In this document: positions 1-62,550 of the stretch, in pieces | Position numbering within the stretch: position 1 is the first letter of the stretch | Layout: each line of letters begins with the position of its first letter | From: a virus | Lineage: Duplodnaviria > Caudoviricetes | DNA length: 62,550 nt | Reading direction: 5' to 3' (one strand) | Virus record (IMG/VR): IMGVR_UViG_3300020045_014212 | Coordinates: 1-62,550 of that record | Translations under genes and position numbers: made by a program | The notes under the pieces: generated by a model | Database searches by the model: none | What the model was told of the DNA's origin: nothing | What the model saw: only the letters and a program-made list of their open reading frames with translations

Positions 1-1
1 C

Positions 2-442
2 AACCTTCGCAACGCCAACCTTCGCAACGCCGACCTTAGTAACGCCGACCTTAGCGGGGCCAACCTTAGTAACGCCGACCTTAGCGGGGCCAACCTTAGC
101 TGGGCCAACCTTCGCGGGGCCAACCTTAGCGTGGCCAACCTTACACCAATTAAAAACGACATGCTTATCGTTCTATTGTATGGAATGAAAGAAATACAGC
201 ATTTAAAAGAATCAATAATAAACGGAAGGATAAATGGTTCTTGCTATGATGGTGAATGCTGTTGCCTAAATGGAACACTTGCTAAAAATGGTAACAAAAG
301 TGTTTTAACTGTTCGTGATGCAAATAGGCCAATAGAAAGATTATTTTTAGGAATAAAAGAAGGCGACACTCCCGAAAATAATCAAATTTGTTCTATTGTA
401 CTTGGCTGGATTGAGGAGTTTGAAACGTTAACAAAACAATAA
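2..442 (+). CDS. Pentapeptide-repeat protein, 3' part (continues from 62335..62550 across the junction)
   Basis: Frame open from nt 2 with A(N/D)L(R/S)x repeats, followed by a Cys-containing C-terminal domain ([17 protein letters not shown]). Confidence 0.85.
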
Positions 443-484
443 CATTTATTTTTTACCAATTACCAATTATTTTTTGTAAATTTG
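429..484 (+). promoter_or_regulatory. Bacteroidota-type promoter with upstream TAACA-N6-TAACA
   Basis: TAAATTTG at 477-484 just before ATG 489; TAACAAAACAATAACA at 429-444. Confidence 0.6.
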
Positions 485-488
485 TATT

Positions 489-650
489 ATGACAACTGTA
501 CAAGGGTTAATAGATGAACTTCAAAAAATTGAAGACAAATCTAAAACAATCTCCCTAGAATTAGGAACCATTACCCCTTCCATTCTAAAGCGAGATACTG
601 AATTTGGAATTGACGAGCGCGAAACAATTGTAATATTAACAAATACTTAA
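489..650 (+). CDS. Small hypothetical protein (53 aa, MTTVQGLIDELQKIEDK...)
   Basis: Open frame read by hand; fills the gap between the promoter and the next gene. Confidence 0.65.
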   Translation: MTTVQGLIDELQKIEDKSKTISLELGTITPSILKRDTEFGIDERETIVILTNT

Positions 651-652
651 TT

Positions 653-841
653 ATGAAAATCACATTCATCTCAAACGGCACTCACCAAATGGTTATAACA
701 CCGGAAAATGAAGAAGACAAATTCCATCTCGCCTTAGTGTCTGGCGGTTCGGCTGTGGTGAAGGAATCATTCGCAATAGGAGAGTCAATTTCAAAAGATT
801 GTCTTGTCATAACCAAAGATAAGCCACAAACACACCCTTAG
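653..841 (+). CDS. Hypothetical protein
   Basis: ORF in a tightly packed operon. Confidence 0.65.
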   Translation: MKITFISNGTHQMVITPENEEDKFHLALVSGGSAVVKESFAIGESISKDCLVITKDKPQTHP

Positions 842-846
842 CTGAT

Positions 847-1302
847 ATGAATATATTTGTACTCGACGAAAACCCATACCTTGCAGCAAAATATCACTGC
901 GACAAGCATGTGGTTAAAATGATACTCGAGACCGCCCAAATCTTGTCCACTGTTATGGATAAGAAAGGCAAGTGGCAATCTTGGATGTATAAGCCGACTC
1001 ATAGGAATCATCCTTGTGTTATTTGGGCGGAGGATGAGACAAATTTCGCATGGTTATCTTGGTTAGGAATGTTTCTTTGTTATGAATATCATACTCGATA
1101 CGATAAATTTCACAAAACGAAAGATATACTTCAGCAATTTAATGAAGGTGTTGAATTGCGCACTCCTCGTGAATTTGTCCTCTGCATGCCTGACGAATGC
1201 AAAATAGGAGATGCTATTGAATCTTATCGTAATTATTATATGACGCACAAGCGCAATATTGCAATCTGGAAAAATGGAGCAATCCCAAACTGGTTTATAT
1301 GA
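847..1302 (+). CDS. Pyrimidine-dimer DNA glycosylase/DenV-like family protein
   Basis: MNIFVLDENP...HCDKHVVKMILETAQILST and H.NHPC..W motifs; YRNYY near the C-terminus. Confidence 0.8.
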   Translation: MNIFVLDENPYLAAKYHCDKHVVKMILETAQILSTVMDKKGKWQSWMYKPTHRNHPCVIWAEDETNFAWLSWLGMFLCYEYHTRYDKFHKTKDILQQFNEGVELRTPREFVLCMPDECKIGDAIESYRNYYMTHKRNIAIWKNGAIPNWFI

Positions 1303-1493
1303 AAGAAAGAGCTATTGAATTTGCGGAGTGGATATACGGCAAAAGAATGACAAGAAGTATTCTTGGTGAATGGGGAAATGAGATTGGGTTTAAATTCTAC
1401 CCTGTTGCATTCACAACCAAAGAACTTTACCTTCTATTCGAAAAAGAAAACCCAATAATTGAACAAGAAAAAGAATCTGTATATGGATGCTAG
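1299..1493 (+). CDS. Hypothetical protein
   Basis: ATGA overlap with upstream gene; AIEFAEW...TTKELYLLF. Confidence 0.65.
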   Translation: MKERAIEFAEWIYGKRMTRSILGEWGNEIGFKFYPVAFTTKELYLLFEKENPIIEQEKESVYGC

Positions 1494-1698
1494 ATTAAAG
1501 AGAAGGGTCAGACTTAATATTGAAGAGCGTAACAAACAGTTCGAAACATGCCTAAATCTTCCAGTGAACGGTACTTTCGAGTTCGACACAGAAAACGCAA
1601 ACTCATGGAGAACATCATGGAGAATGTTGGATAAGGGAGGAAAGGAATTTGAAACAAGATTAGCAGGAAAAACTTTATTGGTATGGAGGATAGCATAA
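1483..1698 (+). CDS. Hypothetical protein (start likely MDARLK)
   Basis: ORF in operon; ends LLVWRIA, resembling the IRIWRVE end of 47893..48162. Confidence 0.55.
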   Translation: MDARLKRRVRLNIEERNKQFETCLNLPVNGTFEFDTENANSWRTSWRMLDKGGKEFETRLAGKTLLVWRIA

Positions 1699-2378
1699 TC
1701 AAAAAGATACGAGGATTACTAGATAAAGCCGCCTCTACAGATAGTCTTCCTGAAAGAGAGGCCTTTATGACTAAGGCGCAGGAGCTACTTGCCAAATACA
1801 ACATAGAAATGTCTAAAGTCCAGACATTCGAAGTTGAAGGTGTAACTGAAATTCATCAGAGGTACGAAGCTGATTGGGAGAAAAAACTTGTATTTGTTAT
1901 AGCCAAACATAACTTCTGCAAAGCACTTTCCGATTCTCGCAATGGGGTTATGATGATTTTCGGAAAGAAGTCAAATATCGAAGTCGTGCAGTATATGTAT
2001 AATTTCTTTCGTTCATCACTTCTATCATTATCCTTGTCCTCATACACTTCCTTCCTGAACGAAAAATCAGAATTGGCCGGAGTTGAGGTAAACCCAAACT
2101 CTAAATACCGTACAAAATGGCTATTCGATTATTATATGGGTGGTGCATTCGGTATTGAAGCCAAAATGAAAGAAAAGGTTGAAGAGATGGGTACATACGG
2201 ACTAATACTGATTGGTGGTAAGGAGATACAGAATTATATTGATTCTCGCTATACAGTTGGAAGATCTCGTGGTCGCGCTGTTGAATACGGCAAGGGATTT
2301 GATAAAGGTTTCTCTGACGGCAAAAACATACAATTAGGACAAGCAATTTCATCATCAAGTATAAAACAAATCAAATGA
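1683..2378 (+). CDS. DUF2786-domain protein
   Basis: N-terminal KKIRGLLDKAAST...EREAFMTKAQELLAKYNI. Confidence 0.8.
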   Translation: MEDSIIKKIRGLLDKAASTDSLPEREAFMTKAQELLAKYNIEMSKVQTFEVEGVTEIHQRYEADWEKKLVFVIAKHNFCKALSDSRNGVMMIFGKKSNIEVVQYMYNFFRSSLLSLSLSSYTSFLNEKSELAGVEVNPNSKYRTKWLFDYYMGGAFGIEAKMKEKVEEMGTYGLILIGGKEIQNYIDSRYTVGRSRGRAVEYGKGFDKGFSDGKNIQLGQAISSSSIKQIK

Positions 2379-2791
2379 AAAAAACAAACAAGGAATTGGA
2401 AACAAGAATCATGGAACTTTCAACCATGAATGAAAAATTAAGAACCGTCAATGAGAAGCTCGAAGGCGAAAATATAAACCTCGCAATAGCGCGAGACAAT
2501 TTGGAGCACAAACTTTTCGCCGCCGACCAATTAAACATCGCGCTTGTACAAAGGGCCATTGACTTCAGAAACCCGCAGGACGCAGCTTCTAAAGTCCTCG
2601 AATCACTCTTTAAACTTCCATTGTCAACTGGTACGGAATTTGTTTGCCAACTGCACGCTAACTTTTCTGAATACCTGCGCCTGACCGAAGGGAAAAGGAG
2701 GAATCAACACGCATTCTCTAGGAAGATGTTGGAAAAGTTAACCGATATGTCTTCTGACGTTGTTGACGGAAAGGTTGCTTTTGAAAGATAA
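2375..2791 (+). CDS. Coiled-coil hypothetical protein
   Basis: Heptad-rich N-terminus; ATGA overlap. Confidence 0.7.
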   Translation: MKKTNKELETRIMELSTMNEKLRTVNEKLEGENINLAIARDNLEHKLFAADQLNIALVQRAIDFRNPQDAASKVLESLFKLPLSTGTEFVCQLHANFSEYLRLTEGKRRNQHAFSRKMLEKLTDMSSDVVDGKVAFER

Positions 2792-2940
2792 TTAGAAAAG
2801 AAAATGTAGGCTTAAAAGTAGCCATCATCCAAGGAGTGACATTTTGCAAATATCGAGAGCCTACAACGATTTGAAACGTTAGAAACGAAAGATTAGGGTA
2901 TTCAGATAGTCTTTAGTGTAATAACACATTCTTTCTAATT
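2790..2940 (+). ncRNA. Candidate structured RNA mimicking the 23S rRNA uL11-binding (GTPase-associated, H43/H44) domain, with a 78-nt insertion
   Basis: AUGUAGGCUUAAAAGUAGCCAUCAUCCAAGGAGU (2804-2837) and GUGUAAUAACACA (2916-2928) align to E. coli 23S 1057-1090 and 1091-1103; closed by AATTAGAAAAGAA/TTCTTTCTAATT stem. Confidence 0.8.
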
Positions 2941-2948
2941 TACTCTTG

Positions 2949-2984
2949 CCCCATACCTGAAAAGGATGGGGTTTTGAGGTGAAA
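2949..2984 (+). promoter_or_regulatory. Bulged-A hairpin + U-tract + GGUGAAA element (copy 1)
   Basis: CCCCAT-A-CCT GAAA AGG-ATGGGG TTTTGAGGTGAAA. Confidence 0.75.
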
Positions 2985-3157
2985 TGAATTTCAACTACAA
3001 CAACCCCCGCGAGTTCAACCTTGATGATATGGAAAAAGATCTCATACTCAAGGTAATGAAAGTGACCGGAATCAAAATACAAGCCTGCAAAATACTCGGA
3101 ATAACCGACAGGTGTTTAAGGGATAAAATCAAAAAACATGGTATAAAATGGGAATAG
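2984..3157 (+). CDS. Fis-like helix-turn-helix protein (57 aa)
   Basis: Hand translation MNFNYNNPREFNLDDMEKDLILKVMKVTGIKIQACKILGITDRCLRDKIKKHGIKWE fits the Fis/NtrC C-terminal HTH pattern. Confidence 0.75.
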   Translation: MNFNYNNPREFNLDDMEKDLILKVMKVTGIKIQACKILGITDRCLRDKIKKHGIKWE

Positions 3158-3723
3158 CTTCACTCTCTGACTACAGGAAGGAATTTAAGTTTCATATAAA
3201 TAGAGGATTGTGTGGTTTGTCATGCAATGTAATTTTAAAAGGTAGGCGCAAATTTGATTTTGACGTATTTTTACCTTCTATTGGTTGCAATCTTCAGAGG
3301 AAACACGTCTGGACATTGGAACAAAAGCGGGAACTGATTTTTTCCATTATAAAGGGTGTTAATATTGGTAAAATAACACTTATTCAACACGAAACAAAAG
3401 ATGATACAATATATCAAGTTATTGATGGCAAACAAAGGCTGTCTGCTATAATTGATTTTATCTTTGGTGTGTTTGAAATAATCCTTTGTGATGGAGTGTC
3501 ATATACCTATTTCAATCTCCCTAAAGACATAAAACAGGAAATAACACTTTTCGATATAATCTCGGATATTGGATATTCTTATCACGATAGGCCAATAACA
3601 GATAAGGAAAAGATTGAATGGTTTGAACTCATAAATTTCACAGGAACACCACAAGATAAAGAACATCTAAATAAATTGAAAAATGGGAAGGATAATCATA
3701 ATAATTCTGACGGTATTCTTTGA
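3148..3723 (+). CDS. DUF262 (ParB/Srx-like) domain protein
   Basis: LQRKHVW...LIFSI and VIDGKQRL motifs; FELIN near the C-terminus. Confidence 0.8.
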   Translation: MGIASLSDYRKEFKFHINRGLCGLSCNVILKGRRKFDFDVFLPSIGCNLQRKHVWTLEQKRELIFSIIKGVNIGKITLIQHETKDDTIYQVIDGKQRLSAIIDFIFGVFEIILCDGVSYTYFNLPKDIKQEITLFDIISDIGYSYHDRPITDKEKIEWFELINFTGTPQDKEHLNKLKNGKDNHNNSDGIL

Positions 3724-3813
3724 TATAATCGTTATTTGGTGGTGCGAAGACAAAATACCGCCAATCTTTCCTTTTCTATTGTGTTGCGTCATAACAATAA
3801 TATCATTTCTAAG

Positions 3814-4425
3814 ATGTATGCCTCGTATATAAGAGTTTCAACCAAATCCCAGGATTTAGGACTTGACGCACAACGAAAAATGTGTGAAAAGTATAATCCT
3901 GTTATTGAATTTCAGGAGAAAGAAAGTGGCCGTAATAATAGTCGGCCAATCCTCGCGGAGGCCGTTAGGTATTGTAGGGAGAATGGAGCTATTCTGGTTG
4001 TGGCCAAACTTGACCGCTTAGGCCGAAATGCATGGTACATGCTGAAGTTAATAGAAGAAAGTGGCATAGATTTTGTATTTTGCGATAATCCATCCGCAAC
4101 AAAATTAACCATTGGCATTCTAGCTGTTATCGCAGATGATGAAGCGAGGAGAATTAGCGATAGAACTAAAGCTGCGCTGGCTGTTTTGAAGGAGCGCGGG
4201 GTTAAACTTGGAGGAACTATGAACCCTTCCGAAAAGGATAGGGAATTGGCCGTTATTGCGGTACGGGAAAAGGCAGAAAAGAACGAAAACAACGTCCGAG
4301 CTCGCGCCATTATCTCTTCCATTAAAGGGACATTAGAAGAAAAGGCTAACTACCTGAACGCACATGGATTTAAAACCTCTAGAGGAGGATATTTTTCACC
4401 GACACAAATAAGGAGATTGACATGA
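3814..4425 (+). CDS. Serine recombinase (resolvase/invertase family)
   Basis: YIRVST, Q-rich N-terminus, ESG...RP.L, LVVAKLDRLGRN, ISDRTKAAL...GVKLG; start moved to MYASYIRVS. Confidence 0.92.
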   Translation: MYASYIRVSTKSQDLGLDAQRKMCEKYNPVIEFQEKESGRNNSRPILAEAVRYCRENGAILVVAKLDRLGRNAWYMLKLIEESGIDFVFCDNPSATKLTIGILAVIADDEARRISDRTKAALAVLKERGVKLGGTMNPSEKDRELAVIAVREKAEKNENNVRARAIISSIKGTLEEKANYLNAHGFKTSRGGYFSPTQIRRLT

Positions 4426-4688
4426 AGCGACCATACTGTACGATAAATGGAATTAAATATAAGTTGAGATTAGTTACTGGAGTTTTAAGGTTTGAAAATT
4501 CAAATCCAACAAGGCCAGATTTAAATTCACTTTGGGCCTCGTATCAAAACGGAACAACTGGAATAAACGAACTTTTCGAATATTACTCTCGTTCTGGAAG
4601 TTCATTATCTTTAATGATAGAAAACTTTTCTAAATATAATGACAGGTTAAATAAGGATGATGTTAAAAAGTTTAGAGTTTATAAATAA
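4422..4688 (+). CDS. Hypothetical protein
   Basis: ATGA overlap. Confidence 0.6.
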   Translation: MKRPYCTINGIKYKLRLVTGVLRFENSNPTRPDLNSLWASYQNGTTGINELFEYYSRSGSSLSLMIENFSKYNDRLNKDDVKKFRVYK

Positions 4689-4716
4689 AATTAGGTTCAT
4701 ATAAATATAGAGCGAG

Positions 4717-4968
4717 ATGAATATCAACAATGAGAACCAGTATTACATACAACAGTCAATATATCGTTTTCTTAATGACGGATTCATAAAAGCGTGCAAT
4801 AATAATATTTTAGAGTTAACATCAATAGCTCCTGTAAAAATCATTATATCTTCCAATGGAATGGAGGCTGTAATCTATGAAGAATTTCAAGAGCGTATTG
4901 ACAAGATAAATTTTATACTTGAAGAATATAAGAAAGCAAACTATCCTGAACTTTTTAAATCGGAATAA
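4717..4968 (+). CDS. Hypothetical protein
   Basis: ORF in operon. Confidence 0.6.
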   Translation: MNINNENQYYIQQSIYRFLNDGFIKACNNNILELTSIAPVKIIISSNGMEAVIYEEFQERIDKINFILEEYKKANYPELFKSE

Positions 4969-4969
4969 A

Positions 4970-5323
4970 ATGAAAAAATTACTAATACTGCTATTACTTC
5001 CGGCTTGCACATTTAAAAGCGGAATAAAGAAAGAAACCGGAGTTATACTCGGAAAATCTTACATTCCGCGAACATCTTCAACTGGAATAGGCTATTCTTC
5101 AAGTGGCTCAACGGTTGTAACTTCTAGTTCAACTCCAGAAGAATATTCTACAATCATACACTGTTTCGAACACGATGAGACTTTTGTAACTCACCAAAGA
5201 GGTGTGTATGAAAAGGTATTTGAAAAAGATACTGTTGAGATTTCATACAAGGAAGTGATGTACAAAAAGGATAGTACACACTATGACTTTGATTTTATTG
5301 ACTGTAATAAAATTGGGAAGTAA
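4970..5323 (+). CDS. Putative lipoprotein
   Basis: Start at 4970 gives MKKLLILLLLPAC, a lipoprotein-type signal with Cys. Confidence 0.7.
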   Translation: MKKLLILLLLPACTFKSGIKKETGVILGKSYIPRTSSTGIGYSSSGSTVVTSSSTPEEYSTIIHCFEHDETFVTHQRGVYEKVFEKDTVEISYKEVMYKKDSTHYDFDFIDCNKIGK

Positions 5324-5559
5324 TGACAACCTCAATACTATTTATTCTATTCGGCCTTACATTGTTTGTATTCGGAGTGTTAATTCAATCCTCCGAAAAA
5401 GAAATGCAAAGAATCGTCAACCATCATGTAAATATGGCAAAGAAATCTCCAGACTCATATAATGAGGTTTGTTTTCTTTTCATTAGTGCTATGAGTAAGT
5501 ATTCGTACCACGAAAGATACACAGAATTTGTTCAACGCTTTTATGACCAGACGAGATGA
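5323..5559 (+). CDS. Small membrane protein
   Basis: N-terminal hydrophobic helix. Confidence 0.6.
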   Translation: MTTSILFILFGLTLFVFGVLIQSSEKEMQRIVNHHVNMAKKSPDSYNEVCFLFISAMSKYSYHERYTEFVQRFYDQTR

Positions 5560-5731
5560 TAGACCAAACAAACCCACCAGAATACATAACAAACGGCGAA
5601 GGTGTATTTGGTAAAGTTGCCAAGTGGGATGGCGACCTTTTCCTAGACGCCGATGAAGGAATGTGGATTGAAATTACAGATGCTATATCTCCGGCTACAA
5701 AAGAGGAGTATGATGATTATAAATCAAAGAT

Positions 5732-6238
5732 ATGATAGACACAAAATACAAAACCAACACCTTTGAAAACGAAAACCAATTCCAAGCGAAAGCAATCATT
5801 TTAATAAGTCAAATGTTTCCTCAATTAAGGGGAAAAGTTTGGCATACTAAAAATGAAGGGGAATTTGTTCGTAAAGCCATACAGGAAGGGAGTGGCTGGC
5901 GAGTAGAAACAGACGCGGAACTGGAACTTAGAAAAAAGGTTGAAGGTGGAAGGAATAAGGCACTTGGAATGGTTGCTGGAATACCGGATATTTTGATTCT
6001 ATACCGAGGATTATTGTACGGAATTGAATTGAAGCAGCCAAGTGGAGTGTTGTCTCCATCGCAAAAAGAACTACATGTAAACTGGAATAAGGATAGTGTT
6101 CCGGTGGTTACTTGCTACGAATTATTTAGCGTTTTATCTTACATAAGTGATATTGTCAACTATGGTTGTAGTAATAAGTCGGACGCAATCAGCAATATGT
6201 TTGACTGGTTTAAAAATCAACGTAGCGTGGTATATTAG
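5732..6238 (+). CDS. VRR-NUC domain nuclease
   Basis: E..FQ, G..AGIPD, IELK, LSPSQ motifs. Confidence 0.85.
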   Translation: MIDTKYKTNTFENENQFQAKAIILISQMFPQLRGKVWHTKNEGEFVRKAIQEGSGWRVETDAELELRKKVEGGRNKALGMVAGIPDILILYRGLLYGIELKQPSGVLSPSQKELHVNWNKDSVPVVTCYELFSVLSYISDIVNYGCSNKSDAISNMFDWFKNQRSVVY

Positions 6239-6286
6239 CCCCAACACGCCCACAAAAAACCAATCGTGTATGTATGTACCAAAAAC

Positions 6287-6316
6287 AAAAAAACCGGCCT
6301 AAATGGTCGGTTTTTT
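6287..6316. terminator. Bidirectional intrinsic terminator
   Basis: A7-CCGGCC TAAAT GGTCGG-T6 between convergent operons. Confidence 0.85.
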
Positions 6317-6335
6317 GATGTGCGAGCATGAATGA

Positions 6336-6740
6336 TTATTTAACATAAACAATCTTCATTTCAAGTGCGTCGGCTAAATCATGTTCAATTTTAGCACCTT
6401 TTGAATCCTTCCAATCAGGTAGCATGTGGATTTCGTTGCATGTTAATAGATGAGCAATTCCGATTTTCATATATTCTTCGTAGGTTCTTGTAATAATACC
6501 AGTTCCACTGCAAGTATGATGTATATTAGGAAAATAATTTTCACTTTCTTTACAATGCTCGCATCCGTAGCATTTATGTAAATTTAATGGATTTACAACA
6601 CTACCTTTTATAAAGGTATTTGTTTTTTCTGTTTCGGAGCAAAAATCTTTTAATAGTTTTTTCTCGTAATCCCCAAACTTTTTAATCGCTTCATCAAGCG
6701 GCAATCAGGTAATTTTTCCGGCAATGTAGATTTTTCTCAT
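6336..6740 (-). pseudogene. DUF4406/nucleoside deoxyribosyltransferase-like gene with an in-frame TGA at codon 12
   Basis: Reads MRKIYIAGKIT*LPLDEA...; C-terminal MLPDWKDSKGAKIEHDLA is typical of the family. Confidence 0.7.
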
Positions 6741-6852
6741 TTCGAATTTTTTTGAAATATATTATAGGATAATTGAAGAATTGATAAAATGCAAATGATT
6801 GATATAAGCCAATGCCTTGCAATTATTTGAAAGAATAGTTCGAGGTTTTCCA

Positions 6853-7053
6853 TTATTTATAAATTTGTCTAAAAGTTTCACCATCAACTGGTAATAATTC
6901 TCCATCAACCTCCACTTCATACCAAATCCTTTTCTGATATTTATCAATTTCAATATGCACAGTATCAACAATACCTTCGATTTCTCGATTGGTATTGTTC
7001 ATAAAAGATAGGACTTCGCCTACTTTGTGGTATTGAAGGTAGGTTAGCATCAA
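6853..7053 (-). CDS. Hypothetical protein
   Basis: ATGA overlap in operon. Confidence 0.6.
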   Translation of the reverse strand: MMLTYLQYHKVGEVLSFMNNTNREIEGIVDTVHIEIDKYQKRIWYEVEVDGELLPVDGETFRQIYK

Positions 7054-7451
7054 TAATATATCTTAGTTATCATTGGTTCGTTGTCAAGTGCGAGTGGTAG
7101 CAACCATTTCAAATTAGGATGAGACGGAAGATTGAATGGAATCGAACAAATCATAACAGTATCATCTTCCATTGTCTTATTTTGAAAGATGGAATCACTG
7201 AAGGCTCGGAAAAAACTTATTTCAAGTTCACCCTTCTCGAGACGAGCAAACAATTCCCAATCAGTAATAACAATGCCAGCCTCTTCAATAAATTCACGAA
7301 ACATAGCTTCAAAACTATCTTCGCCTTCATCTACATGACCCCCTATGCCTGTAAATAATTGCTGGTTGTCGTATTCAGGGAACAGTCTCTTCATCAACAA
7401 TACTTTCGAGCTGTCATTAGAAAACAAAAACCCTATTGATACTTTTGTCAT
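7050..7451 (-). CDS. Nudix hydrolase
   Basis: Nudix box GGHVDEGEDSFEAMFREFIEEAG. Confidence 0.9.
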   Translation of the reverse strand: MTKVSIGFLFSNDSSKVLLMKRLFPEYDNQQLFTGIGGHVDEGEDSFEAMFREFIEEAGIVITDWELFARLEKGELEISFFRAFSDSIFQNKTMEDDTVMICSIPFNLPSHPNLKWLLPLALDNEPMITKIYY

Positions 7452-7658
7452 TTTATTCTTTTGTATGGTAAACCAAATATTTGTGAGTAAAAGAATGTTC
7501 GTTTATCTTCTGATTGCTCCCATTTTTCAAAAATGTCCTTAGCTGAAAGCTGTGGTTTCGGAGGAAAAACTAAAGGTGGTACATACTCCACGATAGAGCC
7601 AGAATTAAATTCAACTCTAATACAGTTCGATGCAAGAGTGGCGGTTCCTTCTGTAAAT

Positions 7659-9377
7659 TTAAAGTTCATATTTGCTTTCTTGTCTTTCAAGTTCGATACC
7701 GCGTTTTTCACAAGCCTTCATTAATTCAGGGTCTTCGTCAATTATAGCGGAGTTTGAATTGTAGAAGTCAAGTACATCTTTAGAGGCGGTTAGAGTGGAA
7801 AGGGTGTTATAGAGGTCTTGGTTTTTCTTTTCCTCTTTTACCTTTTCCTTTTTAGGAGGTTCGGGCGATGGAGTGGCGATTGGATTTGCAAGATTATTTT
7901 TCTTTTTCCGCAATACATCAACAACAGAAGGTAGATGTTTTATTTTAGGATAGAGCACATTGCATTCTTCTACTGTTTTGCAGCGGCCTATCATATCAAA
8001 TGCTTCATCTTCTGTTACACCCTTGATTTCTGCTATTGAATCTACGAGGTCGATTTGTTTGGCAGTAGAAGGTTCAGTGATTTTATTACCAACATCGGGC
8101 AAGACAACATTTGGCGATTCAATTTCGAAAGATGCTGTTTCCTTTGGAGTTACGGTAACATTCATTTCTATTTCATTCTTTGAAACAAAAGCTCCAGTTA
8201 TGTTTACGTCAATATCAGACATCTTAACTTCTTCCAATGCTGCATCGAGTATTTCGGCGGATTGTTCTGGAGTTAACATTCCGTTGTTATCTCCAAAAAA
8301 TTGATTAACAATTGGAGCTATTTTTTTCTCAAACTCCTCGGTCAATTTTCTATCATCTTCCTTGGCATCATTACTCGCAGCAGTCCAAATCTCCAAATCT
8401 TCTTTCAATCTGGCTTTTTGTTCTTCTGATTGCTCTAGAGTCATAACCCCTGCCTCAACCAAAATATCTTCCCTGCACACAACCTCATCTGTAACAACAA
8501 CTCCAGCCAACCTATCACTTTCTTTTTTATGATACCAGTCGAGCCATTCCCTACATTCATTCACCCTGACCTTCAGCTTTTCAATAGCCTCCTCATCAAA
8601 AGTAATCTCCGGCATTTCAAACACCCTTTCCCTTAGTTTAAGGTCGGAGTATTTGCAATTGTGTTCAATCTCCTCGCATCCCATCCTGTATTCTTCGGTT
8701 CCGGCCTTATTAGTTCCCATTTTCCACAGAAGGCGTTTTTTCTCGTCATCAATAAGACCAACCGGAGTATCGGTAAGAACGTACACCAAACGAAACCTCT
8801 TCTTTCCGAATAACCACATATAACACTGCCCTTGCCACCAGTACAAAGACGACAATTCTGTTTCAAGTGTGTGTGGTATAAATGTGAAAATATCCCAAGA
8901 TGACTTAATATCGGTTATGCGTTCATCTTCGTCAATGTCGCACTCGCCTTGAATAAATTGATTGTAGAGCCTAACCTCATTCTTAAAGTGCAAGGTATCG
9001 TCATAGTCAGATAGAATAGACATACTATTGTCCTCGCCTTGCGTACCTTTCTTTAGGTAGCGAGAATCAATTTCATCACGCCTTCCGGTTTTCTGCTCGA
9101 TATAGATTTTGAGTAAGTACGAGATACAGGTTTGGGATAGAGATGGAATAGAAAGAAAAGGCCTAAGGCGAATACATTCCTCTACCAACTTTTCAATCTT
9201 GTCTTTCCGCTTCGCTTCTTTTTCAGCAAATACTTTCGAAGTTGATGGAGTTGGATTATCAAACAGAGACTTAATCTCCGCAAGATTTTCCGCGTACTTG
9301 TCTTTAGTTACCACCTTCGGTTCGGTCATAATATTACCGACACCAGAAGATCTGAAAGTTAATGTGTTGAAGTTCAT
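7659..9377 (-). CDS. YqaJ/lambda-exonuclease-like recombination nuclease with long acidic C-terminal extension
   Basis: SS..G, KG...E, GECDID, DIKSSW, YWWQGQCYM motifs; start likely MNFNT. Confidence 0.8.
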   Translation of the reverse strand: MNFNTLTFRSSGVGNIMTEPKVVTKDKYAENLAEIKSLFDNPTPSTSKVFAEKEAKRKDKIEKLVEECIRLRPFLSIPSLSQTCISYLLKIYIEQKTGRRDEIDSRYLKKGTQGEDNSMSILSDYDDTLHFKNEVRLYNQFIQGECDIDEDERITDIKSSWDIFTFIPHTLETELSSLYWWQGQCYMWLFGKKRFRLVYVLTDTPVGLIDDEKKRLLWKMGTNKAGTEEYRMGCEEIEHNCKYSDLKLRERVFEMPEITFDEEAIEKLKVRVNECREWLDWYHKKESDRLAGVVVTDEVVCREDILVEAGVMTLEQSEEQKARLKEDLEIWTAASNDAKEDDRKLTEEFEKKIAPIVNQFFGDNNGMLTPEQSAEILDAALEEVKMSDIDVNITGAFVSKNEIEMNVTVTPKETASFEIESPNVVLPDVGNKITEPSTAKQIDLVDSIAEIKGVTEDEAFDMIGRCKTVEECNVLYPKIKHLPSVVDVLRKKKNNLANPIATPSPEPPKKEKVKEEKKNQDLYNTLSTLTASKDVLDFYNSNSAIIDEDPELMKACEKRGIELERQESKYEL

Positions 9378-9492
9378 TGAATATAATGTTTTGTGCCACA
9401 GCATTGGCATGAAAATAAATTACTTGGGAAAAACTCCTGTAGCCAAGCTGCAAATTTTGTTATCTTTTTACAGGTGTTGCAGTAGGCGGTTA

Positions 9493-10017
9493 TCATGGCA
9501 TTATATTAAAGTTATCATTTTTCAAGTTTTGAAGGTCGATTACGTCTTTTTGGCGGTTGTACTTTTCATCCCTACAAATTTGTGAATTATAATGTTTCTT
9601 GTGATATGATTGCTTTGCATCACAAATACTTTTCACGCCAGACACCCTGAAAAGTGTACTTGTTGGCAATCCGCAAATATAGTGATTGTACAGGTAGCAA
9701 AGATTATCTTCCGGCGCGTTTTCGAGAGTAGTAAAAATATCAATAATCAATCCATCTTTCTTGAATTTGATTAAGTTAATATTTTCCCTCCCTTCATAAC
9801 CTTCATTTTTTATGAACCTGAAAACAGATAACGGCTCCAAGTCCATAAGATATTTTTTCTGTTCAGGAGTTGGATTGTATATTACAACATCTAAGTCAAC
9901 AACTTCGCGCCTCAACACAAGGCCGTGTGCGGCAAGAACGCCAGAGCCAGTCAACACAAGGTTTTCTCCGTTTAATTTTTGGAGTAATGGATAAAATACA
10001 TCTAAGAGTTTTTTCAT
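9493..10017 (-). CDS. Nucleotidyltransferase-fold (Pol-beta superfamily) protein
   Basis: LTGS...RR...DLDV, IDIF, and C-terminal RQKD..D. Confidence 0.7.
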   Translation of the reverse strand: MKKLLDVFYPLLQKLNGENLVLTGSGVLAAHGLVLRREVVDLDVVIYNPTPEQKKYLMDLEPLSVFRFIKNEGYEGRENINLIKFKKDGLIIDIFTTLENAPEDNLCYLYNHYICGLPTSTLFRVSGVKSICDAKQSYHKKHYNSQICRDEKYNRQKDVIDLQNLKNDNFNIMP

Positions 10018-10829
10018 GCGAAAGTTGATTTTTTAGTTTCGTAAACAGATTTGTTATAATTAGGAAATTTAGCCACTACCTGCGACAACCTTTTATCCAA
10101 AGACTCGAGGCTAGTAGAAGCAAGTAGGAAGTCGTCATATTTTTTGCGCTCTTCAGGAGTTAGGCCATCGTCAATAACAGACCCAGAAGATGTGGCGGTC
10201 GTTTCTTCTACCACTTCGTAAGTAGCCTCAACCGTAGTATCTCCATCCCCTACGTCATTTCCAGAAACTTCAGCCCAAAGCCATTTTTTAGCTTTTCTTT
10301 CAGCCTTGCCTAAAACAGCGTCAGATTTCATTGACTTGTTAACGTAAACCGGCAAAGTAACAACCTCTGTCCTTCCATTGAACTTGAGTGTGCATTTAAC
10401 GTTTGCCGTTGTTCCTTCTGTTATTTGTGGCAATTCGTAGCGAATATCGTACTTGATTCCGCGCTTGGAAAGAAGGTAGGTAAACCCTTCTTTCGTCACA
10501 TACATATTTCCGGCGAGTATATTGAATTGATTACCAACGATTTGAACACCAGTAATGCACGCTTCAATGATACATTTTTTAATTGTCTCATCTGAATACG
10601 GTACGGCTTCTTTATCCTTGTCGGTCTGAAAACCAATCTTTTTGCCGCAACAAGACTTCTTGATTTTCTGAAAGTATTCATCAGAGAACGATTGTTCTAT
10701 CAGTTCAATTGCAGAAGCCTGATACATCATTCTTTCAAATCCTCCAGTATCCTTAGGGAGAGAAATAATCTCATTGATTTTTCCGTCAATGTTTTTTGCG
10801 AGTTGGCTGTCTACTTTAATTAATTCCAT
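10014..10829 (-). CDS. Putative single-strand annealing (RecT-like) protein
   Basis: Size, proximity to the YqaJ nuclease, G..IVGNQFNILAG..YVTKEG and KAERKA motifs. Confidence 0.55.
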   Translation of the reverse strand: MELIKVDSQLAKNIDGKINEIISLPKDTGGFERMMYQASAIELIEQSFSDEYFQKIKKSCCGKKIGFQTDKDKEAVPYSDETIKKCIIEACITGVQIVGNQFNILAGNMYVTKEGFTYLLSKRGIKYDIRYELPQITEGTTANVKCTLKFNGRTEVVTLPVYVNKSMKSDAVLGKAERKAKKWLWAEVSGNDVGDGDTTVEATYEVVEETTATSSGSVIDDGLTPEERKKYDDFLLASTSLESLDKRLSQVVAKFPNYNKSVYETKKSTFA

Positions 10830-11514
10830 CGAGAATAATTTTTAATTTGTTGTATGTTTCGGCTAAAGTTCCGGTATTATCAATTTCGAAGTCTGGTTCT
10901 ATCTGGGATAGTTCTGTTTCGGAGGAATGAGAGGACTCGGATTTGGTACGCTTGAGTTTGATTATTATACCATATCTGTCCTTTATGGCTTTTGCTTCGT
11001 TAAGAAATCTGAGGTCAGAGATAATCCAATTTGGAAAATAACTCATACAAAGTTTCGATATTTCCTTGTCGTTATAATCAATTAAGCCCATGTTTTTTTC
11101 TTCACACAGCTTACCCAATTGCTTCATAAGCGCAGAAGTAGGTAAAACAGGAATGTACTCAGCAAACAAAGACTCAATCCAAATATTAGAATTGATGGCA
11201 CGACCAAACTCGGTTCCTGTATGCTGAAGTAACCAACGAACTGATTTTCCTTCCAATATTGCAGGACGCGAATTTTTGAACTCGCTATCCTCAAAATCCT
11301 CCACTTTACAATTAAGTAGAATAGAACAAATTTGTTTTAATTTTGAGGCGAATTTTTTGATTTGCCAGCCACTCCAATTTCTTGTTCTGTCATTTTCAAG
11401 AAAACATTGCTGTAATGTATATTGGGAGTTATATTCTTTCCAAAAATAATACTGTATCATCTTCGAAACAGTATCCTTTCCACTTCCAATTGTTCCTGTA
11501 AGTGCGATTATCAT
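10816..11514 (-). CDS. Deoxynucleoside monophosphate kinase
   Basis: GTIGSGKDT, FASKLK, R.LLQ..GTE.GR, ISDLRFLNE, HSSET. Confidence 0.92.
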   Translation of the reverse strand: MIIALTGTIGSGKDTVSKMIQYYFWKEYNSQYTLQQCFLENDRTRNWSGWQIKKFASKLKQICSILLNCKVEDFEDSEFKNSRPAILEGKSVRWLLQHTGTEFGRAINSNIWIESLFAEYIPVLPTSALMKQLGKLCEEKNMGLIDYNDKEISKLCMSYFPNWIISDLRFLNEAKAIKDRYGIIIKLKRTKSESSHSSETELSQIEPDFEIDNTGTLAETYNKLKIILDGIN

Positions 11515-11672
11515 CTTTTACGATTTTTTGATTTTTTAACAATTGGTTTTTTATCTTCCATAGGTTTTAAGGTTCTTCCATCTACAATTATAATTTCTCC
11601 TGTTTGTAGATTTCTTGTCCTTAAATCACCTTCGTATTTACCAGCGTATGATGTATCTCCAATTTTTATCAT
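11511..11672 (-). CDS. Small basic protein (53 aa)
   Basis: Hand translation MIKIGDTSYAGKYEGDLRTRNLQTGEIIIVDGR...KKSKNRKR; overlaps both neighbours. Confidence 0.6.
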   Translation of the reverse strand: MIKIGDTSYAGKYEGDLRTRNLQTGEIIIVDGRTLKPMEDKKPIVKKSKNRKR

Positions 11673-12736
11673 TTCAGTCCAGTTGAAAGTTTAGTAGGAG
11701 ATTTTAATTTTGGGTGGTGTTTATAATCAATCAAGTGAAAATTATGAATACCAAACTTTTCAAATTTAGAATCATCTTTTTCAAAGTCAATTAATGCAAG
11801 TGTGGGTAATTTGAAGCACTCCCTATCCAATGTTTCTTTCGCCGCATCAATATGATTCTCGTAAATATGAACATCTCCAAAAGAATGAATAAATTCACCA
11901 ACAGCAAAACCGCACAATTCTGCTACAATATAAGTTAAGAGTGCGTATGAAGAAATATTGAATGGAACACCAAGTATTGTGTCGGCAGAACGTTGGTATA
12001 GGTGGCAGTCGAGGTAATATTTCGGCACCGAATTTTGCTCCAATTCGTCTTCTGTTATTGGAACAATATCGAGTGCGAAAACTGGATGATTTGATGTTTT
12101 TATGTAAATTGCACACCTTTCGTCAAAAGTCAACTTCCTACAATTAAATTGCACAAAAGCATGACAAGCATTTAATGCCATATCATTTAAAGTGGAAGGA
12201 TTCCAAGCGGTAATTATGTGTCTGCGGCCTTCGGGATTTTTTATCAATCCCTTCACGAGGTCTGAAAACTGGTCAACTCCTTGCCAATCGCGCCATAACT
12301 TTCCGTATTGTTGGCCGCAGTCGCCGAGGTAGTATCTGACCGGACTACTGCTATCAAAAAATACGGGTTCATTCAAAACATCTTCGTCTTTCACGAATTT
12401 CATAAATGTTTCAAAAGTTATCTTTGAATCCTTACTACTTGGATAGTGGTAATCGAATTTCTTACAATAATAATTATACGCATCCTCATTCCAAATAGAA
12501 ACGCCATTATCTACAAGGAATTTAATATTGGTATCTCCGCGTAAAAACCACAATAACTCATATACAACACTTTTCCAGTGTATAGGTTTCGTGGTTACAA
12601 TCGGAAATCCTTCGGCAAGATTGAATCTCATTTGATAGCCAAATAATCCAATTGTCGGAGCCATTCCTTCTCTCGCAGGAGATTTGTAGGTTCCTTTTGA
12701 TAAAATGTCTTGGATGAGTTGTTTGTATTGTTGCAT
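11669..12736 (-). CDS. thyA: Thymidylate synthase
   Basis: ELLWFLRG, IWNE, YG..WR, RRHIITAWNP, ACH, YQRSAD..LGVPFN, GDVHIYENH; contains insertions. Confidence 0.96.
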   Translation of the reverse strand: MQQYKQLIQDILSKGTYKSPAREGMAPTIGLFGYQMRFNLAEGFPIVTTKPIHWKSVVYELLWFLRGDTNIKFLVDNGVSIWNEDAYNYYCKKFDYHYPSSKDSKITFETFMKFVKDEDVLNEPVFFDSSSPVRYYLGDCGQQYGKLWRDWQGVDQFSDLVKGLIKNPEGRRHIITAWNPSTLNDMALNACHAFVQFNCRKLTFDERCAIYIKTSNHPVFALDIVPITEDELEQNSVPKYYLDCHLYQRSADTILGVPFNISSYALLTYIVAELCGFAVGEFIHSFGDVHIYENHIDAAKETLDRECFKLPTLALIDFEKDDSKFEKFGIHNFHLIDYKHHPKLKSPTKLSTGLK

Positions 12737-12745
12737 GTGGTTGAC

Positions 12746-12781
12746 TTTCACCTAAAAATCCCGCCTCGTTAAAGGCGGGAT
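12746..12781 (-). promoter_or_regulatory. Hairpin + U-tract + GGUGAAA element (copy 2)
   Basis: TCCCGCCT TTAACG AGGCGGGA TTTTTAGGTGAAA on the minus strand upstream of thyA. Confidence 0.7.
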
Positions 12782-12878
12782 ACTTGACTTAAAGTTACCA
12801 ACTTACGTACTTCATAGATAGTCTTGGTCGGACTAGAGCTAATTCCTGATACGGTTATCTGCTATACGTCAAAGGTTA

Positions 12879-13337
12879 TTAGAAAGGTAAATCATCTACA
12901 CCACTAGCGGCAGGAGTAGCGGCCGGAGTTTCATCAACTTTCTTCCATTCAGCCGCTTTATCAGCAACAGGTTCAACCGGAACAACAGCGCGAATCATCT
13001 CAAACTCATACGCATTCACGTTTGTGAAAATTATCTCCTTCTTCATATTTTTAGGAGTTTCCGCCAATTCCGCTTTTGTTTTCATTGTTCCTTTCACCGA
13101 AAATGCAACAGCAATTTCATCGCCGACATTCAGCTTTTCAAACTTAGCGATTGAGTCACCGGAAACTTGCATACCAACAGTATTGGCATACCTTGTTCCG
13201 TTAACTACAACTCCGGCATCAAGCCCGAACTCCATTACCATAAAATCCTTCTCTGCATTTGGTTTGCGTGGAGGATTAACAAACAATACTTTACCTTCCA
13301 TTACAAAGGCCTCACTTTTAATCAATTTGCGTTCCAT
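12879..13337 (-). CDS. Single-stranded DNA-binding protein, DUF3127-like
   Basis: OB-fold-like LNVGDEIAVAFSVKG, FTNVNAY and DDLPF C-terminal tail. Confidence 0.8.
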   Translation of the reverse strand: MERKLIKSEAFVMEGKVLFVNPPRKPNAEKDFMVMEFGLDAGVVVNGTRYANTVGMQVSGDSIAKFEKLNVGDEIAVAFSVKGTMKTKAELAETPKNMKKEIIFTNVNAYEFEMIRAVVPVEPVADKAAEWKKVDETPAATPAASGVDDLPF

Positions 13338-13358
13338 TTGAATAAATTTTTGTTATTG

Positions 13359-13421
13359 CAAATATACGACAAAAATAGTCAAAAACAAATTTTTTTTTGG
13401 GTTTTTTTTGTTGTATATTTG
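13359..13421. promoter_or_regulatory. Divergent Bacteroidota-type promoter pair
   Basis: TATATTTG on minus (13359-13366) and plus (13414-13421) between divergent operons. Confidence 0.8.
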
Positions 13422-13438
13422 TACATAAATAAACAAAT

Positions 13439-13636
13439 ATGGATTTTATTAAATGGCGTCCGTTAGCCATAGAGCTAAGGATAGACCCCTTTCATCTATA
13501 TGCTTTTCTTAATGGAAAGCCACATAAGCTATCTGCGGAAAAAATACAGGAAGTTAGGGCAAAGGTAGTAGAAGAAACTGCCGGCACTCTAGCCTTTATA
13601 GACAGCAGGATAAATGGAGGAGGTATGGAATGCTAA
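13439..13636 (+). CDS. Small putative HTH regulator
   Basis: LAIELRIDPFHLYAFLNGK resembles a Cro/XRE helix-turn-helix; first gene after the divergent promoter. Confidence 0.5.
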   Translation: MDFIKWRPLAIELRIDPFHLYAFLNGKPHKLSAEKIQEVRAKVVEETAGTLAFIDSRINGGGMEC

Positions 13637-14751
13637 AACTAAACATACCAATCAAACCTCTAAAAGAGTTTGTATCATTATGCAAATTCATTCAGGCCGA
13701 AAAGCTTGAACTCATGCCTATTCTCAAGTATATTAAATTCGAGATAGATTTTGGCGACCTTTCAATAACCCGCGACAACACTTTTGAGTTTCTGACCTAC
13801 AAAATGAATGTTGATTGCGAGGATTGCTCCTTTATATTGCCATACGAAAAGTTTTCAGACTATATCGCATCTTCTACAGGCGAATATTTTGAATTAAAAA
13901 TCGATGGGTCGAATGTGAATGCGTATGACGGAAAATTACGACAAAAATGGACAATTGAAGCTAACGTGAAGGTTGAGGATTTTCCCAAATTAGCCTCAAT
14001 CAATGATACTTGGTTCGTTTTTAACAAGCAACTCATAGATATTCTAGGAGTATCAAAAAACATAACGAAAGTTAAGGATGATTTAATACCATCCTTTTCG
14101 TGTTCGCATGTTACTCCTACTTGCGTATATTCTACAAATCAAATGATTGTCTTTAAAAAAGATATGAAAAATGATATTGAAGAATCTATTCCAGTTACAC
14201 CAAAGGAAGTTCTTTGTATTTCTAATCTGCCATCTGTTGCTTATTCTACATCAAATAAGAGCCATAATATTTGGAAGTCGGAAAATGTTCTGTATGGTTT
14301 CAGGCGCAAAGATGGTTCAGAAAAAGGTTTTATGTATAATCACTTTTTTGAATTGATTTCTTTCCCTCGCAAACAGTATATAACAATTTCACTGAACGAC
14401 ATTATATACTTTTGTGAATCAACTAAAAAGTTTAGGTCTGGACTTGTTTCTAATGCAATACTCTTCGTTGAAGGCGGGAGGTGTATCTTGAAGTATGTTG
14501 ACAAGGCTTTGAATGAGGAGAATGAACTCCCAATAAATTTCCGAACCACTTTCACTCTCGAAAATTTCGAGTTCATATTCAACACTGACGTATTTTTCGA
14601 AGCGGTACAAAAGTTCCCCTATTCGGAACTTTCTATTTGCATAGACAAATATACTCACGAAGGCCGTCCTCGCGAAATAGCTTATGTTTTTTGCGAAAAT
14701 GATGAAAGTATTATTTTAATCTTTCCAACGTTAGGGAGGGAATCATTATGA
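13630..14751 (+). CDS. Divergent DNA sliding clamp (DnaN-like)
   Basis: 373 aa; MPILKYIKFEI...LSITRDN and VEDFPKL fall at positions typical of beta-clamp motifs. Confidence 0.6.
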   Translation: MLKLNIPIKPLKEFVSLCKFIQAEKLELMPILKYIKFEIDFGDLSITRDNTFEFLTYKMNVDCEDCSFILPYEKFSDYIASSTGEYFELKIDGSNVNAYDGKLRQKWTIEANVKVEDFPKLASINDTWFVFNKQLIDILGVSKNITKVKDDLIPSFSCSHVTPTCVYSTNQMIVFKKDMKNDIEESIPVTPKEVLCISNLPSVAYSTSNKSHNIWKSENVLYGFRRKDGSEKGFMYNHFFELISFPRKQYITISLNDIIYFCESTKKFRSGLVSNAILFVEGGRCILKYVDKALNEENELPINFRTTFTLENFEFIFNTDVFFEAVQKFPYSELSICIDKYTHEGRPREIAYVFCENDESIILIFPTLGRESL

Positions 14752-15047
14752 GTATTATAAGGCATAATTCGATTATCGTAACAGGTTACGATAAAAATGT
14801 AAATAAGACAAGAACCAAGGCCAAAGAAATGGGCCTTCTTGTATCCAATATTGTAAAATCACATACAAATGGATACTTATCTTATTTTATTGCACCAGAC
14901 GGAAGTAAAGAAGGTTGGAGTACATCTAACGAGTTTAATGACCTAAGGGAGGAATTTATAAAGTATCTTGATGGGAAACACGTTAATTTTGTTGAACTAA
15001 TCTCGTATGACGAAGATGGACAACCTAAAATTTTAAATCATGGATAG
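14748..15047 (+). CDS. Conserved phage hypothetical protein
   Basis: HNSIIVT and NGY.S.FIAPDGSKEGW motif. Confidence 0.7.
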   Translation: MSIIRHNSIIVTGYDKNVNKTRTKAKEMGLLVSNIVKSHTNGYLSYFIAPDGSKEGWSTSNEFNDLREEFIKYLDGKHVNFVELISYDEDGQPKILNHG

Positions 15048-15735
15048 AGAAATAGTCTGGTTCGACCTTGAAACAACAGGTACGTCAACATCTAAAGATA
15101 GAATAGTATCAATTTCTGCAATTAAAACCTTAAACGGAGAGATTGTGGAGAAAAAATATACACTCGTAAACCCATGTATGATAATTCCAGAAGAAGCCAC
15201 TAAAGTTCATGGAATTACGAATGAAATGGTTTTGAACGCACCTTCTTTTTCTCGTTTAGCCAAATCCATTCACGTATTTTTCGCTGGCTGTATATTAGGC
15301 GGCTATAACGTGGTAAAATTCGATATTCCTTTGTTACAGGAGGAGTTCTTTAGGGTTGGGTTGTCATTGGAAATTGGAGATATTATAGACTGTTGCGATA
15401 TTTTCCACAAAAAAGAAAAGCGCGACCTTTCCGCAGCACTCCTATTCTATACAGGCAAGACGATGGAAGGAGCCCATAACGCTGAGTTTGATAACATGGC
15501 TACAATCGAGATATTCGAAGGTCAAAAGGCGAAATATGGAGAATTGCCATTTTATGAACGCACTTCACTTGATTTGGCAGGTAAAATTGATTTGGAAGGT
15601 AGATATACTTTCGGGCCACATAAGGGAAAGAAAGTTATAGAGGAAGTTGGTTTTGCTAGGTGGATGCTTCCCGACATAATGGATTTTACTACTGATACAA
15701 AGAATGTTGTTAGGAAATTAATTGAAGGAAAATGA
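15040..15735 (+). CDS. DEDDh 3'-5' exonuclease (Pol III epsilon-like)
   Basis: FDLETTG, VHGI, GYN..FD, HNAEFD. Confidence 0.92.
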   Translation: MDREIVWFDLETTGTSTSKDRIVSISAIKTLNGEIVEKKYTLVNPCMIIPEEATKVHGITNEMVLNAPSFSRLAKSIHVFFAGCILGGYNVVKFDIPLLQEEFFRVGLSLEIGDIIDCCDIFHKKEKRDLSAALLFYTGKTMEGAHNAEFDNMATIEIFEGQKAKYGELPFYERTSLDLAGKIDLEGRYTFGPHKGKKVIEEVGFARWMLPDIMDFTTDTKNVVRKLIEGK

Positions 15736-16178
15736 ACACACTACGAGAAATTGCAGAATTAATAATCAAGAAAAACCCAGGGTGTCATATAGGAGGTTCA
15801 CTTGGACTTAATATTCAGGGATTTGAAACTCGAAGACAACCAAGCGATATTGATATAAATACTCCACACAAATATCGCTTCCTTCCAATAGAAGGAATGG
15901 TATTTAAGGAAGATAGGATTGAACAGGAGGATTCTTCGGCAGAACAGGATGGGTATGATAAAGTAACATATATGTTCGGAGATGTTAAAATTGAGGTTTT
16001 CTCTCCTACTGAATCATACAATGAGTTAGAGAATATTCCCAGTAACGAAACTTGGTGTACTGTCTTTTACGACATAATGAAAATGAAGATAATGTACGCA
16101 TTTTCTGATTTAGATTTAAATCAAAAACATAGAGATGATTTGATTTTTATGTTGCAAAATAACAAGGATTTGTCGTGA
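15732..16178 (+). CDS. Second nucleotidyltransferase-fold protein
   Basis: IGGSLGL..QG...RR..SDIDI; C-terminal KH.DD. Confidence 0.7.
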   Translation: MNTLREIAELIIKKNPGCHIGGSLGLNIQGFETRRQPSDIDINTPHKYRFLPIEGMVFKEDRIEQEDSSAEQDGYDKVTYMFGDVKIEVFSPTESYNELENIPSNETWCTVFYDIMKMKIMYAFSDLDLNQKHRDDLIFMLQNNKDLS

Positions 16179-16564
16179 CCTGCACCTCAAAAATTGAAAT
16201 CAAAGGCTTTTGCAAAATAGGAGATGTTTTGGAGATAATAACAAAAAATTCTCCAAAACATCTATCTTATGATTTGTCGTGGTGTAAGGTAATTATAGTT
16301 TCAAAGGATGGAATAAGGAAAGCAATTTCAGTGAATGATGTTGTAATTAACTATCCCAAAATAGAAGGATTGTTTGCGGCTCGTATGGCCTTTTCTAGAC
16401 TTTCCATCTCTCGTTACAATTACTACTACCTTCAAGAAGGCGAAACAAAGTGGCTGTATTCCGGCGGCGAAACATTAGAAGAGTGTAGGAGCCGTATGTT
16501 CGAGGCTATTTTGGAGAATTTTGGTGAAATAAAATCTGGTTATCTTTTATGTACAAACCGCTAG
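16175..16564 (+). CDS. Hypothetical protein
   Basis: ORF in operon. Confidence 0.55.
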   Translation: MTCTSKIEIKGFCKIGDVLEIITKNSPKHLSYDLSWCKVIIVSKDGIRKAISVNDVVINYPKIEGLFAARMAFSRLSISRYNYYYLQEGETKWLYSGGETLEECRSRMFEAILENFGEIKSGYLLCTNR

Positions 16565-18255
16565 GCAACAGAAGTCTATCTCTATATCAATCAAATGGCA
16601 AAAGTAAACTATACTCCAAATTAAAATCAGGGGTAAAGAGTATTGTTGTTGTCTCGCCAACAGGTAGTGGCAAATCTGTTGTATGCTCATCGGTTTCATC
16701 GGACTATCTTAATAACCAGCACACCAAACTTTTACTACAAATAGTAGGCGACACAGTAAGGTATGCCAAAAAAGTCTTAATATTAGTTCACAGAGAAGAG
16801 TTGCTTAACCAAATGCGCGAAAAGCATTTTGAGTGGTTCGGCATAATACCTGAATTAATTGACGCCGGAACACGTTATCTTTCTAATGTAGGAGTTTATA
16901 TTGCAATGGTTGAGACACTTAACAACCGCACTGACGATCAATCATTCTTGAACCAAATTGGAGAAGTGGGATTATTAATGGTTGACGAATGCCACCTTTC
17001 TAATTTCTCTAAAATATTCCCACATTTTCCCGAAGCTATTAGAATAGGATTTACTGCAACTCCTATTTCTGCAAATAAAAAATTACCACTTAATGAACAG
17101 TGGGATGATATTGTGGTTTTGGCTACAGTTCCAGAGTTATTGGAAGTGAATAGGTTAGACGCCGGAAGAGGAGTTGTTCCTTGTATTGATTATGGCTTCT
17201 CCATTGTTGACAGGGCTAAATTAAAAACTAAAGGTGACGACTTTGACGATAAATCAAACTCGCTAGAGTTCTCTAAGCTCGAACAGATACAGAACACAAT
17301 TGACGCAATAAATCAAGTAGCTTACAATAAAAAGATAGTTATATTTAACTCTGATATTGACCATTCTCTGCGAGTCCACAAGCGCTTACTAGAACTTGGC
17401 TACAATAGCAGACACCTTGATTCCAACAAAAAAGGAATGTATGCCTCGGATTCATACAGAAAAGATACTTTAGGAAAATGGATTGAAAACGAACCTAATG
17501 CAATACTTAACAACGTAGGAATTGCAACAATCGGAACAGATATACCTTCATTGGAGTGTGGGGTTTTTAACTATTGCACAAAATCAATAACCAAGTACAA
17601 ACAGTGCCTCGGAAGGCCGGCCCGTCCTTTCCAATACAAAGACGGGAGTTATAAGAGTCACTTCATTTGGATTGACACTGGAGATAATATCAAAGCTGGT
17701 GGAAATTGGAGATTTGCAGACCCGATTGATTGGGAAGATATATTTCGTAATCCTCGCAAAAAATCAAAAGCTGGAGTTGGTGGAGTTAAAACCTGTCCAG
17801 AATGCGGAGCTTTTAATTATCCTACAGCTACTGTTTGTGCCGGAATGCGAGAAAATTGGCTTACCAAAAAGATAGTGGAATGTGGTTTCGTCTTTATATT
17901 TGAAGAGAAGACTGAAGACTTATTGGAAAGGAAGTTGATACGGTACTCATCAGACATAGATGTTGCTGCATGTATTGAATTTTTCAAAGACAGTAAGGAA
18001 TTTCGTTCTTATAATGAATTATTCAAGCAGATAGCAAACTCCATAAGGTCGCAAGTGGAAGGTGAGTATCTTGATGATTTAGAACTGAAGGCAGCACTCG
18101 AACTAACATATCGAAAATGCACTGAATGGTTCAAACTCAAGGGTCGTAGAAAGTATGAAAATTTCCGCAAAGACGTTGAAAACAGAATACTCAACGAATT
18201 AAACAAACTCAATTTCAAAATAGACGTAGAAGAATATGAATCAATTCAATTATAA
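16549..18255 (+). CDS. SF2 DExH helicase with C-terminal zinc finger
   Basis: SPTGSGKS, VHREEL, DECH, TATP, Q..GR..R, CPECG. Confidence 0.92.
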   Translation: MYKPLGNRSLSLYQSNGKSKLYSKLKSGVKSIVVVSPTGSGKSVVCSSVSSDYLNNQHTKLLLQIVGDTVRYAKKVLILVHREELLNQMREKHFEWFGIIPELIDAGTRYLSNVGVYIAMVETLNNRTDDQSFLNQIGEVGLLMVDECHLSNFSKIFPHFPEAIRIGFTATPISANKKLPLNEQWDDIVVLATVPELLEVNRLDAGRGVVPCIDYGFSIVDRAKLKTKGDDFDDKSNSLEFSKLEQIQNTIDAINQVAYNKKIVIFNSDIDHSLRVHKRLLELGYNSRHLDSNKKGMYASDSYRKDTLGKWIENEPNAILNNVGIATIGTDIPSLECGVFNYCTKSITKYKQCLGRPARPFQYKDGSYKSHFIWIDTGDNIKAGGNWRFADPIDWEDIFRNPRKKSKAGVGGVKTCPECGAFNYPTATVCAGMRENWLTKKIVECGFVFIFEEKTEDLLERKLIRYSSDIDVAACIEFFKDSKEFRSYNELFKQIANSIRSQVEGEYLDDLELKAALELTYRKCTEWFKLKGRRKYENFRKDVENRILNELNKLNFKIDVEEYESIQL

Positions 18256-19294
18256 TTGGAATCTTAAAGATGCCATTTTTACTAAAGATAAAGGAACTGT
18301 TTTCAGTTGTTTCGCATGTGGTGGTGGTTCTACTATGGGTTATAAGTTAGCTGGATTTGATGTAATTGGCTGCAACGAAATTGACCCAAGAATGATTTGG
18401 AGGTATATGATTAATCATAGGCCAAAATATCCATTTCTGGAAGGAATCCAAACATTTAAAGACCGTAATAACCTTCCTAAAGAACTGTACGAACTAACAA
18501 TCCTTGATGGCAGCCCACCATGTAGTTCCTTTTCTATGTCAGGTAATAGAGATGATGATTGGGGAAAAGACAAAGTCTTTAAAGAGGGTCAGGCAAAACA
18601 GGTTTTAGATACTTTATTTTTTGACTTTATAGAACTTGCAAAAAAACTACAACCAAAAATAGTTGTAGCGGAAAATGTCAAGGGGTTATTGATGGGTTCC
18701 GCCGACAAATACGTGAAGAAAATATATCAAGAGTTTGATAGTGCAGGATATTATTGTCAACACCACCTACTTGACGCAAGCAATATGGGTGTTCCGCAAA
18801 GAAGGGAACGTGTATTTTTTATAGCATTGAGAAAAGATCTTATGAATAATATAGGTTTTTCTGATATGTTCGGATTAACTCCAAAACTAACACTTATATT
18901 CAACGAACCTAAAATAAGGTATTCGGAAATATGCGAAGGTGAAGGTAGAAAGTTATCGGATTTTCAGTATGAATTATGGTTAAAGAAACATGATTCGGAT
19001 TTAAACTTTGGAGACATAAATAAAAGGGAGCGCGAAGGTAAAATTTCAATGTTTAATTATGCACTTATAAAACAAACTGATATATTACCAACACTTCAGG
19101 GGGATGAAAGGATAATAGAATTTGAGCGCCCAATGTTTATACCATTAACCGCAATAATTAAAGCCTCATCATTTCCACTTGATTATAATTTTTACGGAAT
19201 GAATCCTGCATATTTCTGCGGAATGAGCGTCCCTCCGTTAATGACAGCTAATATAGCCACTGAAATATATAATCAATGGATAACAAAATTCTAA
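18236..19294 (+). CDS. C5-cytosine DNA methyltransferase
   Basis: FACGGG, GSPPC, ENV, PQRRERVF, GMSVPP. Confidence 0.93.
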   Translation: MNQFNYNWNLKDAIFTKDKGTVFSCFACGGGSTMGYKLAGFDVIGCNEIDPRMIWRYMINHRPKYPFLEGIQTFKDRNNLPKELYELTILDGSPPCSSFSMSGNRDDDWGKDKVFKEGQAKQVLDTLFFDFIELAKKLQPKIVVAENVKGLLMGSADKYVKKIYQEFDSAGYYCQHHLLDASNMGVPQRRERVFFIALRKDLMNNIGFSDMFGLTPKLTLIFNEPKIRYSEICEGEGRKLSDFQYELWLKKHDSDLNFGDINKREREGKISMFNYALIKQTDILPTLQGDERIIEFERPMFIPLTAIIKASSFPLDYNFYGMNPAYFCGMSVPPLMTANIATEIYNQWITKF

Positions 19295-19635
19295 GGGTTA
19301 TTTCAAATTCTCAACAGAAATGGAAGTGGGTTCATAAAGGGACTATACTTACTTTCATTGATGGTAGGTGGAGGTGGAAAACCGATTCGTTCTTAAAATC
19401 ACTTTCGCAAGAAGAAGTGGACTTGGGTGACTTTTCCGTGTTACCATACTGGAAGGAATTATCATGGTGGGAGGCTAAAAACTTGCCACAATTCCTTGAA
19501 AGAAACGGTGAATACTTTAATGCCAAGTGGAATGGTTTTGGCGGGAATTGGGTGTGTAATTTGGGATTTGGATGGATTGAACCCGTAGGATACAACGTAG
19601 CAACTAAAGAAGATTATATTAACTCAATACTTTAA
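19276..19635 (+). CDS. Trp-rich hypothetical protein
   Basis: ORF in operon. Confidence 0.6.
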   Translation: MDNKILRVISNSQQKWKWVHKGTILTFIDGRWRWKTDSFLKSLSQEEVDLGDFSVLPYWKELSWWEAKNLPQFLERNGEYFNAKWNGFGGNWVCNLGFGWIEPVGYNVATKEDYINSIL

Positions 19636-19639
19636 CAAC

Positions 19640-19828
19640 ATGGCCAAAATAGAACAAGACAGCTTCGAACACTCGATGCGCCACCAATTAAATTTCAGAA
19701 AGGTATCAATGACTGGCAAATCTCGTAAAGAGAAAAAAGGTTTGATTGCTCAAACCTTAGAAATTCAATTTGGATTTAATCGTAAACAGGATAACTTCGC
19801 AAAGACTAAGCAGTTGGGTTTATTTTGA
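19640..19828 (+). CDS. Hypothetical protein
   Basis: Last ORF of the plus operon; ends QLGLF, a clamp-binding-motif-like sequence. Confidence 0.6.
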   Translation: MAKIEQDSFEHSMRHQLNFRKVSMTGKSRKEKKGLIAQTLEIQFGFNRKQDNFAKTKQLGLF

Positions 19829-20261
19829 CATACCCATCCGAATCCCTTTCCATTCTAATCAATTCTTGCCACTTTTTACCAAAGGTAATTTCAAAGTGCG
19901 GCTTATCCTTGAATGATTTGAAAGTACCACCCCAAGTAATTCCATACTTTTTGCAAAGTGGCGCAAGTAATTCCATGTGAAAATTCCAGTCAACTACCTT
20001 ATCATCAAGTTCACACAAATCTATTGCGAGGCCGTAATTGTGGTATGATTGACCGGCTTGAGAATTTGTAACTATCGAACCTTTTTCACTTCTACCCTGA
20101 TTGTATAGCTTCTGCTGTTCTTCAAATGTACGAAGTCCCTGCATAATCCTGAACGTATATTCTGGATTTAATGCTTCTGCCTCGTCTATGAATGCCTCGA
20201 ATTTGGAACGAACCAAAGGATGAAGTTTCTTGATTCGTTCTCTAGATATTAGGTCGCGCAC
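19806..20261 (-). CDS. Endolysin, M15 family L-Ala-D-Glu peptidase-like
   Basis: LHP, GLRTFEEQ..LY.QGR, SYHNYGLAID, WGG, D.PHFE. Confidence 0.92.
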   Translation of the reverse strand: MRDLISRERIKKLHPLVRSKFEAFIDEAEALNPEYTFRIMQGLRTFEEQQKLYNQGRSEKGSIVTNSQAGQSYHNYGLAIDLCELDDKVVDWNFHMELLAPLCKKYGITWGGTFKSFKDKPHFEITFGKKWQELIRMERDSDGYVKINPTA

Positions 20262-20811
20262 GATTGAGGATTTTAATGATTAGAAGAGCAATGATGAATA
20301 GAAGCAATAGTCCAGAGGCTGTAAGCGCAAAGTTTTTCCAAAAATCCATCTTGCTATCAAGTTCGGAACATTCTTTAACCTTAGCGTTAAATTTATTCTC
20401 CCAAAATCTTGCAGCTGTTGAGTCAAATACCTCGATAGTAACAATTGAATCTCTGTAAATGGTATCGTGAACAGGAACAACCCTTACTCTTGACAAATCA
20501 ATTTTCTCCTGCGACTTTTTATCCAGCAACCCTTTCAGAATAGATAGTGAATCACAGTTAACAAAAACGTTTGTATCTCCAGCAACAATCCTTGTTTTAA
20601 TGATAGTCTTCGGTTCTTTCCTGATGCAGGGATACCAAAGCATACCCAAAGAGTCGCTTGCAATTGGATACTTTTTTAATATGAGGTTGTGTTGTTTGTT
20701 GAACTTCTTAACTCTGTATCCGACACCACAAGATATAAATATCAGGCACGAAACAAGAAATGTAAGGATAAAAAATCCTTTATTTGTCCTCTCCCTTAAT
20801 TGTTGTTTCAT
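20242..20811 (-). CDS. Putative unimolecular spanin
   Basis: N-terminal hydrophobic signal ending in FISC plus a C-terminal TM helix; next to the endolysin. Confidence 0.6.
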   Translation of the reverse strand: MKQQLRERTNKGFFILTFLVSCLIFISCGVGYRVKKFNKQHNLILKKYPIASDSLGMLWYPCIRKEPKTIIKTRIVAGDTNVFVNCDSLSILKGLLDKKSQEKIDLSRVRVVPVHDTIYRDSIVTIEVFDSTAARFWENKFNAKVKECSELDSKMDFWKNFALTASGLLLLFIIALLIIKILNRARPNI

Positions 20812-21193
20812 TTGTGGTTGTTGTTGTGGTTGTTGATGTACTCTCGATTGTTTCGCCAAGTATCTTTGATAGTTTCTTAGATGCATTACCCATTACTGCT
20901 ATCAGTAACGACTGGCCGAAATACCCTGCCATAAAAAACCCTAAACCAAGATACTTTCCGGCCTGTTCGAGTTTTTGTATGTCCGACTTGGCTACCATCA
21001 AAGCTATCACAAATGCAATGGAAGTGAAAACAGACGCCCACTCCATAGAAAAGTAAGCTCCAATATCATTCATCATTCCACTTCCTTTCCCGAGAACAAA
21101 TCCGGCCTTTTTAAGTGTATTTATTTTAATAAGACTGTGGATTACTATTCCAAGGAATCCGAGCGCAATAAGCGATAAGTTTGTGGTGTTCAT
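20780..21193 (-). CDS. Putative holin
   Basis: About three TM segments and a charged/Thr-rich tail; lysis cluster. Confidence 0.6.
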   Translation of the reverse strand: MNTTNLSLIALGFLGIVIHSLIKINTLKKAGFVLGKGSGMMNDIGAYFSMEWASVFTSIAFVIALMVAKSDIQKLEQAGKYLGLGFFMAGYFGQSLLIAVMGNASKKLSKILGETIESTSTTTTTTTNETTIKGEDK

Positions 21194-21456
21194 CTTTTTA
21201 TATTTATTAAGTCAATTCGTTCGTTTGTTGAGCGTATATCCTTTTTAACATCTACAATAGAATTTTTAATATCTGTTATAGATACACTTGTTGCACTAGC
21301 ATCTTTTTTGAAGGAATTTATTTCCACCATAAGATGAACATATCCGTTTACCACAAATATTGCAGTAGAAAGAAATGGGATTAGTATGCTAAGTATAACC
21401 TTATATGTTAGCCCCCTTATCTCTCTTGAAAGTATATCATGTTCACTTCCACTCAT
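21190..21456 (-). CDS. Single-TM coiled-coil protein (holin/antiholin-like)
   Basis: One TM helix then coiled coil; lysis cluster. Confidence 0.5.
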   Translation of the reverse strand: MSGSEHDILSREIRGLTYKVILSILIPFLSTAIFVVNGYVHLMVEINSFKKDASATSVSITDIKNSIVDVKKDIRSTNERIDLINIKR

Positions 21457-21785
21457 AAATGTATCTTGCCGTTTATTGCGTTTTCAGATATGGTAACATA
21501 AGTTCCTTCTGGAGTATTGGCATCCCATCCTTCATACGCCTCGCCGGATATTTCGAGATTGTTTTTGTACAGGATTTTAGAATCCTCATCTCGCAATTCG
21601 TAGTAAAAACGAGCAAAACCTTTCAGGTCGTCAAATATGACGTATGCATACAATCTCGTAGCATCGCCACTTAATGTTTCAAGTGGCTGTATTTGACAAT
21701 ACTGATACTTGTTTATGGTATCTTGTTTAATTGTCTGCCCGAAAGACGCTATCGGGAACATTAGAAGAATTAATAGCTTTTTCAT
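21453..21785 (-). CDS. Signal-peptide protein, possible fibre-associated chaperone
   Basis: MKKLLILLMFPIASFG-Q Sec-type signal; directly downstream of the fibre-like gene. Confidence 0.6.
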   Translation of the reverse strand: MKKLLILLMFPIASFGQTIKQDTINKYQYCQIQPLETLSGDATRLYAYVIFDDLKGFARFYYELRDEDSKILYKNNLEISGEAYEGWDANTPEGTYVTISENAINGKIHL

Positions 21786-21786
21786 A

Positions 21787-23304
21787 TTAGTAGAAAATTG
21801 TTATTCTGTAAATTGATACATCTGCCGTTTCTGTAACCCCTGCGGCGTTTACGGAGTTTACTATATATCCAACTCCTGCACTTGGGGTTATTTGTAATTG
21901 AACACCAACTGCCACTGAACCATTTATATCTAATATAGAATAGGAAAATGAAGTTCCAGACAACACGCTTGTATTAGAAACAATAGCTCCGCCTGATGAA
22001 AGTGTAATATCGGCTTTGTCTATAATTTTATTTATAGGTTTGTATTTCTTGTAGACTTTTGTTGAATTATCTAAAACGAGCAAACTATCAGATATTGCAC
22101 CTGCCGACATTGTTGATGCATAAATACTTCCATTGGTTATCTGAAGCGGGTTGCCATTATCTGTAGTTGAGCCTATTATCAGGTTTCCGAGTAATGTACT
22201 TTTAGCGGTTCCAGAACTAGAGTATGCAGTTCCTGAATTGTTTGTAGCATGACAGAATCTATAATCTGTTGCCAAAGTCAATGTTATATCTTTATTTGTA
22301 AGTGTTCCCGTTGTTGCAGATGCACTCCCTGTTTGATTTATAAGTCCAACATCCGAAAGCACAAATCTCTGACACGAGCCTGTTGTTGGTGAAAATCCCC
22401 CATTCAATCCAGAGTAATAACCAAGTCCAAATAAGTTTAATGTTCCAGATGTTGCGGTAACGTGACCTCCGCCTATAAGGGTTCCAAAAGAATAGTTAAT
22501 AGAGTTGATTGCATTAAGAGCTCTACCACTTCCATATATTGCAGTAGTTGTAGATGTTGAATTTGGTGGATTTATTCCAATAGTAGAAAAGAAGAATGCC
22601 TCCTGTGTTATAGCCGGCTGCGTTGTACTTGCAGTAGTTCCACCTAACTGTATAAATGGAATATTTGAAGTGTATTGCGTTCCTCTTCCTATTCCTATCA
22701 AAACCCCATTAGACTGAACAGCCCCACCTGTACTTAGATTTGTAAATATCCTTGATGACTCTGCGTTAGAGTTCATAAAATAACCAACTCTAGCACCCCT
22801 TGATACACTATCAACAGTTATATTATATACTATGTGTTTAAGGTTGTTACTATCAATTGTTCCTCCTACCATAGCGGCTCCAAGTGAGTTTCCATTAACC
22901 CTCCAGAGATTTGTATTAGCATACGTTCTTGTAATTACATTTACAGAAGTATCTGAATATGGAATCTTAAGTGAATTGGCGTGAACAGAAGCGAATTTAG
23001 TAGAATCGACAGTAAGCGAGCCTGACGATGTTATTGGAGTTGTTGAAGTGAATCCAAATGCCGGAGTTATTGAAGTTACGGTTCCAAGTCCAATCGTTTT
23101 TGTCCTAAGTTCCAAAGTTCCATTTGCCGTTACGCCAAGTACCTTATTGGTATCTGACGAAGCCAATGATGGCAACCTCAGAACATATGGTATTAAAATG
23201 GAGCCTGTAGTTTTTCCAGTGTCGGTTGTTCTTCCGGTTGCGAATGGAATGTAGGACTGGCCAAATGCAGAACAAGAAAGTAGAAGTAGTATCAAGGTTC
23301 TCAT
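21787..23304 (-). CDS. Tail fibre/adhesin-like protein with N-terminal signal peptide
   Basis: S/T/G-rich beta composition (GTVTSIT, GNLIIGSTTDNGNPLQI); MRTLILLLLSCSAFG-Q start. Confidence 0.65.
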   Translation of the reverse strand: MRTLILLLLSCSAFGQSYIPFATGRTTDTGKTTGSILIPYVLRLPSLASSDTNKVLGVTANGTLELRTKTIGLGTVTSITPAFGFTSTTPITSSGSLTVDSTKFASVHANSLKIPYSDTSVNVITRTYANTNLWRVNGNSLGAAMVGGTIDSNNLKHIVYNITVDSVSRGARVGYFMNSNAESSRIFTNLSTGGAVQSNGVLIGIGRGTQYTSNIPFIQLGGTTASTTQPAITQEAFFFSTIGINPPNSTSTTTAIYGSGRALNAINSINYSFGTLIGGGHVTATSGTLNLFGLGYYSGLNGGFSPTTGSCQRFVLSDVGLINQTGSASATTGTLTNKDITLTLATDYRFCHATNNSGTAYSSSGTAKSTLLGNLIIGSTTDNGNPLQITNGSIYASTMSAGAISDSLLVLDNSTKVYKKYKPINKIIDKADITLSSGGAIVSNTSVLSGTSFSYSILDINGSVAVGVQLQITPSAGVGYIVNSVNAAGVTETADVSIYRITIFY

Positions 23305-23648
23305 AAACGAGCTAATATTTTTTGTCCAACGAAAAATGATAAATCCCCAAGTGAAGTAATCACTCCGGTGGAAGTATTTTGCGAATAATCAACACCCAAC
23401 AAGTAAGTCTGAGTTCCAGTAGTTATACTTCGGCATGTTGTAGTAAAGAAAGAGTCGGTTAATGTAGAGCCGCCAGTTGCTACTGTAATTAGAAGACTAG
23501 AGGCTGAAGCGACATACGCCAACAAATCAGACACCGAATACTTATAATCAGTAAACGTGCTATCTCCATTATCAAAAGTGCCAACAAAATATGCGGCAGT
23601 TGTTATTGACGGACAATCTGTAATTTGGTCGAATCTAATATCAGCCAT
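23301..23648 (-). CDS. Tail-associated protein
   Basis: Thr-rich, LGVDYS motif; tail module. Confidence 0.55.
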   Translation of the reverse strand: MADIRFDQITDCPSITTAAYFVGTFDNGDSTFTDYKYSVSDLLAYVASASSLLITVATGGSTLTDSFFTTTCRSITTGTQTYLLGVDYSQNTSTGVITSLGDLSFFVGQKILARL

Positions 23649-23928
23649 TTTGAGCGTAGTTTAAACCTGATTGATTGATATAGTATGAGCCAGATTGATT
23701 GATGTAAAGGTTACCTCCTGAACTTGATACTTGAGTTTGAGTAGCATATTCATATCCAGTTACATTCTTATTTTGAACCAGAGTTTCGTCTATGTAATAA
23801 GAACTTATTGGAACATCGAGGTCTGTGATATTATTGTCGGAACAGAGTTTGATTATAAGGTCTATACTTCCGTAATACTGAAGACATATATCAAAGTTTG
23901 TCTGTCTATTTTTTCGATTGATTGTCAT
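23641..23928 (-). CDS. LysM/gpX-like baseplate protein
   Basis: QTNFDICLQYYGS...L..DN motif. Confidence 0.65.
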   Translation of the reverse strand: MTINRKNRQTNFDICLQYYGSIDLIIKLCSDNNITDLDVPISSYYIDETLVQNKNVTGYEYATQTQVSSSGGNLYINQSGSYYINQSGLNYAQNG

Positions 23929-23958
23929 TGCGAATATACGGTATTATTTTCGATTTAA

Positions 23959-24297
23959 CTAATAATTGTTAGTTATATTTGTAGTATTTATAATAAAACC
24001 ACTTCCTTGAACTGGAATTAAAGTACCGTTGTTGAGTGAATATTTATCAGAAGCCATTGTAGCTGAAAGATTTTTGCTAACTTCGCTAAGGTTAAACTCG
24101 GAGTTAACATAGTTCATAACTCCGAATCCAGTTGTAGGAAACTCCTTCAGAGAGCCAATAGAATAAACAATAAGATCTTTTTTATGTTGTTCGTCAGAGT
24201 ATCCATATGGCGTATTAAGTATAACTCCTCCAACAATATTATCGTCAAAAGGAAAATCGCCATCTTCTCTCAATAAATAATCTTCCCTAAGCGCCAT
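23959..24297 (-). CDS. Baseplate wedge/sheath initiator (gp25/gpW-like)
   Basis: SDEQH...G.LKEFP..G.G motif; position after the spike gene. Confidence 0.6.
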   Translation of the reverse strand: MALREDYLLREDGDFPFDDNIVGGVILNTPYGYSDEQHKKDLIVYSIGSLKEFPTTGFGVMNYVNSEFNLSEVSKNLSATMASDKYSLNNGTLIPVQGSGFIINTTNITNNY

Positions 24298-24895
24298 GAG
24301 TTATTTTTGAGTTTGATATTTCAGATTCAGTTGTTGGTACAATGTTAGGAACGTTCCAGATTGGGGGAGTGACTGTCAATAGTGTCTTGAGTGCCAATCC
24401 GCCATCACTCGGAACGACAACCCAGGCGGTAAATTTGGCCTGCAAGTCATTTAATATCTCCTCTAGTACATTTATCTTTTTAAGGAGTCCCACCGTTGGG
24501 TCTGCCGTATCTTTCACTTTAGCCAATCCTCCAAACTCCCCACCATTAAATTTCTGCGAACCATCTTTAATTTCATAAGATTGGTCGCCGACAACAATAA
24601 GTTTTTTTGTCAACCAAGATTTAGAAACTATAACAGGGTCTGTTATTTCAGTGAAAACAATTACGCATGTACTATTAACCTCGGGAACATCTTCATCTCC
24701 ATCAGAGGTTTCAGCCAAATATCTTACTTCTAATTCATCAATTTCTTGTGAACCATCACAAGATGAAACTCTACAAGTTTTGTTGACCTCATCAACAGAA
24801 TCAACTGTAACATCAACATACCTTACCGGCATAGCAACACCACCAACGGCAGCGCGTAGTAATCTTGCTATTTCATCAACGTTGTAAGTACTCAT
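24287..24895 (-). CDS. Baseplate central spike (gpV/gp45-like)
   Basis: N-terminal OB-like TVDSVDE...TC.V, P.V.S.C; FNGGEFGGL; VVPSDGGLALK. Confidence 0.7.
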   Translation of the reverse strand: MSTYNVDEIARLLRAAVGGVAMPVRYVDVTVDSVDEVNKTCRVSSCDGSQEIDELEVRYLAETSDGDEDVPEVNSTCVIVFTEITDPVIVSKSWLTKKLIVVGDQSYEIKDGSQKFNGGEFGGLAKVKDTADPTVGLLKKINVLEEILNDLQAKFTAWVVVPSDGGLALKTLLTVTPPIWNVPNIVPTTESEISNSKITHGA

Positions 24896-26211
24896 ATCAT
24901 TGATATTTCTGTTGTCGAAGTCGGTATTTTTATCTGTTGTTTGAAATCAAGGAATAATTCTTGCTTTAAACCATTAACTCCGCCTGTATATTTCACTTTT
25001 TTAATCTTGTATTGACCGTTTCTGTCGGCTATAAATTTATCCGTGATATTCACATTGTCATTCCACACTACAAACGGGTATCCAAGTGTAGTAAAAGAAC
25101 CTCTAAATCCGGTATAGTAGTATTTCTCCAACTCTTGTATTCCCTTCGTTGCCATTTGTTGAACAGTTGGCTCTGGTTCCGTAAGTGCTACACCGTAAAC
25201 AGTTTTGTGTCTTTCTCCGCCTTCGTTAGGTGGCAATGGGTGATTTGCGTCTATTTGAAAGTATTTGAAAGTCTCGGTTATATTGTCCCAGTAAACATAA
25301 ACTGACTTTCTGAACCTTTTTGTTGCCGCCGCTCCAGATCTTGTTGTTCTATTTGTTGCTCGTATTGTTTGGCAAGATACAACAGTAGAAACAACTACAT
25401 CTCCTTTGTTGGTGTAATCTAAGTTTTCTGACGAGATGTTATTTTGAAATTCAAAGAAGTTCCTACTGTTGGCTCTATCTTCGTCATAAACCTTAAAACA
25501 AAACCATAACTCATCTCCAACAAAAAAGCTATTAACTCCGTACCTTTGCTTTAGTTTTTGTAAAACCATAGCGCAGCTCATTGTTTGATAGTCTATGTCT
25601 AAGTATCCTAAAGAGAAGTTTTGGATTACCTCATCTGTCTTTGTGAACAATTTCAAACTCGTACCAAATAGCTTATTACAGTTGGCAAGCATTATCCGGC
25701 ACAAATCCAACATTTTGGTAGAACCGCTATTAGAAGTAGGAAATCTGGTTATACCGATAGGTGTTTTTTTGAGTAAATAAAAATTATCCTCGCAATCCAA
25801 TACTATCGGTACTTCAGAATGAACCCTTGAAATGAATCCTATAAATCTAGTCGTCTGTTCCTTTATTTCCTTTCCGGCCTCATTGAAAAATCTATATCCA
25901 TCTTCAATAATAATCTTATCTCCACGCAAGAATAATGGCGGTACTTTATTTCCATTGACAGTTCCACCAAGTATTACATTGTATGTTCCAGACTGCTGAA
26001 ACATGAACTTGTCTGTTTGAAGTATAATGTTCTTTGGAAAAGATACCGTAGCATTGCCAGTATGATTTTCCCAACCATTTTCAATCTCGTATGAATGAAC
26101 AAAATCAAGTACTATAACCGAGTTTCTTGTAACAGTAACAGACCTCCCGTTCTCTTGATAGATATACGGAGTTACTTGAGTTATTGTTATGAGAGAAAAC
26201 GGCCTAAGCAT
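24892..26211 (-). CDS. Baseplate hub (gpD/gp44-like)
   Basis: F.GFI..V, LDCEDNFY.LK, YTGFRGSFTTLG.P, G.Y.IKKV motifs. Confidence 0.75.
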   Translation of the reverse strand: MLRPFSLITITQVTPYIYQENGRSVTVTRNSVIVLDFVHSYEIENGWENHTGNATVSFPKNIILQTDKFMFQQSGTYNVILGGTVNGNKVPPLFLRGDKIIIEDGYRFFNEAGKEIKEQTTRFIGFISRVHSEVPIVLDCEDNFYLLKKTPIGITRFPTSNSGSTKMLDLCRIMLANCNKLFGTSLKLFTKTDEVIQNFSLGYLDIDYQTMSCAMVLQKLKQRYGVNSFFVGDELWFCFKVYDEDRANSRNFFEFQNNISSENLDYTNKGDVVVSTVVSCQTIRATNRTTRSGAAATKRFRKSVYVYWDNITETFKYFQIDANHPLPPNEGGERHKTVYGVALTEPEPTVQQMATKGIQELEKYYYTGFRGSFTTLGYPFVVWNDNVNITDKFIADRNGQYKIKKVKYTGGVNGLKQELFLDFKQQIKIPTSTTEISMI

Positions 26212-26956
26212 TAGCTATTTTTATAACGAGAGGTTTATCTGAAACGGTACTAATTACTATTCTTTGCGCCGAATATTCACCTTCAACTTGTTCGATATTC
26301 ATATTCTCAACACACAAGTATTGAATCCCTAGTTGCTCCAACCACCAGCATCTGATTGGAAGGGCAATGGGTGCATTTACCAGCTTCATTATTGAAGCTA
26401 TATTATCTCTAGGATAGACTCCGTCCTGATTTACCTTTTGAATGTTTGGAGATACCGGCGCGTCAGCCGTAATGATTGCCCTTATATCAACCCTCCAGTC
26501 ATTCATTCCGATAGACTCCTTTATGGTTCCTTGGTCGCGTCCTGATATTGAGGTTTTTTCGATTATTTTGTCAAGTGACGCTGATATTACAACTGTTTCA
26601 AAAACAACATCTGGAATAGTCTGCTGAACTCCTGCCATATCGGTATAGATTCCACCTATAAATTCCAATGCACACAAAACCGGAATACCCGACAGAGAGG
26701 AGGACATTCTGCCATCCCATCTTGCTGATTTTAAAAAAATACCGTTATGTTCTTCTGCGTCAGGTGTATATGATGAAGGTTGTTCAAGTTCAGGGAAATC
26801 GTGATTTAAAAGTGCTCGTTGATTCGCTTCTGCATACGCTATACCAATACCATATAACCTTCCGAATGCCTGTTGTTTGGCGACAGAAAGTAATGATATG
26901 CCATTGAAAAATTTCAATGGAACATTTGGTGTTGGAGAATTTGGTATGTTATACAT
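26204..26956 (-). CDS. Tail tube initiator-like protein (DUF6046-like)
   Basis: K.IEKT.I.GRD.GTIKE.I..DW.V motif; follows the tape measure gene. Confidence 0.65.
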   Translation of the reverse strand: MYNIPNSPTPNVPLKFFNGISLLSVAKQQAFGRLYGIGIAYAEANQRALLNHDFPELEQPSSYTPDAEEHNGIFLKSARWDGRMSSSLSGIPVLCALEFIGGIYTDMAGVQQTIPDVVFETVVISASLDKIIEKTSISGRDQGTIKESIGMNDWRVDIRAIITADAPVSPNIQKVNQDGVYPRDNIASIMKLVNAPIALPIRCWWLEQLGIQYLCVENMNIEQVEGEYSAQRIVISTVSDKPLVIKIANA

Positions 26957-28908
26957 TAATGATGTTGTCTTCCTATTAACTGAGAGTCATTTACCACGTC
27001 AGTTAGAATCCTTGTTAACTGAACTCCAACTATGTTCTGTATTTCCTTCATATCAGTCATATTGCTGACCGTAAACTTAGGGTTATTCATTCCTATCATA
27101 TCATCAATATTGATAGTAATGTAATTAGAAGAATTGCCGCGTATGTGTTCGGGTTTGCCGAGGTCTATCTTTGGTGTTTTACGGCCAGCTGCTCCAGATG
27201 CTTGACTTGTGGATGGGTCGAAATCAAGTAGATATGGAAGGTTGTAGCCAAGACCTTTTAGTTTATCGTAAAGATCTTTATTTTGATGTGGGTTTACCTT
27301 ACCAAATTTATCATGACCGACAAGAACATCCATAATGTCAAATCCTAAATTATCTTTAGGGTCGACCTCTTCGCGTATTTTCTTTATGTAATTAAATAAA
27401 TCTTCTCCGGCAGGGTCTAGTTTTGCCTCTATATTGCCACCGTAAAACTTATTAAAGGATTTATTTCTAGTGTTAAAGTTTCTATCTATATATCCTTGAA
27501 GATTCTCGTGAACATCTTGACTAATTCCAGCCCTTTGTGCTTTCTTGTAATTTCCGGTTATTGGGTCAAAAATAGAAAAACTATATCCCTCATCGCCGAA
27601 TCTTCCGTGAATAGCATTAACGAGACTTCCTAAAACTTCGCCAGCTATATACGCTATCCCTACTGCTATAACGGTTCCTGCGACATTTCCACCAAACGAA
27701 GATCTTGCGGTTGTTCCGGCAACAGTAGCTCCTTGGTTTACCCTTGAAAGCAATGCCGCTTGCTCGGCACCAGTTATAGCACCCATTCCAACAGCAACTT
27801 CTGACTGGAGGAGAATCAGTGCTCGCATATTAGCATTCAAAATCTCCATCTGCGTATTTAGGGCAGCAGTAGAAGAAGTTTGTGTTATGGTGTTGCGTAT
27901 GAATAAGCCCTGAATACTAGCATATGCACTTGTAGTAAGGTTTATTCCAAGCTGCAACAATTTAAACTCTGCATAACCTTTCAGAACATGAAACAAAACC
28001 CCACCAATTGCTTCCAATCCAGCTTTATGTTCCTTCATCCAACCAACCGCATCTCCAAGACCATGAAAGAAACCGATTAATTCTGGCTTCAAGTCCATTA
28101 CGACAGAGTTCTTGAAGTCTAACCAAGCATTGTGAAGGTCATTTGTTTCAGATGTTATGGTTTTTAACGCTTCTGGCAATCCACCTTCGACTGCCTCTTT
28201 ATACGACTGAACAGCCCTTACGATTATATCAGCAGGTAATCCTAACTTTGTTAATTTACCAGAAGATATTAATCTAGAAAGTTTTTGTAATGCAGTAGCC
28301 TCCTCTTGTTCATTATCTTTATGTAAAAGATCATCATCTTTTAGACCCAATTCTTTAGCCAAAAACGGAACAATCTGCGGGTGAACATAAGATAAACCTC
28401 TTAAGTGACGAGCCTCTAAAACTCCTTCACCTAACATTATACTTATATTCCGTATTGTTGCATCAAGTTCGTTTTGAGGTAATCCAGATACTTTAGATAT
28501 GGTTTGAAGATTATCAAATAGCGTTCTTTGTACATCACTTGATAATCCAGCATTCTTTATTTTAAGCAAAAAACTACCATAAGAATCAGCTGCATCTTGC
28601 AAGTCTATTTTGAACTTAGATACCTCATCTCGTATAAAAAACTGATTTTTAAGACCTTGCGTTGCATTTTCACTCGCATTTTTAATGCGAAGCATTGCAA
28701 CTTCGTAATCAGCAGCACCTTCAACAGCTCCTTGTACAAAGTCCTTCAGGTAGTGGGCTCCTAAACCAACTCCAAAAGCAGCTAACGTCTTTTGTAGTTG
28801 CCACATGCTAGAATCTAAATTCCTCGCAGCACTTTCATGAGCTTGCAAAGAAGCTAAGACGTTGCTGTTTAATTGAAGATTATAGACTACTTGCCTGCCT
28901 GTTGCCAT
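26956..28908 (-). CDS. Tape measure protein
   Basis: 650 aa, Ala/Gly-rich helical; follows the tail assembly chaperone. Confidence 0.8.
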   Translation of the reverse strand: MATGRQVVYNLQLNSNVLASLQAHESAARNLDSSMWQLQKTLAAFGVGLGAHYLKDFVQGAVEGAADYEVAMLRIKNASENATQGLKNQFFIRDEVSKFKIDLQDAADSYGSFLLKIKNAGLSSDVQRTLFDNLQTISKVSGLPQNELDATIRNISIMLGEGVLEARHLRGLSYVHPQIVPFLAKELGLKDDDLLHKDNEQEEATALQKLSRLISSGKLTKLGLPADIIVRAVQSYKEAVEGGLPEALKTITSETNDLHNAWLDFKNSVVMDLKPELIGFFHGLGDAVGWMKEHKAGLEAIGGVLFHVLKGYAEFKLLQLGINLTTSAYASIQGLFIRNTITQTSSTAALNTQMEILNANMRALILLQSEVAVGMGAITGAEQAALLSRVNQGATVAGTTARSSFGGNVAGTVIAVGIAYIAGEVLGSLVNAIHGRFGDEGYSFSIFDPITGNYKKAQRAGISQDVHENLQGYIDRNFNTRNKSFNKFYGGNIEAKLDPAGEDLFNYIKKIREEVDPKDNLGFDIMDVLVGHDKFGKVNPHQNKDLYDKLKGLGYNLPYLLDFDPSTSQASGAAGRKTPKIDLGKPEHIRGNSSNYITINIDDMIGMNNPKFTVSNMTDMKEIQNIVGVQLTRILTDVVNDSQLIGRQHH

Positions 28909-28911
28909 GTT

Positions 28912-29100
28912 TTATTCTTTCCACTCGCCAATTGTCTTTTTTACATATCGTAAATCAGACCACATTTGTAAAATTTCTTCGTCTGTAAATTCTTTCTCCT
29001 TCCAGGTCCGAATATCCATACAAAGAAAATAGCGGACAACTGCACATCTCTTAGTCCAGTCGTCCGCTATTTCAATATCGAGTTCCTCTAGTTTTTTTTT
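28912..29100 (-). CDS. -1 frameshift extension of the tail assembly chaperone (GT-like)
   Basis: A AAA AAC slippery site before TAG; -1 frame open ~60 codons (KLEELDIEIADDWTKRCAVVRYFL...GEWKE*) ending just before the TMP start. Confidence 0.8.
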   Translation of the reverse strand, partial: KKKLEELDIEIADDWTKRCAVVRYFLCMDIRTWKEKEFTDEEILQMWSDLRYVKKTIGEWKE

Positions 29101-29435
29101 GCTTGCGGATATGTGGCTCTCAAAAGAAGACCAATCTTACCGCACAATCCGATTTTCATTGATTCATCTTCTTCAACAATTTTGTCGCTATCTTCAGGAA
29201 TGAAAACGCTTTCAAAAAGTTGGAATCCAGCTTCGAATGCTTTGCCGGCTGACAGAAAATCGAAGGCGCGAATAGAAGGCAAAAGTGGCGGCGTGCGAAG
29301 GTATGCAACATAAATATCATCACCTTCGATGAAGTATTCAAATGTTACTGGCTTCTTTTTGTCTTTTGTTAAAGACTCTGCTCTTGCGGCAAAGGATTCA
29401 AGGATTGTAGCGAGGTTGTCTTGGGTGAATTTCAT
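29088..29435 (-). CDS. Tail assembly chaperone
   Basis: Between tube and tape measure genes; ends in KKN at a slippery site. Confidence 0.8.
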   Translation of the reverse strand: MKFTQDNLATILESFAARAESLTKDKKKPVTFEYFIEGDDIYVAYLRTPPLLPSIRAFDFLSAGKAFEAGFQLFESVFIPEDSDKIVEEDESMKIGLCGKIGLLLRATYPQAKKN

Positions 29436-29436
29436 T

Positions 29437-29865
29437 TTATGAAGTTGTTTTTTTGAGTCCTGCGAATATGAAAGGTAATGTCTGCCACATACCAGTGTTG
29501 CCTTGGTCTGCCTTAAATGAATCTTCCATGAATGCCACGTTAGATACTACGTCCTTTGCGAAATTTACTCCGTCACCAGAATACAAAACGATAAGTGTAG
29601 AAAGTGGATTGTTTGTAAAAGAACCACCTGAAGACGCTTTATTTATTTGGCGAACCTCGTCAGTAGAAAGCGTAATGGAGCCAGAGTATTCATTGTTTCC
29701 AACTCCGAAAGATACAGGGTCTGGGCCGGCTCCATGATTGAACTTCTTGTTAACCTTCTTAGAGTAGGAGATAGATGTTACTCCAACTAAAGGGATACCA
29801 TAAAGTATCACCTGAACATTGTTCCAAGAGTAGTTGATACCGTTTATTAAAATTGATTCTCCCAT
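29437..29865 (-). CDS. Tail tube protein
   Basis: LING..YSW.NV, GAG..PVS.G.GN..Y.GSITL; follows the sheath gene. Confidence 0.85.
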   Translation of the reverse strand: MGESILINGINYSWNNVQVILYGIPLVGVTSISYSKKVNKKFNHGAGPDPVSFGVGNNEYSGSITLSTDEVRQINKASSGGSFTNNPLSTLIVLYSGDGVNFAKDVVSNVAFMEDSFKADQGNTGMWQTLPFIFAGLKKTTS

Positions 29866-29868
29866 ATC

Positions 29869-31455
29869 TTAAAGTGTTCCAAATCCTACGTTAACAGTAA
29901 TGTTTCTTGCAATACCGTTTCTTACAATTGTAACGAAAACGATAAGGTTATTTGTTTCCACTACATCTTGCGTAGGGTCAATTTCAACGGATACTCCAGA
30001 TATTAATGGAAGTGAACCGTATCCAGTAATCATTCCTGCTGTTATCGCATCCAATCCTGCGCCTTCGAAATAAGCAACAGCTGCATCGGTAAGTGTACCA
30101 TCTGCATTGAATATGATTTCAGAACTCAGGAGCGGAACATACGTTTGACGACAAATCCTTTGAACTTTTTGAATAGTCCTATTATCGTTAACGTAAGCAA
30201 AATCATCTGAGTTAACTATGCAGGTACGGTTATCATTCCAGTATGTTCCAACCTTAACATCACCCCATGTTCTGAAGAATGTATAGTTGTAGTTCTGAAG
30301 TTGGATTTGACCGCCATTAGAAACAGCAGATGATAATTGTCCGTTTGCAAATGCCGGAGTATTATTCTCTATGCCGTTGCTCATGTTGAAAGTATCAATA
30401 GGCTGTGCGTCCGAAGCGCTTACCCTTGATTTGGCAATAGATGCAAGTTTTGCGCCAATATTACCTACAGACTGCCCCGATTGAACAAACAACAACGCTC
30501 CATCAGCGAGGCCGTCCTGCGATATTACACACTGGCAATTACCTGCTGTGTTAAGATTTTGGTCTGGATACGTTGTTATGTCTGCAACCGGCTTAACGTT
30601 TGGAGCGTAAACAACAACACAAGGTGCAGTTTGTTCCAAAGTATCAACCGCATTTTGAACAGTCAAAAGTGAAGCTGTTATATTTGCAGCAAGACCAGTT
30701 GTTGTGCTTGTGTCGTATATGCCAATCTGCCTTAGTTTACCAAGTGCGGCCTGATTTTGCAACGTTACAATTTCATTCCTTGAGGACGTAGCGGAAATAA
30801 TGCCAACCCAAAGCGTTCCACCTGTACCGAATATCCTGAAGTATTCAGATATTTGATAAAACCAGATAGCGTATTGCGATGCAGTACCTCCGGCAAATTG
30901 AGTTATTGTTCCAGTTATATCTGTATCTGAAACGTCAATATCAAGTGGAGAGCCAGTGTTCAACGAAACACCATCTTTCTTGCGTGCGGTTATTGACAAT
31001 TCATTGTCTGCGGAACTGTATGTAGCAGAAAATCCGTGAGTTACGGTTCCGGCATTTATAAAGATAACCAAATTAGCTCCGAGCGTATCAATTACGGTAT
31101 CTCCGCTAACTGTGGTGTAAGTGCCTATCGAAACTGTATCAACAGCACCATTTTGTTGAGGAACATCAACTGAAAAAACAATAGTTTCTCCGGCTGCCGT
31201 TGCTGCTGTTAGTATTTCATATATTGCTACTGCCGCTGTATTTTCTGTGTTTGGAAGTATTCCAGCCGAAGTTGCATCTGCTGCTGAAAACAATTGTTGA
31301 GCCTTGATATTTGGAGAGCCGGTGTAAGTATCCCACTTCCCAGTTACAGATGGCGCAGTACCATAAAACATTAAACCAGAATAATAGTCAAACCCAGGAA
31401 GTGGTCTACCACTTCCGCCATTCAACGTATTAATTGTAACTGAAGGAAAGCTCAT
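29869..31455 (-). CDS. Contractile tail sheath protein (DUF2586-like)
   Basis: 528 aa; G.YWND, Y....RTI.KV.R, IDP.QDV...N.L C-terminal sheath pattern. Confidence 0.85.
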   Translation of the reverse strand: MSFPSVTINTLNGGSGRPLPGFDYYSGLMFYGTAPSVTGKWDTYTGSPNIKAQQLFSAADATSAGILPNTENTAAVAIYEILTAATAAGETIVFSVDVPQQNGAVDTVSIGTYTTVSGDTVIDTLGANLVIFINAGTVTHGFSATYSSADNELSITARKKDGVSLNTGSPLDIDVSDTDITGTITQFAGGTASQYAIWFYQISEYFRIFGTGGTLWVGIISATSSRNEIVTLQNQAALGKLRQIGIYDTSTTTGLAANITASLLTVQNAVDTLEQTAPCVVVYAPNVKPVADITTYPDQNLNTAGNCQCVISQDGLADGALLFVQSGQSVGNIGAKLASIAKSRVSASDAQPIDTFNMSNGIENNTPAFANGQLSSAVSNGGQIQLQNYNYTFFRTWGDVKVGTYWNDNRTCIVNSDDFAYVNDNRTIQKVQRICRQTYVPLLSSEIIFNADGTLTDAAVAYFEGAGLDAITAGMITGYGSLPLISGVSVEIDPTQDVVETNNLIVFVTIVRNGIARNITVNVGFGTL

Positions 31456-31473
31456 GTTTGTTGTATTTGTAAA

Positions 31474-31914
31474 TTAAAGGTCGGAGGCTGGGGCTTCTTG
31501 TGGCATCACATTAGAAGGCAAAAGTAGCGAGCGAATTTGCGCCAATTCTTCAGGAGTCGCTTTGGCTAATCTCTGAACGATTGTCAAATCTTCTTCGTCA
31601 AAGTTTTCGGCAAGAACTTCTTCGCGGGAGATTTTTCCAACAATCAAAGTTATTTTCTTGCCTTTAGAAACAACTTCTGTTCTTTTTTCAACGTTGTGAA
31701 TCCCAGGAATAACCCTACGAGAATGAAATTCGCCAGTACCATAGAGTTGATAATCAATCCCCTCTTTTTTATCCTTCACCTCAGCCCAAGTTACGAGTGT
31801 TTCTCCAAGTTGCGGAAATGCATTAAAGTAATGATTTCCCAAAGTATCGAAATAAACAAACTTGTGTTCAGGGTGAAGTTTTAGTACGAGCTGAATATCC
31901 TTATTTGCTTTCAT
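31474..31914 (-). CDS. Hypothetical protein, head-tail region
   Basis: Start likely MKANKD, just after leader element copy 3. Confidence 0.6.
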   Translation of the reverse strand: MKANKDIQLVLKLHPEHKFVYFDTLGNHYFNAFPQLGETLVTWAEVKDKKEGIDYQLYGTGEFHSRRVIPGIHNVEKRTEVVSKGKKITLIVGKISREEVLAENFDEEDLTIVQRLAKATPEELAQIRSLLLPSNVMPQEAPASDL

Positions 31915-31927
31915 AAAAATTTGAGGT

Positions 31928-31962
31928 TTTTCACCCGAAAACCCCGTCCTTTCGGTACGGGG
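31928..31962 (-). promoter_or_regulatory. Bulged-A hairpin + GGUGAAA element (copy 3)
   Basis: CCCCGT-A-CC GAAA GG-ACGGGG TTTTCGGGTGAAA. Confidence 0.75.
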
Positions 31963-31988
31963 CATTCGATTCTCAATCAACCTCGACT

Positions 31989-32456
31989 TTACGCCTGTAT
32001 GACTCTGGATTGCTCCATCCAGATTGTGCCGTCACAGACAAATGTTATAACAACCCTCTTGGTACTGGCAGGAAGTAATTTTGTACCTGTGGATGAAACC
32101 CCCCACTGAGTTGCAAGACCGGAATATCCAAGTAAATTTACAAAATGGCTCGAACCGCTTGTGTTCTCAACAATAACCGTCATTACACTTCCGGTAAATG
32201 ATGTTGCTGTACTTTTGATAGCCAGTACACAGGAATCGGTCAGTGTCAGAACATACAGTTTGTTCCAGTTGTTAGGAGTTATTACGATTGTATCAACCGT
32301 AGCTCCCGCTGTATCAGCAATGTTTGCAAGTGCATAAGTTAGCACTCCGCCGGTGTTGTTCTGATTTGACGCCGTACCGAAAAGTGGCCTTCCTGTATAT
32401 GATTGAAAAATTCCGAATCCCAGTGCAAGGCAAACTAAAAGCAATAATTTTTTCAT
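31989..32456 (-). CDS. Signal-peptide beta-rich protein directly after the capsid gene
   Basis: MKKLLLLVCLALGFG; C-terminal VITFVCDGTIWME..R. Confidence 0.65.
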   Translation of the reverse strand: MKKLLLLVCLALGFGIFQSYTGRPLFGTASNQNNTGGVLTYALANIADTAGATVDTIVITPNNWNKLYVLTLTDSCVLAIKSTATSFTGSVMTVIVENTSGSSHFVNLLGYSGLATQWGVSSTGTKLLPASTKRVVITFVCDGTIWMEQSRVIQA

Positions 32457-32466
32457 CGTTAGATTT

Positions 32467-32510
32467 TTTTCACCTCAAAACCCCGTTCCTTGTGAGGATA
32501 CGGGGTTTTT
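32467..32510 (-). promoter_or_regulatory. Bulged-A hairpin + GGUGAAA element (copy 4)
   Basis: CCCCGT-A-TCCT CACA AGGA-ACGGGG TTTTGAGGTGAAA. Confidence 0.75.
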
Positions 32511-32525
32511 TGAAATTTTATATTA

Positions 32526-33545
32526 TTAAGCTCCACCTTCCGAAGGTTCGAAGCTCGCTTCCGTGAGTGTGGTGTACATAAAGATTTCCTGTGGCCAGCC
32601 GTAGTTAACGCACCACTTCCATTTAGCCAACATGAAGTAGCTTTCAGAGTTGTTGGTAACTTGGTCAACCCTCAAGTCCCAATCCTTCTGCGAGTTCATA
32701 CCAACCCAAAGGTTTGAACGCTCGGCATCATCTGTTGCGCGGCAGAATAGAACAGTATTATCAGGCATACCGGCAATGCGAACAACCTCATAACCACCCC
32801 ACCTTCCTGCGCTTGAAGCATCAAGTGAGTTACCTTTAAAGGTTGTACCTGTACGAAGTGCTTGTCCGTAGATGTTGTATGTCTTTGCCGACATAAGGAA
32901 CTTCATATCCTGGAAGGTGCGCTCGTCAGTAATCAACGCCTTAACCAAGCGCGATGCTTCAGAAACCAAATCATCCAGAATGGTAAGGATATTTGATGTA
33001 GTGATAGCAACAGGGGAAATTGTGCTCAGGTTAATCAGAGGGTCATTTACCATCTGCTGAATAAACCCATTGAAATACTGCACCTGATAACGCTCATCCG
33101 AAGATGTATAGTGACCCTGATACGCAGTGGAACCAACCCAGATACCGTTTTCAAGTTGCTCAGCAGAACGACCCAATAGAACAGTGAATAATTGTGTGGC
33201 GAGTTCAACCGGAATCTGGCGAGCAAGGATTGCATCAGCCAACTGCAGACCCAACTGCGACACTTCAAAATCACGAGGGTTGATTACCCTGTACGCCTGA
33301 ACGTCCTGCGGAATCAAAGTCCTTCCGTCAATTACGAAAGGATTCTGACCATCATCTGTCGGTGTTTCCTGACGCGGAGAAAGTGGATTCTCGAGATCAA
33401 GGCGGTCAATTGTATGCAGCTTCTTGATGCCTGATTCAACGTAGCATATACCTTTCTTAAGGGTATCCATGCCGTACATTGCGCGTTTTATGAGATATGG
33501 CGCGTAGGTTCCGCTAAATGAAGTATCTAAAATTGAAATTCCCAT
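32526..33545 (-). CDS. Major capsid protein
   Basis: 339 aa directly after the protease/scaffold gene; E..IW.G, FNGF and SNLWVG motifs. Confidence 0.8.
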   Translation of the reverse strand: MGISILDTSFSGTYAPYLIKRAMYGMDTLKKGICYVESGIKKLHTIDRLDLENPLSPRQETPTDDGQNPFVIDGRTLIPQDVQAYRVINPRDFEVSQLGLQLADAILARQIPVELATQLFTVLLGRSAEQLENGIWVGSTAYQGHYTSSDERYQVQYFNGFIQQMVNDPLINLSTISPVAITTSNILTILDDLVSEASRLVKALITDERTFQDMKFLMSAKTYNIYGQALRTGTTFKGNSLDASSAGRWGGYEVVRIAGMPDNTVLFCRATDDAERSNLWVGMNSQKDWDLRVDQVTNNSESYFMLAKWKWCVNYGWPQEIFMYTTLTEASFEPSEGGA

Positions 33546-33554
33546 TGTAAAGTT

Positions 33555-33594
33555 TTTTCACCTCAAAATCCCGCAATCCAGTAAGGATGCGGGT
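33555..33594 (-). promoter_or_regulatory. Hairpin + GGUGAAA element (copy 5)
   Basis: CCCGCATCC TTACT GGA-T-TGCGGG ATTTTGAGGTGAAA upstream of the capsid gene. Confidence 0.7.
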
Positions 33595-33619
33595 TGATGA
33601 GTGTGCAACTGTCGTGCGA

Positions 33620-34843
33620 CTATGCAACTTTCTTTCTTGCTTCTCTGTTCATTTTGACGAAGTCCTCGTCTTTTGCATTGAGGTCAAGGCCGAGATCTTT
33701 GTTTTCAAATTTCGGAGCCGGCAACTTCATATTCACAGGCATCATTTCCATGAGGAGTTTTGTGCCTTCAAAGTCGTTGGTCAATTTCAGCATTGCCACC
33801 CTCTTTGATTCTTCATCGTCCTTCAGGCGGCCAGTAGCAACCATCTGATTGTAGAATGTTTCTGCGCGGTCACTTATCCTTTTTGCTTCAACGGCTTCTT
33901 TTTCCGCCTTGAGTGCATTGAACTCGTTCTGGAAAACATCTGTCTTTGAGCACATATTATCGTACTCATTTTTCAGATTATCGAACTCTTTCTTCTTATT
34001 CGACATATCCGTTGACATTGTATCCATCTCGTTCTGCATTTTGTTCATACGAGACTTCAACTCTTCCTGAGACTCATTTTTGAGCTTCAGTTGGTTTTTG
34101 AGGTCAGCAACTTCGGCATTGGCGAAAGTTACTTTGTTTTCGAAAGAAGCCAGAGCGGTAAGCATATCTTTTTCAGACGAACCTTCTGCAAGACCAAGTT
34201 TATTCAAAAGAGTAGGAAACATATTCTGTTGTTTTTTAACGTAAGTATTTAAAAATATTTTTGTAGAGCGAACTTTGTTTTTGAAATCTCCGATTGCTTG
34301 AGGTATTGAATAATCAACTATATTGTCAATCAATCCCTCTTCCTTCATTTGGTCGGCATTCCATACAGTTTCAGACTTCATTAATTCCAAAATGTCTTCT
34401 GTACTTTTTTTAGGTTTACCATTCCTTCCAGACTTTGTGGAAATAACAATGGCGACCATTTTACCAACCCTGTTCAAAAGGTCGCTGCCAGAATTTTCCG
34501 AAGTAACCAAATGGCACATCCACTCTGAATGCTTATCCATTAGTACCTCGTCTGCTGCTAAGGCAATCCAACCAGCTGTCGAATAAGCGAAACCACTTAT
34601 AACCGACCTTGTTTTCGATTTTGCATTAGCAATTGACGAAAACATACTCAATCCCTTTTTAACATCGCCACCCCAAGAATTAGTGTAGTATGTTATAAGT
34701 TGTGGAGCAAGACCATCTACTTCAAAGAACTCTTTAGCAAATAAGTTACCGTCAATTCCAATTCCATCTTCATCACTGTCACCGATATGGTCGTTTATGA
34801 GGAATATTGGTTCTTGGCTGGTATGATTTATTGCATATTGCAT
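33620..34843 (-). CDS. ClpP-like head maturation protease fused to coiled-coil scaffold
   Basis: NS.GGDV..G, G.AYSTA..I, M.H, ETVW.A...GLID; long C-terminal coiled coil. Confidence 0.88.
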   Translation of the reverse strand: MQYAINHTSQEPIFLINDHIGDSDEDGIGIDGNLFAKEFFEVDGLAPQLITYYTNSWGGDVKKGLSMFSSIANAKSKTRSVISGFAYSTAGWIALAADEVLMDKHSEWMCHLVTSENSGSDLLNRVGKMVAIVISTKSGRNGKPKKSTEDILELMKSETVWNADQMKEEGLIDNIVDYSIPQAIGDFKNKVRSTKIFLNTYVKKQQNMFPTLLNKLGLAEGSSEKDMLTALASFENKVTFANAEVADLKNQLKLKNESQEELKSRMNKMQNEMDTMSTDMSNKKKEFDNLKNEYDNMCSKTDVFQNEFNALKAEKEAVEAKRISDRAETFYNQMVATGRLKDDEESKRVAMLKLTNDFEGTKLLMEMMPVNMKLPAPKFENKDLGLDLNAKDEDFVKMNREARKKVA

Positions 34844-34852
34844 TCGCTATGA

Positions 34853-34890
34853 CAAATATACACACACATTCGGCTGTACGAACAAACCAC
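34853..34890 (-). promoter_or_regulatory. Promoter for the head-tail operon
   Basis: TATATTTG at 34853-34860 with TTTG about 21 nt upstream. Confidence 0.7.
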
Positions 34891-34923
34891 CACACATTTT
34901 TTGTATGGTACGAAAAAATCCAC

Positions 34924-35151
34924 CTATTGAGGTGGATTCTTTACTTTTATTGGAGCGTCTTGGTGTTCGTTTGGTAACTTTATCAATACTTTTGATAGGT
35001 AATAATTAACTAACCAACTTTCAGATTGCCTACATGCTTGTAATTTAACTTGAAATGCTGCATAAACATCATCCTCTAAATAAGAGGTTACCTTTGTTGG
35101 ATGAGTTCGTTTTTTATAATAATTTTTTTTAGGCGGAGGTTGTTGAGACAT
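34924..35151 (-). CDS. Small basic protein, possible ribbon-helix-helix regulator
   Basis: KVTSYLEDDVYAAF...SESWLVNYYL. Confidence 0.45.
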   Translation of the reverse strand: MSQQPPPKKNYYKKRTHPTKVTSYLEDDVYAAFQVKLQACRQSESWLVNYYLSKVLIKLPNEHQDAPIKVKNPPQ

Positions 35152-35154
35152 AGG

Positions 35155-35919
35155 TTATCCTTGACTTACGAGTGTTGCTAAAAATGTGTGGTCTCCCGTT
35201 GATGAATTTACACCAAGGTATCTAATTAATATATTACAAGGGTCTGTAGTTATTCCGAGAAACGTTCCTACCTGTATTATTGCCTGACCGGATACTGTTG
35301 CAAAAGTAAAGTCATCTGCTCCAGAGAATGCTTGGAACCTTATAGAGTGAGTGGCTCCAACATAAGCTCTTGTTGTATCAAGTGTTATTAATGTTGTTGC
35401 ACTCGAGGCATTTATTATTGAGAAATTGTCGTTTTGAAAAGTAAGTGTTGTGTCTCCAGCATTTGCAACAAAGTTAGAAACAAGCTTTTGCGGCATATCA
35501 ACTATATAATTAGCGAGCAACGGGTCTCCGCCTCCGGCTGCACCAAACGCCATCTTTCTAATGTTACAAACGTTACGAGGCGTACCATCAGAAAAGTCAA
35601 TTGGGTCTGCGTTTGTTGTGTACTGAGTTGTTACTACTCCGAATGTAGCACTACCTAAAAATGTAGCAGCATCAGTAAGATAAAACTCGTCATTATAGAA
35701 AACCGCACCTTCTGTAATTGTCGTAGTTGGCCCTGCCGTAATTGTAATTTCTACACCCCAAAGTCTATATACCTTAGTGGCATCGTAGGAGTCGCCTATC
35801 ATCGAGCGAATGGTGGAGGTAAAGCCCTCCCTAAATGCAAGTTGCAAAAATTCAAATACTCCAGACTTAGTAAACAAGATATTGGTACTGGAGCAGGCGG
35901 AAACGTCAAATTTTTTCAT
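35155..35919 (-). CDS. Baseplate/tail fibre attachment protein
   Basis: LWGV...ITEGAVFYNDEFY; follows the wedge genes. Confidence 0.55.
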   Translation of the reverse strand: MKKFDVSACSSTNILFTKSGVFEFLQLAFREGFTSTIRSMIGDSYDATKVYRLWGVEITITAGPTTTITEGAVFYNDEFYLTDAATFLGSATFGVVTTQYTTNADPIDFSDGTPRNVCNIRKMAFGAAGGGDPLLANYIVDMPQKLVSNFVANAGDTTLTFQNDNFSIINASSATTLITLDTTRAYVGATHSIRFQAFSGADDFTFATVSGQAIIQVGTFLGITTDPCNILIRYLGVNSSTGDHTFLATLVSQG

Positions 35920-35920
35920 A

Positions 35921-36670
35921 TTAATAAGTTGCTATTTCGTATTCGATACCAACTGCGCAGTATCTGTCAACAAAGTTTCGTACTATTTTTTCGGCTATTG
36001 TCGCATTAGAATTGATACTCGCATACACCGATACGGGAATATTTATCTGAAATTTATAAGAACTTGCAGCCCCTATAATTGATATTGTTGCGAGACCGTT
36101 AGTGGAAGAGACAGTATTAATTCCTCCCAATGACTGTGTAGCCGAAGAAAAGGCAAAGCTAACATATTCTGGAGGTAGTGCTGAAATATAAATATCGGAT
36201 AGTGGTAATTGTCCAGTTCCAGAATAAGATGTAGGTTGCCTGAACCCAACGAAACCATTATCACTTAACTCTTTTCGAAATTGTCTATTCAAGGCCATTT
36301 CCAAAACAATTCGAGAAGCTTTGAACCTTATCCTTTCCTGTATTCCAAGATTAGGAGCAACGTATAGCCATTTTGAACTTCCGACTGGGAAAGTAGCAGC
36401 GTTTGACTCTTGCGATTCATACACTCCAAATGAAGTCATTACTTTTCTTCCTTTCGCATATGTAGTTGCGTTATTCCAATAAGCTACAGTAGAACCATAA
36501 ACGAAGTCGGAAAATATTCCGTACAATCTTACGGCATTTCCTTGTATTCCTTTGAACCATTGTATGAATCTAAAAAAAGTGAAAGTAGTACCATCTTCCC
36601 TTAATTCAGAGTGTTTGGATGGAGGCAATACATTTAAAGAAATGTTTTCTGGATTTATAACTGGAATCAT
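35921..36670 (-). CDS. Baseplate wedge protein (gpI-like) with CBM-like insert
   Basis: VLEMALNRQF, F.I.IP, V.RY...G..Y.I..Y; follows the J-like gene. Confidence 0.65.
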   Translation of the reverse strand: MIPVINPENISLNVLPPSKHSELREDGTTFTFFRFIQWFKGIQGNAVRLYGIFSDFVYGSTVAYWNNATTYAKGRKVMTSFGVYESQESNAATFPVGSSKWLYVAPNLGIQERIRFKASRIVLEMALNRQFRKELSDNGFVGFRQPTSYSGTGQLPLSDIYISALPPEYVSFAFSSATQSLGGINTVSSTNGLATISIIGAASSYKFQINIPVSVYASINSNATIAEKIVRNFVDRYCAVGIEYEIATY

Positions 36671-37530
36671 TCAGCAGTAAATGTTAAAGAGTCTGCAAGT
36701 GTATGCGTAACTGTATCTTCTGGAATTATGTAACCCGCGTATGTCGGCCAAACATCTTGAATCCAAGCCTTAGTTTGAACCATGTTAGTTCCTGAACCGT
36801 AAGCCGTTGAGTCTGCGCGGGCTTGAATATTGTTAAACACAACCCTGTTTACTCCTTCTACCGAGCGAATGGCGGCCAAGAGGCTACCAAGCTCTACACT
36901 TCCATTAAACGGAATACTCGCCAAAAAGGTAGTGATTGCCGCAATGACAGTATCCGATATTACCGCCGAGTACAACCCATTATAAAAGATTTCCGCATCA
37001 ATATACAATCTGTCGGCAAGATATGATACCACATTGTAGTTAAGTCCATCTATTCCAATAATATTAACAAATGATTGGGCTGACGATAATTCCGGCGATG
37101 TAAGTACTGTTGGTGTTGTACCTTTTGCGACTTTTATTAATGTTGTTCCTGCAACGCCTTTAACGACAGAACAGAAAGTGATTATTCTGTAGTTGGGATT
37201 TGGAGAAGTGTAGTACGGATAGAGTTCCGGTAACTTGAGCTGTACTATTGGAACGTCTGTAGCATCGTATTCGAACAGATTTAACATCTGCCACTGGAAC
37301 CATTGAGCGGTCTGCGGCGAAGCCCTTTGTGCAATTAACTCTTGGTCAATTGTGAATTGGTCGTACAGTTGCTCTTGAATAGCACCTTCTTCGGCAATAG
37401 CCTCGAATTGCAAGGACTTGTAATCTGTCCTACTCCAATTATCGGGAGTTATAGTAATGCCAACATCAGCGCCCTTGAGCTTCATGTAATCCTTTAGCCG
37501 CTGTAAAATTGTTGCTTTTGATGTTGCCAT
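36667..37530 (-). CDS. Baseplate J-like protein
   Basis: IKVAK, AI..FL..IPFNG, L..AIRSVEGV, AGY C-terminus. Confidence 0.75.
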   Translation of the reverse strand: MATSKATILQRLKDYMKLKGADVGITITPDNWSRTDYKSLQFEAIAEEGAIQEQLYDQFTIDQELIAQRASPQTAQWFQWQMLNLFEYDATDVPIVQLKLPELYPYYTSPNPNYRIITFCSVVKGVAGTTLIKVAKGTTPTVLTSPELSSAQSFVNIIGIDGLNYNVVSYLADRLYIDAEIFYNGLYSAVISDTVIAAITTFLASIPFNGSVELGSLLAAIRSVEGVNRVVFNNIQARADSTAYGSGTNMVQTKAWIQDVWPTYAGYIIPEDTVTHTLADSLTFTAE

Positions 37531-38153
37531 TATATTAATTCCCATTTAGAAGGGTCAAATACTTTATCGTTATTGGCCTCGATACACGAATATCCAATCC
37601 CCTCTACTCCAACCCTATTACCAATCTCGTACTGTTTTCCAGAAACCCAAGACCAAACAACCGTCAAGCCAAGTGTAGGGGAGGTCAAGATTAACCATTG
37701 TTCCCCCTTATCAATATCCGACCCTGAATTATCAATAAATTGCGTTTTGAAAGAAACAATATACTTATAAACATTATTGTGTTTAAAGTCTTTTTTATCA
37801 GAAACACACATCATTGCAGAACAGAATGAGACCTTGGAGCCGGTGAATTTCTTTTTGATAGAGTCTCGTAAATCAAAAATCCCAAGATTCTGTTCCATGT
37901 TGTCGCCATCATTCAGAAGTGTATCAACAATATGGAACGAAAGTAATGTATCTGGATAAAAAGTAAATCCACCATTTCCTTGAACCGCCTGACCTAAATC
38001 AAACTCTATGAAAACAGCTGGAGTTAGAAACGAGTAAGAAGAACCGATAATCATTTCATCTGTCTGATTATCATATATATTTTTATACTTCCAATCCATG
38101 TCTTCAAGGATTAGAAGTATATCAGTGTATATTTGTTTTATGCGGCTACTCAT
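37530..38153 (-). CDS. Tail terminator/neck protein with C-terminal CBM-like module
   Basis: PAVFIEF motif; C-terminal W.SGKQY.IG.RV...Y.C...N. Confidence 0.6.
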   Translation of the reverse strand: MSSRIKQIYTDILLILEDMDWKYKNIYDNQTDEMIIGSSYSFLTPAVFIEFDLGQAVQGNGGFTFYPDTLLSFHIVDTLLNDGDNMEQNLGIFDLRDSIKKKFTGSKVSFCSAMMCVSDKKDFKHNNVYKYIVSFKTQFIDNSGSDIDKGEQWLILTSPTLGLTVVWSWVSGKQYEIGNRVGVEGIGYSCIEANNDKVFDPSKWELI

Positions 38154-38566
38154 TTAAAAGTTTGGTCTAAGATTGAGATTAAAAGCGCCTCCTGTTTATC
38201 AAGAATTTCATTGGAAGCGGTAATGAATTCTCTTTGAATGTTATTTCCTTGTGATGGAGATTCCTGATGGTATGCGGCATATCCTCGTCCTCTATCGTCA
38301 ACTGGGTCAATAAAAAGAATGCCTTTGTTTCCAGCAATCGTTATATTCCCTTGCGACAGTGTTTCTTGCCTGAGTCTGAGTTGGTCTTTAAGTATAGGAT
38401 TTGGCCTTGTAGTATCCATCCAAGGAACTCCAGTCTCACTATTACTTTCGGTAACAAAATTCTTAGCAAATTCCTCCTTTTGAGCAAGAATAATTCCTTC
38501 GCGCAAAAATCGTTTCTCCGCACGCTTGTATTCCCTTATCACATCATCAAATCCCCAAGTACTCAT
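38150..38566 (-). CDS. Virion morphogenesis protein (Mu gpG-like)
   Basis: NF...G.PW, YAAYHQ, QREF motifs. Confidence 0.7.
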   Translation of the reverse strand: MSTWGFDDVIREYKRAEKRFLREGIILAQKEEFAKNFVTESNSETGVPWMDTTRPNPILKDQLRLRQETLSQGNITIAGNKGILFIDPVDDRGRGYAAYHQESPSQGNNIQREFITASNEILDKQEALLISILDQTFK

Positions 38567-38988
38567 AGTTTACTCCAAATGTCGTCAGACAGTCCTTGCA
38601 ATGTTTTATACATAGGCTCAACAACTTCCTTAATCATAGACAGATTAGTTCCGAGTGTTTGCTCCATTTCTTTCGGTGTAGCGGTTCTCATCAAATCCAA
38701 TCCTAACTTAATTTCAGGATAGAAAAACTCACGCTCGAAAGTTATGAGGTTTTCCCAAGTACCCCTATGACACCCCACCCTTACAATAGAAGTGACCATC
38801 ATTGCACGACCTACGTACTCCATAAACAAAGGGTGAATTTGGTCTGGCGGGAATATCGAAGCGGCGAATTGGGCTTCGTGTTCCTTTCGTTTGTGTTCTT
38901 CTATATTTTTAACCCTAGCCTCGTTGAGTGCTATGGCTTTCTTGCCGGTCTTGTCACTTCCGCTAAATTTAAAAGGTTGACTGCTCAT
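38563..38988 (-). CDS. Hypothetical protein
   Basis: Start likely MSSQPF; ATGA overlap downstream. Confidence 0.55.
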   Translation of the reverse strand: MSSQPFKFSGSDKTGKKAIALNEARVKNIEEHKRKEHEAQFAASIFPPDQIHPLFMEYVGRAMMVTSIVRVGCHRGTWENLITFEREFFYPEIKLGLDLMRTATPKEMEQTLGTNLSMIKEVVEPMYKTLQGLSDDIWSKL

Positions 38989-39433
38989 AGAGGGAGATTG
39001 AGGTTTTATTGTTATCAAAAAGTTTCATTCTGTCAATCTGTGTTCTGCACTCTGCTTGAGAGTTGTATTGAATTGCAATCATTTCTTGCATCAAAGCAAA
39101 ATATGACATACACTCCATCGAAATGTCTTTAGAGTATTTTTCGTAAAGGTCAAGTTCTATCTTGAACGCACCTTCGATTATTTCGTACAATGATTCAAAC
39201 GAAATAGTAAAATCAATTGCCGGAATTTCGAAAAATATACCCCAATTATTCAAAAAATCTTTTAGTTTCTGCGCATGTTCCAATTCAGATTTAGCTTCAT
39301 CTCGGTAATATGCAGCAGCTTTCAAGTAACCAGTATTTTCACACCAGTTCGCTGCATTACTGTAGTAAAAATGAGCTTCATACTCATTTTTCATTCTATC
39401 CAGTATATTACTTTTGAGTTTTTCGCTTACCAT
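38969..39433 (-). CDS. Ferritin-like protein
   Basis: FtnA-like register E17, Y24, E50xxH53, E93, Q; 154 aa. Confidence 0.85.
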   Translation of the reverse strand: MVSEKLKSNILDRMKNEYEAHFYYSNAANWCENTGYLKAAAYYRDEAKSELEHAQKLKDFLNNWGIFFEIPAIDFTISFESLYEIIEGAFKIELDLYEKYSKDISMECMSYFALMQEMIAIQYNSQAECRTQIDRMKLFDNNKTSISLYEQSTF

Positions 39434-40844
39434 TGAATAGATTTTTTAGGCTTGGGCTATCTTCTTTTATAATTGTTGCTTCTGTTTTCTTTTCTTCTAT
39501 CAACTTCCTTTCTGGAGCTTGTTCCGTGAGCTTCATTCCGTATTCTTTCGAAAGCTCATCAACATCTATATTATAACCTGCATCATTCATTTGTTTTGCA
39601 GATTCAGACACTCGAATGCGATGTGCATCATTCTTTCTACGAACCGCTTCTTCCTCAACATCATTCAATAGGCCGAAATACAATCCAGAAGGGAATATAT
39701 TTTCAATAACTTTAGAACCTACAAATTTTCCCAACTTCCTAAAGGATTCAGTCTTTTCATTCACCTTATTAGAAACAAAATTACCATAGGTAATCTGTTT
39801 GGAGTTCATTGCCTGTTCAACCAAAGATGTTTTGTTGCCATCTTTATCTCCAGTTTGCTGTCCACCAAGTTTTCCGGCAGATGAAGCCATTGCATCTTCG
39901 TGGCCCAAAACCAATTGCGAACAGGCCTTCTTGATTCTGTTTGATAGGTTTTCGTATCCTTTCCAAGTTGTACCTGTCGCACCTGAATTGTGAACAAATT
40001 CAATCTTATCCTCGGTTCCTTTGTCCAATAGAACATATTGGTCTGAGGCGGCGTAGCGAAGATAATTTTCGAATTGTTTGCGCTCCTTTCCTACTTTAGA
40101 TGTAGTACCAACCCTTATGGGCATTCCATACAATTCAAGAAAGTCTATGTTCCACTCATCAATGTGGCGCATATTGATTTCTCCGTAAGCCAAGTTATAA
40201 AGGAGGCCATTCCCGCATCTTGAAACACCTCTGTTTGATTTGGTCTTAATGTAGTGATTGCACAACTCCATCAAAGGGTCATTCAAAGAAATACCATTCA
40301 TTGAATAAACCATAGAAGCTATGTAAGCTCCGTCCCATCCGTCAACATTAATATTCTCGCGGCGAATCGACCTTATTTCAGGGAAAGAATCGTTAACTAT
40401 ATCTCCGAGCGAAATGAGACTGTACCCCCAAAACGCCGCCTCTAAAACATATTCAAGATAATCCTGAAACCAATATTGCTCCCTTAGAGCTTGCGTGGCA
40501 GTTTCCGATACTATCTTCTCGCCACCTTTCACTTCGTACAGAAACATATCCCTTTGAAGGACAATTTCCATACACCTTTGAATCAACGCTTTAATAAAAA
40601 TGTTCTCAACGGTGTCAATGAACATTCTCATCATTTTCACCCTTTTAGGATAAAAAGGATGTTCCGATTCCCTTATAGCATCACGCCACATACCAACATC
40701 GTGAGCTAACCTCTCGAATTGTATTGGCGCAATGTAATCGTTGATATTAGCAAACGAAGGTTCCTTCCTCCAAAAACCCATTGGGTCTCCAAAGCGAGCT
40801 CTTCCACCTAAAGACGTTTCAAGAAATTTTAAGTTAGGATTCAT
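39408..40844 (-). CDS. Portal protein (DUF935/Mu gp29-like)
   Basis: A.FWGYSLI, W..FLE.YGMPIRVG, IEF, SQLVLG. Confidence 0.85.
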   Translation of the reverse strand: MNPNLKFLETSLGGRARFGDPMGFWRKEPSFANINDYIAPIQFERLAHDVGMWRDAIRESEHPFYPKRVKMMRMFIDTVENIFIKALIQRCMEIVLQRDMFLYEVKGGEKIVSETATQALREQYWFQDYLEYVLEAAFWGYSLISLGDIVNDSFPEIRSIRRENINVDGWDGAYIASMVYSMNGISLNDPLMELCNHYIKTKSNRGVSRCGNGLLYNLAYGEINMRHIDEWNIDFLELYGMPIRVGTTSKVGKERKQFENYLRYAASDQYVLLDKGTEDKIEFVHNSGATGTTWKGYENLSNRIKKACSQLVLGHEDAMASSAGKLGGQQTGDKDGNKTSLVEQAMNSKQITYGNFVSNKVNEKTESFRKLGKFVGSKVIENIFPSGLYFGLLNDVEEEAVRRKNDAHRIRVSESAKQMNDAGYNIDVDELSKEYGMKLTEQAPERKLIEEKKTEATIIKEDSPSLKNLFNGKRKTQK

Positions 40845-41151
40845 TCAATTCTCTTATTAAGGTCTCTCTAGCATCATTTTTAAGTGCTTGTAGTATTTCT
40901 TTTCCGTGTACGGATTTTGGAGATTCTTCTTCTGGAAGGTTCAAGGACTTAATAACAAGTCCGAGTGCTTCACTGTAGGAAAATTGACCTTTACGACCCC
41001 ACTTATTCTGTAATTTGTACAGGTCTGAAACAAATTCAGCTTTGTTGTTTTCGTACTTATTACGTCTCCACCATTCTAGAATCTTGATTCCGTAATGAGT
41101 GGAAATGATAAAGAATGTAGAAAAGAGGCTAACGAGAATGAGATTGGTCAT
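40834..41151 (-). CDS. Membrane-anchored hypothetical protein
   Basis: N-terminal TM (start likely MTNLILVS). Confidence 0.55.
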   Translation of the reverse strand: MTNLILVSLFSTFFIISTHYGIKILEWWRRNKYENNKAEFVSDLYKLQNKWGRKGQFSYSEALGLVIKSLNLPEEESPKSVHGKEILQALKNDARETLIRELNES

Positions 41152-42104
41152 TAGTATTTGCTTATATATTTTGGCTTCGACCCCCAAGTAAGATTCAATC
41201 CTTGTTGTGGCTGAAGTGGTTCAATGTCTAAGTTAATTCTTCCGTCTTTAATATCCTTTAACCATTGAAAAGTAGCATTCTTGTTACTTTCGCGGAGTGC
41301 AGGAATATTTTGAGGACTTATTCTTGAATGCAATCTCCATAAAGACAAATCAATCAGTGACGATACAAGGATTGCATTCCTATTATCCCCCAACTTCCAC
41401 ACGCCAATAGAAGGATAATTGGGTTCTTCTAATGTGCCTGTGAATGAATACTCGCCATCATCTGTCCAAAACAAATCTCCACCTTTAGCATTTGGGAAAG
41501 TATTTGCTGGAGGAATATTGTTTATGTACTGAAATTGAATGTAGGCAGCATCGTCAATAAGAACCGTTTCTTGTTTTGCAGTCCACACTTTATTAGCCCA
41601 CCAAACCTTATCATCTTTCTTGTAGTATCCAGCTGTAAAGATTCCTCTCTGTTGTTCCGGCTCTAAGCGAAAAATAGGATAAGGATAAGGGATATAATAA
41701 ACATCGTCTTTTTTACCTATTCTCACCCAATCTTCCGGCCTAAATGTAGCCGAATTATTTGGTTGTACGCAAAAATATCCGATGTCATTTTTTATAACGC
41801 AATTTCCGAATAGGTATGAGGTTTCTTCAGCAGGTGCGACCCATTCATCAAAATCAATACAAACCCTGTCGCCAGCATAATAGGTCTTGTAATAGTCGTA
41901 AGGTAATGTTGGCGTTATTTCAAACGCCAAATCAAACCTTTGTTCGATTGATTCGTAAATCTTGCCTATTGCCCACGTTTCAGCGAATATTCTTTGATTA
42001 GTTCCGGCATTCAATGGGTCAAGTAACTGATTGCTCAGTTGACCATTTTGAATTATCGGTGAGTAATCAACCTTTCGCAGATATGGAACGTAGGAATTTG
42101 CCAC
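41151..42104 (-). CDS. Head-tail adaptor (DUF1320/Mu gp36-like) with inserted CBM-like modules
   Basis: C-terminal DLSLWRLHSRISPQNIP..R....A..WLK.I..G; aromatic repeat inserts. Confidence 0.7.
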   Translation of the reverse strand: MANSYVPYLRKVDYSPIIQNGQLSNQLLDPLNAGTNQRIFAETWAIGKIYESIEQRFDLAFEITPTLPYDYYKTYYAGDRVCIDFDEWVAPAEETSYLFGNCVIKNDIGYFCVQPNNSATFRPEDWVRIGKKDDVYYIPYPYPIFRLEPEQQRGIFTAGYYKKDDKVWWANKVWTAKQETVLIDDAAYIQFQYINNIPPANTFPNAKGGDLFWTDDGEYSFTGTLEEPNYPSIGVWKLGDNRNAILVSSLIDLSLWRLHSRISPQNIPALRESNKNATFQWLKDIKDGRINLDIEPLQPQQGLNLTWGSKPKYISKY

Positions 42105-42108
42105 GATA

Positions 42109-42160
42109 CAAATATATGGTGTTCGTAGGACAAAAACAAATTAATGTTTTGTTAAATTTA
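42109..42160 (-). promoter_or_regulatory. Promoter for the portal/neck/baseplate operon
   Basis: TATATTTG (42109-42116), TTTG upstream, TTAACAAAACATTAA further upstream. Confidence 0.65.
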
Positions 42161-42306
42161 GTATAAATATAAACTACTATGTTGAATTATAAGATAGTAA
42201 TCACAATCTGTAATTTCATACCCATTATAAAAATAACGATTGTCAATCCGGCATATATTAAGTTTGAGCTCGAGTGTTATTGGAAGATCAAATAGTGTTG
42301 CTTGTT

Positions 42307-42519
42307 TCATTTATAAAAGATTATATGTGGATTAAAAATTCTTACCATATCATTGTTGTTGAAGGTTACATCATAAAATAACTTTCCCCACTTCTGGTTT
42401 TCGGTTATTGATTCAACCCTTCCATGATTCGAGAATAAATCGAGAGTGAATTCTTTGAACACCTCCTGTTCATCCTTTATATAATGGTCGTATATTATTC
42501 TGTAGATTTCTTTTTTCAT
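42307..42519 (-). CDS. Hypothetical protein
   Basis: ATGA overlap with terL. Confidence 0.6.
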   Translation of the reverse strand: MKKEIYRIIYDHYIKDEQEVFKEFTLDLFSNHGRVESITENQKWGKLFYDVTFNNNDMVRIFNPHIIFYK

Positions 42520-44198
42520 GAATACCTATTTCTAGTTCTTGATTTAAATGGAACATAATCGTCGACCTCCTCCACTTCAACAACAACCTCTTTCGCGGGT
42601 TTGTCAAAAGTATTCCTAACCTCTTTCTTTCCACCACTGGCTGCATATGACGTTCCGCCGGTTTGGAACTTTTGGTAAATGTCGTGTTCTTGTTCGCAGA
42701 TGTAATAGTCCATACAATCCCCCAAATGTCCTCGTTCCTGCACCCCTCTAATCCCATCAACCATCTTCAAATCCTTTCTCTTTCGCCCAGGCTTCTTCGG
42801 ATCTTCTGTAACATATTTCAAATCAGCCAAAAGGTTCACGCAGCGAGGAGAAATTCTAATCTTCAACCCACCGTACTCCTGCTTGAAGATAAGATTGATA
42901 AATCTCTGTCTAACAGAATTATTCGGGTTTGAGTCACGAACCCTTGTTTCTGGTTCGTACTTTTGAAGGTAGGACGATGCCATCGTAAAAAGGTTCTGTC
43001 CTTTTTCTAACTTCACATCTTCTTTTTTAGAAGTAGCATCTCCCATTATATCAAGTCCTGCCACATGGTTTGGATACCTTCTTTTAAACTCCTCTACTAC
43101 CCACTCTAAAGTGTTGTTCGGACTTCTTCCACAAATTTCATCTATAAATCGGAGTTCATCTCCTACTTTTTGGGCTATCAACGATGGAAAGTAAGGGTTA
43201 ACGTTCTCATCGAATATGAATGCAATTCGAACACCTCTCTCGTACTCAACATCGTCTTTGTGTTCGTTTTCGCGATAAAATTTGTAGTATGGTTGTTGGT
43301 TTAATTCGATACCCCAACCACCGTTACAATAAGCATCTATAAGTTGTTCGTCACCACCGGCTTTAATTACAAGTTGCTGATAATATGCTGCTGGATTTTG
43401 GAATAGGTTATCTGTGTATATGCTGTGGTGAGTTAGAATCTTACTTTTACGCAATGCAGTAATCATAACCCTTTCCTTTTCGGTCGACCCATCTTCCGAA
43501 CCGTAGATATAATCTTTTATCCAATGACCGTCTCTTACGTCACAGTTGTTGAACATACCCCAAAATTGTGTTCGTACTCCAGGTGTTCTCAACCTCGTGT
43601 ATAGCATACCAAATGTCTCAAAACTTATTTGATTCACCTCATCCACGATTATATCTGTCGGGTCATGCCATCCCTTGATACTTTCCTCATCGTCACAACC
43701 GAACATTGTAAAGATGTTTCCATATCCAAGACACTTTTCTCCTGTTCCCTTATAAAAGATTTGTTTGGTTCCGTTTGGTTTAATGGAATAATCAAAGTAT
43801 ATTTCCCATCCATTTCTTTTTATTTCTCCTATTATATTCTTATGAAACTCTGAAGCTCTTGCATATACCTGCCTTCCGTAAAAGCAATTAAACTTTTTTT
43901 GAGACATGCACTTTACAAGAAGTCTTGTGATTGCGTATGTTGTCTTTGACGAACCGTAAGCCCCATCAAGAAATAACATTCTTCCATTAAAATTCCACAA
44001 TGGAAGAAAAGCATCGTTTACGAAAATTCCTCTTGCCTTGCGAATATTTGCTATGTCATTAGTCTCAACCCATATCTCACCTTCGGGAGATTTCTCCTCA
44101 TCTGCATAAATGGTTTTTTTCAATTTATTCCATACACTTCCGGGCACGACCCTATACTCGACTCCGTCAAGAAATGTTCCGCGTAGTATTCTTTCCAT
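42516..44198 (-). CDS. terL: Terminase large subunit
   Basis: Walker A GAYGSSKT, Walker B IIVDE, nuclease FD.NV.P, GDAT, H.GD..DY. Confidence 0.9.
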   Translation of the reverse strand: MERILRGTFLDGVEYRVVPGSVWNKLKKTIYADEEKSPEGEIWVETNDIANIRKARGIFVNDAFLPLWNFNGRMLFLDGAYGSSKTTYAITRLLVKCMSQKKFNCFYGRQVYARASEFHKNIIGEIKRNGWEIYFDYSIKPNGTKQIFYKGTGEKCLGYGNIFTMFGCDDEESIKGWHDPTDIIVDEVNQISFETFGMLYTRLRTPGVRTQFWGMFNNCDVRDGHWIKDYIYGSEDGSTEKERVMITALRKSKILTHHSIYTDNLFQNPAAYYQQLVIKAGGDEQLIDAYCNGGWGIELNQQPYYKFYRENEHKDDVEYERGVRIAFIFDENVNPYFPSLIAQKVGDELRFIDEICGRSPNNTLEWVVEEFKRRYPNHVAGLDIMGDATSKKEDVKLEKGQNLFTMASSYLQKYEPETRVRDSNPNNSVRQRFINLIFKQEYGGLKIRISPRCVNLLADLKYVTEDPKKPGRKRKDLKMVDGIRGVQERGHLGDCMDYYICEQEHDIYQKFQTGGTSYAASGGKKEVRNTFDKPAKEVVVEVEEVDDYVPFKSRTRNRYS

Positions 44199-44226
44199 AA
44201 TTAAAATCTGAGGTTGATTTTAATTA

Positions 44227-44448
44227 TTATTCAGTATCCAATTTTTCAAAAGTTACAGGATGCCTATCTTTGTTCATGGCTCTAAAATAAAACCTATGTT
44301 CCTTCTTATAATTTGGAACAAAAAGGTATTGATTTTGATTTTCAAAAGTTATTATCTTTTGAACGCACTCCTCGAACTCGTTACCAATAAGTCCGGCGAG
44401 AAACCTTCGTCCGGCGAGGTATTCATTTAGTGAATTAAATGTTTTCAT
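44227..44448 (-). CDS. Hypothetical protein
   Basis: ORF between terS and terL. Confidence 0.55.
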   Translation of the reverse strand: MKTFNSLNEYLAGRRFLAGLIGNEFEECVQKIITFENQNQYLFVPNYKKEHRFYFRAMNKDRHPVTFEKLDTE

Positions 44449-45061
44449 CAGTATCTTTTTCTAATTTTTCCCAATCCACTTCTCCATTCTTTTCATCCTC
44501 CACCTCTTCCAATTCCTCATATTCCGGAGTATCAACCATTTCCTCTTGCCTTCTAACAACGGCATCTTCGAGTAATTTGTCGAATTGCTCTCCGGTCATT
44601 GGAAGATGGTTCATGCTGATGTTAATATCCTCCTGTTTTTTGTCACCAAATCTTTTCGGATTCATTCTTGCGGCTTGCCAGTTATAGTTTTTTGACAACT
44701 GGTTTCTTAGCATAGCTTGCGGAACACTGTTTTCTCCAAAACCCTCTAGGAGTATTTGGTTTGCCATATCAGCTAACTGATAAGCCCTAAACTCCATAGC
44801 CTCTTCTATTCTTTCCTTGTGCTTTGAATCTCTTTTCCACCTAAAGAATTGAGTTAGATTACAGCCATAATAATCAGCTATTTGCTGGAACGTATATTGT
44901 CCACGAGTAATGAGATCTTCCACATCATCTATCACGCTGTCGAAGTACAAACTCCAAGTTTTTGTCGTATCTACCTTTTTTATCTTCACAACCGGCGGAA
45001 CCCAAACTTCGAGTTCCTTGGTATTCTTTTTCTCTTCGTTTTCGTCGCTTTTTTTAGGCAT
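44435..45061 (-). CDS. terS: Terminase small subunit
   Basis: HTH-like QQIADYYG...FFRW and W.AARMNPKRFGDK. Confidence 0.8.
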   Translation of the reverse strand: MPKKSDENEEKKNTKELEVWVPPVVKIKKVDTTKTWSLYFDSVIDDVEDLITRGQYTFQQIADYYGCNLTQFFRWKRDSKHKERIEEAMEFRAYQLADMANQILLEGFGENSVPQAMLRNQLSKNYNWQAARMNPKRFGDKKQEDINISMNHLPMTGEQFDKLLEDAVVRRQEEMVDTPEYEELEEVEDEKNGEVDWEKLEKDTDENI

Positions 45062-45398
45062 AGTTTATCTTTTAATCGTAAAAAATATTTCTTTTTCTCC
45101 GTCCGGCAACTCTTCGACAACAACGAAATTTCCGTCACTCAAATCTCGTTTCCACATTCCGAGTTGAATGAAAGGGCTTCCGGTGGCAGTCCTAAGTCTT
45201 TTCCTCCTGTTTGGAAGTATTTCGTATAGAGTTATTTTTGATCTCCATTTCATTTTTTCTGACAATTTTAAACAATTCCTTAATTAATGCAAGTCCCTTT
45301 TCGTTAAAATACAATTTTATTTCCGAATTGTTTCTCTTCTTCAAATCCTCTTGCATCATTAAATCTCCCCAAAATTTATCATTCATACCCTTATGTTT

Positions 45399-47924
45399 TT
45401 AAAACGGCAACTCCTCCTCAATCTTAACTGAAACACCACCAAACCTCATACCAGAAGATCTTATTCCGTTTTCGGTTATTTGTATATTGTTTTTCAAATC
45501 AATTCCTTTATACTTGCAGAATACCTCTAATCCGCGATTAAATGCTATCTTACCAAATGGCTTGCAGCCAGAATCTGCGCAATATTGTTTGTAAAGGTCT
45601 CCAACATACTTTGATGTAACCTCTCTACCTTCCCAGCTATCTATGTTTGTATTAAAGAAGTCCAAAAGGTAAAGATTGAAGCCGTTTTCAAACTGCTTAA
45701 CCCATCCGCCATCAGACATTTCCTTTTGTTCTATTTCATAATTGCACTCCAGAAATGTTTTTATGCAATCGGATATGAAATTATCAAACCAAAGATATTC
45801 ATAATCCTCCCAATCTGTCGGGAACATTTTTTTGTAGTACTTGTCAACGCCCTTGTGTCGTTTGAAGAACTCCGAGAACTCTAAATACCTTATCCTTCGC
45901 TTGAGTCCTCCATCGTGACTCAAATCAAATACGAAGTTAGACGAACCGCCCATTTTTGGCATATCCTCAATTCCAACCTCGTACTCGTTTATGAATTTTT
46001 TATTTACAACTGCATTTCCTGTGATTATGTCTTTCAAAAAATCAATTTTGAAGTCTTTTTGCATATCACTCAATACAAAAAGGCGTTCTTTGTTCCACGA
46101 TTGGAAGAGATCGCGAGACATATTTGCTTGTGCTGCGGGAACTGATTTAAAAGTCGTACTAAGTTCTAAAAGTGACCAGAATATATTTTTACCATTTCCA
46201 CCACCATTTCCGGAGTTTTCGCAAGACTCCGTTGCTATAACCATATAACCGCGAGTGTCTCGAAAATCGTGGCAGTAATATCCTATGCATTGCATTAGAT
46301 AGGTGTCCACTCCTATCGCTTTATTTAAAAAATCGTAGTATAACGACCTCGCAAATCCGCCACTTGTTTCGGAATAATCTTTCTTGAAACGATAAGGACG
46401 GTTATGGATTTTATCTTCCCAAACTAATTTATCAAGTTCCTTGTAATCTAGCAGTTTCTCGCCATCCTGAGTAATCTCTACATAGCAATTACTGAAGAAT
46501 TTGTAGGAGATCTCTGCAGTGGATCGGAGTATGAGACTTTCGTCAACATCACGAAATCTCTCACAAGTCCAATTTCCAGATGCTTGTAGAAATGCCTCAT
46601 AAGTGTCCAGAAGGTCGTCATCTTCCTCTTTTATATACGCCTTCATGTATTGGAAGAAATAGTCGCGCTCCACATACCTAACTATGTATCCGTCAATATA
46701 ACAAAGGTCATTTTTCTTTTTACGAAATCCGCACTCACCTGCTATTCGCAGGAATAATTCGCGGCTGATTTTAAACCCGCCCTCTTCGCCAATTTTCCAA
46801 AATACTCCGTATGGGTATTTTTCTTTCAGTTTTACACGTTCCTCTTCAAACTTCACCCTCCCCTTTTCAGAGAAATTAGCCGGAAGCACCCCTTCTTTCT
46901 TGCGAGCCTCGCGTTTTATTATAGAACTTTCAATAGCAGGACGGAGTTTCCCATAACCATTAGCCACAAACCAGTGATAACCTTCGCTCGCATCTTTAAA
47001 TTCTAATGCTATTTTTAGTGCGGAAGGTGAGTATCCTCGCGATTCTAATGAAGTAGTTGTAGTCCAAATTTTGAACATGTGGCTAGAAAAGTCATAAGAA
47101 GCATCAACGTCTTTGCCAATTCTACTCGGTTTTGAATAATATCGGCGGCTTCCAGAGTCCTTTACAACCTTCCATCCAGCCGCCTCCAGAACGCGAGACC
47201 CTTCTTCTGAATTATTGAACGCTACAAATGGATTTTCGTCATAATTATCTTCCCATGAGGTCTTCCTTTCCTTCTTTTCTTCGAAAACTTCGTTATAGGA
47301 GCGTAGATAGTTCAGGAGAGACGCATGTTCCTCTAGCGATAAGAACTTTACAAGTCTAACACCATCACCTCCAGATTCCTTCTCTATAACATAGCCATTA
47401 GAAGGAAAACAGTGGCAGAGCGAACCTTCTCCTTTTATCTCAACAAAGCATTTTTTCTTTATTTTGGGGTCAATCTCCCTTTCTTCTGGAGTTGTTTCTC
47501 TATGACAATAATTTTTAGACTCAACCTGTCCAAAAAATCTCCATAAAATATGGTATCCTCCACTTGGAGTCTTTTCTATCCGTAACTTCTCCCAAATTTC
47601 AGGCCATAATTCAACCAAACCCTTCAATATCCGTTCAGATATTCCATAATAATGCTTCTCGTCAATGTCTGCAACCAAGACACCATCGGATACAGAACCG
47701 CATCTCATGGCTACATAAGAGGTTCCTGCATGACGCATTAGGTCAAGTAATTCAAATATGTTGAGCTTTGGTTCACCCTGCCACTTTTTTACCTTTGGCA
47801 TTTTATCTGCGCCAACAGGAATTAAAGCAATAGAGTCACCAACAAGTTTTGATAATTCGGTCACAATGGAAGTGATAAAGGATTGGAAGGAATTAGAGTT
47901 CATCATTGGCGGCAGTGGGTTCAT
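45399..47924 (-). CDS. Bifunctional primase-polymerase/helicase
   Basis: N-terminal Prim-Pol (VADID, TPSGGYH); C-terminal P-loop GGNGKN; ends EEELPF. Confidence 0.88.
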   Translation of the reverse strand: MNPLPPMMNSNSFQSFITSIVTELSKLVGDSIALIPVGADKMPKVKKWQGEPKLNIFELLDLMRHAGTSYVAMRCGSVSDGVLVADIDEKHYYGISERILKGLVELWPEIWEKLRIEKTPSGGYHILWRFFGQVESKNYCHRETTPEEREIDPKIKKKCFVEIKGEGSLCHCFPSNGYVIEKESGGDGVRLVKFLSLEEHASLLNYLRSYNEVFEEKKERKTSWEDNYDENPFVAFNNSEEGSRVLEAAGWKVVKDSGSRRYYSKPSRIGKDVDASYDFSSHMFKIWTTTTSLESRGYSPSALKIALEFKDASEGYHWFVANGYGKLRPAIESSIIKREARKKEGVLPANFSEKGRVKFEEERVKLKEKYPYGVFWKIGEEGGFKISRELFLRIAGECGFRKKKNDLCYIDGYIVRYVERDYFFQYMKAYIKEEDDDLLDTYEAFLQASGNWTCERFRDVDESLILRSTAEISYKFFSNCYVEITQDGEKLLDYKELDKLVWEDKIHNRPYRFKKDYSETSGGFARSLYYDFLNKAIGVDTYLMQCIGYYCHDFRDTRGYMVIATESCENSGNGGGNGKNIFWSLLELSTTFKSVPAAQANMSRDLFQSWNKERLFVLSDMQKDFKIDFLKDIITGNAVVNKKFINEYEVGIEDMPKMGGSSNFVFDLSHDGGLKRRIRYLEFSEFFKRHKGVDKYYKKMFPTDWEDYEYLWFDNFISDCIKTFLECNYEIEQKEMSDGGWVKQFENGFNLYLLDFFNTNIDSWEGREVTSKYVGDLYKQYCADSGCKPFGKIAFNRGLEVFCKYKGIDLKNNIQITENGIRSSGMRFGGVSVKIEEELPF

Positions 47925-48162
47925 CCTCTACCCTCCAAATTCTAATACCCTCTTCTGTATTCCTTCTAACAAAGACGCGTTCTGGATTTTTCTTTTTAGC
48001 TATAAGCCTAAGTCTGTTTATTACTTTTGCAGCCTCAAGTCCTTCCGGTACTAAAAAAGATTGTCCAGCTTTAACCAAAAGTTTATAAGCTTCAATTCCG
48101 TACTGGTCTGCCTTTGGGAGTTTTTGTTCTATGCGAACGTCTTCTTCGATTTTTATTTCCAT
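47893..48162 (-). CDS. Hypothetical protein (GQSFLVP...GIRIWRV)
   Basis: Small phage protein motif; overlaps the primase start. Confidence 0.65.
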   Translation of the reverse strand: MEIKIEEDVRIEQKLPKADQYGIEAYKLLVKAGQSFLVPEGLEAAKVINRLRLIAKKKNPERVFVRRNTEEGIRIWRVEDEPTAANDEL

Positions 48163-48163
48163 T

Positions 48164-48481
48164 TCAATCTATGGTTATTTGATTCGGCCCTTTATATTTC
48201 GCCGAGTTTAAAAATTTTATGTGTCCTATCAAAGTCAGAACTCTCTCCCGAATGAACCTCCGAGGCAATCTCAACAATAGAAGTTCCAGGTTGGTTGAAC
48301 CTCGCAACCTATTACACTTATAATGAACGAGAACGATATTAATTTCATTCTCACTTCCACCCAGGGTTCGTGGTATAATATGTTCTCGAGTTGCCATCCA
48401 TTCTCTTGTGCCGGACATTGGTTTGTCGCAATAATAGCACTTTGAGGAGTCCTTTTGTAGGAATGGGTTATACTTCTTCAT
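48164..48481 (-). CDS. HNH endonuclease
   Basis: CYYC, TREHIIP..GG.N...N.....CN. Confidence 0.88.
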   Translation of the reverse strand: MKKYNPFLQKDSSKCYYCDKPMSGTREWMATREHIIPRTLGGSENEINIVLVHYKCNRLRGSTNLELLLLRLPRRFIRERVLTLIGHIKFLNSAKYKGPNQITID

Positions 48482-50570
48482 CCGCCAAGGCGATTAATCT
48501 TGTGTCGGACTCGTTGAAGTCTGTGAATGGAACGAAAACAGATGAGCTTGACACGATGTATTCGTCCATTCCATATATTTGAACTTCGTAAATAATGCCT
48601 CCAACAACCCTTACTATCAACATTCTTCCAACCCTTGTCGAGTCATGCAACTTCAACGCTTTTATTTCTTTCATATCTTTTCTCCGTATAAGTTATAACC
48701 AGTACTTAAAACCTTATTAAGCCAATAATAGTAATCAGTGTAAAAGGTGTGATACTCCATTTCACACATAATCTTATAAAACCACCATTTTAAAGGCAGA
48801 TTCTTTCCAGTAACTTTTGACCATGCCATAATCTATATCTTTTCTACATTAATAATGACAGAATATTTCCTCAATTCAAATGATACAACCATGCACCCTT
48901 CCACAATACTCCCAATTCCCATATATGGCCCTCCGCAAGGGTCAATCGCTATCGCAGGGTCGCCAGTTACTCCTAAAGAAAAATAATCGTGCAATAGAAG
49001 TGTAGTATCGTCGATTTTTGTTATCGAGTAATGGTTGAATTTTTTTGTCATAATTCCTTCATTTTATTATTTCTCGCATAGTGCCAACCCGACCTCCAAG
49101 CATGATACGAGCCGGTTCCTTCAAAATAGGGATTTGTCCTAAACCCAGATATGTAAGAGGCAACTCCTTGGATGAATTCGTTGTAAATCATATCATTGGA
49201 AGTTTAGTTCCAGAAGGAGTTCCGAATTTTGCAACTTCGATTCCGGTTTCGGTGCTATACACAGTAGAAGGAAGTAATATCACGGGGTCTAATTCTTCCG
49301 CCCACTCCCACGAAAATAAAACAATGGAAGGATATTTGTCGTATGGCGTGTCGGTCATAGAGAGTCGAATTTGGATTCAAGAGAATTTATTTCTAATTCA
49401 AGTTTCGAAATTTCATTTTCAATCATAAAAAGAATTGATTCAGAAGAAATTTCAAATGTCCTTTCTGTCCTATCTTTTGATATTGAAACAGAATAGATTC
49501 CATAATCAACATCTTTATAATCCGATGCAAATAGCGAAAGTTCATTTTTCCTTTTGTAGGAGTCATTCAGTTCCAACTGAATATTTTCGGCCTCTCTGAA
49601 TTTTTGGAAGGTCATGCTGAGCCAAATTTATTTGATACAAAATTATCTATGTCTGTCGGTTCAAATCCCAACTCCTCTAACCTTTCCTTATCCGCACCAG
49701 AGACAATAGAAGGAGAAACGTGAACATACATTTCGTCATGTTCACAAGATGTTGGATATTTTTCGTTTGAATATTTCAAAAATATCTGTAGTGCTTCGAT
49801 TAGTTCTTTCATACTCCAAAAGATTTTTCGATTTCTAAAATTTGTACCGATACCAAAGATATTTGTTTCGCTATGGCCTCCAGTAAAATGTCCGGTCTGA
49901 GATAAAAAGAAAATGTAGTGGAATAAGTTATGGCGGAGTCTCCCGTGTATGATTCTGCGTCTAACTTTATTGCATTCTGGACTTTTTTCAATTCCTGAAA
50001 TTTAGCTTCCAGCGCAACTAATTCTCGTACTTGTTGGATTTGGGATTGTGTCATTCTTCATGAAAAGATTTAGCTTTGGAAATAAGAACCATGCTGAAAA
50101 TAACTGAAGCGGAAAAAATTATTAGAAGGATAATGTCTCGGGTTGTCATAGGTACGTTCGATTGATTTTAGCTTTAATATTCAAAATCTTTCCACGTAAA
50201 CGAGAAAGATTAATTTCGATTTCATTTAAAACATTAACACACCTTAACTTGAAGATTATACCTTCGTGATTAACCTCGATGTATTTTTGTTTTGAAATTG
50301 AGTGTTTGGCGTTAAGATAGTTTAAAAAATCTTTTTCTAGTTCCGCCAATTCTTTTTCTAGTCCGGTGCGATTTGTCATTAGAAGAAAGTATGATGGCCG
50401 CTAGGCCAAGTATTTAAAGATTTTCGTCCGTCAATATTATTGGGATGGCAAATATAGGTAGGTTTCGGGTCGTTTCCAAATTTATTTGGGATATATTTTT
50501 TCATAATCCCTAATCCAACAAATCCGGCTATCATTAGAAGGAAAGTGAGGCCATTCGGAATCTCAGACAT
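48468..50570 (-). other. Run of short minus-strand hypothetical ORFs (48468-48674, 48833-49051, 49355-49615, 49612-49812, 49809-50054, 50146-50379, 50379-50570)
   Basis: Co-oriented, abutting or ATGA-overlapping ORFs of 63-86 aa. Confidence 0.65.
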
Positions 50571-51030
50571 ATATGAATTTTTTTCATATAACCTACAAAT
50601 ATTTATTTTCCCAATCCATAACCCATATTACAATTATGTATCTATCTATCAAAATCGACCAATCCCAATTTTTTTCGTCAGGAAAAGGCGCAACTATATG
50701 CATACATTTGTATGCAATTTTCATAAACCACTAACAACCAACACCCTACATAGTAACATATGTAATCAAACAAATATACTAGAAGTTAAAACGGCCTATT
50801 ATTATCTATTAATTTTCAAAACAACAACACAACAAAAACACAAACAATATAGACACAATCTATTTTTAGGGGTACGCGTTATAGAATATAGCTATAAAGG
50901 CAATTTTTTTATTTTTGATTAGGCTAAAATTTTTTAGCTATTTATGGGGGTGCATTTTTTTGCCTCAACTATTTGTTTTAAATCATATGACTATTTGTAA
51001 AACGTTCACTATCAATAGGTTAGAGATTGA

Positions 51031-51088
51031 TGTACATACACGTTGTGCATAAAGTTGTGCATATAGTTTCGTACATACTCTATGCATA
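51031..51088. repeat. Five imperfect 8-mer repeats (TGTACATA/TGTGCATA/TATGCATA) spaced 11-14 nt
   Basis: Units at 51031, 51044, 51056, 51070, 51081 in a long non-coding region. Confidence 0.6.
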
Positions 51089-52128
51089 ACGTATAAATTT
51101 TTACTATTCCATAATTCCCCTATTCATAATCTATTGATAATCAACAAACGCAATAGAAATTTTTGACATTCATTGTGTTTTGTAATGTATATGTGATTGA
51201 TTTTCAAATGGTGGAAATCTTGGTAGAATCTTTGGGTGTTTTTGAAATTGGTTCAAATTCCAAGATTCCAGTCTTGAAGTGGCTTAATATGAAATCGGAA
51301 ATATTTGTGGGTGTAGTACCGAGCACCCCACCGGCCTGAAAAGACGTGGGATTCACTTCCGCTACCCTACCCTACTCACACACGCACACGCATATACACA
51401 CGCATACACACGACACATGCACCATGCACACAAATACCCACAATGCCAATTCCCGCGATTTTGCGCCACATTTCAGCCCATCAAACCTATTTCCGATACA
51501 TTGTGTCAACCATACAATTTGCGGTCAAATTTGGCCATGTTTTTGCCCTATTTGACAAACCACAAATGACCGTATGTAGTATGTCAATATCCACCATCGT
51601 AATATGTACCCATATTCAATGAATTTATCTATGTTAGTTATTTGATATGTTAATTCAAATCATATAATAGTTGTTACGAAATAGCTATATATATTAATAG
51701 CCGATTATCGACAATTTAAACAAATTAATAATATCATACCTAATAAATATAATTTGGCCTACCTAAATAGTTAAAATCCATTAACATTTACCCACGATAC
51801 CCCACAATTAGCCGGAAATAGCCCAAATTTCGATTCTAACACGTTATGATACCACACTATTCGAAAATCATTTAACGGGCTAGAATAAAAATAATACATT
51901 TTTCGATACATAAATCATTATAGGACATAGGATTGAATCCTGGAAATTATCCTAATATGAGAATTATTCCTAATACGTTTGGGCCTACATTACGATCTTT
52001 TCTAAATTATAGATCTTTTGGTATGGGAATAACCATCATTAACAAAACAATAACACCCCAATAATTTGGAAATGTCGGGAAATAGAACTATAACGCACAC
52101 GTCCACCGAACACATGAGGATATTATAC

Positions 52129-52205
52129 ATTAACATCTAATTAAGAAAATAGTTCTCACAATTACCGATTATTGACCTATATTTGCACTACAAAACACAA
52201 ACGAT
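52129..52205 (+). promoter_or_regulatory. Early promoter unit
   Basis: TTAACATCTAATTAAGAAAATAGTTCT...TATATTTG (52178-52185)...ACAAAACACAAACGAT-ATG. Confidence 0.75.
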
Positions 52206-52370
52206 ATGTACACAGCCGAAACAATACAGGAAATGAGAAATTGGGCCTATGATTGTGCAATTGACCGCGAAGACCTATTAAATATGCGTAGGGCTTCCGA
52301 CGAATCAATTATACGCTGGGTATCAAAAAATTATGATGGCGGGATTGACGCATTCCTTAAAAACATTTAA
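52206..52370 (+). CDS. Small hypothetical protein (54 aa)
   Basis: MYTAETIQEMRNWAYDC...NYDGGIDAFLKNI read by hand. Confidence 0.7.
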   Translation: MYTAETIQEMRNWAYDCAIDREDLLNMRRASDESIIRWVSKNYDGGIDAFLKNI

Positions 52371-52979
52371 TCATTAACCTCAAAAAATCAAATATATGAA
52401 AATCTCAAAAATCAACCAAACCACTACTATTGTAATAGAAAACAATGTAGCCGAAATGCAGGTATTATTAAATGCATTAGAATGTTATAATTTGTCATAC
52501 TTTAGGGAACACAACACACGCACCCACCGGATATATTAGTTATTTTGACATTAACATCTAGTTAAGAAAATAGTTCTTGTTTGGAACGTCCCTATATACT
52601 ACATTTGTGACGTGGTAAGGATACCACAATCGCCAATTTCGGCATAAAACATTGAAAATCAACGAGTTATGAAATTTCAAATAGAATACAATCTCGAAAC
52701 AACTATTTACCGCGATTATAACGGTCAAATAATTGAACCTTCCGATATTGATAAACTGATGTTTTCAATATTTGGCGATTGTGCCGACAATGTAACTGGC
52801 ATAGCTACTGCCACATATACAAAAGAAACATCTATTATACACACATTTACTTCCACTAATATGAAACAGGCCGAAGTTTACGCGATTGAATATTGTGGTA
52901 AATATGGCGTTAATGCTGCCAACATATTTGTATCAAAAATCTAATTTAATCATTAACCTCAAAAAATCAAATATATGAA
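52365..52979 (+). repeat. 36-bp perfect direct repeat covering translation leader and start (52365-52400, 52944-52979)
   Basis: ATTTAATCATTAACCTCAAAAAATCAAATATATGAA twice. Confidence 0.9.
52669..52944 (+). CDS. Hypothetical protein
   Basis: Follows promoter TACATTTG at 52600-52607. Confidence 0.65.
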   Translation: MKFQIEYNLETTIYRDYNGQIIEPSDIDKLMFSIFGDCADNVTGIATATYTKETSIIHTFTSTNMKQAEVYAIEYCGKYGVNAANIFVSKI

Positions 52980-53163
52980 CACCGAACAAAAAGAATTTAT
53001 CAATAATGCAATCCGCGAAATTAATGATTCAATTGGCGAAGTTATTGCAAATGTTCCGTATGAAGTTTACGAACAAAATGCGAATCAATTCTCAACTATC
53101 AATATGGCAGTGGGGAAATTGTTAGGTTTTATGAGTGAATATTCAAAAATAAATAATATTTAA
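52975..53163 (+). CDS. Hypothetical protein
   Basis: Starts within the repeated leader; followed by a terminator. Confidence 0.65.
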   Translation: MNTEQKEFINNAIREINDSIGEVIANVPYEVYEQNANQFSTINMAVGKLLGFMSEYSKINNI

Positions 53164-53195
53164 AAATAATCCCTACTTCTGTAGGGATTATTTTT
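53162..53195. terminator. Intrinsic terminator
   Basis: AAAAATAATCCCTAC TTCT GTAGGGATTATTTTT. Confidence 0.85.
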
Positions 53196-53460
53196 GACCT
53201 GACATATTATAAAATTTTAGATATGAATTGACCTACGGCATACTATCTTCTATTGATTGAAATTTGGGCTATTTTGCGACCTATTCCTGCCCCTAAAATT
53301 AAAATCTGATAGTTAGGTATGCCTGAAAAATTGATACCCTAGAAACGAACGCCACGCCATAGTATAAAATCTTCTAATATTATCGCCATAGGGAACATAT
53401 TAGATGAAATTATCTATAAAAATAAAATGATAGATAAATTCTTCTAATATGACCAGATAA

Positions 53461-53488
53461 AAATAATCCCCGATTCATCGGGGATATA
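53461..53488 (-). terminator. Intrinsic terminator
   Basis: AAAATAATCCCCGA TTCA TCGGGGAT after gene 53491..53712. Confidence 0.8.
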
Positions 53489-53490
53489 TC

Positions 53491-53712
53491 TTAGAAATTT
53501 AAAATTTCTGATTTTTTCGATTGCCAAACTTTATTTATTTCAATTAGTGCATTATAGTCGTTACCTACCTGTTTTATCGCTGCCATTGTAGCGTTATGCA
53601 TGTTCGTTAGCGCGGCAATCAATTGCGCCGACATACTACCTTCCAATAGTAAAACTGGGTGTTTCAGGTTATACATTGTGTTGGCGTTTTCGAAGTGTTG
53701 TGCGTGTGTCAT
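53491..53712 (-). CDS. Hypothetical protein
   Basis: Own promoter (TAATTTTG at 53729-53736) and terminator. Confidence 0.7.
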   Translation of the reverse strand: MTHAQHFENANTMYNLKHPVLLLEGSMSAQLIAALTNMHNATMAAIKQVGNDYNALIEINKVWQSKKSEILNF

Positions 53713-53841
53713 ATCTGTTAATTTTTATCAAAATTACGGTGAGATGTGTCGAAGTGGAGTTATCTAATTGTTAATGTATAAAAATAATTTTTAGTAATTT
53801 GTTTTTGATTTGATAAATAATTTTCTTACATATGATTATAT

Positions 53842-53872
53842 AAAAATAATCCCTAAATTAATAGGGATTATA
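53842..53872 (-). terminator. Intrinsic terminator
   Basis: AAAAATAATCCCTA AATTAA TAGGGATTA. Confidence 0.8.
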
Positions 53873-53874
53873 TA

Positions 53875-54120
53875 TTAATCAGCCAGATGAATATTAGAAT
53901 TAATAAAATCTCTAACTTCTTCTAATGTGTTAATTTCTTTCCTACACGATAACCCACTACACTCCAACACATAAAAACCACCCAACCTATCATTAACCTT
54001 CGATACTTCGTATGGCAATGTTATATTGCCATTATCTGCCTGATAGTTATTTTTACTATATTTCTTATGTGTTACTATGTTGCCATTGGCATCTGTTCCT
54101 GTTGGTATTGTAAATTTCAT
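53875..54120 (-). CDS. Hypothetical protein
   Basis: Leader resembles the 36-bp repeat. Confidence 0.65.
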   Translation of the reverse strand: MKFTIPTGTDANGNIVTHKKYSKNNYQADNGNITLPYEVSKVNDRLGGFYVLECSGLSCRKEINTLEEVRDFINSNIHLAD

Positions 54121-54145
54121 AATATTTGATTTTTATGGTTGAGGA

Positions 54146-54493
54146 TTAATTCTTTTCGACAGCTGGCTGATATGGCATGTAGTCGCTATTATCTCCATTT
54201 ATTAAATACATATATTCGTCGCAAAACCTTTGAACTTTCAAATTATTCACATAACGACTATCATTTTTTAACCTGTTGATTTTTTCGCAAAAATCATTAT
54301 TAGTGTAATTTTTTGCGCCAGTTATATAATCATTTGACCATATCTTACATATCTCCAATATGCCTGCGCCATCTACTGAAAGACTGTAGGCACTACTGCT
54401 ATTTCCGTTCCATATTGGGGACATAATATCAACAACTAATGACATTGCGTCATTAAGAAAACAGGCCCAAATTTCTGTATTAATTTTTTTCAT
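54146..54493 (-). CDS. Hypothetical protein
   Basis: Follows promoter TACATTTG at 54527-54534 (minus). Confidence 0.65.
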   Translation of the reverse strand: MKKINTEIWACFLNDAMSLVVDIMSPIWNGNSSSAYSLSVDGAGILEICKIWSNDYITGAKNYTNNDFCEKINRLKNDSRYVNNLKVQRFCDEYMYLINGDNSDYMPYQPAVEKN

Positions 54494-55840
54494 ATTTGCG
54501 AGTTTTGTGCGGGTTAATTCCCGCTACAAATGTATGCCATACCAACACGATAAACAAGTACTATTTCCTTAATCAATTGTTAATGTCAAATTACCTAATG
54601 GATAATAGGAACACACGCACACGAATAACCAAAAATCTGACACTACCAAATTTTTATACCACAATAACAATAGAATAACATTTGACCTAAAATTATGACA
54701 ATTAAATGACAATCTAAATTAGGAAATTACAACTATCACAGGAATAGGACGTTATAAATATGAAAATAGGTTATTTTTAAATTTTGACCTCAAACATACT
54801 CCGGATACATAGTTATCGCTACGAAATAGAAGGGCTGCAATCGCCTAAAAATAGCCCTAAAATTGATTTGTCAATCTGGCATGAAAATTTGACATAGACT
54901 ATATTAATACTTCCAATGTCAGTGCGCTTAATAACGAAACAATAACAATAAAAAATTTGGAAGTGTCAAATATGGTGCGGCATGTGCCAAATTGACAAAA
55001 CCAAATTTTTCGCTACCTTTAACAAATCATTAATTCATATTAGAACAAATTATAAACTGTTATTAGAATGATAGATAAATCTTTTTAATATGGGGTATCT
55101 TTAACAATTTTTTAACAAAATAAATTTGTTTGTTTCGAATACCAACAGGATCAATTAGTTATGTATTGTGTGAATTGTAATTTTTAAATCTGACCAGATC
55201 TCAACATTTGAATAGTAGCGTATCATACCGGAATAGATGGCGGGAATTTGGCTAAAAATAGGCATAGAAACGATTTGCCAGTATGTCACACTTTTTATGA
55301 CGGATTGACATACACAAATACTAATACTTCTAATGTTTGGATACTAATAACAAAAGAATAACAGCGGAAAATTTGTTATTGTCAATCTGGCAATTTTTAT
55401 GACAAATTGACATTTCCAAATAAAATGGAAGGATTAACAATAGAATAACAAAAATGCTACGGATTAACAAAAGGATAACAGACGGAAATTTGGAAAAATC
55501 AAACCTATTGAGAATCAATCTGGTATGTATGGGATAATATGTAATTTTTATTCTAGACACGATCTTGGCTGTCTGATACATTTGTGTTGTCGGCATTATT
55601 GAGGTCAAATTTCGGGCTAAAAATGGGCAAGGAATTGATTATAGCGCAAACGATATGGAACTAATAAGGACTATTTTTGAACGTTAACAAATGAATAACT
55701 CCGTTTTATCTTCTAATGTCGTATATCGCGCTCCTGTTGGGCGACATATTATGAAAATTGACATTAACATACGGTTAAGGAAATATGTCTTGGAATACAA
55801 CACAACACGACCTACATTTGTATAACAAAACACAAACGAT

Positions 55841-56002
55841 ATGAACACATTAATGCTGACACAATTAACCACACAAACACTTGAAATAATGATTTGTGAG
55901 CTGACCGCTAAAATAGATTCATCTAATTCAAAAACACGCAAAGATATGTTGTGGAAATTTGTATATGAAATTAACGAAGTTATCGCCTGTAGAACAAAAT
56001 AA
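55841..56002 (+). CDS. Small hypothetical protein (53 aa)
   Basis: After promoter TACATTTG (55813-55820) and the shared ACAAAACACAAACGAT leader. Confidence 0.65.
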   Translation: MNTLMLTQLTTQTLEIMICELTAKIDSSNSKTRKDMLWKFVYEINEVIACRTK

Positions 56003-56029
56003 TTAATTTCACTCATAAAAATAGATAAT

Positions 56030-56206
56030 ATGAACACTTACCAAGCATTTTTCAAAAACAAAAGTATTCAGGTTGACGCAAATACTAGCTACGAAGCTCA
56101 ACTATTGGCAGCGAAAGAATTTAAAGCCAAAAAATCATACGAAGTTACTGTAATGTTAGTAGCTAAAAATGGCGAACAATACACACATTCCACAGCCAGT
56201 ATTTAA
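56030..56206 (+). CDS. Small phage protein (58 aa)
   Basis: MNTYQAFFKNKSIQVDANTSYEAQLLAAKEFKAKKSYEVTVML... read by hand. Confidence 0.7.
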   Translation: MNTYQAFFKNKSIQVDANTSYEAQLLAAKEFKAKKSYEVTVMLVAKNGEQYTHSTASI

Positions 56207-56227
56207 CACATTTACCTTCCAATAACA

Positions 56228-56268
56228 CCCCACAATCTAACAAGATGTGGGGATTTGGAGGTGAAAAA
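56228..56268 (+). promoter_or_regulatory. Bulged-A hairpin + GGUGAAA element (copy 6)
   Basis: CCCCACA-A-TCT AACA AGA-TGTGGGG ATTTGGAGGTGAAA. Confidence 0.75.
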
Positions 56269-56278
56269 ATTAACGAAT

Positions 56279-56524
56279 ATGGAACTGATAGATTACAAAA
56301 TACCAAATTGGGCACTTTGCGCCTTAATTAATGGTGATTATGACGGATTGACTGACGAAGATATGACCAAGATTGAAACGTTTGTTAGTGAAGTTGTGGC
56401 AAAATTTGGTAACGCAAATTTTATGCTAGGCAATGAATCTGACGAGCTTGGTTTTTGTCATTATAATGACATAGATAACTTGGGTGCAGATTGCTCACGT
56501 TTATATATTAATCCTTCAAAATAA
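56279..56524 (+). CDS. Hypothetical phage protein
   Basis: IP.WALCALINGDY.GL.DED motif; start MELIDY. Confidence 0.7.
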   Translation: MELIDYKIPNWALCALINGDYDGLTDEDMTKIETFVSEVVAKFGNANFMLGNESDELGFCHYNDIDNLGADCSRLYINPSK

Positions 56525-56529
56525 AAATT

Positions 56530-57069
56530 ATGTACTATCCAACTTCCGAAAAATTAGCCAGCGAAAATTACCCGTATGGCTTCAGATTAAAAACAACAAA
56601 ATACGACTGGCTGGAGTTCCGTAAGGGTAAAGGTTTTCGCCATGCGTCGCAAACAATTAACCCGAAAAATACCAGATTAAATGCCGAAAAATATGGCACA
56701 TACTACGACATACTTCTACTAACACACAACGAAGAAGGCCATGTAAAATGCCATGCATGGAGCTTAAACGGAAGGGACGAAATAAATAGGGCTTGTGTTG
56801 CTATGTCGGCTAATTTCGATTGCTTTTCAGTAGATGAGGTAAGGGACATATACGAAAGAATTTGGTTTGGTTTGGCTGTTGATATGAAAGCCACTTGCGT
56901 ATATGGTGGAGCTAAAATTGCCGACATTAAAAGCTTATATGTTGAATCGATGGAACTAGCAAACATTGGAAAAGAAACAGGTGTTAATTTGTTTGCAAAA
57001 ATCAAAATAGACACATCTGCTGTTGATAGTTTTAAACCTGAAAATTTTAATCCCTTCGGCACGATATGA
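56530..57069 (+). CDS. Hypothetical phage protein
   Basis: NYPYGFRLKT...EF..GKGFR...QT.NPK. Confidence 0.7.
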   Translation: MYYPTSEKLASENYPYGFRLKTTKYDWLEFRKGKGFRHASQTINPKNTRLNAEKYGTYYDILLLTHNEEGHVKCHAWSLNGRDEINRACVAMSANFDCFSVDEVRDIYERIWFGLAVDMKATCVYGGAKIADIKSLYVESMELANIGKETGVNLFAKIKIDTSAVDSFKPENFNPFGTI

Positions 57070-57194
57070 CACACGACCTCCAATTCCTATTTAACGCCGG
57101 ATTTTTCCGTCAGGTTATCCACTACTATTGCGAGACTGGGAAACAGATAAACATTGAACAAATCAAATCTTTTCACATTTTAAATTAAACAAAA

Positions 57195-57452
57195 ATGAAA
57201 ATAACATACAGGCCACATACAAGCCACAATCCTTTTTGCGACATAGTAGAAGGACAGATTGACACAGATACTATGATAACTTTCTATAAAGTGTTGGAAA
57301 GTGGATTGCAAGGCTGCGAAGTCTATATTGGTGAAAATTACAATGTAGGCAGTAAGAAAAAATCTCGCTCGTGGAATTATGATACTTCTACTATCCCAAA
57401 AAAATACTACGAAAATTGGGTTAAATTAAAAGATTATTACAATAACCTATAA
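57195..57452 (+). CDS. Hypothetical protein
   Basis: ORF in operon. Confidence 0.65.
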   Translation: MKITYRPHTSHNPFCDIVEGQIDTDTMITFYKVLESGLQGCEVYIGENYNVGSKKKSRSWNYDTSTIPKKYYENWVKLKDYYNNL

Positions 57453-57467
57453 AATTATACCAATTAA

Positions 57468-57498
57468 CCTGCCACAGTGCAGGATTTTTGGGTGAAAA
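57468..57498 (+). promoter_or_regulatory. Short hairpin + GGUGAAA element (copy 7)
   Basis: CCTGC CACAGT GCAGG ATTTTTGGGTGAAA; ATG at 57509. Confidence 0.65.
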
Positions 57499-57508
57499 CC
57501 ATATACAA

Positions 57509-57688
57509 ATGAAAACAGAACAGATTCACATATCGAGAATAATTGCAGGTGATACTATTTTGCATAATGGCAAAGATACAACAGTATGTAAAAAAGATAT
57601 TAAAAACGATGGCTTTAATGGAATAACGATATTTGGGGATAGTTATCACCTCGGTAACAAATTAGTAACAAGGATACTTTATGTATAA
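57509..57688 (+). CDS. Small phage protein
   Basis: HIS.I.AGDTI.H.G...TVC..DI...F.G.T.FGDSY. Confidence 0.7.
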   Translation: MKTEQIHISRIIAGDTILHNGKDTTVCKKDIKNDGFNGITIFGDSYHLGNKLVTRILYV

Positions 57689-57884
57689 CAACACACAAGC
57701 TCGCCAAGTTGCTGCTAACTGGCATGGAGGCCAAAATTCAGCCCTATATTCATTTGCTTCTACTGGCACGATTGATAGGGGGATAGAAGACTATAAAACC
57801 GAAATTTCAGATTGTAGGGCTTCTGGAAGGGAAAAACGGAAATTAGAAAAATTATTCATTTATCTTTGTTGGTGTATTATTTAA
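57681..57884 (+). CDS. Small phage protein
   Basis: WHGGQ.SALYSFASTG motif. Confidence 0.7.
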   Translation: MYNNTQARQVAANWHGGQNSALYSFASTGTIDRGIEDYKTEISDCRASGREKRKLEKLFIYLCWCII

Positions 57885-57949
57885 CACCTCAATAACAAAA
57901 ATAAATTAGGAATCGAAAAGATTATTTCATACCTTTACAAAAAAAACAC

Positions 57950-58207
57950 ATGGAAAGCACACTAAAATTAGATTTGCAAAAAATGGCATTGTATCAGATT
58001 GCCAGACTAATTAGGAAAGACTGGCTCAATGTTAGCCCACACGCAAAACCATACCTTAACGCAATGTTAGGACTGGAGAAGGTATCCGATAGCTACGGTA
58101 GCGATAATGGCAAATCAATAGTACTATATTTCCTTTCCAATGCAGCCACATGGCGAGGAGATAATGCGAAAACTATTAAAACACATTTAAAATCACTTGT
58201 AAAATAA
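57950..58207 (+). CDS. Phage protein
   Basis: IA..IR.DW...A.PYL.AM..L....YG.D...IV.YFL.NA..WRG. Confidence 0.75.
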   Translation: MESTLKLDLQKMALYQIARLIRKDWLNVSPHAKPYLNAMLGLEKVSDSYGSDNGKSIVLYFLSNAATWRGDNAKTIKTHLKSLVK

Positions 58208-58218
58208 CCAAAAATTAA

Positions 58219-58255
58219 CCCATACTCCTAACGAGATGGGATTTTTGGGTGAAAA
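58219..58255 (+). promoter_or_regulatory. Bulged-A hairpin + GGUGAAA element (copy 8)
   Basis: CCCAT-A-CTC CTAAC GAG-ATGGG ATTTTTGGGTGAAA. Confidence 0.75.
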
Positions 58256-58420
58256 TCTAAATATATGTTCGAACTAAAAACAATCAACCCACTTCACTCG
58301 CAAACATTTACCTTCTATTCATACGAGGAAGCGGTGGATAATTTCAAAAGGAGTGTGTTCGAATTTAAGGGATTCGGGAGTGTGGTTTTGAAATGTGAAG
58401 GCAACATAATATGTGAGTGC

Positions 58421-58444
58421 AAAATCCTTGAATGAGGATTTTTT
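58421..58444. terminator. Bidirectional terminator
   Basis: AAAATCCTT GAAT GAGGATTTTTT. Confidence 0.65.
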
Positions 58445-58500
58445 ATTTTAACATATGTGGAAAATTATAATTTATTATAAATTGTAATATGAATAAATAT

Positions 58501-58660
58501 AAAAATGTTCGAACCTGAAGCTCGTCTTATGGCTGTAGCGATTAACGCTCGGCGGAAGCTGGCCTCGGTTCGAACATATTGAATAATGTTATTGGAAGGG
58601 CAATCCTATCGCGGTATTGCTGCGCTGTGGCTGCTGTTCGCATGGCTGCCCTTCCAACAC
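58501..58660 (-). ncRNA. Candidate ~160-nt two-domain ncRNA with its own promoter
   Basis: Two 11-bp perfect stems (58505-15/58567-77 and 58592-602/58647-57), GC-rich, TTTG-N21-TATATTTG directly upstream, U5 after the last stem. Confidence 0.65.
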
Positions 58661-58947
58661 TACAAATATACGTCACTATCTGTTAGGAATCCAAATTTAT
58701 TTTGTTAACGAATAGTTATTACTCTTCCAATGTGATAATAAGGAGCCGCGCACGCGATATACAACAAAAAAATTGGATTGCAAAATCATTAACAAACATT
58801 AACAAATACAACTTCCAATGTTTAATTTTAGGACGAGGATACGTTAACAGATCTTTAACAAAAAAACACGAAAATAAATTAGGAAAGTGTCTTGTGGGGT
58901 TGTATATTTGCATTGTAATTAATCACTAACAACAAAAAACAAAAAAC

Positions 58948-59907
58948 ATGAAGTATTTTATCTTGGCTTTTGCGCCACACATCAAATTAATGTCGGACGG
59001 TACAGTTTGGAACATTACCGACAACAAACAATTGGAAATAGTAGAAGGCAAAGTTACCTTCACTCCCACAGAAAACTACGGCAAAACCATGAAGGCCGGA
59101 GTTGAGTGTACCGTACCTGTTGCAGCCCTTACAAAATTGGCTGACACCGAAGTTGACGGAAAAACAGGCTGGATTGATAGCGTAGAAAAGAAGGAACCTA
59201 CACCAGCGCAATTGGCACGCAAGGCCTTCAATGCACGCAAAAAGGAACTGGAGGGTATTATCGAAAAAAATGCTGCTATCCTTGCCGACTTTGACGCAGG
59301 AACACCTGAATTTGACGGTGCAAAAGTAGCTATCAAAACAGCCCGCGCCGAATTGGCTACATTAGTGCCACCTACTGTTGAAAAGGTTGAAAAGGTAGCT
59401 AAGGTGAAAAGTCAACCGGAAATTGATAGCGAGGCCAATATCGAAGTGTTATTTGCCGCTATGAATGCCGCAAAAGAAGCGTACAAATTGGCAATTGATA
59501 CGCACAATGCAACCGAAGGCTTCGGCAAATATGGTAGCAAAGCTACTGGAGAACGCGAAAAAGTTGCAAGTTTCGAAATGACCTACGAAATAGCTCAGGC
59601 AATCAGGGAATTTGCATCAAAAAATGATCTTTCACCTGCAGCAATGATAACGGCAATGGTTGAGGCAAAGGTTATACCTTCCGAAATTTCAACTCAAGCG
59701 CTCAACAAATACCTGAATTATCGCCAATTCCGACTGAAAAGGGATGAAACAAACATATTCATTCCTTTGAATGCAGAATATTACAATTGTTTTGCTGAGG
59801 AAAAAGTTGCGGAAATTCCGGCACTGGCCGCAGCACATAGGGCAACTGGAACTGCAATAACTACTTTGTGGGATGGCAAAATTAAGACAGCCACAGCCAC
59901 AGCATAA
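58948..59907 (+). CDS. Ala/Lys/Glu-rich hypothetical protein, monocistronic
   Basis: Promoter TATATTTG at 58903-58910; terminator at 59914-59940. Confidence 0.8.
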   Translation: MKYFILAFAPHIKLMSDGTVWNITDNKQLEIVEGKVTFTPTENYGKTMKAGVECTVPVAALTKLADTEVDGKTGWIDSVEKKEPTPAQLARKAFNARKKELEGIIEKNAAILADFDAGTPEFDGAKVAIKTARAELATLVPPTVEKVEKVAKVKSQPEIDSEANIEVLFAAMNAAKEAYKLAIDTHNATEGFGKYGSKATGEREKVASFEMTYEIAQAIREFASKNDLSPAAMITAMVEAKVIPSEISTQALNKYLNYRQFRLKRDETNIFIPLNAEYYNCFAEEKVAEIPALAAAHRATGTAITTLWDGKIKTATATA

Positions 59908-59913
59908 GAAATT

Positions 59914-59940
59914 AACCCCAAGCAATTGGGGTTTTTCTTT
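59914..59940 (+). terminator. Intrinsic terminator
   Basis: AACCCCAA GCAA TTGGGGTT TTTCTTT. Confidence 0.85.
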
Positions 59941-60205
59941 TATCTTACATATTTGAAAAAAAATAAACTGTAATTAGATTGATATAGGATTGTTCCTATA
60001 TGCCATTCTACGACCTAAAATTATTTTGTGTAGGTAGGTATCATTTTAATTTTGAAGGTCAGGAATCGACTGCCATGTGGCAAGGAATTGATTTTTCTAA
60101 TGATAGGTATATGTGGTGGGGTGGGTTGATGTTAACAAAACTATAACAATTATTTTTTTGTTTTTTGCTATTATTAGTTGTATATTTGTGAAACAATTGG
60201 GAGAT

Positions 60206-60724
60206 ATGAAATTAAAGATAGAAATTAAAAACCGCTGGACCGGAAAAATTCTATTTGAATTTGAAAGTGAAAATAATAATGTGAAAAATACGTTATTGGA
60301 AGCAATAAAAAGCAACGCCGACCTTAGCGATGCCAACCTTCGCAACGCCAACCTTCGCAACGCCGACCTTAGTAACGCCGACCTTAGCGGGGCCAACCTT
60401 AGTAACGCCGACCTTAGCGGGGCCAACCTTAGCTGGGCCAACCTTCGCGGGGCCGACCTTAGCGGGGCCAACCTTAGCGGGGCCGACCTTAGTAACGCCG
60501 ACCTGTCATATTCAAAAACAGATAAACGATATATACAAGTTTCGTGCATTGGTTCATCAAAAAGATTAACCACATATTGCTTTGAAGATGACATTGTATT
60601 ATGTGGCTGTTTCAAAGGGACATTATCTGAATTTGAGGCGAAAGTAAAAGAAACGCACGAAAATAACGAACAATATTTGAAAGAATATCTCGGTTTTATA
60701 AATTACATAAAATCTTTAAAATGA
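60206..60724 (+). CDS. Pentapeptide-repeat protein with DUF5758-like C-terminus
   Basis: A(D/N)LSxA repeats; IGS..R.T...CGCF.GTL.EFE..V..TH; promoter TATATTTG at 60181-60188. Confidence 0.9.
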
Positions 60725-61011
60725 CAAGCGACCAACTAAAAAAAGAAGGCGAACAAATTTCCGGCATGATGTGGGAACACTTCGGGGATTTATATTATTT
60801 GTTTCCGTCTGGTAGGGTTGAGCAACACTTCAAGATTACTGCTGTAGGATTGCAGGAAAAGATTGAAGATTTGGCGGAGGATGTGGTTGCGTCAGGGAAA
60901 AGGGAAACATTGCAAAAATATAGAGATTATCAAAGTCTTTATAACAGTTTATTTGAAAAAGTGTATGATTTGAGTTATACGCCAAATGATAAAGATTATT
61001 TTGTGTTATAA
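60721..61011 (+). CDS. Hypothetical protein
   Basis: Overlaps the upstream stop. Confidence 0.6.
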
Positions 61012-61180
61012 AAATATTAAAGGAGAGTAATCGAAAATCCTTAATAGAGTAGAATATATTGTTAATTCGAAAATCGGGAGATATGCGAAACAAATCAAGC
61101 CCTACAAGGCAACAACCGAATGCGAGCGGAATCTCAGCCACATTATATATTTATTAATTCTCCGGCCAGGCCACTCATCA

Positions 61181-61219
61181 CCCGCTACCTTTAACAAGGA
61201 GCGGGTTTTGGAGTGAAAA
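61181..61219 (+). promoter_or_regulatory. Bulged-A hairpin + GAGUGAAA element (copy 9)
   Basis: CCCGCT-A-CCT TTAACA AGG-AGCGGG TTTTGGAGTGAAA; ATG at 61229. Confidence 0.7.
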
Positions 61220-61228
61220 GATTATAAT

Positions 61229-61552
61229 ATGCAAAAGTACAATATCGAAGATTATACTATATTGGTTCAAAAGGACGAAGATTTTGAAATTAGAGAAAAA
61301 TCTATTTCATTTGAACCAATGGTATTGACTTGCGAAAAGGGGATTGATAACGGATTGATTTTAAATGTAATTAAGATTAATCATTCTGTTCAATTCTGCA
61401 AAAATATGAATTTCCACAATGGATATGAAATTTATGTCAAAGTCGCCAAGTCGCCAAATAAAGATTATATGGCTGGCGAACAATTCCCTATAATGATTCC
61501 TTCGCATATTGAAATTGTAGAACATCTTTCAAAAAGATATAAAATTAATTAG
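61229..61552 (+). CDS. Hypothetical protein
   Basis: Follows leader element copy 9. Confidence 0.65.
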   Translation: MQKYNIEDYTILVQKDEDFEIREKSISFEPMVLTCEKGIDNGLILNVIKINHSVQFCKNMNFHNGYEIYVKVAKSPNKDYMAGEQFPIMIPSHIEIVEHLSKRYKIN

Positions 61553-61556
61553 TTAT

Positions 61557-61985
61557 ATGAAACTAACCTTCTCTGCCTACAACGGCACAAGATTAATAAA
61601 AACCGGCATTCAGATTGAAGATTTGGCTGAGTATAAGGAAAAGAATCCATCCTATTCGTACAAAAGTGAAGGTAGCGAAAAAACCGGACGTGAGAAGTTT
61701 ATGTCTGGATTATCTCCAACTCAGATTCAGGACGTGAAGGATGGTTACAAGGCCGTTAAATATTCTTCTGCTTTAGGAGAGGATGGGGTGGAAATTGGGT
61801 ACTACCTGAAGGTAATGAAGGAGAAAGAAGCGTCCACACCACGACTTTTGGAAAGCAATAAAAGGCAATATGTACTTTCATTCCTCCGGACTAATTGCTC
61901 TGATTTGTACGGAGCCTTTGCTTCGGCGGTTGATGTGGATATTGATGAAGATTTCTTTAACAAGGTAATAAAATCTTTGGTATGA
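61557..61985 (+). CDS. Hypothetical protein
   Basis: ORF in operon. Confidence 0.65.
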   Translation: MKLTFSAYNGTRLIKTGIQIEDLAEYKEKNPSYSYKSEGSEKTGREKFMSGLSPTQIQDVKDGYKAVKYSSALGEDGVEIGYYLKVMKEKEASTPRLLESNKRQYVLSFLRTNCSDLYGAFASAVDVDIDEDFFNKVIKSLV

Positions 61986-62126
61986 CAACAGAATTTGAAC
62001 TCGTCCTCGAAAAACAAAACCTCCTCACCGAAATACTCAGATTAGAATTACTTCTATTCGGCACAAGTTCGGACGTGAAAAAGAAGCCAATAGAGGAACT
62101 GCGTACAATCCACGAGAAATTGAAAG

Positions 62127-62330
62127 ATGAATACGATAATCAATTGTGAGAAACTTGGATACATTTACGGAAAGTCATATGGCTCAGGAAAATCACTTGC
62201 TGCCAAAATGCTTGTAGATGAAATATTTGCTGTCGCTCCGAACGCTCGTATTTTATTACTTGGAGCAGATGGAACAAAAGTTATCGCTGTTTCTGATAAA
62301 AATACTGATTTCAAGGAATTTAAAAGTTAA
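62127..62330 (+). CDS. Hypothetical protein
   Basis: ORF in operon; P-loop-like GKSYGSGKS. Confidence 0.5.
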   Translation: MNTIINCEKLGYIYGKSYGSGKSLAAKMLVDEIFAVAPNARILLLGADGTKVIAVSDKNTDFKEFKS

Positions 62331-62334
62331 AAAT

Positions 62335-62550
62335 ATGAAAATCAAACTGCAGATCAAATCAAAATTAGGAAGTGTATTATTTGAACTTGAAAAAGAAAAC
62401 AATACAATTAAGGAAACGGTTCTTGAAGCTATAAAAAGCAACGCCAACCTTCGCAACGCCGACCTTAGTAACGCCGACCTTAGCGGGGCCAACCTTAGCT
62501 GGGCCAACCTTCGCGGGGCCAACCTTAGCGAGGACAACCTTCGCTGGGCC
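62335..62550 (+). CDS. Pentapeptide-repeat protein, 5' part (runs off the end)
   Basis: [45 protein letters not shown]...; N-terminus paralogous to 60206..60724. Confidence 0.85.
   Translation, partial: MKIKLQIKSKLGSVLFELEKENNTIKETVLEAIKSNANLRNADLSNADLSGANLSWANLRGANLSEDNLRWA

Follow-up and report, generated by a model that had tools for sequence, protein, structure and literature searches.

Known systems closest to the element

The GTPase-associated centre (GAC) of bacterial 23S rRNA (top of H42, H43 and H44; E. coli positions 1051-1108) corresponds to the 58-nt uL11/thiostrepton fragment. The C-terminal domain of uL11 binds this domain as a free fragment, and its fold depends on tertiary contacts, ions and uL11. 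The contacts in its solved structures are the 1072.(1092-1099) triple, G1071.(G1091-C1100) and U1060-A1088, and U1060, G1071, C1072, A1077 and A1088 are among the bases that make such contacts. Leaders of ribosomal-protein operons that mimic rRNA, such as the L10 leader (RF00557), are cellular and cis-acting and regulate their own gene. Among phages, the available text of one report describes GOLLD and ROOL as large structured RNAs whose function is not known and whose frequent position by tRNA genes suggests co-transcription (PMC5737381). A survey of structured RNAs in IMG/VR lists 8,495 candidates from DNA viruses, all of them anonymous; the accessible part of that paper mentions no rRNA-like candidate and reports that no rRNA prediction overlapped any candidate (PMC10690425).

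Here we describe a non-coding element of about 150 bases, at 2790-2940 on the plus strand of a 62.5-kb tailed phage genome, which rebuilds the uL11-binding part of 23S rRNA, the part that also meets the translation GTPases. We refer to the whole stretch of 62,550 nt that was analysed as the window. The element and its relatives share with the 23S GAC a near-identical core (26/34 and 10/13 bases in the window), the same helices, the 1082-1086 pair and the 1072.(1092-1099) triple, which in both is limited to the same two forms, and the equivalents of U1060, A1088, G1071 and A1095 are conserved across the phage family. Unlike the 23S GAC, the phage element is free-standing and has a covarying stem of its own for H42; an insert, followed by UUUR, divides it at 1090/1091 and brings its total length to 74-416 nt; and it has a fixed A1101 where the true 23S sequences examined have U. 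A1067 is not invariant in the family, and the element is encoded by phages, mostly as one copy per genome.

Like the L10-type leaders, the element is an RNA off the ribosome that mimics a protein's binding site on rRNA, and both sites belong to the same stalk region. Those leaders, however, resemble rRNA only in local shape, whereas the phage element is an almost base-by-base copy of the domain, is unlinked to ribosomal-protein genes and matches no Rfam leader. With GOLLD and ROOL, as the available text of PMC5737381 portrays them, it shares being phage-borne and often beside tRNA genes, but neither has a sequence or model match to the element and neither is a copy of an rRNA domain. Members of the family may be among the 8,495 survey candidates, since these come from the same data source, IMG/VR (PMC10690425, from its accessible part).

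The first-pass annotation, made from the letters alone, knew of no named family for the element, and Rfam 15 contains none: the whole window gave no match at the gathering score, be it to a riboswitch, a ribosomal-protein leader or any other curated model, and 2700-3050 gave no rRNA match at E <= 10. When 16 other member loci were searched, the sole match outside the tRNA clan was a local one to the GAC part of LSU, whose 31.4 bits fall short of the gathering score of 50. A cellular rRNA match extending beyond the domain had been named as evidence against mimicry; H42 and the region from H45 onward (RF02541) show no similarity to the sequence flanking the element. Our literature search, with the supplementary candidate list of PMC10690425 lying outside it, returned no description of a phage GAC mimic. 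A phage-encoded, free-standing copy of a functional centre of the ribosome is a kind of mimicry for which we found no description.

Architecture of the element

Two segments of the element carry the resemblance to 23S rRNA, as had been noticed at the outset. An ungapped alignment of 2804-2837 to the GAC of a true enterobacterial-type 23S gene (locus L059) has 26 of 34 bases identical, and one of 2916-2928 has 10 of 13. The second-best match to the 34-mer anywhere in the window, on either strand, has 21 of 34 bases, and in 100 mononucleotide shuffles the maximum match averaged 21.4 and was at most 24.

Position equivalents follow E. coli numbering, anchored on the L059 23S gene. The equivalents are U1060 at 2807, A1061 at 2808, A1067 at 2814, U1072 at 2819, C1082/G1086 at 2829/2833, A1088 at 2835, U1090 at 2837, U1092/A1099 at 2917/2924, A1095 at 2920 and A1101 at 2926, and they agree base by base with those assigned before.

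The element, all on the plus strand, is closed by a stem that replaces H42 and had been put at about 12 bp: its 5' strand (2790-2802) pairs with the complementary 3' strand (2929-2940) in 6 + 6 bp with one bulged A. The upstream ORF ends in a stop codon at 2789-2791, two bases of which lie in the 5' strand, and the 3' strand lies inside the covariance-model match described below (2792-2940). The H43 copy (equivalents of 1057-1081) occupies 2804-2828, within the 26/34 match, with a lower stem at 2804-2806/2826-2828, an upper stem at 2809-2811/2821-2823 and a loop at 2812-2820. It is followed at 2829-2837 by the 1082-1086 turn, C...G in the window, and GAGU (equivalents of 1087-1090). A lineage-specific insert then interrupts H44 at 2838-2911, closed by GAC (2838-2840) and GUC (2909-2911), and the linker UUUR, here UUUA (2912-2915), leads into the H44 hairpin and 3' strand (2916-2928, equivalents of 1091-1103), which hold the 10/13 match. 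The insert had originally been given as 78 nt; its GAC/GUC closure stands, but the last four bases (2912-2915) belong to the family-wide linker, so the variable insert proper is 74 nt. The window forms all H43, H44 and 1082-1086 pairs of the GAC fold, and its 1072.(1092-1099) triple takes the form U.(U-A).

A family of phage RNAs

The same architecture (closing stem, H43 copy, GAGU, variable insert, UUUR linker and H44 copy) is present in 154 other IMG/VR loci, which contain 120 distinct insert lineages, and the element belongs to a large phage RNA family. The window's member has every family part: the self-closing stem, H43, GAGU, an insert with a paired base, UUUR, and H44 with A1101. Cultured Pseudomonas, Aeromonas, Xanthomonas and Cronobacter phages also carry members. 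Other phages do carry relatives with covarying pairs, whose absence had been named at the outset as a refutation. A model built from 44 other members, with the window left out, finds 2792-2940 on the plus strand at 89.0 bits (E 8.5e-23); the next-best match in the window reaches 9.1 bits (E 0.82), which indicates a single copy. Members from cultured phages outside the training set score 83-99.5 bits. Of the 50 member-bearing records searched, out of about 164, most hold one copy per genome. A search of 185,579 species genomes for the U-type core gave 24 stretches and no mimic: 10 are true 23S, and the other 14 have no rRNA flanks and look coding-like by eye.

Covariation and conserved bases

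Helices were assessed in an alignment of 45 of the 112 canonical members, restricted to spans of at most 170 nt and cleared of near-duplicates by hand. Counts per position over 112 rows omit the 19 of 131 unique members that have indels or a second insertion. Bases fixed by the search patterns (3' motif, 5' core) were discounted, and conservation was read from unbiased rows, including a 44-row set found by the 5' pattern alone, from which L059, as true 23S, and three truncated loci were removed.

Across the 45 members, 95.3% of helix cells are paired, where shuffles reach 69.6%, and compensatory changes are seen in 17 of the 22 pairs. The covariation score of 0.687 was reached in none of 500 shuffles (0.191) and drops to 0.11-0.19 when partners are slid. 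Compensatory changes occur in all eight pairs of the closing stem (89.7% of cells paired) and in all three pairs at the base of the insert (97.0%). Within H43, the 1058-1080 pair is formed in 112/112 rows with six pair types and the 1057-1081 pair is A-U in 103 rows and C-G in nine, and the 1082-1086 pair is formed in 106 of 112 rows (U-A 62, C-G 33, A-U 11).

The tertiary contacts of the GAC fold are retained as well. The 1072.(1092-1099) triple is C.CG in 80 and U.UA in 32 of the 112 rows and never mixed; rows found without the 3' half give 34, 10 and none, and the 1072-1099 proxy in the 45-member alignment gives C/G in 30, U/A in 15 and none mixed. In unbiased rows, U1060 (79/79), G1071 (77/78), C1072 (78/78) and A1077 (78/78) are fixed or nearly so, as are G1087, A1088 and G1089 (80/80 each) and U1090 (77/77). 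In the H44 loop, G1093, U1094, A1095 and A1098 are each present in 44/44 rows, while 1096 is A in 31, G in 12 and U in one, and all four bases are seen at 1097; in Xanthomonas phage XaC1 the 1095 equivalent is G. The linker reads UUU in 44/44 rows with G (41) or A (3) as its fourth base, and A1101 is present in 45/45 family rows. A1067, described at first as retained, is indeed present in the window, but this does not hold as a family rule: among the 79 of 83 unbiased rows with a base there, it is A in 64, G in 12, U in two and C in one.

Helices and tertiary triple are thus kept by compensatory change, which supports the original proposal of a selected three-dimensional mimic: helices covary, the closing stem and insert base among them, and the triple switches in step. 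That the element is instead a captured piece of host rRNA, functionless and decaying, might be thought from the closeness of its core to rRNA, and phage records can hold real rRNA, as in Paenibacillus phage Pd_22F with a nearly whole 23S (2617.6 bits). This sole case seen, however, looks like host DNA in the record. Decay also sits badly with covariation in helices that are not part of rRNA, with the invariant A1101 and UUUR linker that are missing from true 23S, and with the lack of rRNA similarity around the element. Among the matches to true 23S, moreover, the U.(U-A) form was confined to Moorena and to Patescibacteria-type genomes, which supply 9 of the 24 matches; none came from Bacteroidota, the likely host phylum. 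We regard this explanation as barely credible.

Genomic setting

The element lies directly behind an ORF at 2375-2791 (138 aa), which belongs to no family in Pfam or PHROG and gave nothing above noise in a PDB search; neither this protein nor that of 1683-2378 has a relative in viral contigs, and a blastn search of the GenBank phage collection with 2300-3800 returned no match. The large terminase has distant matches only, the best at 27% identity (E 1e-29), to Flavobacterium phages, and the host phylum is likely Bacteroidota.

Downstream, the minimum-free-energy fold contains a hairpin (2949-2958/2962-2971) followed by a U4 tract, together spanning 2949-2975 on the plus strand, and these probably end the transcript that carries the element. 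A simple terminator scan did not flag the hairpin, as its tract has only four U. GAGG and then an ATG at 2984 come next, so that the window reads element, hairpin and U-tract, ribosome-binding site, gene. The string formed by the U-tract and leader occurs four times in the window at up to three mismatches, against 0.37 expected.

No promoter above chance was found at the element. A sigma-70-like site of its own at 2763-2792 (10/12 matches) was considered and rejected, three such sites occurring in the region with 2.3 expected; it would initiate transcription within the closing stem. Bacteroidota-type promoter motifs number 11 in the window against 4.9 expected, and none is near the element.

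Of the 131 unique members, 74 have a tRNA gene no more than 1 kb away, in every case on the member's own strand, and for 41 of them the distance is at most 20 nt; 45 have no tRNA in the examined locus. A tRNA neighbourhood is therefore common in the family without being universal, and it is absent here: the window genome has no tRNA genes. With this, its position behind an ORF and no above-chance promoter, the window's member is atypical.

The first-pass annotation had offered, among other roles, a uL11-sensing cis switch. Such a leader or attenuator would control the downstream Fis-like, DUF262 and serine-recombinase genes, and the order of parts in the window is that of an attenuator. However, no neighbouring protein family is conserved, the largest cluster covering 10 of 131 loci, and the members share no downstream gene; most members sit in tRNA arrays; and the hairpin and leader that separate the element from the gene are a generic module repeated in the window genome. 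Complementarity between insert and H43 is likewise not enriched (3/112 members at p <= 0.05; p = 0.07 for the window). We therefore disfavour a cis switch and consider it highly improbable.

Possible functions

The reading we favour, and which we consider evenly balanced between right and wrong, is that of a stable imitation of the GAC that would bind host uL11 off the ribosome and act as a sponge or decoy. Judged by its sequence, the element would be a gene, or a module borne in a 3' UTR, for a stable non-coding RNA that folds unaided into a copy of the GAC (H43 and H44, the uL11 and thiostrepton domain), with a private stem closing the copy in place of H42 and the insert placed at the 1090/1091 bulge of H44. 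We infer that this RNA would accumulate during infection and act off the ribosome, where it would occupy a partner that recognizes the GAC fold. The proposed partner is host uL11, which would make the RNA a uL11 sponge or a decoy particle loaded with uL11. Speculatively, this would most likely weaken the uL11-dependent steps of the host's response to infection, RelA activation first. Sequestration of uL11 with damping of RelA, and a decoy for a defence protein or thiopeptide, were among the roles first put forward, and they are candidates only.

A stable RNA fits the position of members in tRNA arrays and on the tRNA strand, such arrays being the usual setting of abundant stable RNAs. For uL11, the tertiary-contact bases are fixed, whereas the exposed base that factors and thiopeptides meet, A1067, is looser (64/79), a pattern consistent with a partner that recognizes the fold and not that tip. 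Free variation in the closing stem makes a contact of the H42/uL10 type unlikely. The uL11 would presumably be that of the host, since the phages lack their own: PF00298 was found in none of 50 member-bearing records, or of 21 that are at least 90% complete, and in 14 of 14 control genomes.

Other points count against this reading. A sponge would face competition for uL11 from tens of thousands of ribosomes, the GAC fold is not the one preferred by nearest-neighbour energies in the window, and the window's member is atypical. Moreover, to our knowledge the uL11 C-domain needs neither A1095 nor a purine at 1067, and the retention of A1095 (44/44) and of a purine at 1067 (76/79) suggests that the partner reads the factor-binding cleft as well.

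These same two bases would suit an RNA that, together with uL11, forms a false docking site for EF-G, EF-Tu, IF2 or RelA-type factors, and EF-G does bind oligonucleotides of the GAC domain in vitro. Against such a decoy, a copy of the sarcin-ricin loop is absent from the window (no match at up to two mismatches), one-mismatch matches occur in 1 of 50 member-bearing records, which is the rate of the reversed-pattern control, and the closing stem has no conserved uL10/bL12 platform. We think a decoy for translation GTPases or RelA very unlikely.

A decoy could also be directed at an attack on the GAC itself: the free RNA, probably loaded with uL11, would soak up a host defence effector or a competitor's toxin that modifies, cuts or blocks the ribosomal GAC, so that translation during infection is protected. 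The family sits among phage tRNA genes, which, on a widely held view, stand in for or outlive host tRNAs attacked by defence nucleases. A GAC-specific toxin exists in Tre23, which, according to the available text, ADP-ribosylates H44 of 23S at about nt 1095-1098 and blocks the GTPase of EF-G (PMC8661411), and four H44 loop bases, G1093, U1094, A1095 and A1098, are invariant in the family. Yet 1096 (A 31, G 12, U 1) and 1097 (four bases) vary inside the mapped Tre23 window, and XaC1 has G at the 1095 equivalent. Defences that cut rRNA and tRNA during infection are also described, namely Retron-Kva2 (bioRxiv 10.64898/2026.07.14.738597) and RAZR (PMC13017515), but in the accessible parts of both reports they appear non-specific, and our literature search found no anti-phage system aimed specifically at the GAC. 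Since a decoy substrate is also a weak answer to a catalytic enzyme, we consider protection from such an attack unlikely.

In the most far-reaching reading, phages of many lineages may make this RNA as a uL11-loaded GAC decoy to neutralize a host response that acts through the GAC, a suggestion that we offer tentatively and hold to be somewhat doubtful. That response could be RelA-type alarmone signalling or an undiscovered immune effector targeting the GAC. If true, the decoy would be the first RNA counter-measure to imitate a functional centre of the ribosome. The element, virus-encoded and free-standing, is faithful to 23S down to a tertiary base triple. Binding to uL11 or to a factor directed at the GAC, if it occurs, would uncover either a new means by which phages control translation or stress signalling, or else a hidden class of host defences aimed at the GAC. 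Cultured members allow direct testing, in Pseudomonas phage pf16 with P. putida and Pseudomonas phage UNO-G1W1 with P. fluorescens.

Inserts and alternative folds

In the minimum-free-energy fold of the window, 2805-2813 of H43 pair with 2857-2865 of the insert. The forced GAC fold has -7.7 kcal/mol against -28.1 for this alternative, under a nearest-neighbour model that ignores tertiary contacts, ions and uL11. A structural switch between insert and H43 was considered as a family trait and rejected, 3 of 112 members reaching p <= 0.05 with G-U pairs allowed. The window's 74-nt insert has no relative among the 154 family loci; with no relative of insert or phage found, its inner fold is a weak prediction.

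The inserts raise the further prospect that they are the working part and that the GAC fold is a chassis, a nuclease-resistant scaffold clamped by uL11 and comparable to tRNA scaffolds. The range of spans, 74 to 416 nt, and the many insert lineages would suit this, as would the recurrence of some insert classes. However, the conservation shared by the whole family falls on the GAC core and on no insert, members with a tiny insert exist (L019, whose whole element spans 74 nt), and the window's insert stands alone among the 154 loci, with no related phage found. A scaffold for cargo therefore seems distinctly unlikely. The family also shows where one of the best-studied RNA tertiary folds tolerates insertions in nature, and it supplies sequence variants of that fold. 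Read by eye from the sequences, one recurring class of insert has a conserved hairpin that combines a GNRA-type loop with a UAA bulge, and another, among large inserts, has a k-turn-like base.

A phage-borne copy of the GTPase-associated centre

The first-pass annotation had described an RNA element at 2790-2940 (+) resembling the GTPase-associated centre (GAC) of 23S rRNA, which comprises H43 and H44. As the reference for comparison, we chose the true 23S gene present at one viral locus (L059) over a remembered sequence. The window aligns to its GAC segment without gaps, as had been claimed, with 26 of 34 positions identical across 2804-2837 and 10 of 13 across 2916-2928; the runner-up 34-mer match in the window reaches 21/34, and the maximum over 100 shuffles never exceeds 24. 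Nucleotides 2790-2802 pair with 2929-2940 in a closing stem of 12 bp with a single bulged A, in agreement with the proposed ~12 bp, and every base identity assigned earlier to a GAC-equivalent position (E. coli numbering) is correct. The 78-nt insert placed at 2838-2915 is present, except that 2912-2915 (UUUA) forms a family-conserved linker outside the variable insert. The observation of a GAC-like element is confirmed and its structural reading is strongly supported.

This 62,550-bp window is a complete IMG/VR virus record, that of a contractile-tailed phage. Among its gene products are a tail sheath, tape measure, large terminase, head protease, DNA polymerase/primase and helicase, and its only relatives in GenBank are distant. 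The start of the element overlaps the stop codon of a 138-aa ORF, which is coiled-coil-like and without known family; a DUF2786/DUF7168 protein and a pyrimidine-dimer glycosylase-like ORF are also encoded upstream. Directly following the element are a hairpin with a U4 tract (2949-2975, +), a ribosome-binding site and a Fis-type gene, and the region 2984-4425 encodes, in one direction, a 57-aa Fis-family HTH protein, a GmrSD_N/DUF262 protein and a small serine recombinase. The combination of hairpin, U-tract and GAGGTGAAA leader string at which the element ends recurs ahead of genes in this genome, at 2949-2986, 32466-32482 (-), 33554-33570 (-) and 61204-61220 (+) (4 matches at ≤3 mismatches vs 0.37 expected), and looks like a generic terminator/leader module of the phage. 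No promoter for the element was detected above chance level.

The element belongs to a large family

Searching IMG/VR for exact occurrences of the 20-nt H43 core returned 70 loci: the real 23S gene at L059 and 69 others built like the window element. Two IMG/VR scans with an H44-side motif gave at least 120 matches each. Among the 290 other viral loci from the matches listed, at least 154 have both halves in order within a span of 74-416 nt, and adding the window gives 131 unique sequences; 43 additional loci are divergent or truncated candidates, and the inserts fall into 120 lineages by shared 9-mers. A covariance model gave 87 matches in 100 loci, confirming most of the divergent or truncated candidates from the first 3' scan. 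A search of this kind through phage sequences had been proposed as a check, and it has yielded many homologues with covarying pairs.

When built from 44 members with the window excluded, the model scored the window element at 89.0 bits (E 8.5e-23), the next match being 9.1 bits; with the window included, the score was 94.1 bits. The model detected no second copy in the window genome, and found the element in 49 of 50 member-bearing virus records, mostly as a single copy and with two clear copies in one record. Among cultured phages, unannotated members occur in Pseudomonas phages pf16 (94.4 bits, between tRNA-Asn and tRNA-Pro) and UNO-G1W1 (99.5 bits, between tRNA-Trp and tRNA-Arg), Aeromonas phage 4_4572 (87.7 bits), Xanthomonas phage XaC1 (85.2 bits) and Cronobacter phage GAP32 (83.1 bits), while Pectobacterium phage CBB was matched by BLAST only.

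Secondary and tertiary structure are conserved

In a 45-member alignment, 95.3% of cells are paired under the proposed structure, versus 69.6% in column shuffles. The covariation score is 0.687, versus 0.191 in shuffles (0/500 reach 0.687) and 0.11-0.19 once partners are displaced by 1-3 columns, and both-sided changes occur in 17 of the 22 pairs. All 8 closing-stem pairs and all 3 pairs at the insert base covary; as these helices are absent in rRNA, the signal could not have been inherited from it.

Among the 112 canonical unique members, 1058-1080 is paired in every case, using six pair types, and 1082-1086 is U-A in 62, C-G in 33 and A-U in 11. Without a single mixed case, the tertiary triple 1072.(1092-1099) takes the form C.(C-G) in 80 members and U.(U-A), as in the window, in 32. 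Mixed forms are likewise absent from the 45-member alignment (30 vs 15) and from rows found without use of the 3' half (34 vs 10). In counts free of search-pattern bias, U1060 (79/79), G1071 (77/78), A1077 (78/78), A1088 (80/80), G1089 (80/80), U1090 (77/77), A1095 (44/44) and A1101 (45/45) are fixed, and we take these to be the bases that make the named tertiary contacts in solved uL11-RNA structures. Positions that are exposed or already known to vary are less constrained in the unbiased rows: A1067 is looser (A 64, G 12, U 2, C 1), A1096 is variable (A 31, G 12, U 1), and all four bases occur at 1061 and at 1097. Comparative analysis shows a self-contained RNA domain in which selection preserves the GAC architecture at both the secondary and the tertiary level.

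Comparison with true 23S rRNA

A captured rRNA fragment is very unlikely in view of the covariation in the non-rRNA helices, the family's own invariants and the lack of rRNA flanks; the first-pass view of a selected 3D mimic, and no decayed piece of rRNA, is upheld by the covariation, the triple and those absent flanks. Three family invariants are missing from the true 23S sequences compared here: the base A1101, the insert and the UUUR linker that follows it. Rfam returned no rRNA match and no other family in the window, and in 16 other member loci the sole signal outside the tRNA clan was a sub-threshold local LSU match to the GAC part.

The window contains 11 Bacteroidota-type promoter motifs (TTTG, 17-23 nt, TAnnTTTG) versus 4.9 expected, a number reached in 0/100 shuffles; seven of them read TATATTTG, and examples lie at 13359-13389 (-), 34853-34886 (-), 42109-42140 (-), 58663-58695 (-) and 60157-60188 (+). 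Because of these motifs, and because matches to the large terminase resemble Flavobacterium phages, the host phylum is likely Bacteroidota. An exact 20-mer scan of 185,579 species genomes found the window's U-type core in 24 stretches, none of them a mimic: 10 are true 23S (Moorena 3, Patescibacteria-type 6, endosymbiont 1) and 14 are without rRNA flanks. Bacteroidota rRNA is absent from these exact matches, so the U-form of the window is no simple copy of host rRNA.

The true 23S of Candidatus Phlomobacter fragariae (L302) combines U at the 1072 equivalent with C-G at 1092-1099, a mismatched triple that is perhaps unsurprising for an endosymbiont undergoing degeneration. Paenibacillus phage Pd_22F (MZ092003.1) carries an unannotated, almost complete bacterial 23S near the record end (L318 395-3034; RF02541, 2617.6 bits), which we regard as probable host DNA or an artefact of assembly rather than a mimic.

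Genomic context and possible function

A tRNA gene lies within 1 kb of 74 of the 131 unique members (within 20 nt in 41), on the same strand in all 74, which confirms the strand of the element and suggests that it may be co-transcribed with stable RNAs. The window's member is a stand-alone version, placed directly 3' of an ORF in a 62,550-bp genome with no tRNA genes. No protein family recurs beside the element, the largest cluster among 1,932 ORFs within 3 kb covering 10 of 131 loci. The cis switch for downstream genes suggested in the first-pass annotation does not fit, being at odds with the genomic contexts across the family. A switch between the GAC fold and an alternative energy-fold pairing found no support across the family.

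The isolated rRNA GAC domain binds uL11 tightly. Since the phage RNA copies it so faithfully, it should bind host uL11 inside the cell, and we infer an off-ribosome imitation of the uL11 site that would serve as a uL11 sponge or a uL11-loaded decoy. uL11 itself is encoded in 0/50 member-bearing records, versus 14/14 control genomes. That the closing stem varies so freely speaks against a contact of the uL10/H42 type, and a complete factor-docking site is argued against by the missing sarcin-ricin loop: the window has no copy, and 1/50 member-bearing records has one at one mismatch, which is the control rate. The relaxed A1067 suggests that the fold matters more than the A1067 tip, and the invariance of A1095 leaves room for a role of the cleft.

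In the strongest competing explanation, the RNA would be a decoy that draws off a toxin or immune effector aimed at the GAC. Attack on this site has a precedent in Tre23, which ADP-ribosylates H44 at about 1095-1098 (PMC8661411). No anti-phage system specific to the GAC site was found in the literature searched.

Known relatives

The suspected lack of a named family proved right, with no matching model in Rfam 15 for the window or the 16 other member loci, and full-text searches turned up no published account of a GAC mimic encoded by a phage. Passages from two large surveys of candidate structured RNAs (PMC5737381 and PMC10690425) do not mention one; supplements of the latter may list members anonymously. 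The closest known RNAs are the 23S GAC domain and those leaders of r-protein operons that mimic rRNA. Unlike these leaders, the element stands alone, is carried by phages, matches the rRNA core almost base for base and has no link to any r-protein gene. The family is of high interest, as it is large, undescribed as far as searched, present in cultured phages and directly testable.

Variation in the inserts

Many unrelated members (e.g. L003, L004, L050, L090, L122, L317, L320) share an insert motif that is absent from the window element: a short hairpin whose loop is of the GNRA or UAAC type, bordered by ACC and UAAGG and lying just 5' of where the second strand of the stem at the insert base begins. 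This motif might be a docking module. In one class of members (e.g. L009, L023, L037, L114, L145, L195, L265), large inserts of 205-410 nt start with NNC-GAG and end with YUNA-GAG-NN, a pair that reads like a kink-turn at the insert base; no known Rfam family was detected in five of these long-insert members. Six loci (L119, L231, L151, L152, L160, L108) carry a second insertion within H43, right after the 1076 equivalent, which is a second permissive site of the fold.

Follow-up and report, generated by a model that had tools for sequence, protein, structure and literature searches.

Ordinary intrinsic terminators are GC-rich stem-loops followed by U residues, and they lie 3' of a gene on that gene's strand. 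Phage T7 has about ten structured intergenic RNase III sites, spread over early and late operons on the mRNA strand, in which two helices are split by an internal loop or bulge and a 3'-end hairpin stabilises the upstream message. Excerpts of one account mention that the early precursor of T7 has five processing signals, and state that RNase III cuts one strand only where loops and bulges constrain it, such cuts creating stabilising 3' hairpins (PMC3867540). The PeSLs (promoter-early stem-loops) of T4-type phages, as set out in passages of two reports (PMC2839356, PMC4122927), are small composite intergenic cassettes with many repeats per genome that join a G/C stem-loop, acting as terminator or attenuator, to the next gene's expression signal; they are over-represented among small genes whose function is unknown, and their spread by recombination has been proposed. 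Start-associated sequences (SAS) and their extended form, known from Cluster K mycobacteriophages, are asymmetric conserved words that lie, nearly always in one orientation, directly upstream of the starts of unrelated genes; an inverted repeat stands just ahead of about half the SAS copies, and a translation role is suspected (excerpts of PMC3203893).

The window analysed here, a complete virus record of 62,550 bp, is the genome of a phage with Bacteroidota-type host signals, and it carries nine elements that share features with each of these systems. Every copy consists of a GC hairpin, a short U-run and the fixed word GUGAAA, as listed below with bit scores from a covariance model (R1) and, for some, folding z-scores:

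e1, 2949..2984, + strand: 6 bp, bulged A, 3 bp and a GAAA loop, then TTTT, GAG, GTGAAA (47 bits, z -4.3); upstream stop 157 nt away; GTG to ATG 5 nt, the ATG of a 57-aa Fis-type HTH gene (HTH_8, E 2.8e-8) overlapping the last A.
e2, 12746..12780, - strand: perfect 9-bp hairpin, then TTTTT, AG, GTGAAA (44.1 bits); between an SSB-like gene (E 3.7e-7) and the thymidylate synthase gene thyA (E 1.4e-98); GTG to ATG 15 nt.
e3, 31929..31962, - strand: 6 bp, bulged A, 2 bp and a GAAA loop, then TTTT, CGG, GTGAAA (48 bits); followed by a 146-aa gene and then the tail sheath gene; GTG to ATG 20 nt.
e4, 32468..32505, - strand: 6 bp, bulged A, 4 bp, then TTTT, GAG, GTGAAA (55 bits forward, 25.7 reverse); directly 3' of the major capsid gene (capsid-like PHROGs); the other strand reads as a hairpin plus T6.
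e5, 33556..33593, - strand: helices of 6 and 3 bp, a U bulged out of the 3' arm, then A, TTTT, GAG, GTGAAA (49.1 bits, z -5.3); between the head protease gene (E 2.4e-28) and the major capsid gene; GTG to ATG 16 nt.
e6, 56228..56266, + strand: 6 bp, bulged A, 4 bp, then A, TTT, GGAG, GTGAAA (45.7 bits); first element in a long rightward operon of small genes; GTG to ATG 18 nt.
e7, 57468..57497, + strand: short 5-bp hairpin, then A, TTTTT, GG, GTGAAA (38.2 bits, z -1.8, the weakest copy); detected by a generic terminator scan.
e8, 58219..58254, + strand: 5 bp, bulged A, 3 bp, then A, TTTTT, GG, GTGAAA (51.1 bits); upstream stop just 11 nt ahead of the hairpin.
e9, 61181..61218, + strand: 6 bp, bulged A, 4 bp, then TTTT, GGA, GTGAAA (50.5 bits, z -5.6); the sole copy with A preceding GTGAAA; GTG to ATG 16 nt.

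Each likeness has its limit. Unlike ordinary terminators, the elements follow 3-5 U with G-rich sequence, have a bulged A in six of nine copies and carry an invariant GUGAAA at a fixed distance, inside operons and directly before the next start codon. T7 sites have longer helices and no need of a U-run, whereas the invariant T-run here points to termination. PeSLs carry a consensus host sigma-70 promoter in the passages cited above, but the nine elements have no TAnnTTTG box and also sit inside conserved late operons. SAS, as excerpted, is a different 13-nt word of actinobacteriophages that includes a normally spaced ribosome-binding site; in the nine elements the inverted repeat takes the form of a terminator-like GC hairpin set against a U-run, and the Shine-Dalgarno (SD)-like word stands at the wrong spacing, in a host group that makes no use of SD.

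The nine elements form a single family. The fixed-register word GGRTTTNNNNGTGAAA occurs nine times in the genome against 0.04 expected, and the register common to all copies, GGR-TTT-NNNN-GTGAAA, gave nine matches with both strands searched, against a mean of 0.04 and a maximum of 1 in 100 shuffles. A looser regular expression (T-run..RGTGAA) finds 20 sites, and the nine alone have a hairpin directly upstream (-7.4 to -15.8 kcal/mol). Scanning the genome with the covariance model returned 28 hits: the nine copies at 38.2-55 bits, the reverse strand of e4 as best non-member at 25.7 bits, and the remaining 18 below 16 bits. The first-pass annotation, in which positions mark the hairpin start for + copies and the low-coordinate end of GTGAAA(A) for - copies, had placed nine such elements on the coding strand between co-directional genes, and we located each of them; all nine are intergenic and on the coding strand, with co-directional genes on both sides, two having been wrongly labelled as inside a gene by a crude ORF caller that mis-called the region. 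Its distance of 0-15 nt to the start codon holds when counted from the end of GTGAAA and fails when counted from the G of GTG, which lies 15-20 nt from the start in eight copies and 5 nt in e1. The observation of nine repeated hairpin–GTGAAA elements is confirmed.

The anatomy was also largely as first described, with stems that vary in sequence and keep their pairing, a bulged A in six copies, and 3-5 U followed by (G/A)GUGAAA. In e1, e3, e4, e6, e8 and e9 a single bulged A interrupts the 5' arm after 5-6 bp; e5 has its bulge on the other arm, and e2 and e7 have none. Single-base 5' bulges occurred in 1 of 39 terminator-like hairpins in 246 kb of Bacteroidota DNA. The dinucleotide preceding TGAAA is GG in eight copies and AG in one, and the GTG keeps a constant distance from the hairpin even as the T-run varies from 3 to 5 nt. 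Folding z-scores range from -1.8 to -5.6, and at most one of 200 shuffles per copy equals the native fold in 7/9 copies. With the copies aligned by the model, pairing in the basal helix reaches 89%, four of its six pairs have changed on both sides, and the covariation score of 0.25, against 0.076, was reached by none of 500 shuffles. Stem pairing is thus under selection, and the bulged A persists in six copies regardless. Loops vary freely, and the tail is much more strongly conserved than the stems. Common flanks define three sub-families (e5/e9, e7/e8 and e1/e3/e4). The left flank mirrors the conserved right side in degenerate form. An outer helix can pair the upstream flank with the U-run and spacer: its mean gain is -6.7 kcal/mol, compared with -4.5 for shuffled and -4.1 for random genomic flanks (0 of 300 resampled means reach the observed value), and own flanks do better than swapped ones (p = 0.03), with weak support copy by copy (individual fractions 0.02-0.88). 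No Rfam family matches the element.

Ordinary terminators in this genome look different, in keeping with the first-pass annotation: near 6294/6316, 53167/53190 and 59908, and at 53485, 53870, 34936 and 19756, all have 5-7 T and no bulge or tail. T-tail scores are 2.5-3.8 for the elements against 3.2-5.0 for these terminators, and the generic terminator scan detects just two of the nine, which fits with read-through. The element stems are nevertheless GC-rich and abut the T-run, and in 6/9 copies the hairpin starts 11-26 nt past the upstream stop codon. The elements look like sub-canonical intrinsic terminators that are probably leaky, and our tentative preference is for a unit in which a leader follows a leaky terminator or a 3'-end hairpin. 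One placement is awkward for this reading, as e5 acting as a terminator would put capsid mRNA below protease mRNA, which is odd unless e5 is very leaky or the protease doubles as scaffold.

For the leader half of the preferred reading, the relevant context is how genes of this phage start. An SD-like word at -18..-7 precedes only 14 of 121 phage genes, and adenine makes up 51-60% of positions -14..-10, in agreement with the pattern described in part of one study, with adenine over-represented at -14..-11 and determinants at -12/-13 in Flavobacterium johnsoniae (PMC6847099). At least four A fall within -14..-10 in six of nine element-led genes against 33% of all genes, a modest enrichment (binomial estimate about 0.04). 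The exception to the leader rule is e1, where the ATG overlaps GAAATG and no A lies at -14..-10.

Outside this genome, the composite of hairpin, U-run and RGGUGAAAA is phage-borne and recurrent. At least 13 other phage contigs carry one copy each; most of these contigs are SD-poor (11 of the 14 other phage contigs with the composite), and the copies are scattered among unrelated phages and lie at module borders. Among IMG/VR matches to the true tail, a strong hairpin abuts it in 12 of 26 distinct cases and is offset by 1-3 nt in two more, against 0/11 and 0/10 for two permuted-tail controls; in 401 Bacteroidota genomes, none of 30 matches has the hairpin. The other phages' composite often has no gene behind it, and an ORF start lies 14-19 nt downstream in about three SD-poor cases, which ties the tail to the hairpin and not to the start codon. 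The nearest syntenic relative has no elements, and its protease-capsid-sheath module has 45- and 56-nt spacers with no hairpin, indicating that the cassette is dispensable for the module. Strand-specific and operon-internal placement, absence of the composite from host chromosomes and the lack of an Rfam match together point to a phage-borne, transcript-level signal. To that extent the earlier proposal of a phage-specific RNA device stands; the three functions suggested for it (a protein-controlled read-through terminator, a processing or stabilising site, a translation enhancer) are only partly supported.

Two alternatives concern the start of transcription or translation. If the elements were composite terminator-promoters of the PeSL kind, the hairpin would stop upstream transcription and GGR-TTT-NNNN-GTGAAA would be a phage promoter core, starting near GTGAAA and read by host polymerase with an unrecognised phage factor. 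PeSLs, in the passages cited, show that phages spread such cassettes (PMC2839356, PMC4122927); e5 would then supply the capsid gene's own start, and a conserved 16-nt block followed by ATG at a fixed 15-20 nt is like the 4-48-nt leaders behind the phage's own TAnnTTTG boxes. The phage uses such boxes, TAHHTTTG being enriched genome-wide (99 vs 56 expected) and lying 3-60 nt upstream of 14 of 121 genes, yet no element-led gene is among these and the box is at none of the nine elements, which are not host-type promoters. Although e7 and e8 match 7/8 positions of the -7 box, its T and A, near-invariant in Bacteroidota according to the excerpted study (PMC6847099), are missing in seven of nine copies, and several lack TTTG or have it in another register. 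No sigma-70 region 2 or region 4 domain was found in the six-frame translation of the genome, no protein is both large enough and unassigned to be a polymerase (in a search for a T7-type enzyme, the control matched nowhere), the phage already has a separate family of true promoter cassettes, more PeSL-like than the nine elements, and the frequent lack of a gene behind other phages' composites does not help; we regard this reading as decidedly doubtful. Pairing of GAGGUGA with the 16S anti-SD, for instance on bS21-lacking ribosomes, to give privileged initiation in an SD-blind host is extremely unlikely. The tail is complementary to the anti-SD region (core CCUCC in an excerpt of PMC10783764) over 5-8 nt in eight of nine copies, bS21-lacking F. 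johnsoniae ribosomes use an extended SD (parts of PMC9976891 and PMC13000457), and composite-bearing contigs are mostly SD-poor, but GAGG ends at least 15 nt before AUG in 8/9 copies, 4-5 nt further upstream than in F. johnsoniae rpsU, the one known working SD in the excerpted report, with its core at -11..-15 (PMC13000457). The word is too distant to serve as an SD, which, with the scarcity of SD-like words, bears out the doubt already voiced about such pairing; in e1 it is too close (-8..-5), in other phages a start codon often fails to follow the tail, the word would be hidden within the outer helix, and no bS21 gene is among the phage families seen (25 of 38 in one scan).

We also weighed three further alternatives. 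As a processing or stabilising site, it would be the substrate of a double-strand- or structure-specific endoribonuclease, host RNase III or a phage enzyme, and a cut 3' of the internal loop would yield an upstream mRNA with a protective 3' hairpin and a downstream mRNA with a defined short leader, as at the T7 sites. The number of copies and their occurrence in both early-like and late operons recall the arrangement in T7, the left flank mirrors the right side, and flank-tail pairing is above chance, for a total of 14-19 bp broken by internal loop and bulge; against this, the helices fall short of two full turns in total, loops are not conserved, e2 forms a poor outer helix and e7 a weak one, and the invariant T-run at a GC-rich stem base is a terminator signature that RNase III does not need. 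We find this rather unlikely. Quite improbable is a factor-controlled terminator or pause, in which a phage or host protein reading the bulged-A RNA hairpin, or GTGAAA in the DNA ahead of polymerase, would switch nine sites between stop and read-through as a cascade along operons. Retention of the bulge well above its baseline, the constant GTG distance, five sites along a single long rightward operon with early-type promoter cassettes at its head, and the small Fis-type HTH gene directly after e1 speak for it, and the U then G about 9-10 nt past the hairpin presumably resembles hairpin-stabilised pauses. However, GUGAAA lies downstream of the release point and so, as RNA, has no part in the stop decision; freely varying loops argue against loop-reading proteins, antiterminator, NusG-like and RNA-binding families were not seen in Pfam scans (25 of 38 families in one of them), and a single copy at module borders in other phages does not suit a cascade. 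A selfish or structural repeat, a terminator-like palindrome of PeSL/MITE type spread by recombination and serving mainly as a module-shuffling site with little regulation, would explain the element-free relative, the common-flank sub-families, the five of nine copies among small genes of unknown function and the scattered single copies elsewhere; it is very unlikely, as the coding-strand orientation of 9/9 copies and a tail far more conserved than the stems indicate selection on a transcript-level function.

Returning to the leaky terminator joined to a leader, we envisage one intercistronic cassette, acting at the transcript level, that this phage lineage may have gained and amplified. Host RNA polymerase would start at TAnnTTTG boxes and transcribe long operons; at each cassette, with its GC hairpin and only 3-5 U, some polymerases would stop, as expected of a sub-canonical terminator, and the rest would read through. 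Stopped transcripts would be protected by the hairpin at their 3' end. Where polymerase has read through, the 5' flank would pair in the RNA with the U-run and G-rich spacer as an outer helix, leaving the GUGAAAA A-run single-stranded about 10-14 nt ahead of AUG, where SD-blind Bacteroidia ribosomes prefer adenines. Neither termination nor translation rules account for the invariant GUG at a fixed hairpin distance or for a bulged A kept through compensatory stem changes, and we take both as a hint of a trans-acting factor, a phage or host protein or a ribonuclease, for which no candidate is among the Pfam families seen (25 of 38 in one scan). By combining a partial stop with a single-stranded A-run leader, the cassette would determine how strongly upstream genes are expressed relative to downstream ones and provide the next gene with a leader that is standard and insulated, and it is most likely a signal that splits long phage messages and primes the gene that follows.

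The first-pass annotation had proposed nine copies of a hairpin followed by a T-run and a GTGAAA tail, and we found all nine in the following settings:

e5 at 33556 (-), e4 at 32468 (-) and e3 at 31929 (-): punctuate the stretch protease, capsid, 155-aa gene, 146-aa gene, sheath
e2 at 12746 (-): between an SSB-like gene, which has its own promoter box, and thyA
e6 at 56228 (+), e7 at 57468 (+), e8 at 58219 (+), e9 at 61181 (+) and e1 at 2949 (+): spaced along an extended rightward series of small genes that continues across the record ends

A covariance model built from the nine elements scored its own members at 38-55 bits, with the reverse strand of e4 next at 25.7 bits and the rest below 16 bits, a gap indicating that there are exactly nine copies. 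The single register GGR-TTT-NNNN-GTGAAA matched nine times on both strands together, against 0.04 expected and a maximum of one per shuffle. The T-run is 3-5 nt long and the G-rich spacer behind it shortens as the T-run lengthens, so that GTGAAA stays at a constant distance from the hairpin foot. Hairpins form in all nine (-7.4 to -15.8 kcal/mol), and among the 93 hairpin-plus-T-run candidates returned by our own scan of the window they stand apart by their CC(C)...(G)GG stems and the tail that follows. We confirmed the bulged A claimed for six of the nine, on the 5' arm after 5-6 bp; a single-base 5' bulge occurs in 1 of 39 terminator-like hairpins from 246 kb of Bacteroidota chromosomal DNA, a baseline taken from DNA obtained for another purpose. 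A model-fitted alignment, biased towards the model, shows 89% pairing in the basal helix, where four of six pairs have changed on both sides. The loops show no conservation. The phage's ordinary terminators lack bulge and tail, as the annotation had said; they carry 5-7 T and often an A-run upstream. No Rfam family matched the nine elements: with a permissive cut-off (E up to 1), the window as a whole yielded a single Rfam match, which lies on none of them.

Judged from sequence, the hairpin and U-run appear terminator-like, if sub-canonical. Between 3 and 5 T abut the stem in every element, with T-tail scores of 2.5-3.8 against 3.2-5.0 for the phage's ordinary terminators, and a generic terminator scan requiring at least 5 T in 8 and disallowing bulges recovered two of the nine (e2 and e7). 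Going beyond what the first reading had noted, we found on folding the elements with their flanks that the 5' flank forms base pairs with the U-run and the spacer, enclosing the hairpin in an outer helix. The mean energy gain was -6.7 kcal/mol, compared with -4.5 for shuffled and -4.1 for random genomic flanks (0 of 300 resampled means reached it), the tail prefers its own flank over those of the other eight elements (p = 0.03), and, inspected together, the left flanks mirror the conserved right side in degenerate form. Support for this helix, which would presumably also form in vivo, is collective and weak for single copies; e2 lacks it.

All nine elements lie between co-directional genes and on the strand of those genes, which bears out the earlier claim. 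The hairpin starts 11-26 nt past the upstream stop codon in six of nine, and the G of GTG lies 15-20 nt 5' of the ATG in eight of nine. A TATATTTG box 9 nt ahead of the protease gene marks the start of the protease-to-sheath stretch, and an ordinary terminator precedes the stretch. At e1, the motif is overlapped by the ATG of a 57-aa Fis-type HTH gene (2984-3157 (+); HTH_8, E 2.8e-8), whose product may be a regulator; a 191-aa gene and then a resolvase-type recombinase follow it. In the 217-nt spacer 5' of e9, the DUF805b RNA motif of Rfam matches below threshold (61020-61055 (+); 26.7 bits against a gathering score of 35.6, E 0.0023).

The window is an entire virus record (62,550 bp, 37% G+C, completeness rating 100%) of a contractile-tailed phage, in which PHROG and Pfam scans identified:

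Structural genes: tail sheath, tape measure, baseplate hub, Mu-type portal, large terminase, head protease, capsid-like protein
Other genes: thymidylate synthase, SSB-like protein, helicase, primase/polymerase, cytosine methylase, resolvase

The closest named relatives of the capsid protein (34 records) are from phages of Bacteroides, Cellulophaga and Tenacibaculum, at 24-27% identity. Open frames run past both record ends (1-442 and 62218-62550), where the DNA is a pentapeptide-like repeat. Probably the genome is circular or permuted and the record was cut within a pentapeptide-repeat gene; the Pfam scan returned a separate pentapeptide-repeat match.

The promoter, Shine-Dalgarno (SD) and adenine signals of the phage are of the Bacteroidota kind. 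The -7 promoter box TAHHTTTG occurs 99 times in the genome against 56 expected and, by crude ORF calls, stands 3-60 nt 5' of 14 of the 121 ATG-called genes, mainly as TATATTTG. An SD-like word at -18 to -7 precedes just 14 of the 121, and adenines peak at -14 to -10 (51-60%). A ribosome-profiling study of Flavobacterium johnsoniae found an excess of adenines from -14 to -11, listed -3, -6, -12 and -13 as positive determinants and gave TAHHTTTG as the -7 element (PMC6847099); SD scarcity and the adenine peak in the phage agree with that study. None of the nine element-led genes has the box 3-60 nt upstream, and we rejected a host sigma-A promoter within the element. The A-run of GTGAAAA coincides with the adenine block, at least 4 A falling at -14 to -10 in six of nine element-led genes versus 33% of all genes. 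We rejected the idea that GTG opens a mini-ORF coupled to the gene behind it, since the GTG-to-ATG offsets modulo 3 (2, 0, 2, 2, 1, 0, 2, 1, 1) keep no consistent frame.

Beyond the window, a 6-kb megablast query found nothing among GenBank phages, and blastn of one element against a phage collection gave just three short matches, at chance level. A capsid-based search found relatives at 35-40% identity, two loci each in IMG/VR and metagenomes. The best syntenic relative, a complete IMG/VR record of 55.6 kb (G006) with 40% capsid identity and the same gene order, has capsid-flanking spacers of 45 and 56 nt without a hairpin, indicating that the cassettes are a lineage-specific gain that the module does not need. 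G006 also carries (loci L022-L024; 50366, 50813 and 53326 (+)) two hairpins followed by TTTT and GG..AAA words before ATGs, words that loosely resemble the GTGAAA tail, and one terminator that shares the elements' design (a stem of 6 bp and 3 bp parted by a bulged A, with a GAAA loop) but continues into T6 without the tail.

The composite, in which U4-5 and RGGUGAAAA follow a hairpin that often bears a single bulged base, is not confined to this phage. The exact 17-mer occurs in 12 IMG/VR stretches, by rough estimate about the number expected by chance, and a GC hairpin abuts the T-run in five of them. A degenerate pattern (ACCC, a gap of 12-24 nt, then the 16-mer plus one A) was scanned alongside controls with permuted tails; as such word patterns force ACCC and GGR, the resulting hairpin counts compare true with control tails and are not absolute frequencies. 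The true tail gave 34 stretches, 26 of them distinct, with a strong hairpin closing at the motif in 12 of 26 and offset by 1-3 nt in two more, versus 0 of 11 for the control TGGAAAA and 0 of 10 for GGTAAAA, the latter with one offset hairpin. Moving GTGAAAA one base away from the hairpin left hairpins at 6 of 30 sites, and one base nearer at 1 of 3, indicating that the 4-nt register is preferred, not exclusive. An SD-like word precedes fewer than 25% of genes in 11 of the 14 hairpin-bearing contigs, and 7 of 14 show the adenine peak as well, with few genes per locus in both counts. Strong copies elsewhere come singly, one per record in 10 other virus records and one each in 33 loci. Their neighbours vary, copies standing behind a major head protein or methylases and in front of small terminase genes or a DnaD-like loader, and an ORF starts 14-19 nt behind the tail in a minority. 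In another phage record (G001, locus L004, about 71-120 (-)), the tail GAGGTG doubles as the 5' arm of another hairpin, GAGGTG...CACCTC, with T5 behind it, giving two terminator-like hairpins in tandem.

In bacteria, the exact 17-mer occurs at no fewer than 120 loci (Bacteroidota 33 of 80 among the matches listed), where by reading a GC hairpin abuts the T-run in at most about 6 of 120. Across 401 sampled Bacteroidota genomes, the linear word occurs 52 times and its backwards control, by a table count, 29 times, and a hairpin accompanied 0 of 30 examined matches. We rejected a host-chromosome feature. Together, the IMG/VR hairpin counts, the host type of the carriers and the chromosome counts indicate a composite that is carried by phages, recurs mostly in those of Bacteroidota type and has been multiplied nine-fold in the window phage.

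We rate the nine elements as phage intergenic regulatory repeats, and a GGTGAAA terminator-like phage motif was not found described in the openly accessible literature. By analogy, they may work like a mixture of four systems while belonging to none. The promoter-early stem-loop (PeSL) cassettes of T4-type phages are repeated and mobile and join a terminator stem-loop to a host promoter, which the nine elements lack. The start-associated sequences (SAS/ESAS) of Cluster K mycobacteriophages are oriented words before start codons with an upstream inverted repeat in half and of unknown function (PMC3203893); the 13-nt SAS word given there differs from ours, making this an analogy only. RNase III sites of T7 are a further close analogue, and ordinary intrinsic terminators share with all nine elements a GC-rich stem-loop on the transcribed strand after a gene.

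A second repeat family lies at 52036-55850. Its blocks, each some 50 nt long, lead into a TA(T/C)ATTTG box, then an A-rich leader that is conserved, then an ATG; they are found in either orientation among very small ORFs:

52109-52158, 52530-52579, 55743-55792: blocks
54552-54599: inverted block
52174-52214, 55809-55849: examples of box, leader and ATG

These look like early promoter/operator cassettes and would be the phage's truly PeSL-like elements. Two near-identical AT-flanked hairpins with A5/T5 on either side and a related third (53157-53195, 53837-53879 and 53459-53485), located in gaps of 327 nt and 162 nt, look like bidirectional terminators between small early cassettes. CA-rich low-complexity stretches of the ACACACGCA type occur at 51340-51442 and 54611-54627, and the region 50.9-55.3 kb is poorly coding.

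Our leading, still tentative reading is that the elements are a cassette acting at transcript level, in which a leader is fused to a hairpin that works as a leaky intrinsic terminator or forms 3' ends. The hairpin would split operons and set expression ratios; after read-through, the U-run and spacer would be folded away and the A-run displayed at the position favoured by Bacteroidia ribosomes. This reading does not explain the invariant GUG at a fixed distance from the hairpin, the bulged A that survives compensatory stem changes, or the tails beside hairpins in other phages without a following gene. These three facts suggest some factor that recognises the folded element or the DNA ahead of polymerase, and they keep alive rivals based on processing, on a terminator-promoter and on factor control. 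An RNase III-type or other processing site has a lesser though appreciable chance; the outer helix has collective statistical support, and the total paired length is just 14-19 bp, versus two helices around an internal loop, about two helical turns together, in a T7-type site. We consider it rather unlikely that the elements are terminator-promoter cassettes read with a putative phage specificity factor, a reading for which a PeSL-like layout offers a parallel; no sigma-70 r2 or r4 domain was found in the phage. Much the same low likelihood attaches to a factor-controlled terminator or pause, in which a factor would recognise the bulged-A hairpin or the GTGAAA word.

A mainly selfish recombination repeat is possible, at somewhat longer odds again. 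A working SD is the least probable of these readings. The complementarity to the 16S 3' end noted in the first-pass annotation is real, with GAGGUGA or GGAGGUGA in four elements and AGGUGA or GGGUGA in four more, and its doubt about SD use was equally justified, since SD-like words are scarce in this phage and, in eight of nine elements, 15 nt or more separate the end of the GAGG-type core from the ATG. The sole SD known to work in F. johnsoniae is that of rpsU, with its core at -11 to -15 (PMC13000457). We thus rejected an SD function for GAGGUGA on its spacing to the ATG.

A broader proposal, to which we give a low probability, is that the composite serves many Bacteroidota-type phages as a phage-borne punctuation signal and has its own trans-acting factor to read it, which could be an antiterminator, a ribonuclease or the normally hidden anti-SD of ribosomes without bS21.

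To our knowledge, the timing and balancing of gene expression in Bacteroidota phages are very little understood, and their hosts have unusual promoters and ignore SD sequences. At about 36 nt, the element is a compact and readily mutated signal, with nine natural variants in one genome and single copies in other phages. It offers a handle for measuring termination and read-through by Bacteroidota RNA polymerase, for testing what makes a good leader in these hosts, and for fishing out a factor that recognises the bulged hairpin and GUGAAA. Recognition of the tail in trans would make the element a new kind of phage-specific control; failing that, it would still be a useful natural insulator-plus-leader part for Bacteroidota genetics. 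Should the composite prove to be a punctuation signal, phage messages would have a private expression channel in hosts that ignore SD sequences, and its nine-fold multiplication in the window phage would run a whole programme.

Follow-up and report, generated by a model that had tools for sequence, protein, structure and literature searches.

The pRNA of phage phi29 is a free-standing RNA of ~170 nt that is transcribed from an early promoter; it combines an end-paired domain with a second hairpin domain and acts via its structure and through protein binding. The Rfam library includes a pRNA family. The put RNAs of phage HK022 consist of two tandem stem-loops just downstream of a phage promoter and act in cis, carrying polymerase through terminators into co-oriented genes. 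A further kind of small phage RNA is represented by the RNA anti-CRISPRs (Racrs), which are described as mimics of CRISPR repeats in the available part of their report (PMC10651486), something that is also described, in the available part of a preprint, for viral crRNA-like RNAs (bioRxiv 10.1101/2024.10.29.618823). These known RNA-based counter-defences were found through their likeness to host repeats.

For the hosts of interest here, the available part of one report states that canonical Bacteroides sRNAs are defined by a transcription start site of their own and an intrinsic terminator, that TAnnTTTG at -7 with TTTG near -33 is the consensus of the Bacteroides primary sigma factor (sigma-ABfr), and that transcription starts preferentially at a purine (PMC7366714). 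Among the matches listed in a literature search on phage sRNAs, there was no paper on sRNAs of Bacteroidota phages. The locus described below, on the minus strand of a phage genome, may encode such an RNA: a stand-alone, very stable sRNA of ~160 nt that would act by its structure and not by seed pairing, a reading that we regard as plausible and about equally apt to prove right or wrong.

Genome context and predicted promoter

The window analysed, which is the whole stretch of 62,550 bp in IMG/VR record IMGVR_UViG_3300020045_014212, is a whole virus genome with a CheckV completeness estimate of 100%, and the record is circularly permuted, as evidenced by a pentapeptide gene that crosses both of its ends. 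The phage encodes structural proteins (tail sheath, tape measure, head protease, large terminase), replication proteins (a primase-polymerase and a helicase), a thymidylate-synthase-like protein, a dNMP kinase, a C5 DNA methylase and an RNase T-type exonuclease, as well as a small serine recombinase of the resolvase type at 3736–4425. Its capsid and terminase are 23–28% identical to proteins of Bacteroides, Flavobacterium, Cellulophaga and Tenacibaculum phages, in keeping with a Bacteroidota host. A leftward gene block extends from 19.8 to 50.6 kb, and small, mostly plus-strand genes begin at 50.5 kb, reach the end of the record and continue into 1–6.2 kb. The candidate RNA lies among the latter, divergent from a plus-strand orphan gene of 319 aa (58948–59907), whose product matched only itself among 5.8 billion protein clusters and had no usable match in a look-alike search.

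The preliminary description of this locus had placed a minus-strand promoter of the form TTTG-N21-box at 58695–58663. It is present there, with TTTG at 58695–58692, a 21-nt spacer and the -7 box TATATTTG at 58670–58663, and it leads straight into the first of two structured domains, which begins 5–6 nt downstream of the box. The box fits TAnnTTTG, and the TTTG forms part of an extended -33 element, AAATAAATTTGGA (58690–58702, minus strand); transcription is predicted, from the position of the -7 box, to start within 58657–58661 on the minus strand. At the level of a predicted start, the candidate carries the sigma-ABfr-type promoter by which Bacteroidota intergenic sRNAs are recognized.

The full promoter pattern occurs nine times in the phage genome where 2.1 copies are expected, a count that none of 100 shuffled sequences reached, and four of the nine copies stand directly upstream of ORF starts (13337, 42104, 50379 and 60206). 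Three to five of the nine have no evident gene behind them (30654, 45210, 47767, 52389), so that a match to the pattern alone is no proof of a promoter. The exact box TATATTTG is found in 20 genome copies against 6.2 expected. An ATG ORF of at least 40 codons begins within the next 90 nt for 11 of these 20, the copy at 58670–58663 being one of those with no such ORF, and clear gene starts behind the box are located at 13337, 13439, 34843, 50379, 52206, 58948 and 60206.

The 13-nt AAATAAATTTGGA recurs, identical, in the promoter at 50449–50480, ahead of the TATATTTG box there; this promoter faces the leftward gene starting at 50379 and heads the operon leading to the primase-polymerase. As the extended -33 element is common to both promoters, the RNA is probably made together with the replication genes. 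A divergent -7 box, again TATATTTG, is situated on the plus strand at 58903–58910, which is 37 nt upstream of the ATG of the 58948 gene, and 13 of the 15 nt around it (87%) are identical to those around the box of the RNA promoter.

Two-domain fold, strand and DNA-level features

Domain 1 (58591–58658, minus strand) is closed by a perfect 11-bp stem, lengthened by G-U pairs, in which TTGGAAGGGCA (58657–58647) pairs with TGCCCTTCCAA (58602–58592) at all 11 positions; the 44 nt between the arms are CAGC-rich and contain a small apical hairpin in the predicted fold. Domain 2 (58505–58577, minus strand) is built on a second perfect 11-bp stem, of ATGTTCGAACC (58577–58567) and GGTTCGAACAT (58515–58505), again paired at 11 of 11 positions, with 51 nt between the arms; this stem encloses the inner hairpin AGCG-UUAAU-CGCU, and the domain doubles as a terminator hairpin. 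The domains are separated by a 13-nt AU-rich linker, AACAUUAUUCAAU (58578–58590, minus strand), predicted from the unpaired-probability profile to be single-stranded and to be the sole long open stretch in the ensemble.

The tandem domains with their perfect outer stems are thus as first described, and the internal mini-hairpins reported with them appear in the predicted fold; the interiors of both domains are only weakly structured. The reported GC excess over the flanks also holds, with a GC content of 0.45–0.54 in the element against 0.21 at 58400–58499 and 0.30–0.34 at 58650–58849. The hexamer CAGCCA does occur in three minus-strand copies (58648–58643, 58633–58628 and 58535–58530), all of which sit in predicted loops or junctions; for a motif picked post hoc, its triplicate occurrence within 160 nt is of marginal significance (p ~0.04, by our own rough estimate).

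On the minus strand, the minimum free energy of the 171-nt stretch is -64.5 kcal/mol, compared with -38.3 ± 3.5 kcal/mol for 200 dinucleotide shuffles, none of which folded as well (z -7.47). A census of the whole window for inverted repeats with an exact seed of at least 11 nt within 70 nt returned 18 pairs. The arms are at least 30 nt apart in just three of them across the 62.5 kb, two being the domains described here, which lie side by side; the other 15 are compact hairpins or simple palindromes. When the minus strand was folded in 80-nt sliding windows with correction for GC, the domains ranked 11th and 17th among 6,247 overlapping windows. The ordinary terminators of the phage (29027–29072, 53162–53195 and 58420–58448) are compact stems with loops of 4–8 nt, and the two domains therefore differ from them in kind.

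The five terminal U residues given in the preliminary description were confirmed at 58505–58501 on the minus strand, directly after domain 2, with the first U still inside the domain 2 stem and AUAUUUAUU following the run. The hairpin of domain 2 together with UUUUU(A)UAUUU constitutes an intrinsic terminator of the kind that marks Bacteroidota sRNAs, and it does so on the minus strand only. The plus strand folds about equally well (-67.2 kcal/mol, z -6.1, versus -64.5 kcal/mol for the minus strand, each domain being roughly equal either way), so thermodynamics cannot choose the strand; the assignment to the minus strand is made because a promoter and a U-run after the hairpin exist on that strand only.

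Equal folding of both strands is also what plain DNA palindromes should give, and the inverted 11-mers could instead be binding or recombination sites in the DNA of a regulatory intergenic region, such as operators, an origin or sites for the small serine recombinase of the phage, with any RNA hairpins as a by-product. Several features of the region would suit this. Pentapeptide repeats aside, no 8-mer of the genome is as over-represented as ATTGGAAG, on which the arms of domain 1 are built (24–25 copies, with 3.5 expected), and four copies of this core fall within 58591–58821, including two identical ACATTGGAAG boxes. Both boxes lie upstream of the RNA promoter, one at 58724–58733 (minus strand), with the same core as the domain 1 stem, and the other at 58812–58821. 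The palindrome GTTCGAAC is present once in each arm of domain 2 and a third time at the start of ORF 58265, so that all three genome copies cluster within 58267–58575 (0.8 expected; 4 of 100 shuffles reach three). At this third site, the 12-mer ATATGTTCGAAC (58263–58274, plus strand) matches the 5' arm of domain 2 exactly and lies at the start codon of ORF 58265–58435. The element also borders on very AT-rich DNA (GC 0.21), and the resolvase-type recombinase noted above is encoded elsewhere in the genome.

We nevertheless consider a purely DNA-level element unlikely, as it does not account for the exact placement of either the consensus promoter, which points right at the first stem, or the U-run, which comes immediately behind the second. 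A specific recombination site is hard to reconcile with the scatter of ATTGGAAG over coding sequence of either strand, the 44- and 51-bp spacers are too short for an invertible segment of the sort acted on by serine invertases, and the cumulative GC skew has no turning point at 58.5 kb. As a separate observation, a 14-mer is common to the element and to 26355–26368, and its core is the genome-wide ATTGGAAG motif.

Relatives, coding capacity and resemblance to known RNAs

The homologue search envisaged in the preliminary description was run and gave no relatives in phage, plasmid, viral-contig, metagenome and genome collections, nor in 28 related virus records, although the collections searched may leave out records very near the window. 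There was no match by blastn, set for distant matches, in 50,697 phage records and 72,556 plasmids, and three patterns, exact or gapped, had no match in viral contigs. An 18-mer sought in the genomes of 185,579 species had 16 matches, which is about chance by our own estimate, and none of the 16 passed the covariance model. In metagenome contigs, a 19-base gapped pattern, too low in complexity and a poor choice, was found in at least 119 stretches; the 80 loci retrieved gave six weak local matches (E 1.2–9.1) that extended over the pattern only.

Neighbouring genes offered a second route to related loci. The 319-aa and 840-aa neighbour proteins led to no related viral loci, whereas the 179-aa gene 1.5 kb away has 20 relatives at 40–52% identity, located in 26 viral loci on contigs of 6–340 kb; the element was found in none of these 26 loci by blastn, nhmmer or the covariance model, in none of their whole records, and in neither of the two whole records with capsid-related loci. 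Judged by its capsid, the nearest phage (55.6 kb; 40% identity) has structural and replication genes in common with the phage studied here, at 22–40% identity, but none of the small genes of the early region and no element.

The covariance model, which was built from a single sequence, had the element itself as its sole positive control and may miss diverged homologues, gave no match at E up to 0.1 in 151 sampled Bacteroidota genomes, and one 19-bit match (E 0.2) among three other genomes was taken as chance. Within the phage genome the model detected the element alone, with no further copy. BLAST against 401 sampled Bacteroidota genomes, with only two candidates scored per genome, returned matches of 17–30 nt only; the best per-genome E value was 0.002, or ~0.85 after multiplication by 401, and this best match lies inside an ORF, with no repeat array.

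A singleton next to an orphan 319-aa gene, in a region whose small genes are lacking from the nearest phage, might be no more than a chance or decaying GC-richer scrap in a hypervariable early region, with no function, and the promoter-pattern matches elsewhere that have no gene behind them would agree with this. In our judgement such an origin is improbable, given that two adjacent perfect stems, a full-consensus promoter with an extended match to a seemingly functional promoter and a well-placed U-run are jointly improbable by chance; the lack of a second genome copy, moreover, gives no sign of a selfish palindromic repeat.

The hairpins might also belong to plus-strand RNA, as processing or stability hairpins in transcripts reading through from the upstream operon to the 58948 gene, which would be in keeping with the strong plus-strand fold and the plus-strand orientation of the neighbouring genes. 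This is very unlikely, since a compact intrinsic terminator of the upstream plus-strand genes (58420–58448, convergent with the RNA gene) stands ahead of the element and the 58948 gene has its own TATATTTG box at 58903. Upstream of that box, TAnnTTTG is absent from the plus strand between 57976 and 58910, and no T-run follows either hairpin on this strand.

That the element holds no convincing ORF, as originally noted, was borne out. The longest ORFs within it encode 44 aa on the minus strand and 40 aa on the plus strand; the former had no matches among 1.84 billion representatives, the latter had no relatives in a word-index protein search, and Pfam gave no match for the five ORFs of the element. 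Since these five, of 25–44 aa, overlap the GC-richer stretch in several frames, little weight attaches to any one of them being open. A type I toxin-antitoxin-like pair, in which the 40-aa partly hydrophobic peptide (58586–58708, plus strand; hydrophobic stretch IAALWLLFAWLPF) would be checked by the overlapping antisense RNA, draws on the open linker of the RNA (58578–58590) being antisense to the peptide's ATG at 58586, but is highly improbable in view of a hydrophobic stretch of 13–14 residues that is short for a membrane helix, a peptide with neither homologue nor Pfam match, and the absence of a plus-strand promoter motif.

Comparison with known RNA families returned nothing above chance. 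Rfam 15 (4227 models) gave no match in the whole window at gathering thresholds, and at E up to 10 there were four chance-level matches within 58300–58950, of which only SNORA24 (58655–58778, 14.8 bits, E 6.1) overlaps the element. ARAGORN predicted no tRNA or tmRNA gene in the whole window; GGTTCGAAC resembles a T-loop, yet the flanking T-stem is absent, and a tRNA-like reading was rejected. A tRNA-derived attP core, an integron attC site, IS200/IS605 ends and an invertible promoter were set aside, there being no T-arm pairing and no core sites, while the hairpins are dissimilar and the spacers too short.

The 9-mer GCTGTTCGC had been likened to the 23S rRNA A-loop, with the caution that this may be chance, and the caution was justified. 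The 9-mer is indeed present in one Bacteroidota 23S rRNA, but shuffled elements share a mean of 3.4 nine-mers with the same rRNA and 93% of them share at least one, which places such sharing at chance level. The best local alignment of domain 1 with Bacteroidota 23S rRNA falls at TTGGAA--GCAGCCAT, which we take to be the region of the GTPase-associated centre; with p = 0.14–0.46 against 300 dinucleotide shuffles under three scoring schemes, it is no better than chance, and mimicry of 23S rRNA was rejected. By blastn, no 23S-like stretch was detected anywhere in the window (best match 21 nt, E 0.012).

Possible mode of action and comparison with known systems

If the minus-strand RNA gene is real, a host-type RNA polymerase would start at about 58660, at TTTG/TATATTTG, and proceed leftward against the surrounding plus-strand early genes. 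The transcript would fold at once into two stem-closed domains with a 13-nt open linker between them, and would end at the U-run behind domain 2. Around two thirds of its bases are predicted to be paired. With up to three mismatches allowed, the complement of the linker has 27 genomic sites and so shows no enrichment over the 25 expected, and cofolding with 115 start regions gave a best net gain of -7 kcal/mol, no better than background; ranking by net cofold gain put the start region of ORF 58265 in 77th place of the 115, and ranking by duplex energy put it 58th. These results argue, weakly, against a seed-pairing regulator.

With so much of the RNA paired and no mRNA start region pairing above background, the RNA may instead work by its shape, binding a host or phage protein in the manner of a sponge or decoy, and structure-based protein binding is weakly favoured over base pairing. 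The preliminary description had proposed a stand-alone small RNA, perhaps a protein sponge or anti-defence decoy. The first part of this stands in silico, from one sequence, through the promoter, the fold, the one-strand terminator and the absence of an ORF; the second part found no direct support, and sponge and anti-defence roles are speculation. It is quite unlikely, in our view, that the element stands for a new class of structured RNA decoy in Bacteroidota phages, one made early with the replication genes and binding a host protein through its three exposed CAGCCA sites and long stems. Defence effectors, RNA-binding regulators and ribosome-associated factors are conceivable targets of such a decoy, and the host RNA that it mimics would escape recognition by sequence, owing either to its divergence or to poor sampling of the host.

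Should the RNA gene be confirmed, a clean promoter-to-terminator unit with no relatives and an unusually rigid fold would add a new RNA family and provide a tractable entry to the roles of structured RNAs in Bacteroidota infection. Should the element not be transcribed, the sequence would point to clustered DNA sites within a divergent control region, a matter of local interest only.

Set beside the systems described at the outset, the candidate resembles the HK022 put RNAs in having two tandem stem-loops directly behind a phage promoter. A put-type antiterminator was rejected, as the candidate runs into a terminator of its own and, for the 2.4 kb that follow, its strand is antisense to plus-strand genes; a crude list of ATG ORFs places the nearest minus-strand gene start 2,647 nt downstream of the -7 box, beyond intervening genes of the plus strand. 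The likeness to phi29 pRNA lies in a stand-alone phage RNA of similar length with a two-domain build. A phi29-type pRNA was likewise rejected, there being no Rfam match and the phage having a classical large terminase and a tail sheath, which is not a phi29-type system.

A single CRISPR repeat is some 30–40 nt long, and the candidate, at 160 nt, differs from Racrs in this respect. It differs further in that no Rfam CRISPR-DR model matched it and that no repeat-like match above chance was found in the 401 sampled Bacteroidota genomes, with only two candidates scored in each. What it would share with Racrs and crRNA-like RNAs, as these are presented in the available parts of the two reports, is the character of a small non-coding phage RNA with its own promoter, serving as a decoy for a host protein (PMC10651486; bioRxiv 10.1101/2024.10.29.618823).

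The closest likeness is to the intergenic sRNAs of Bacteroides such as GibS (~145 nt), which, in the available part of the source, correspond to the candidate in their sigma-ABfr-type promoter, intrinsic terminator, intergenic position, length and lack of an ORF (PMC7366714). The candidate differs from GibS in being phage-encoded, in having no sequence relative and a far tighter fold, and in being known here from its sequence alone; it also begins directly in a long stem, whereas GibS is described in the same partial source as having an open, conserved 5' seed (PMC7366714). The candidate would be a new, single-member addition to a known kind, the phage-encoded sRNA.

Repeats and the candidate small RNA gene

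Three long-range perfect inverted repeats (an exact seed of at least 11 nt, with 30–70 nt between the arms) are present in the genome, two of which are the domains of the candidate small RNA. The third lies at 61261–61320, with arms ATTGGTTCAAA and TTTGAACCAAT separated by 38 nt, and its fold has a z-score of -4.4. This repeat is located within, or adjoins, a small plus-strand ORF. The 3' arm of domain 1 is itself a 14-mer, ATTGCCCTTCCAAT, a second copy of which is found at 26355–26368 on the minus (coding) strand, within the gene at 26204–26956; this is the only 14-mer that the candidate small RNA gene has in common with the remainder of the genome.

At 52365–52396 and 52944–52975 on the minus strand, 579 bp apart, are two identical copies of a sequence that consists of TATATTTG and the 24 nt after it, ATTTTTTGAGGTTAATGATTAAAT. 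Both are oriented leftward within a block of plus-strand genes, and no ORF of at least 40 codons was found behind either copy. These copies may represent additional antisense or orphan transcription units. On the right-hand side of the 50.5-kb divergent switch point, and close to it, is a CA-repeat-like stretch (CACACGCACACGCATATACACACGCATACACACG..., 51287–51450), which is GC-rich (up to 0.59) and in which there is no clear ORF.

Accessory and metabolic genes

Of the genes near the candidate small RNA, one encodes an 85-aa protein (57950–58207; phrog_13953). Proteins that share 47–58% identity with it come from 80 records, which include Mycobacterium and Gordonia phages and Phage DSL-LC05. It is a small gene common to phages of very distant host phyla. 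The gene at 56530–57069, whose 179-aa product belongs to no known family, is a widely travelling accessory gene, being present in 26 viral contigs of 6 to 340 kb, with 23 residues invariant among the 21 sequences compared. Pentapeptide-repeat genes are found at 60206–60724 and across the record ends (62437–62550 joined to 2–145); the latter is continuous across the ends, and the record is therefore circularly permuted.

Elsewhere, a thymidylate-synthase-like protein of 359 aa (11669–12751) is grouped with a dNMP kinase (10816–11514) and a C5 cytosine methylase (18236–19294). Ordinary ThyA proteins are nearer 260–270 aa in length. Together, these three genes hint at modified DNA bases.

An octamer with strand polarity

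Pentapeptide repeats excepted, the most over-represented 8-mer in the whole window is ATTGGAAG, on which the domain 1 stem is built, with 24–25 copies vs. 3.5 expected (for example at 4850, 8231, 17139, 26355, 46100, 58591, 58724, and 58812), followed by ATTAGAAG, with 20 copies vs. 3.5 expected. Taken together as ATTRGAAG, most copies between ∼16 and 51 kb are on the plus strand; in the remainder, which begins at ∼53 kb and continues past the record ends to ∼16 kb, the minus strand carries most of them. This polarity is independent of the direction of transcription. ATTRGAAG could be a polar motif marking the direction of replication or of end entry, of the same kind as Chi or KOPS.
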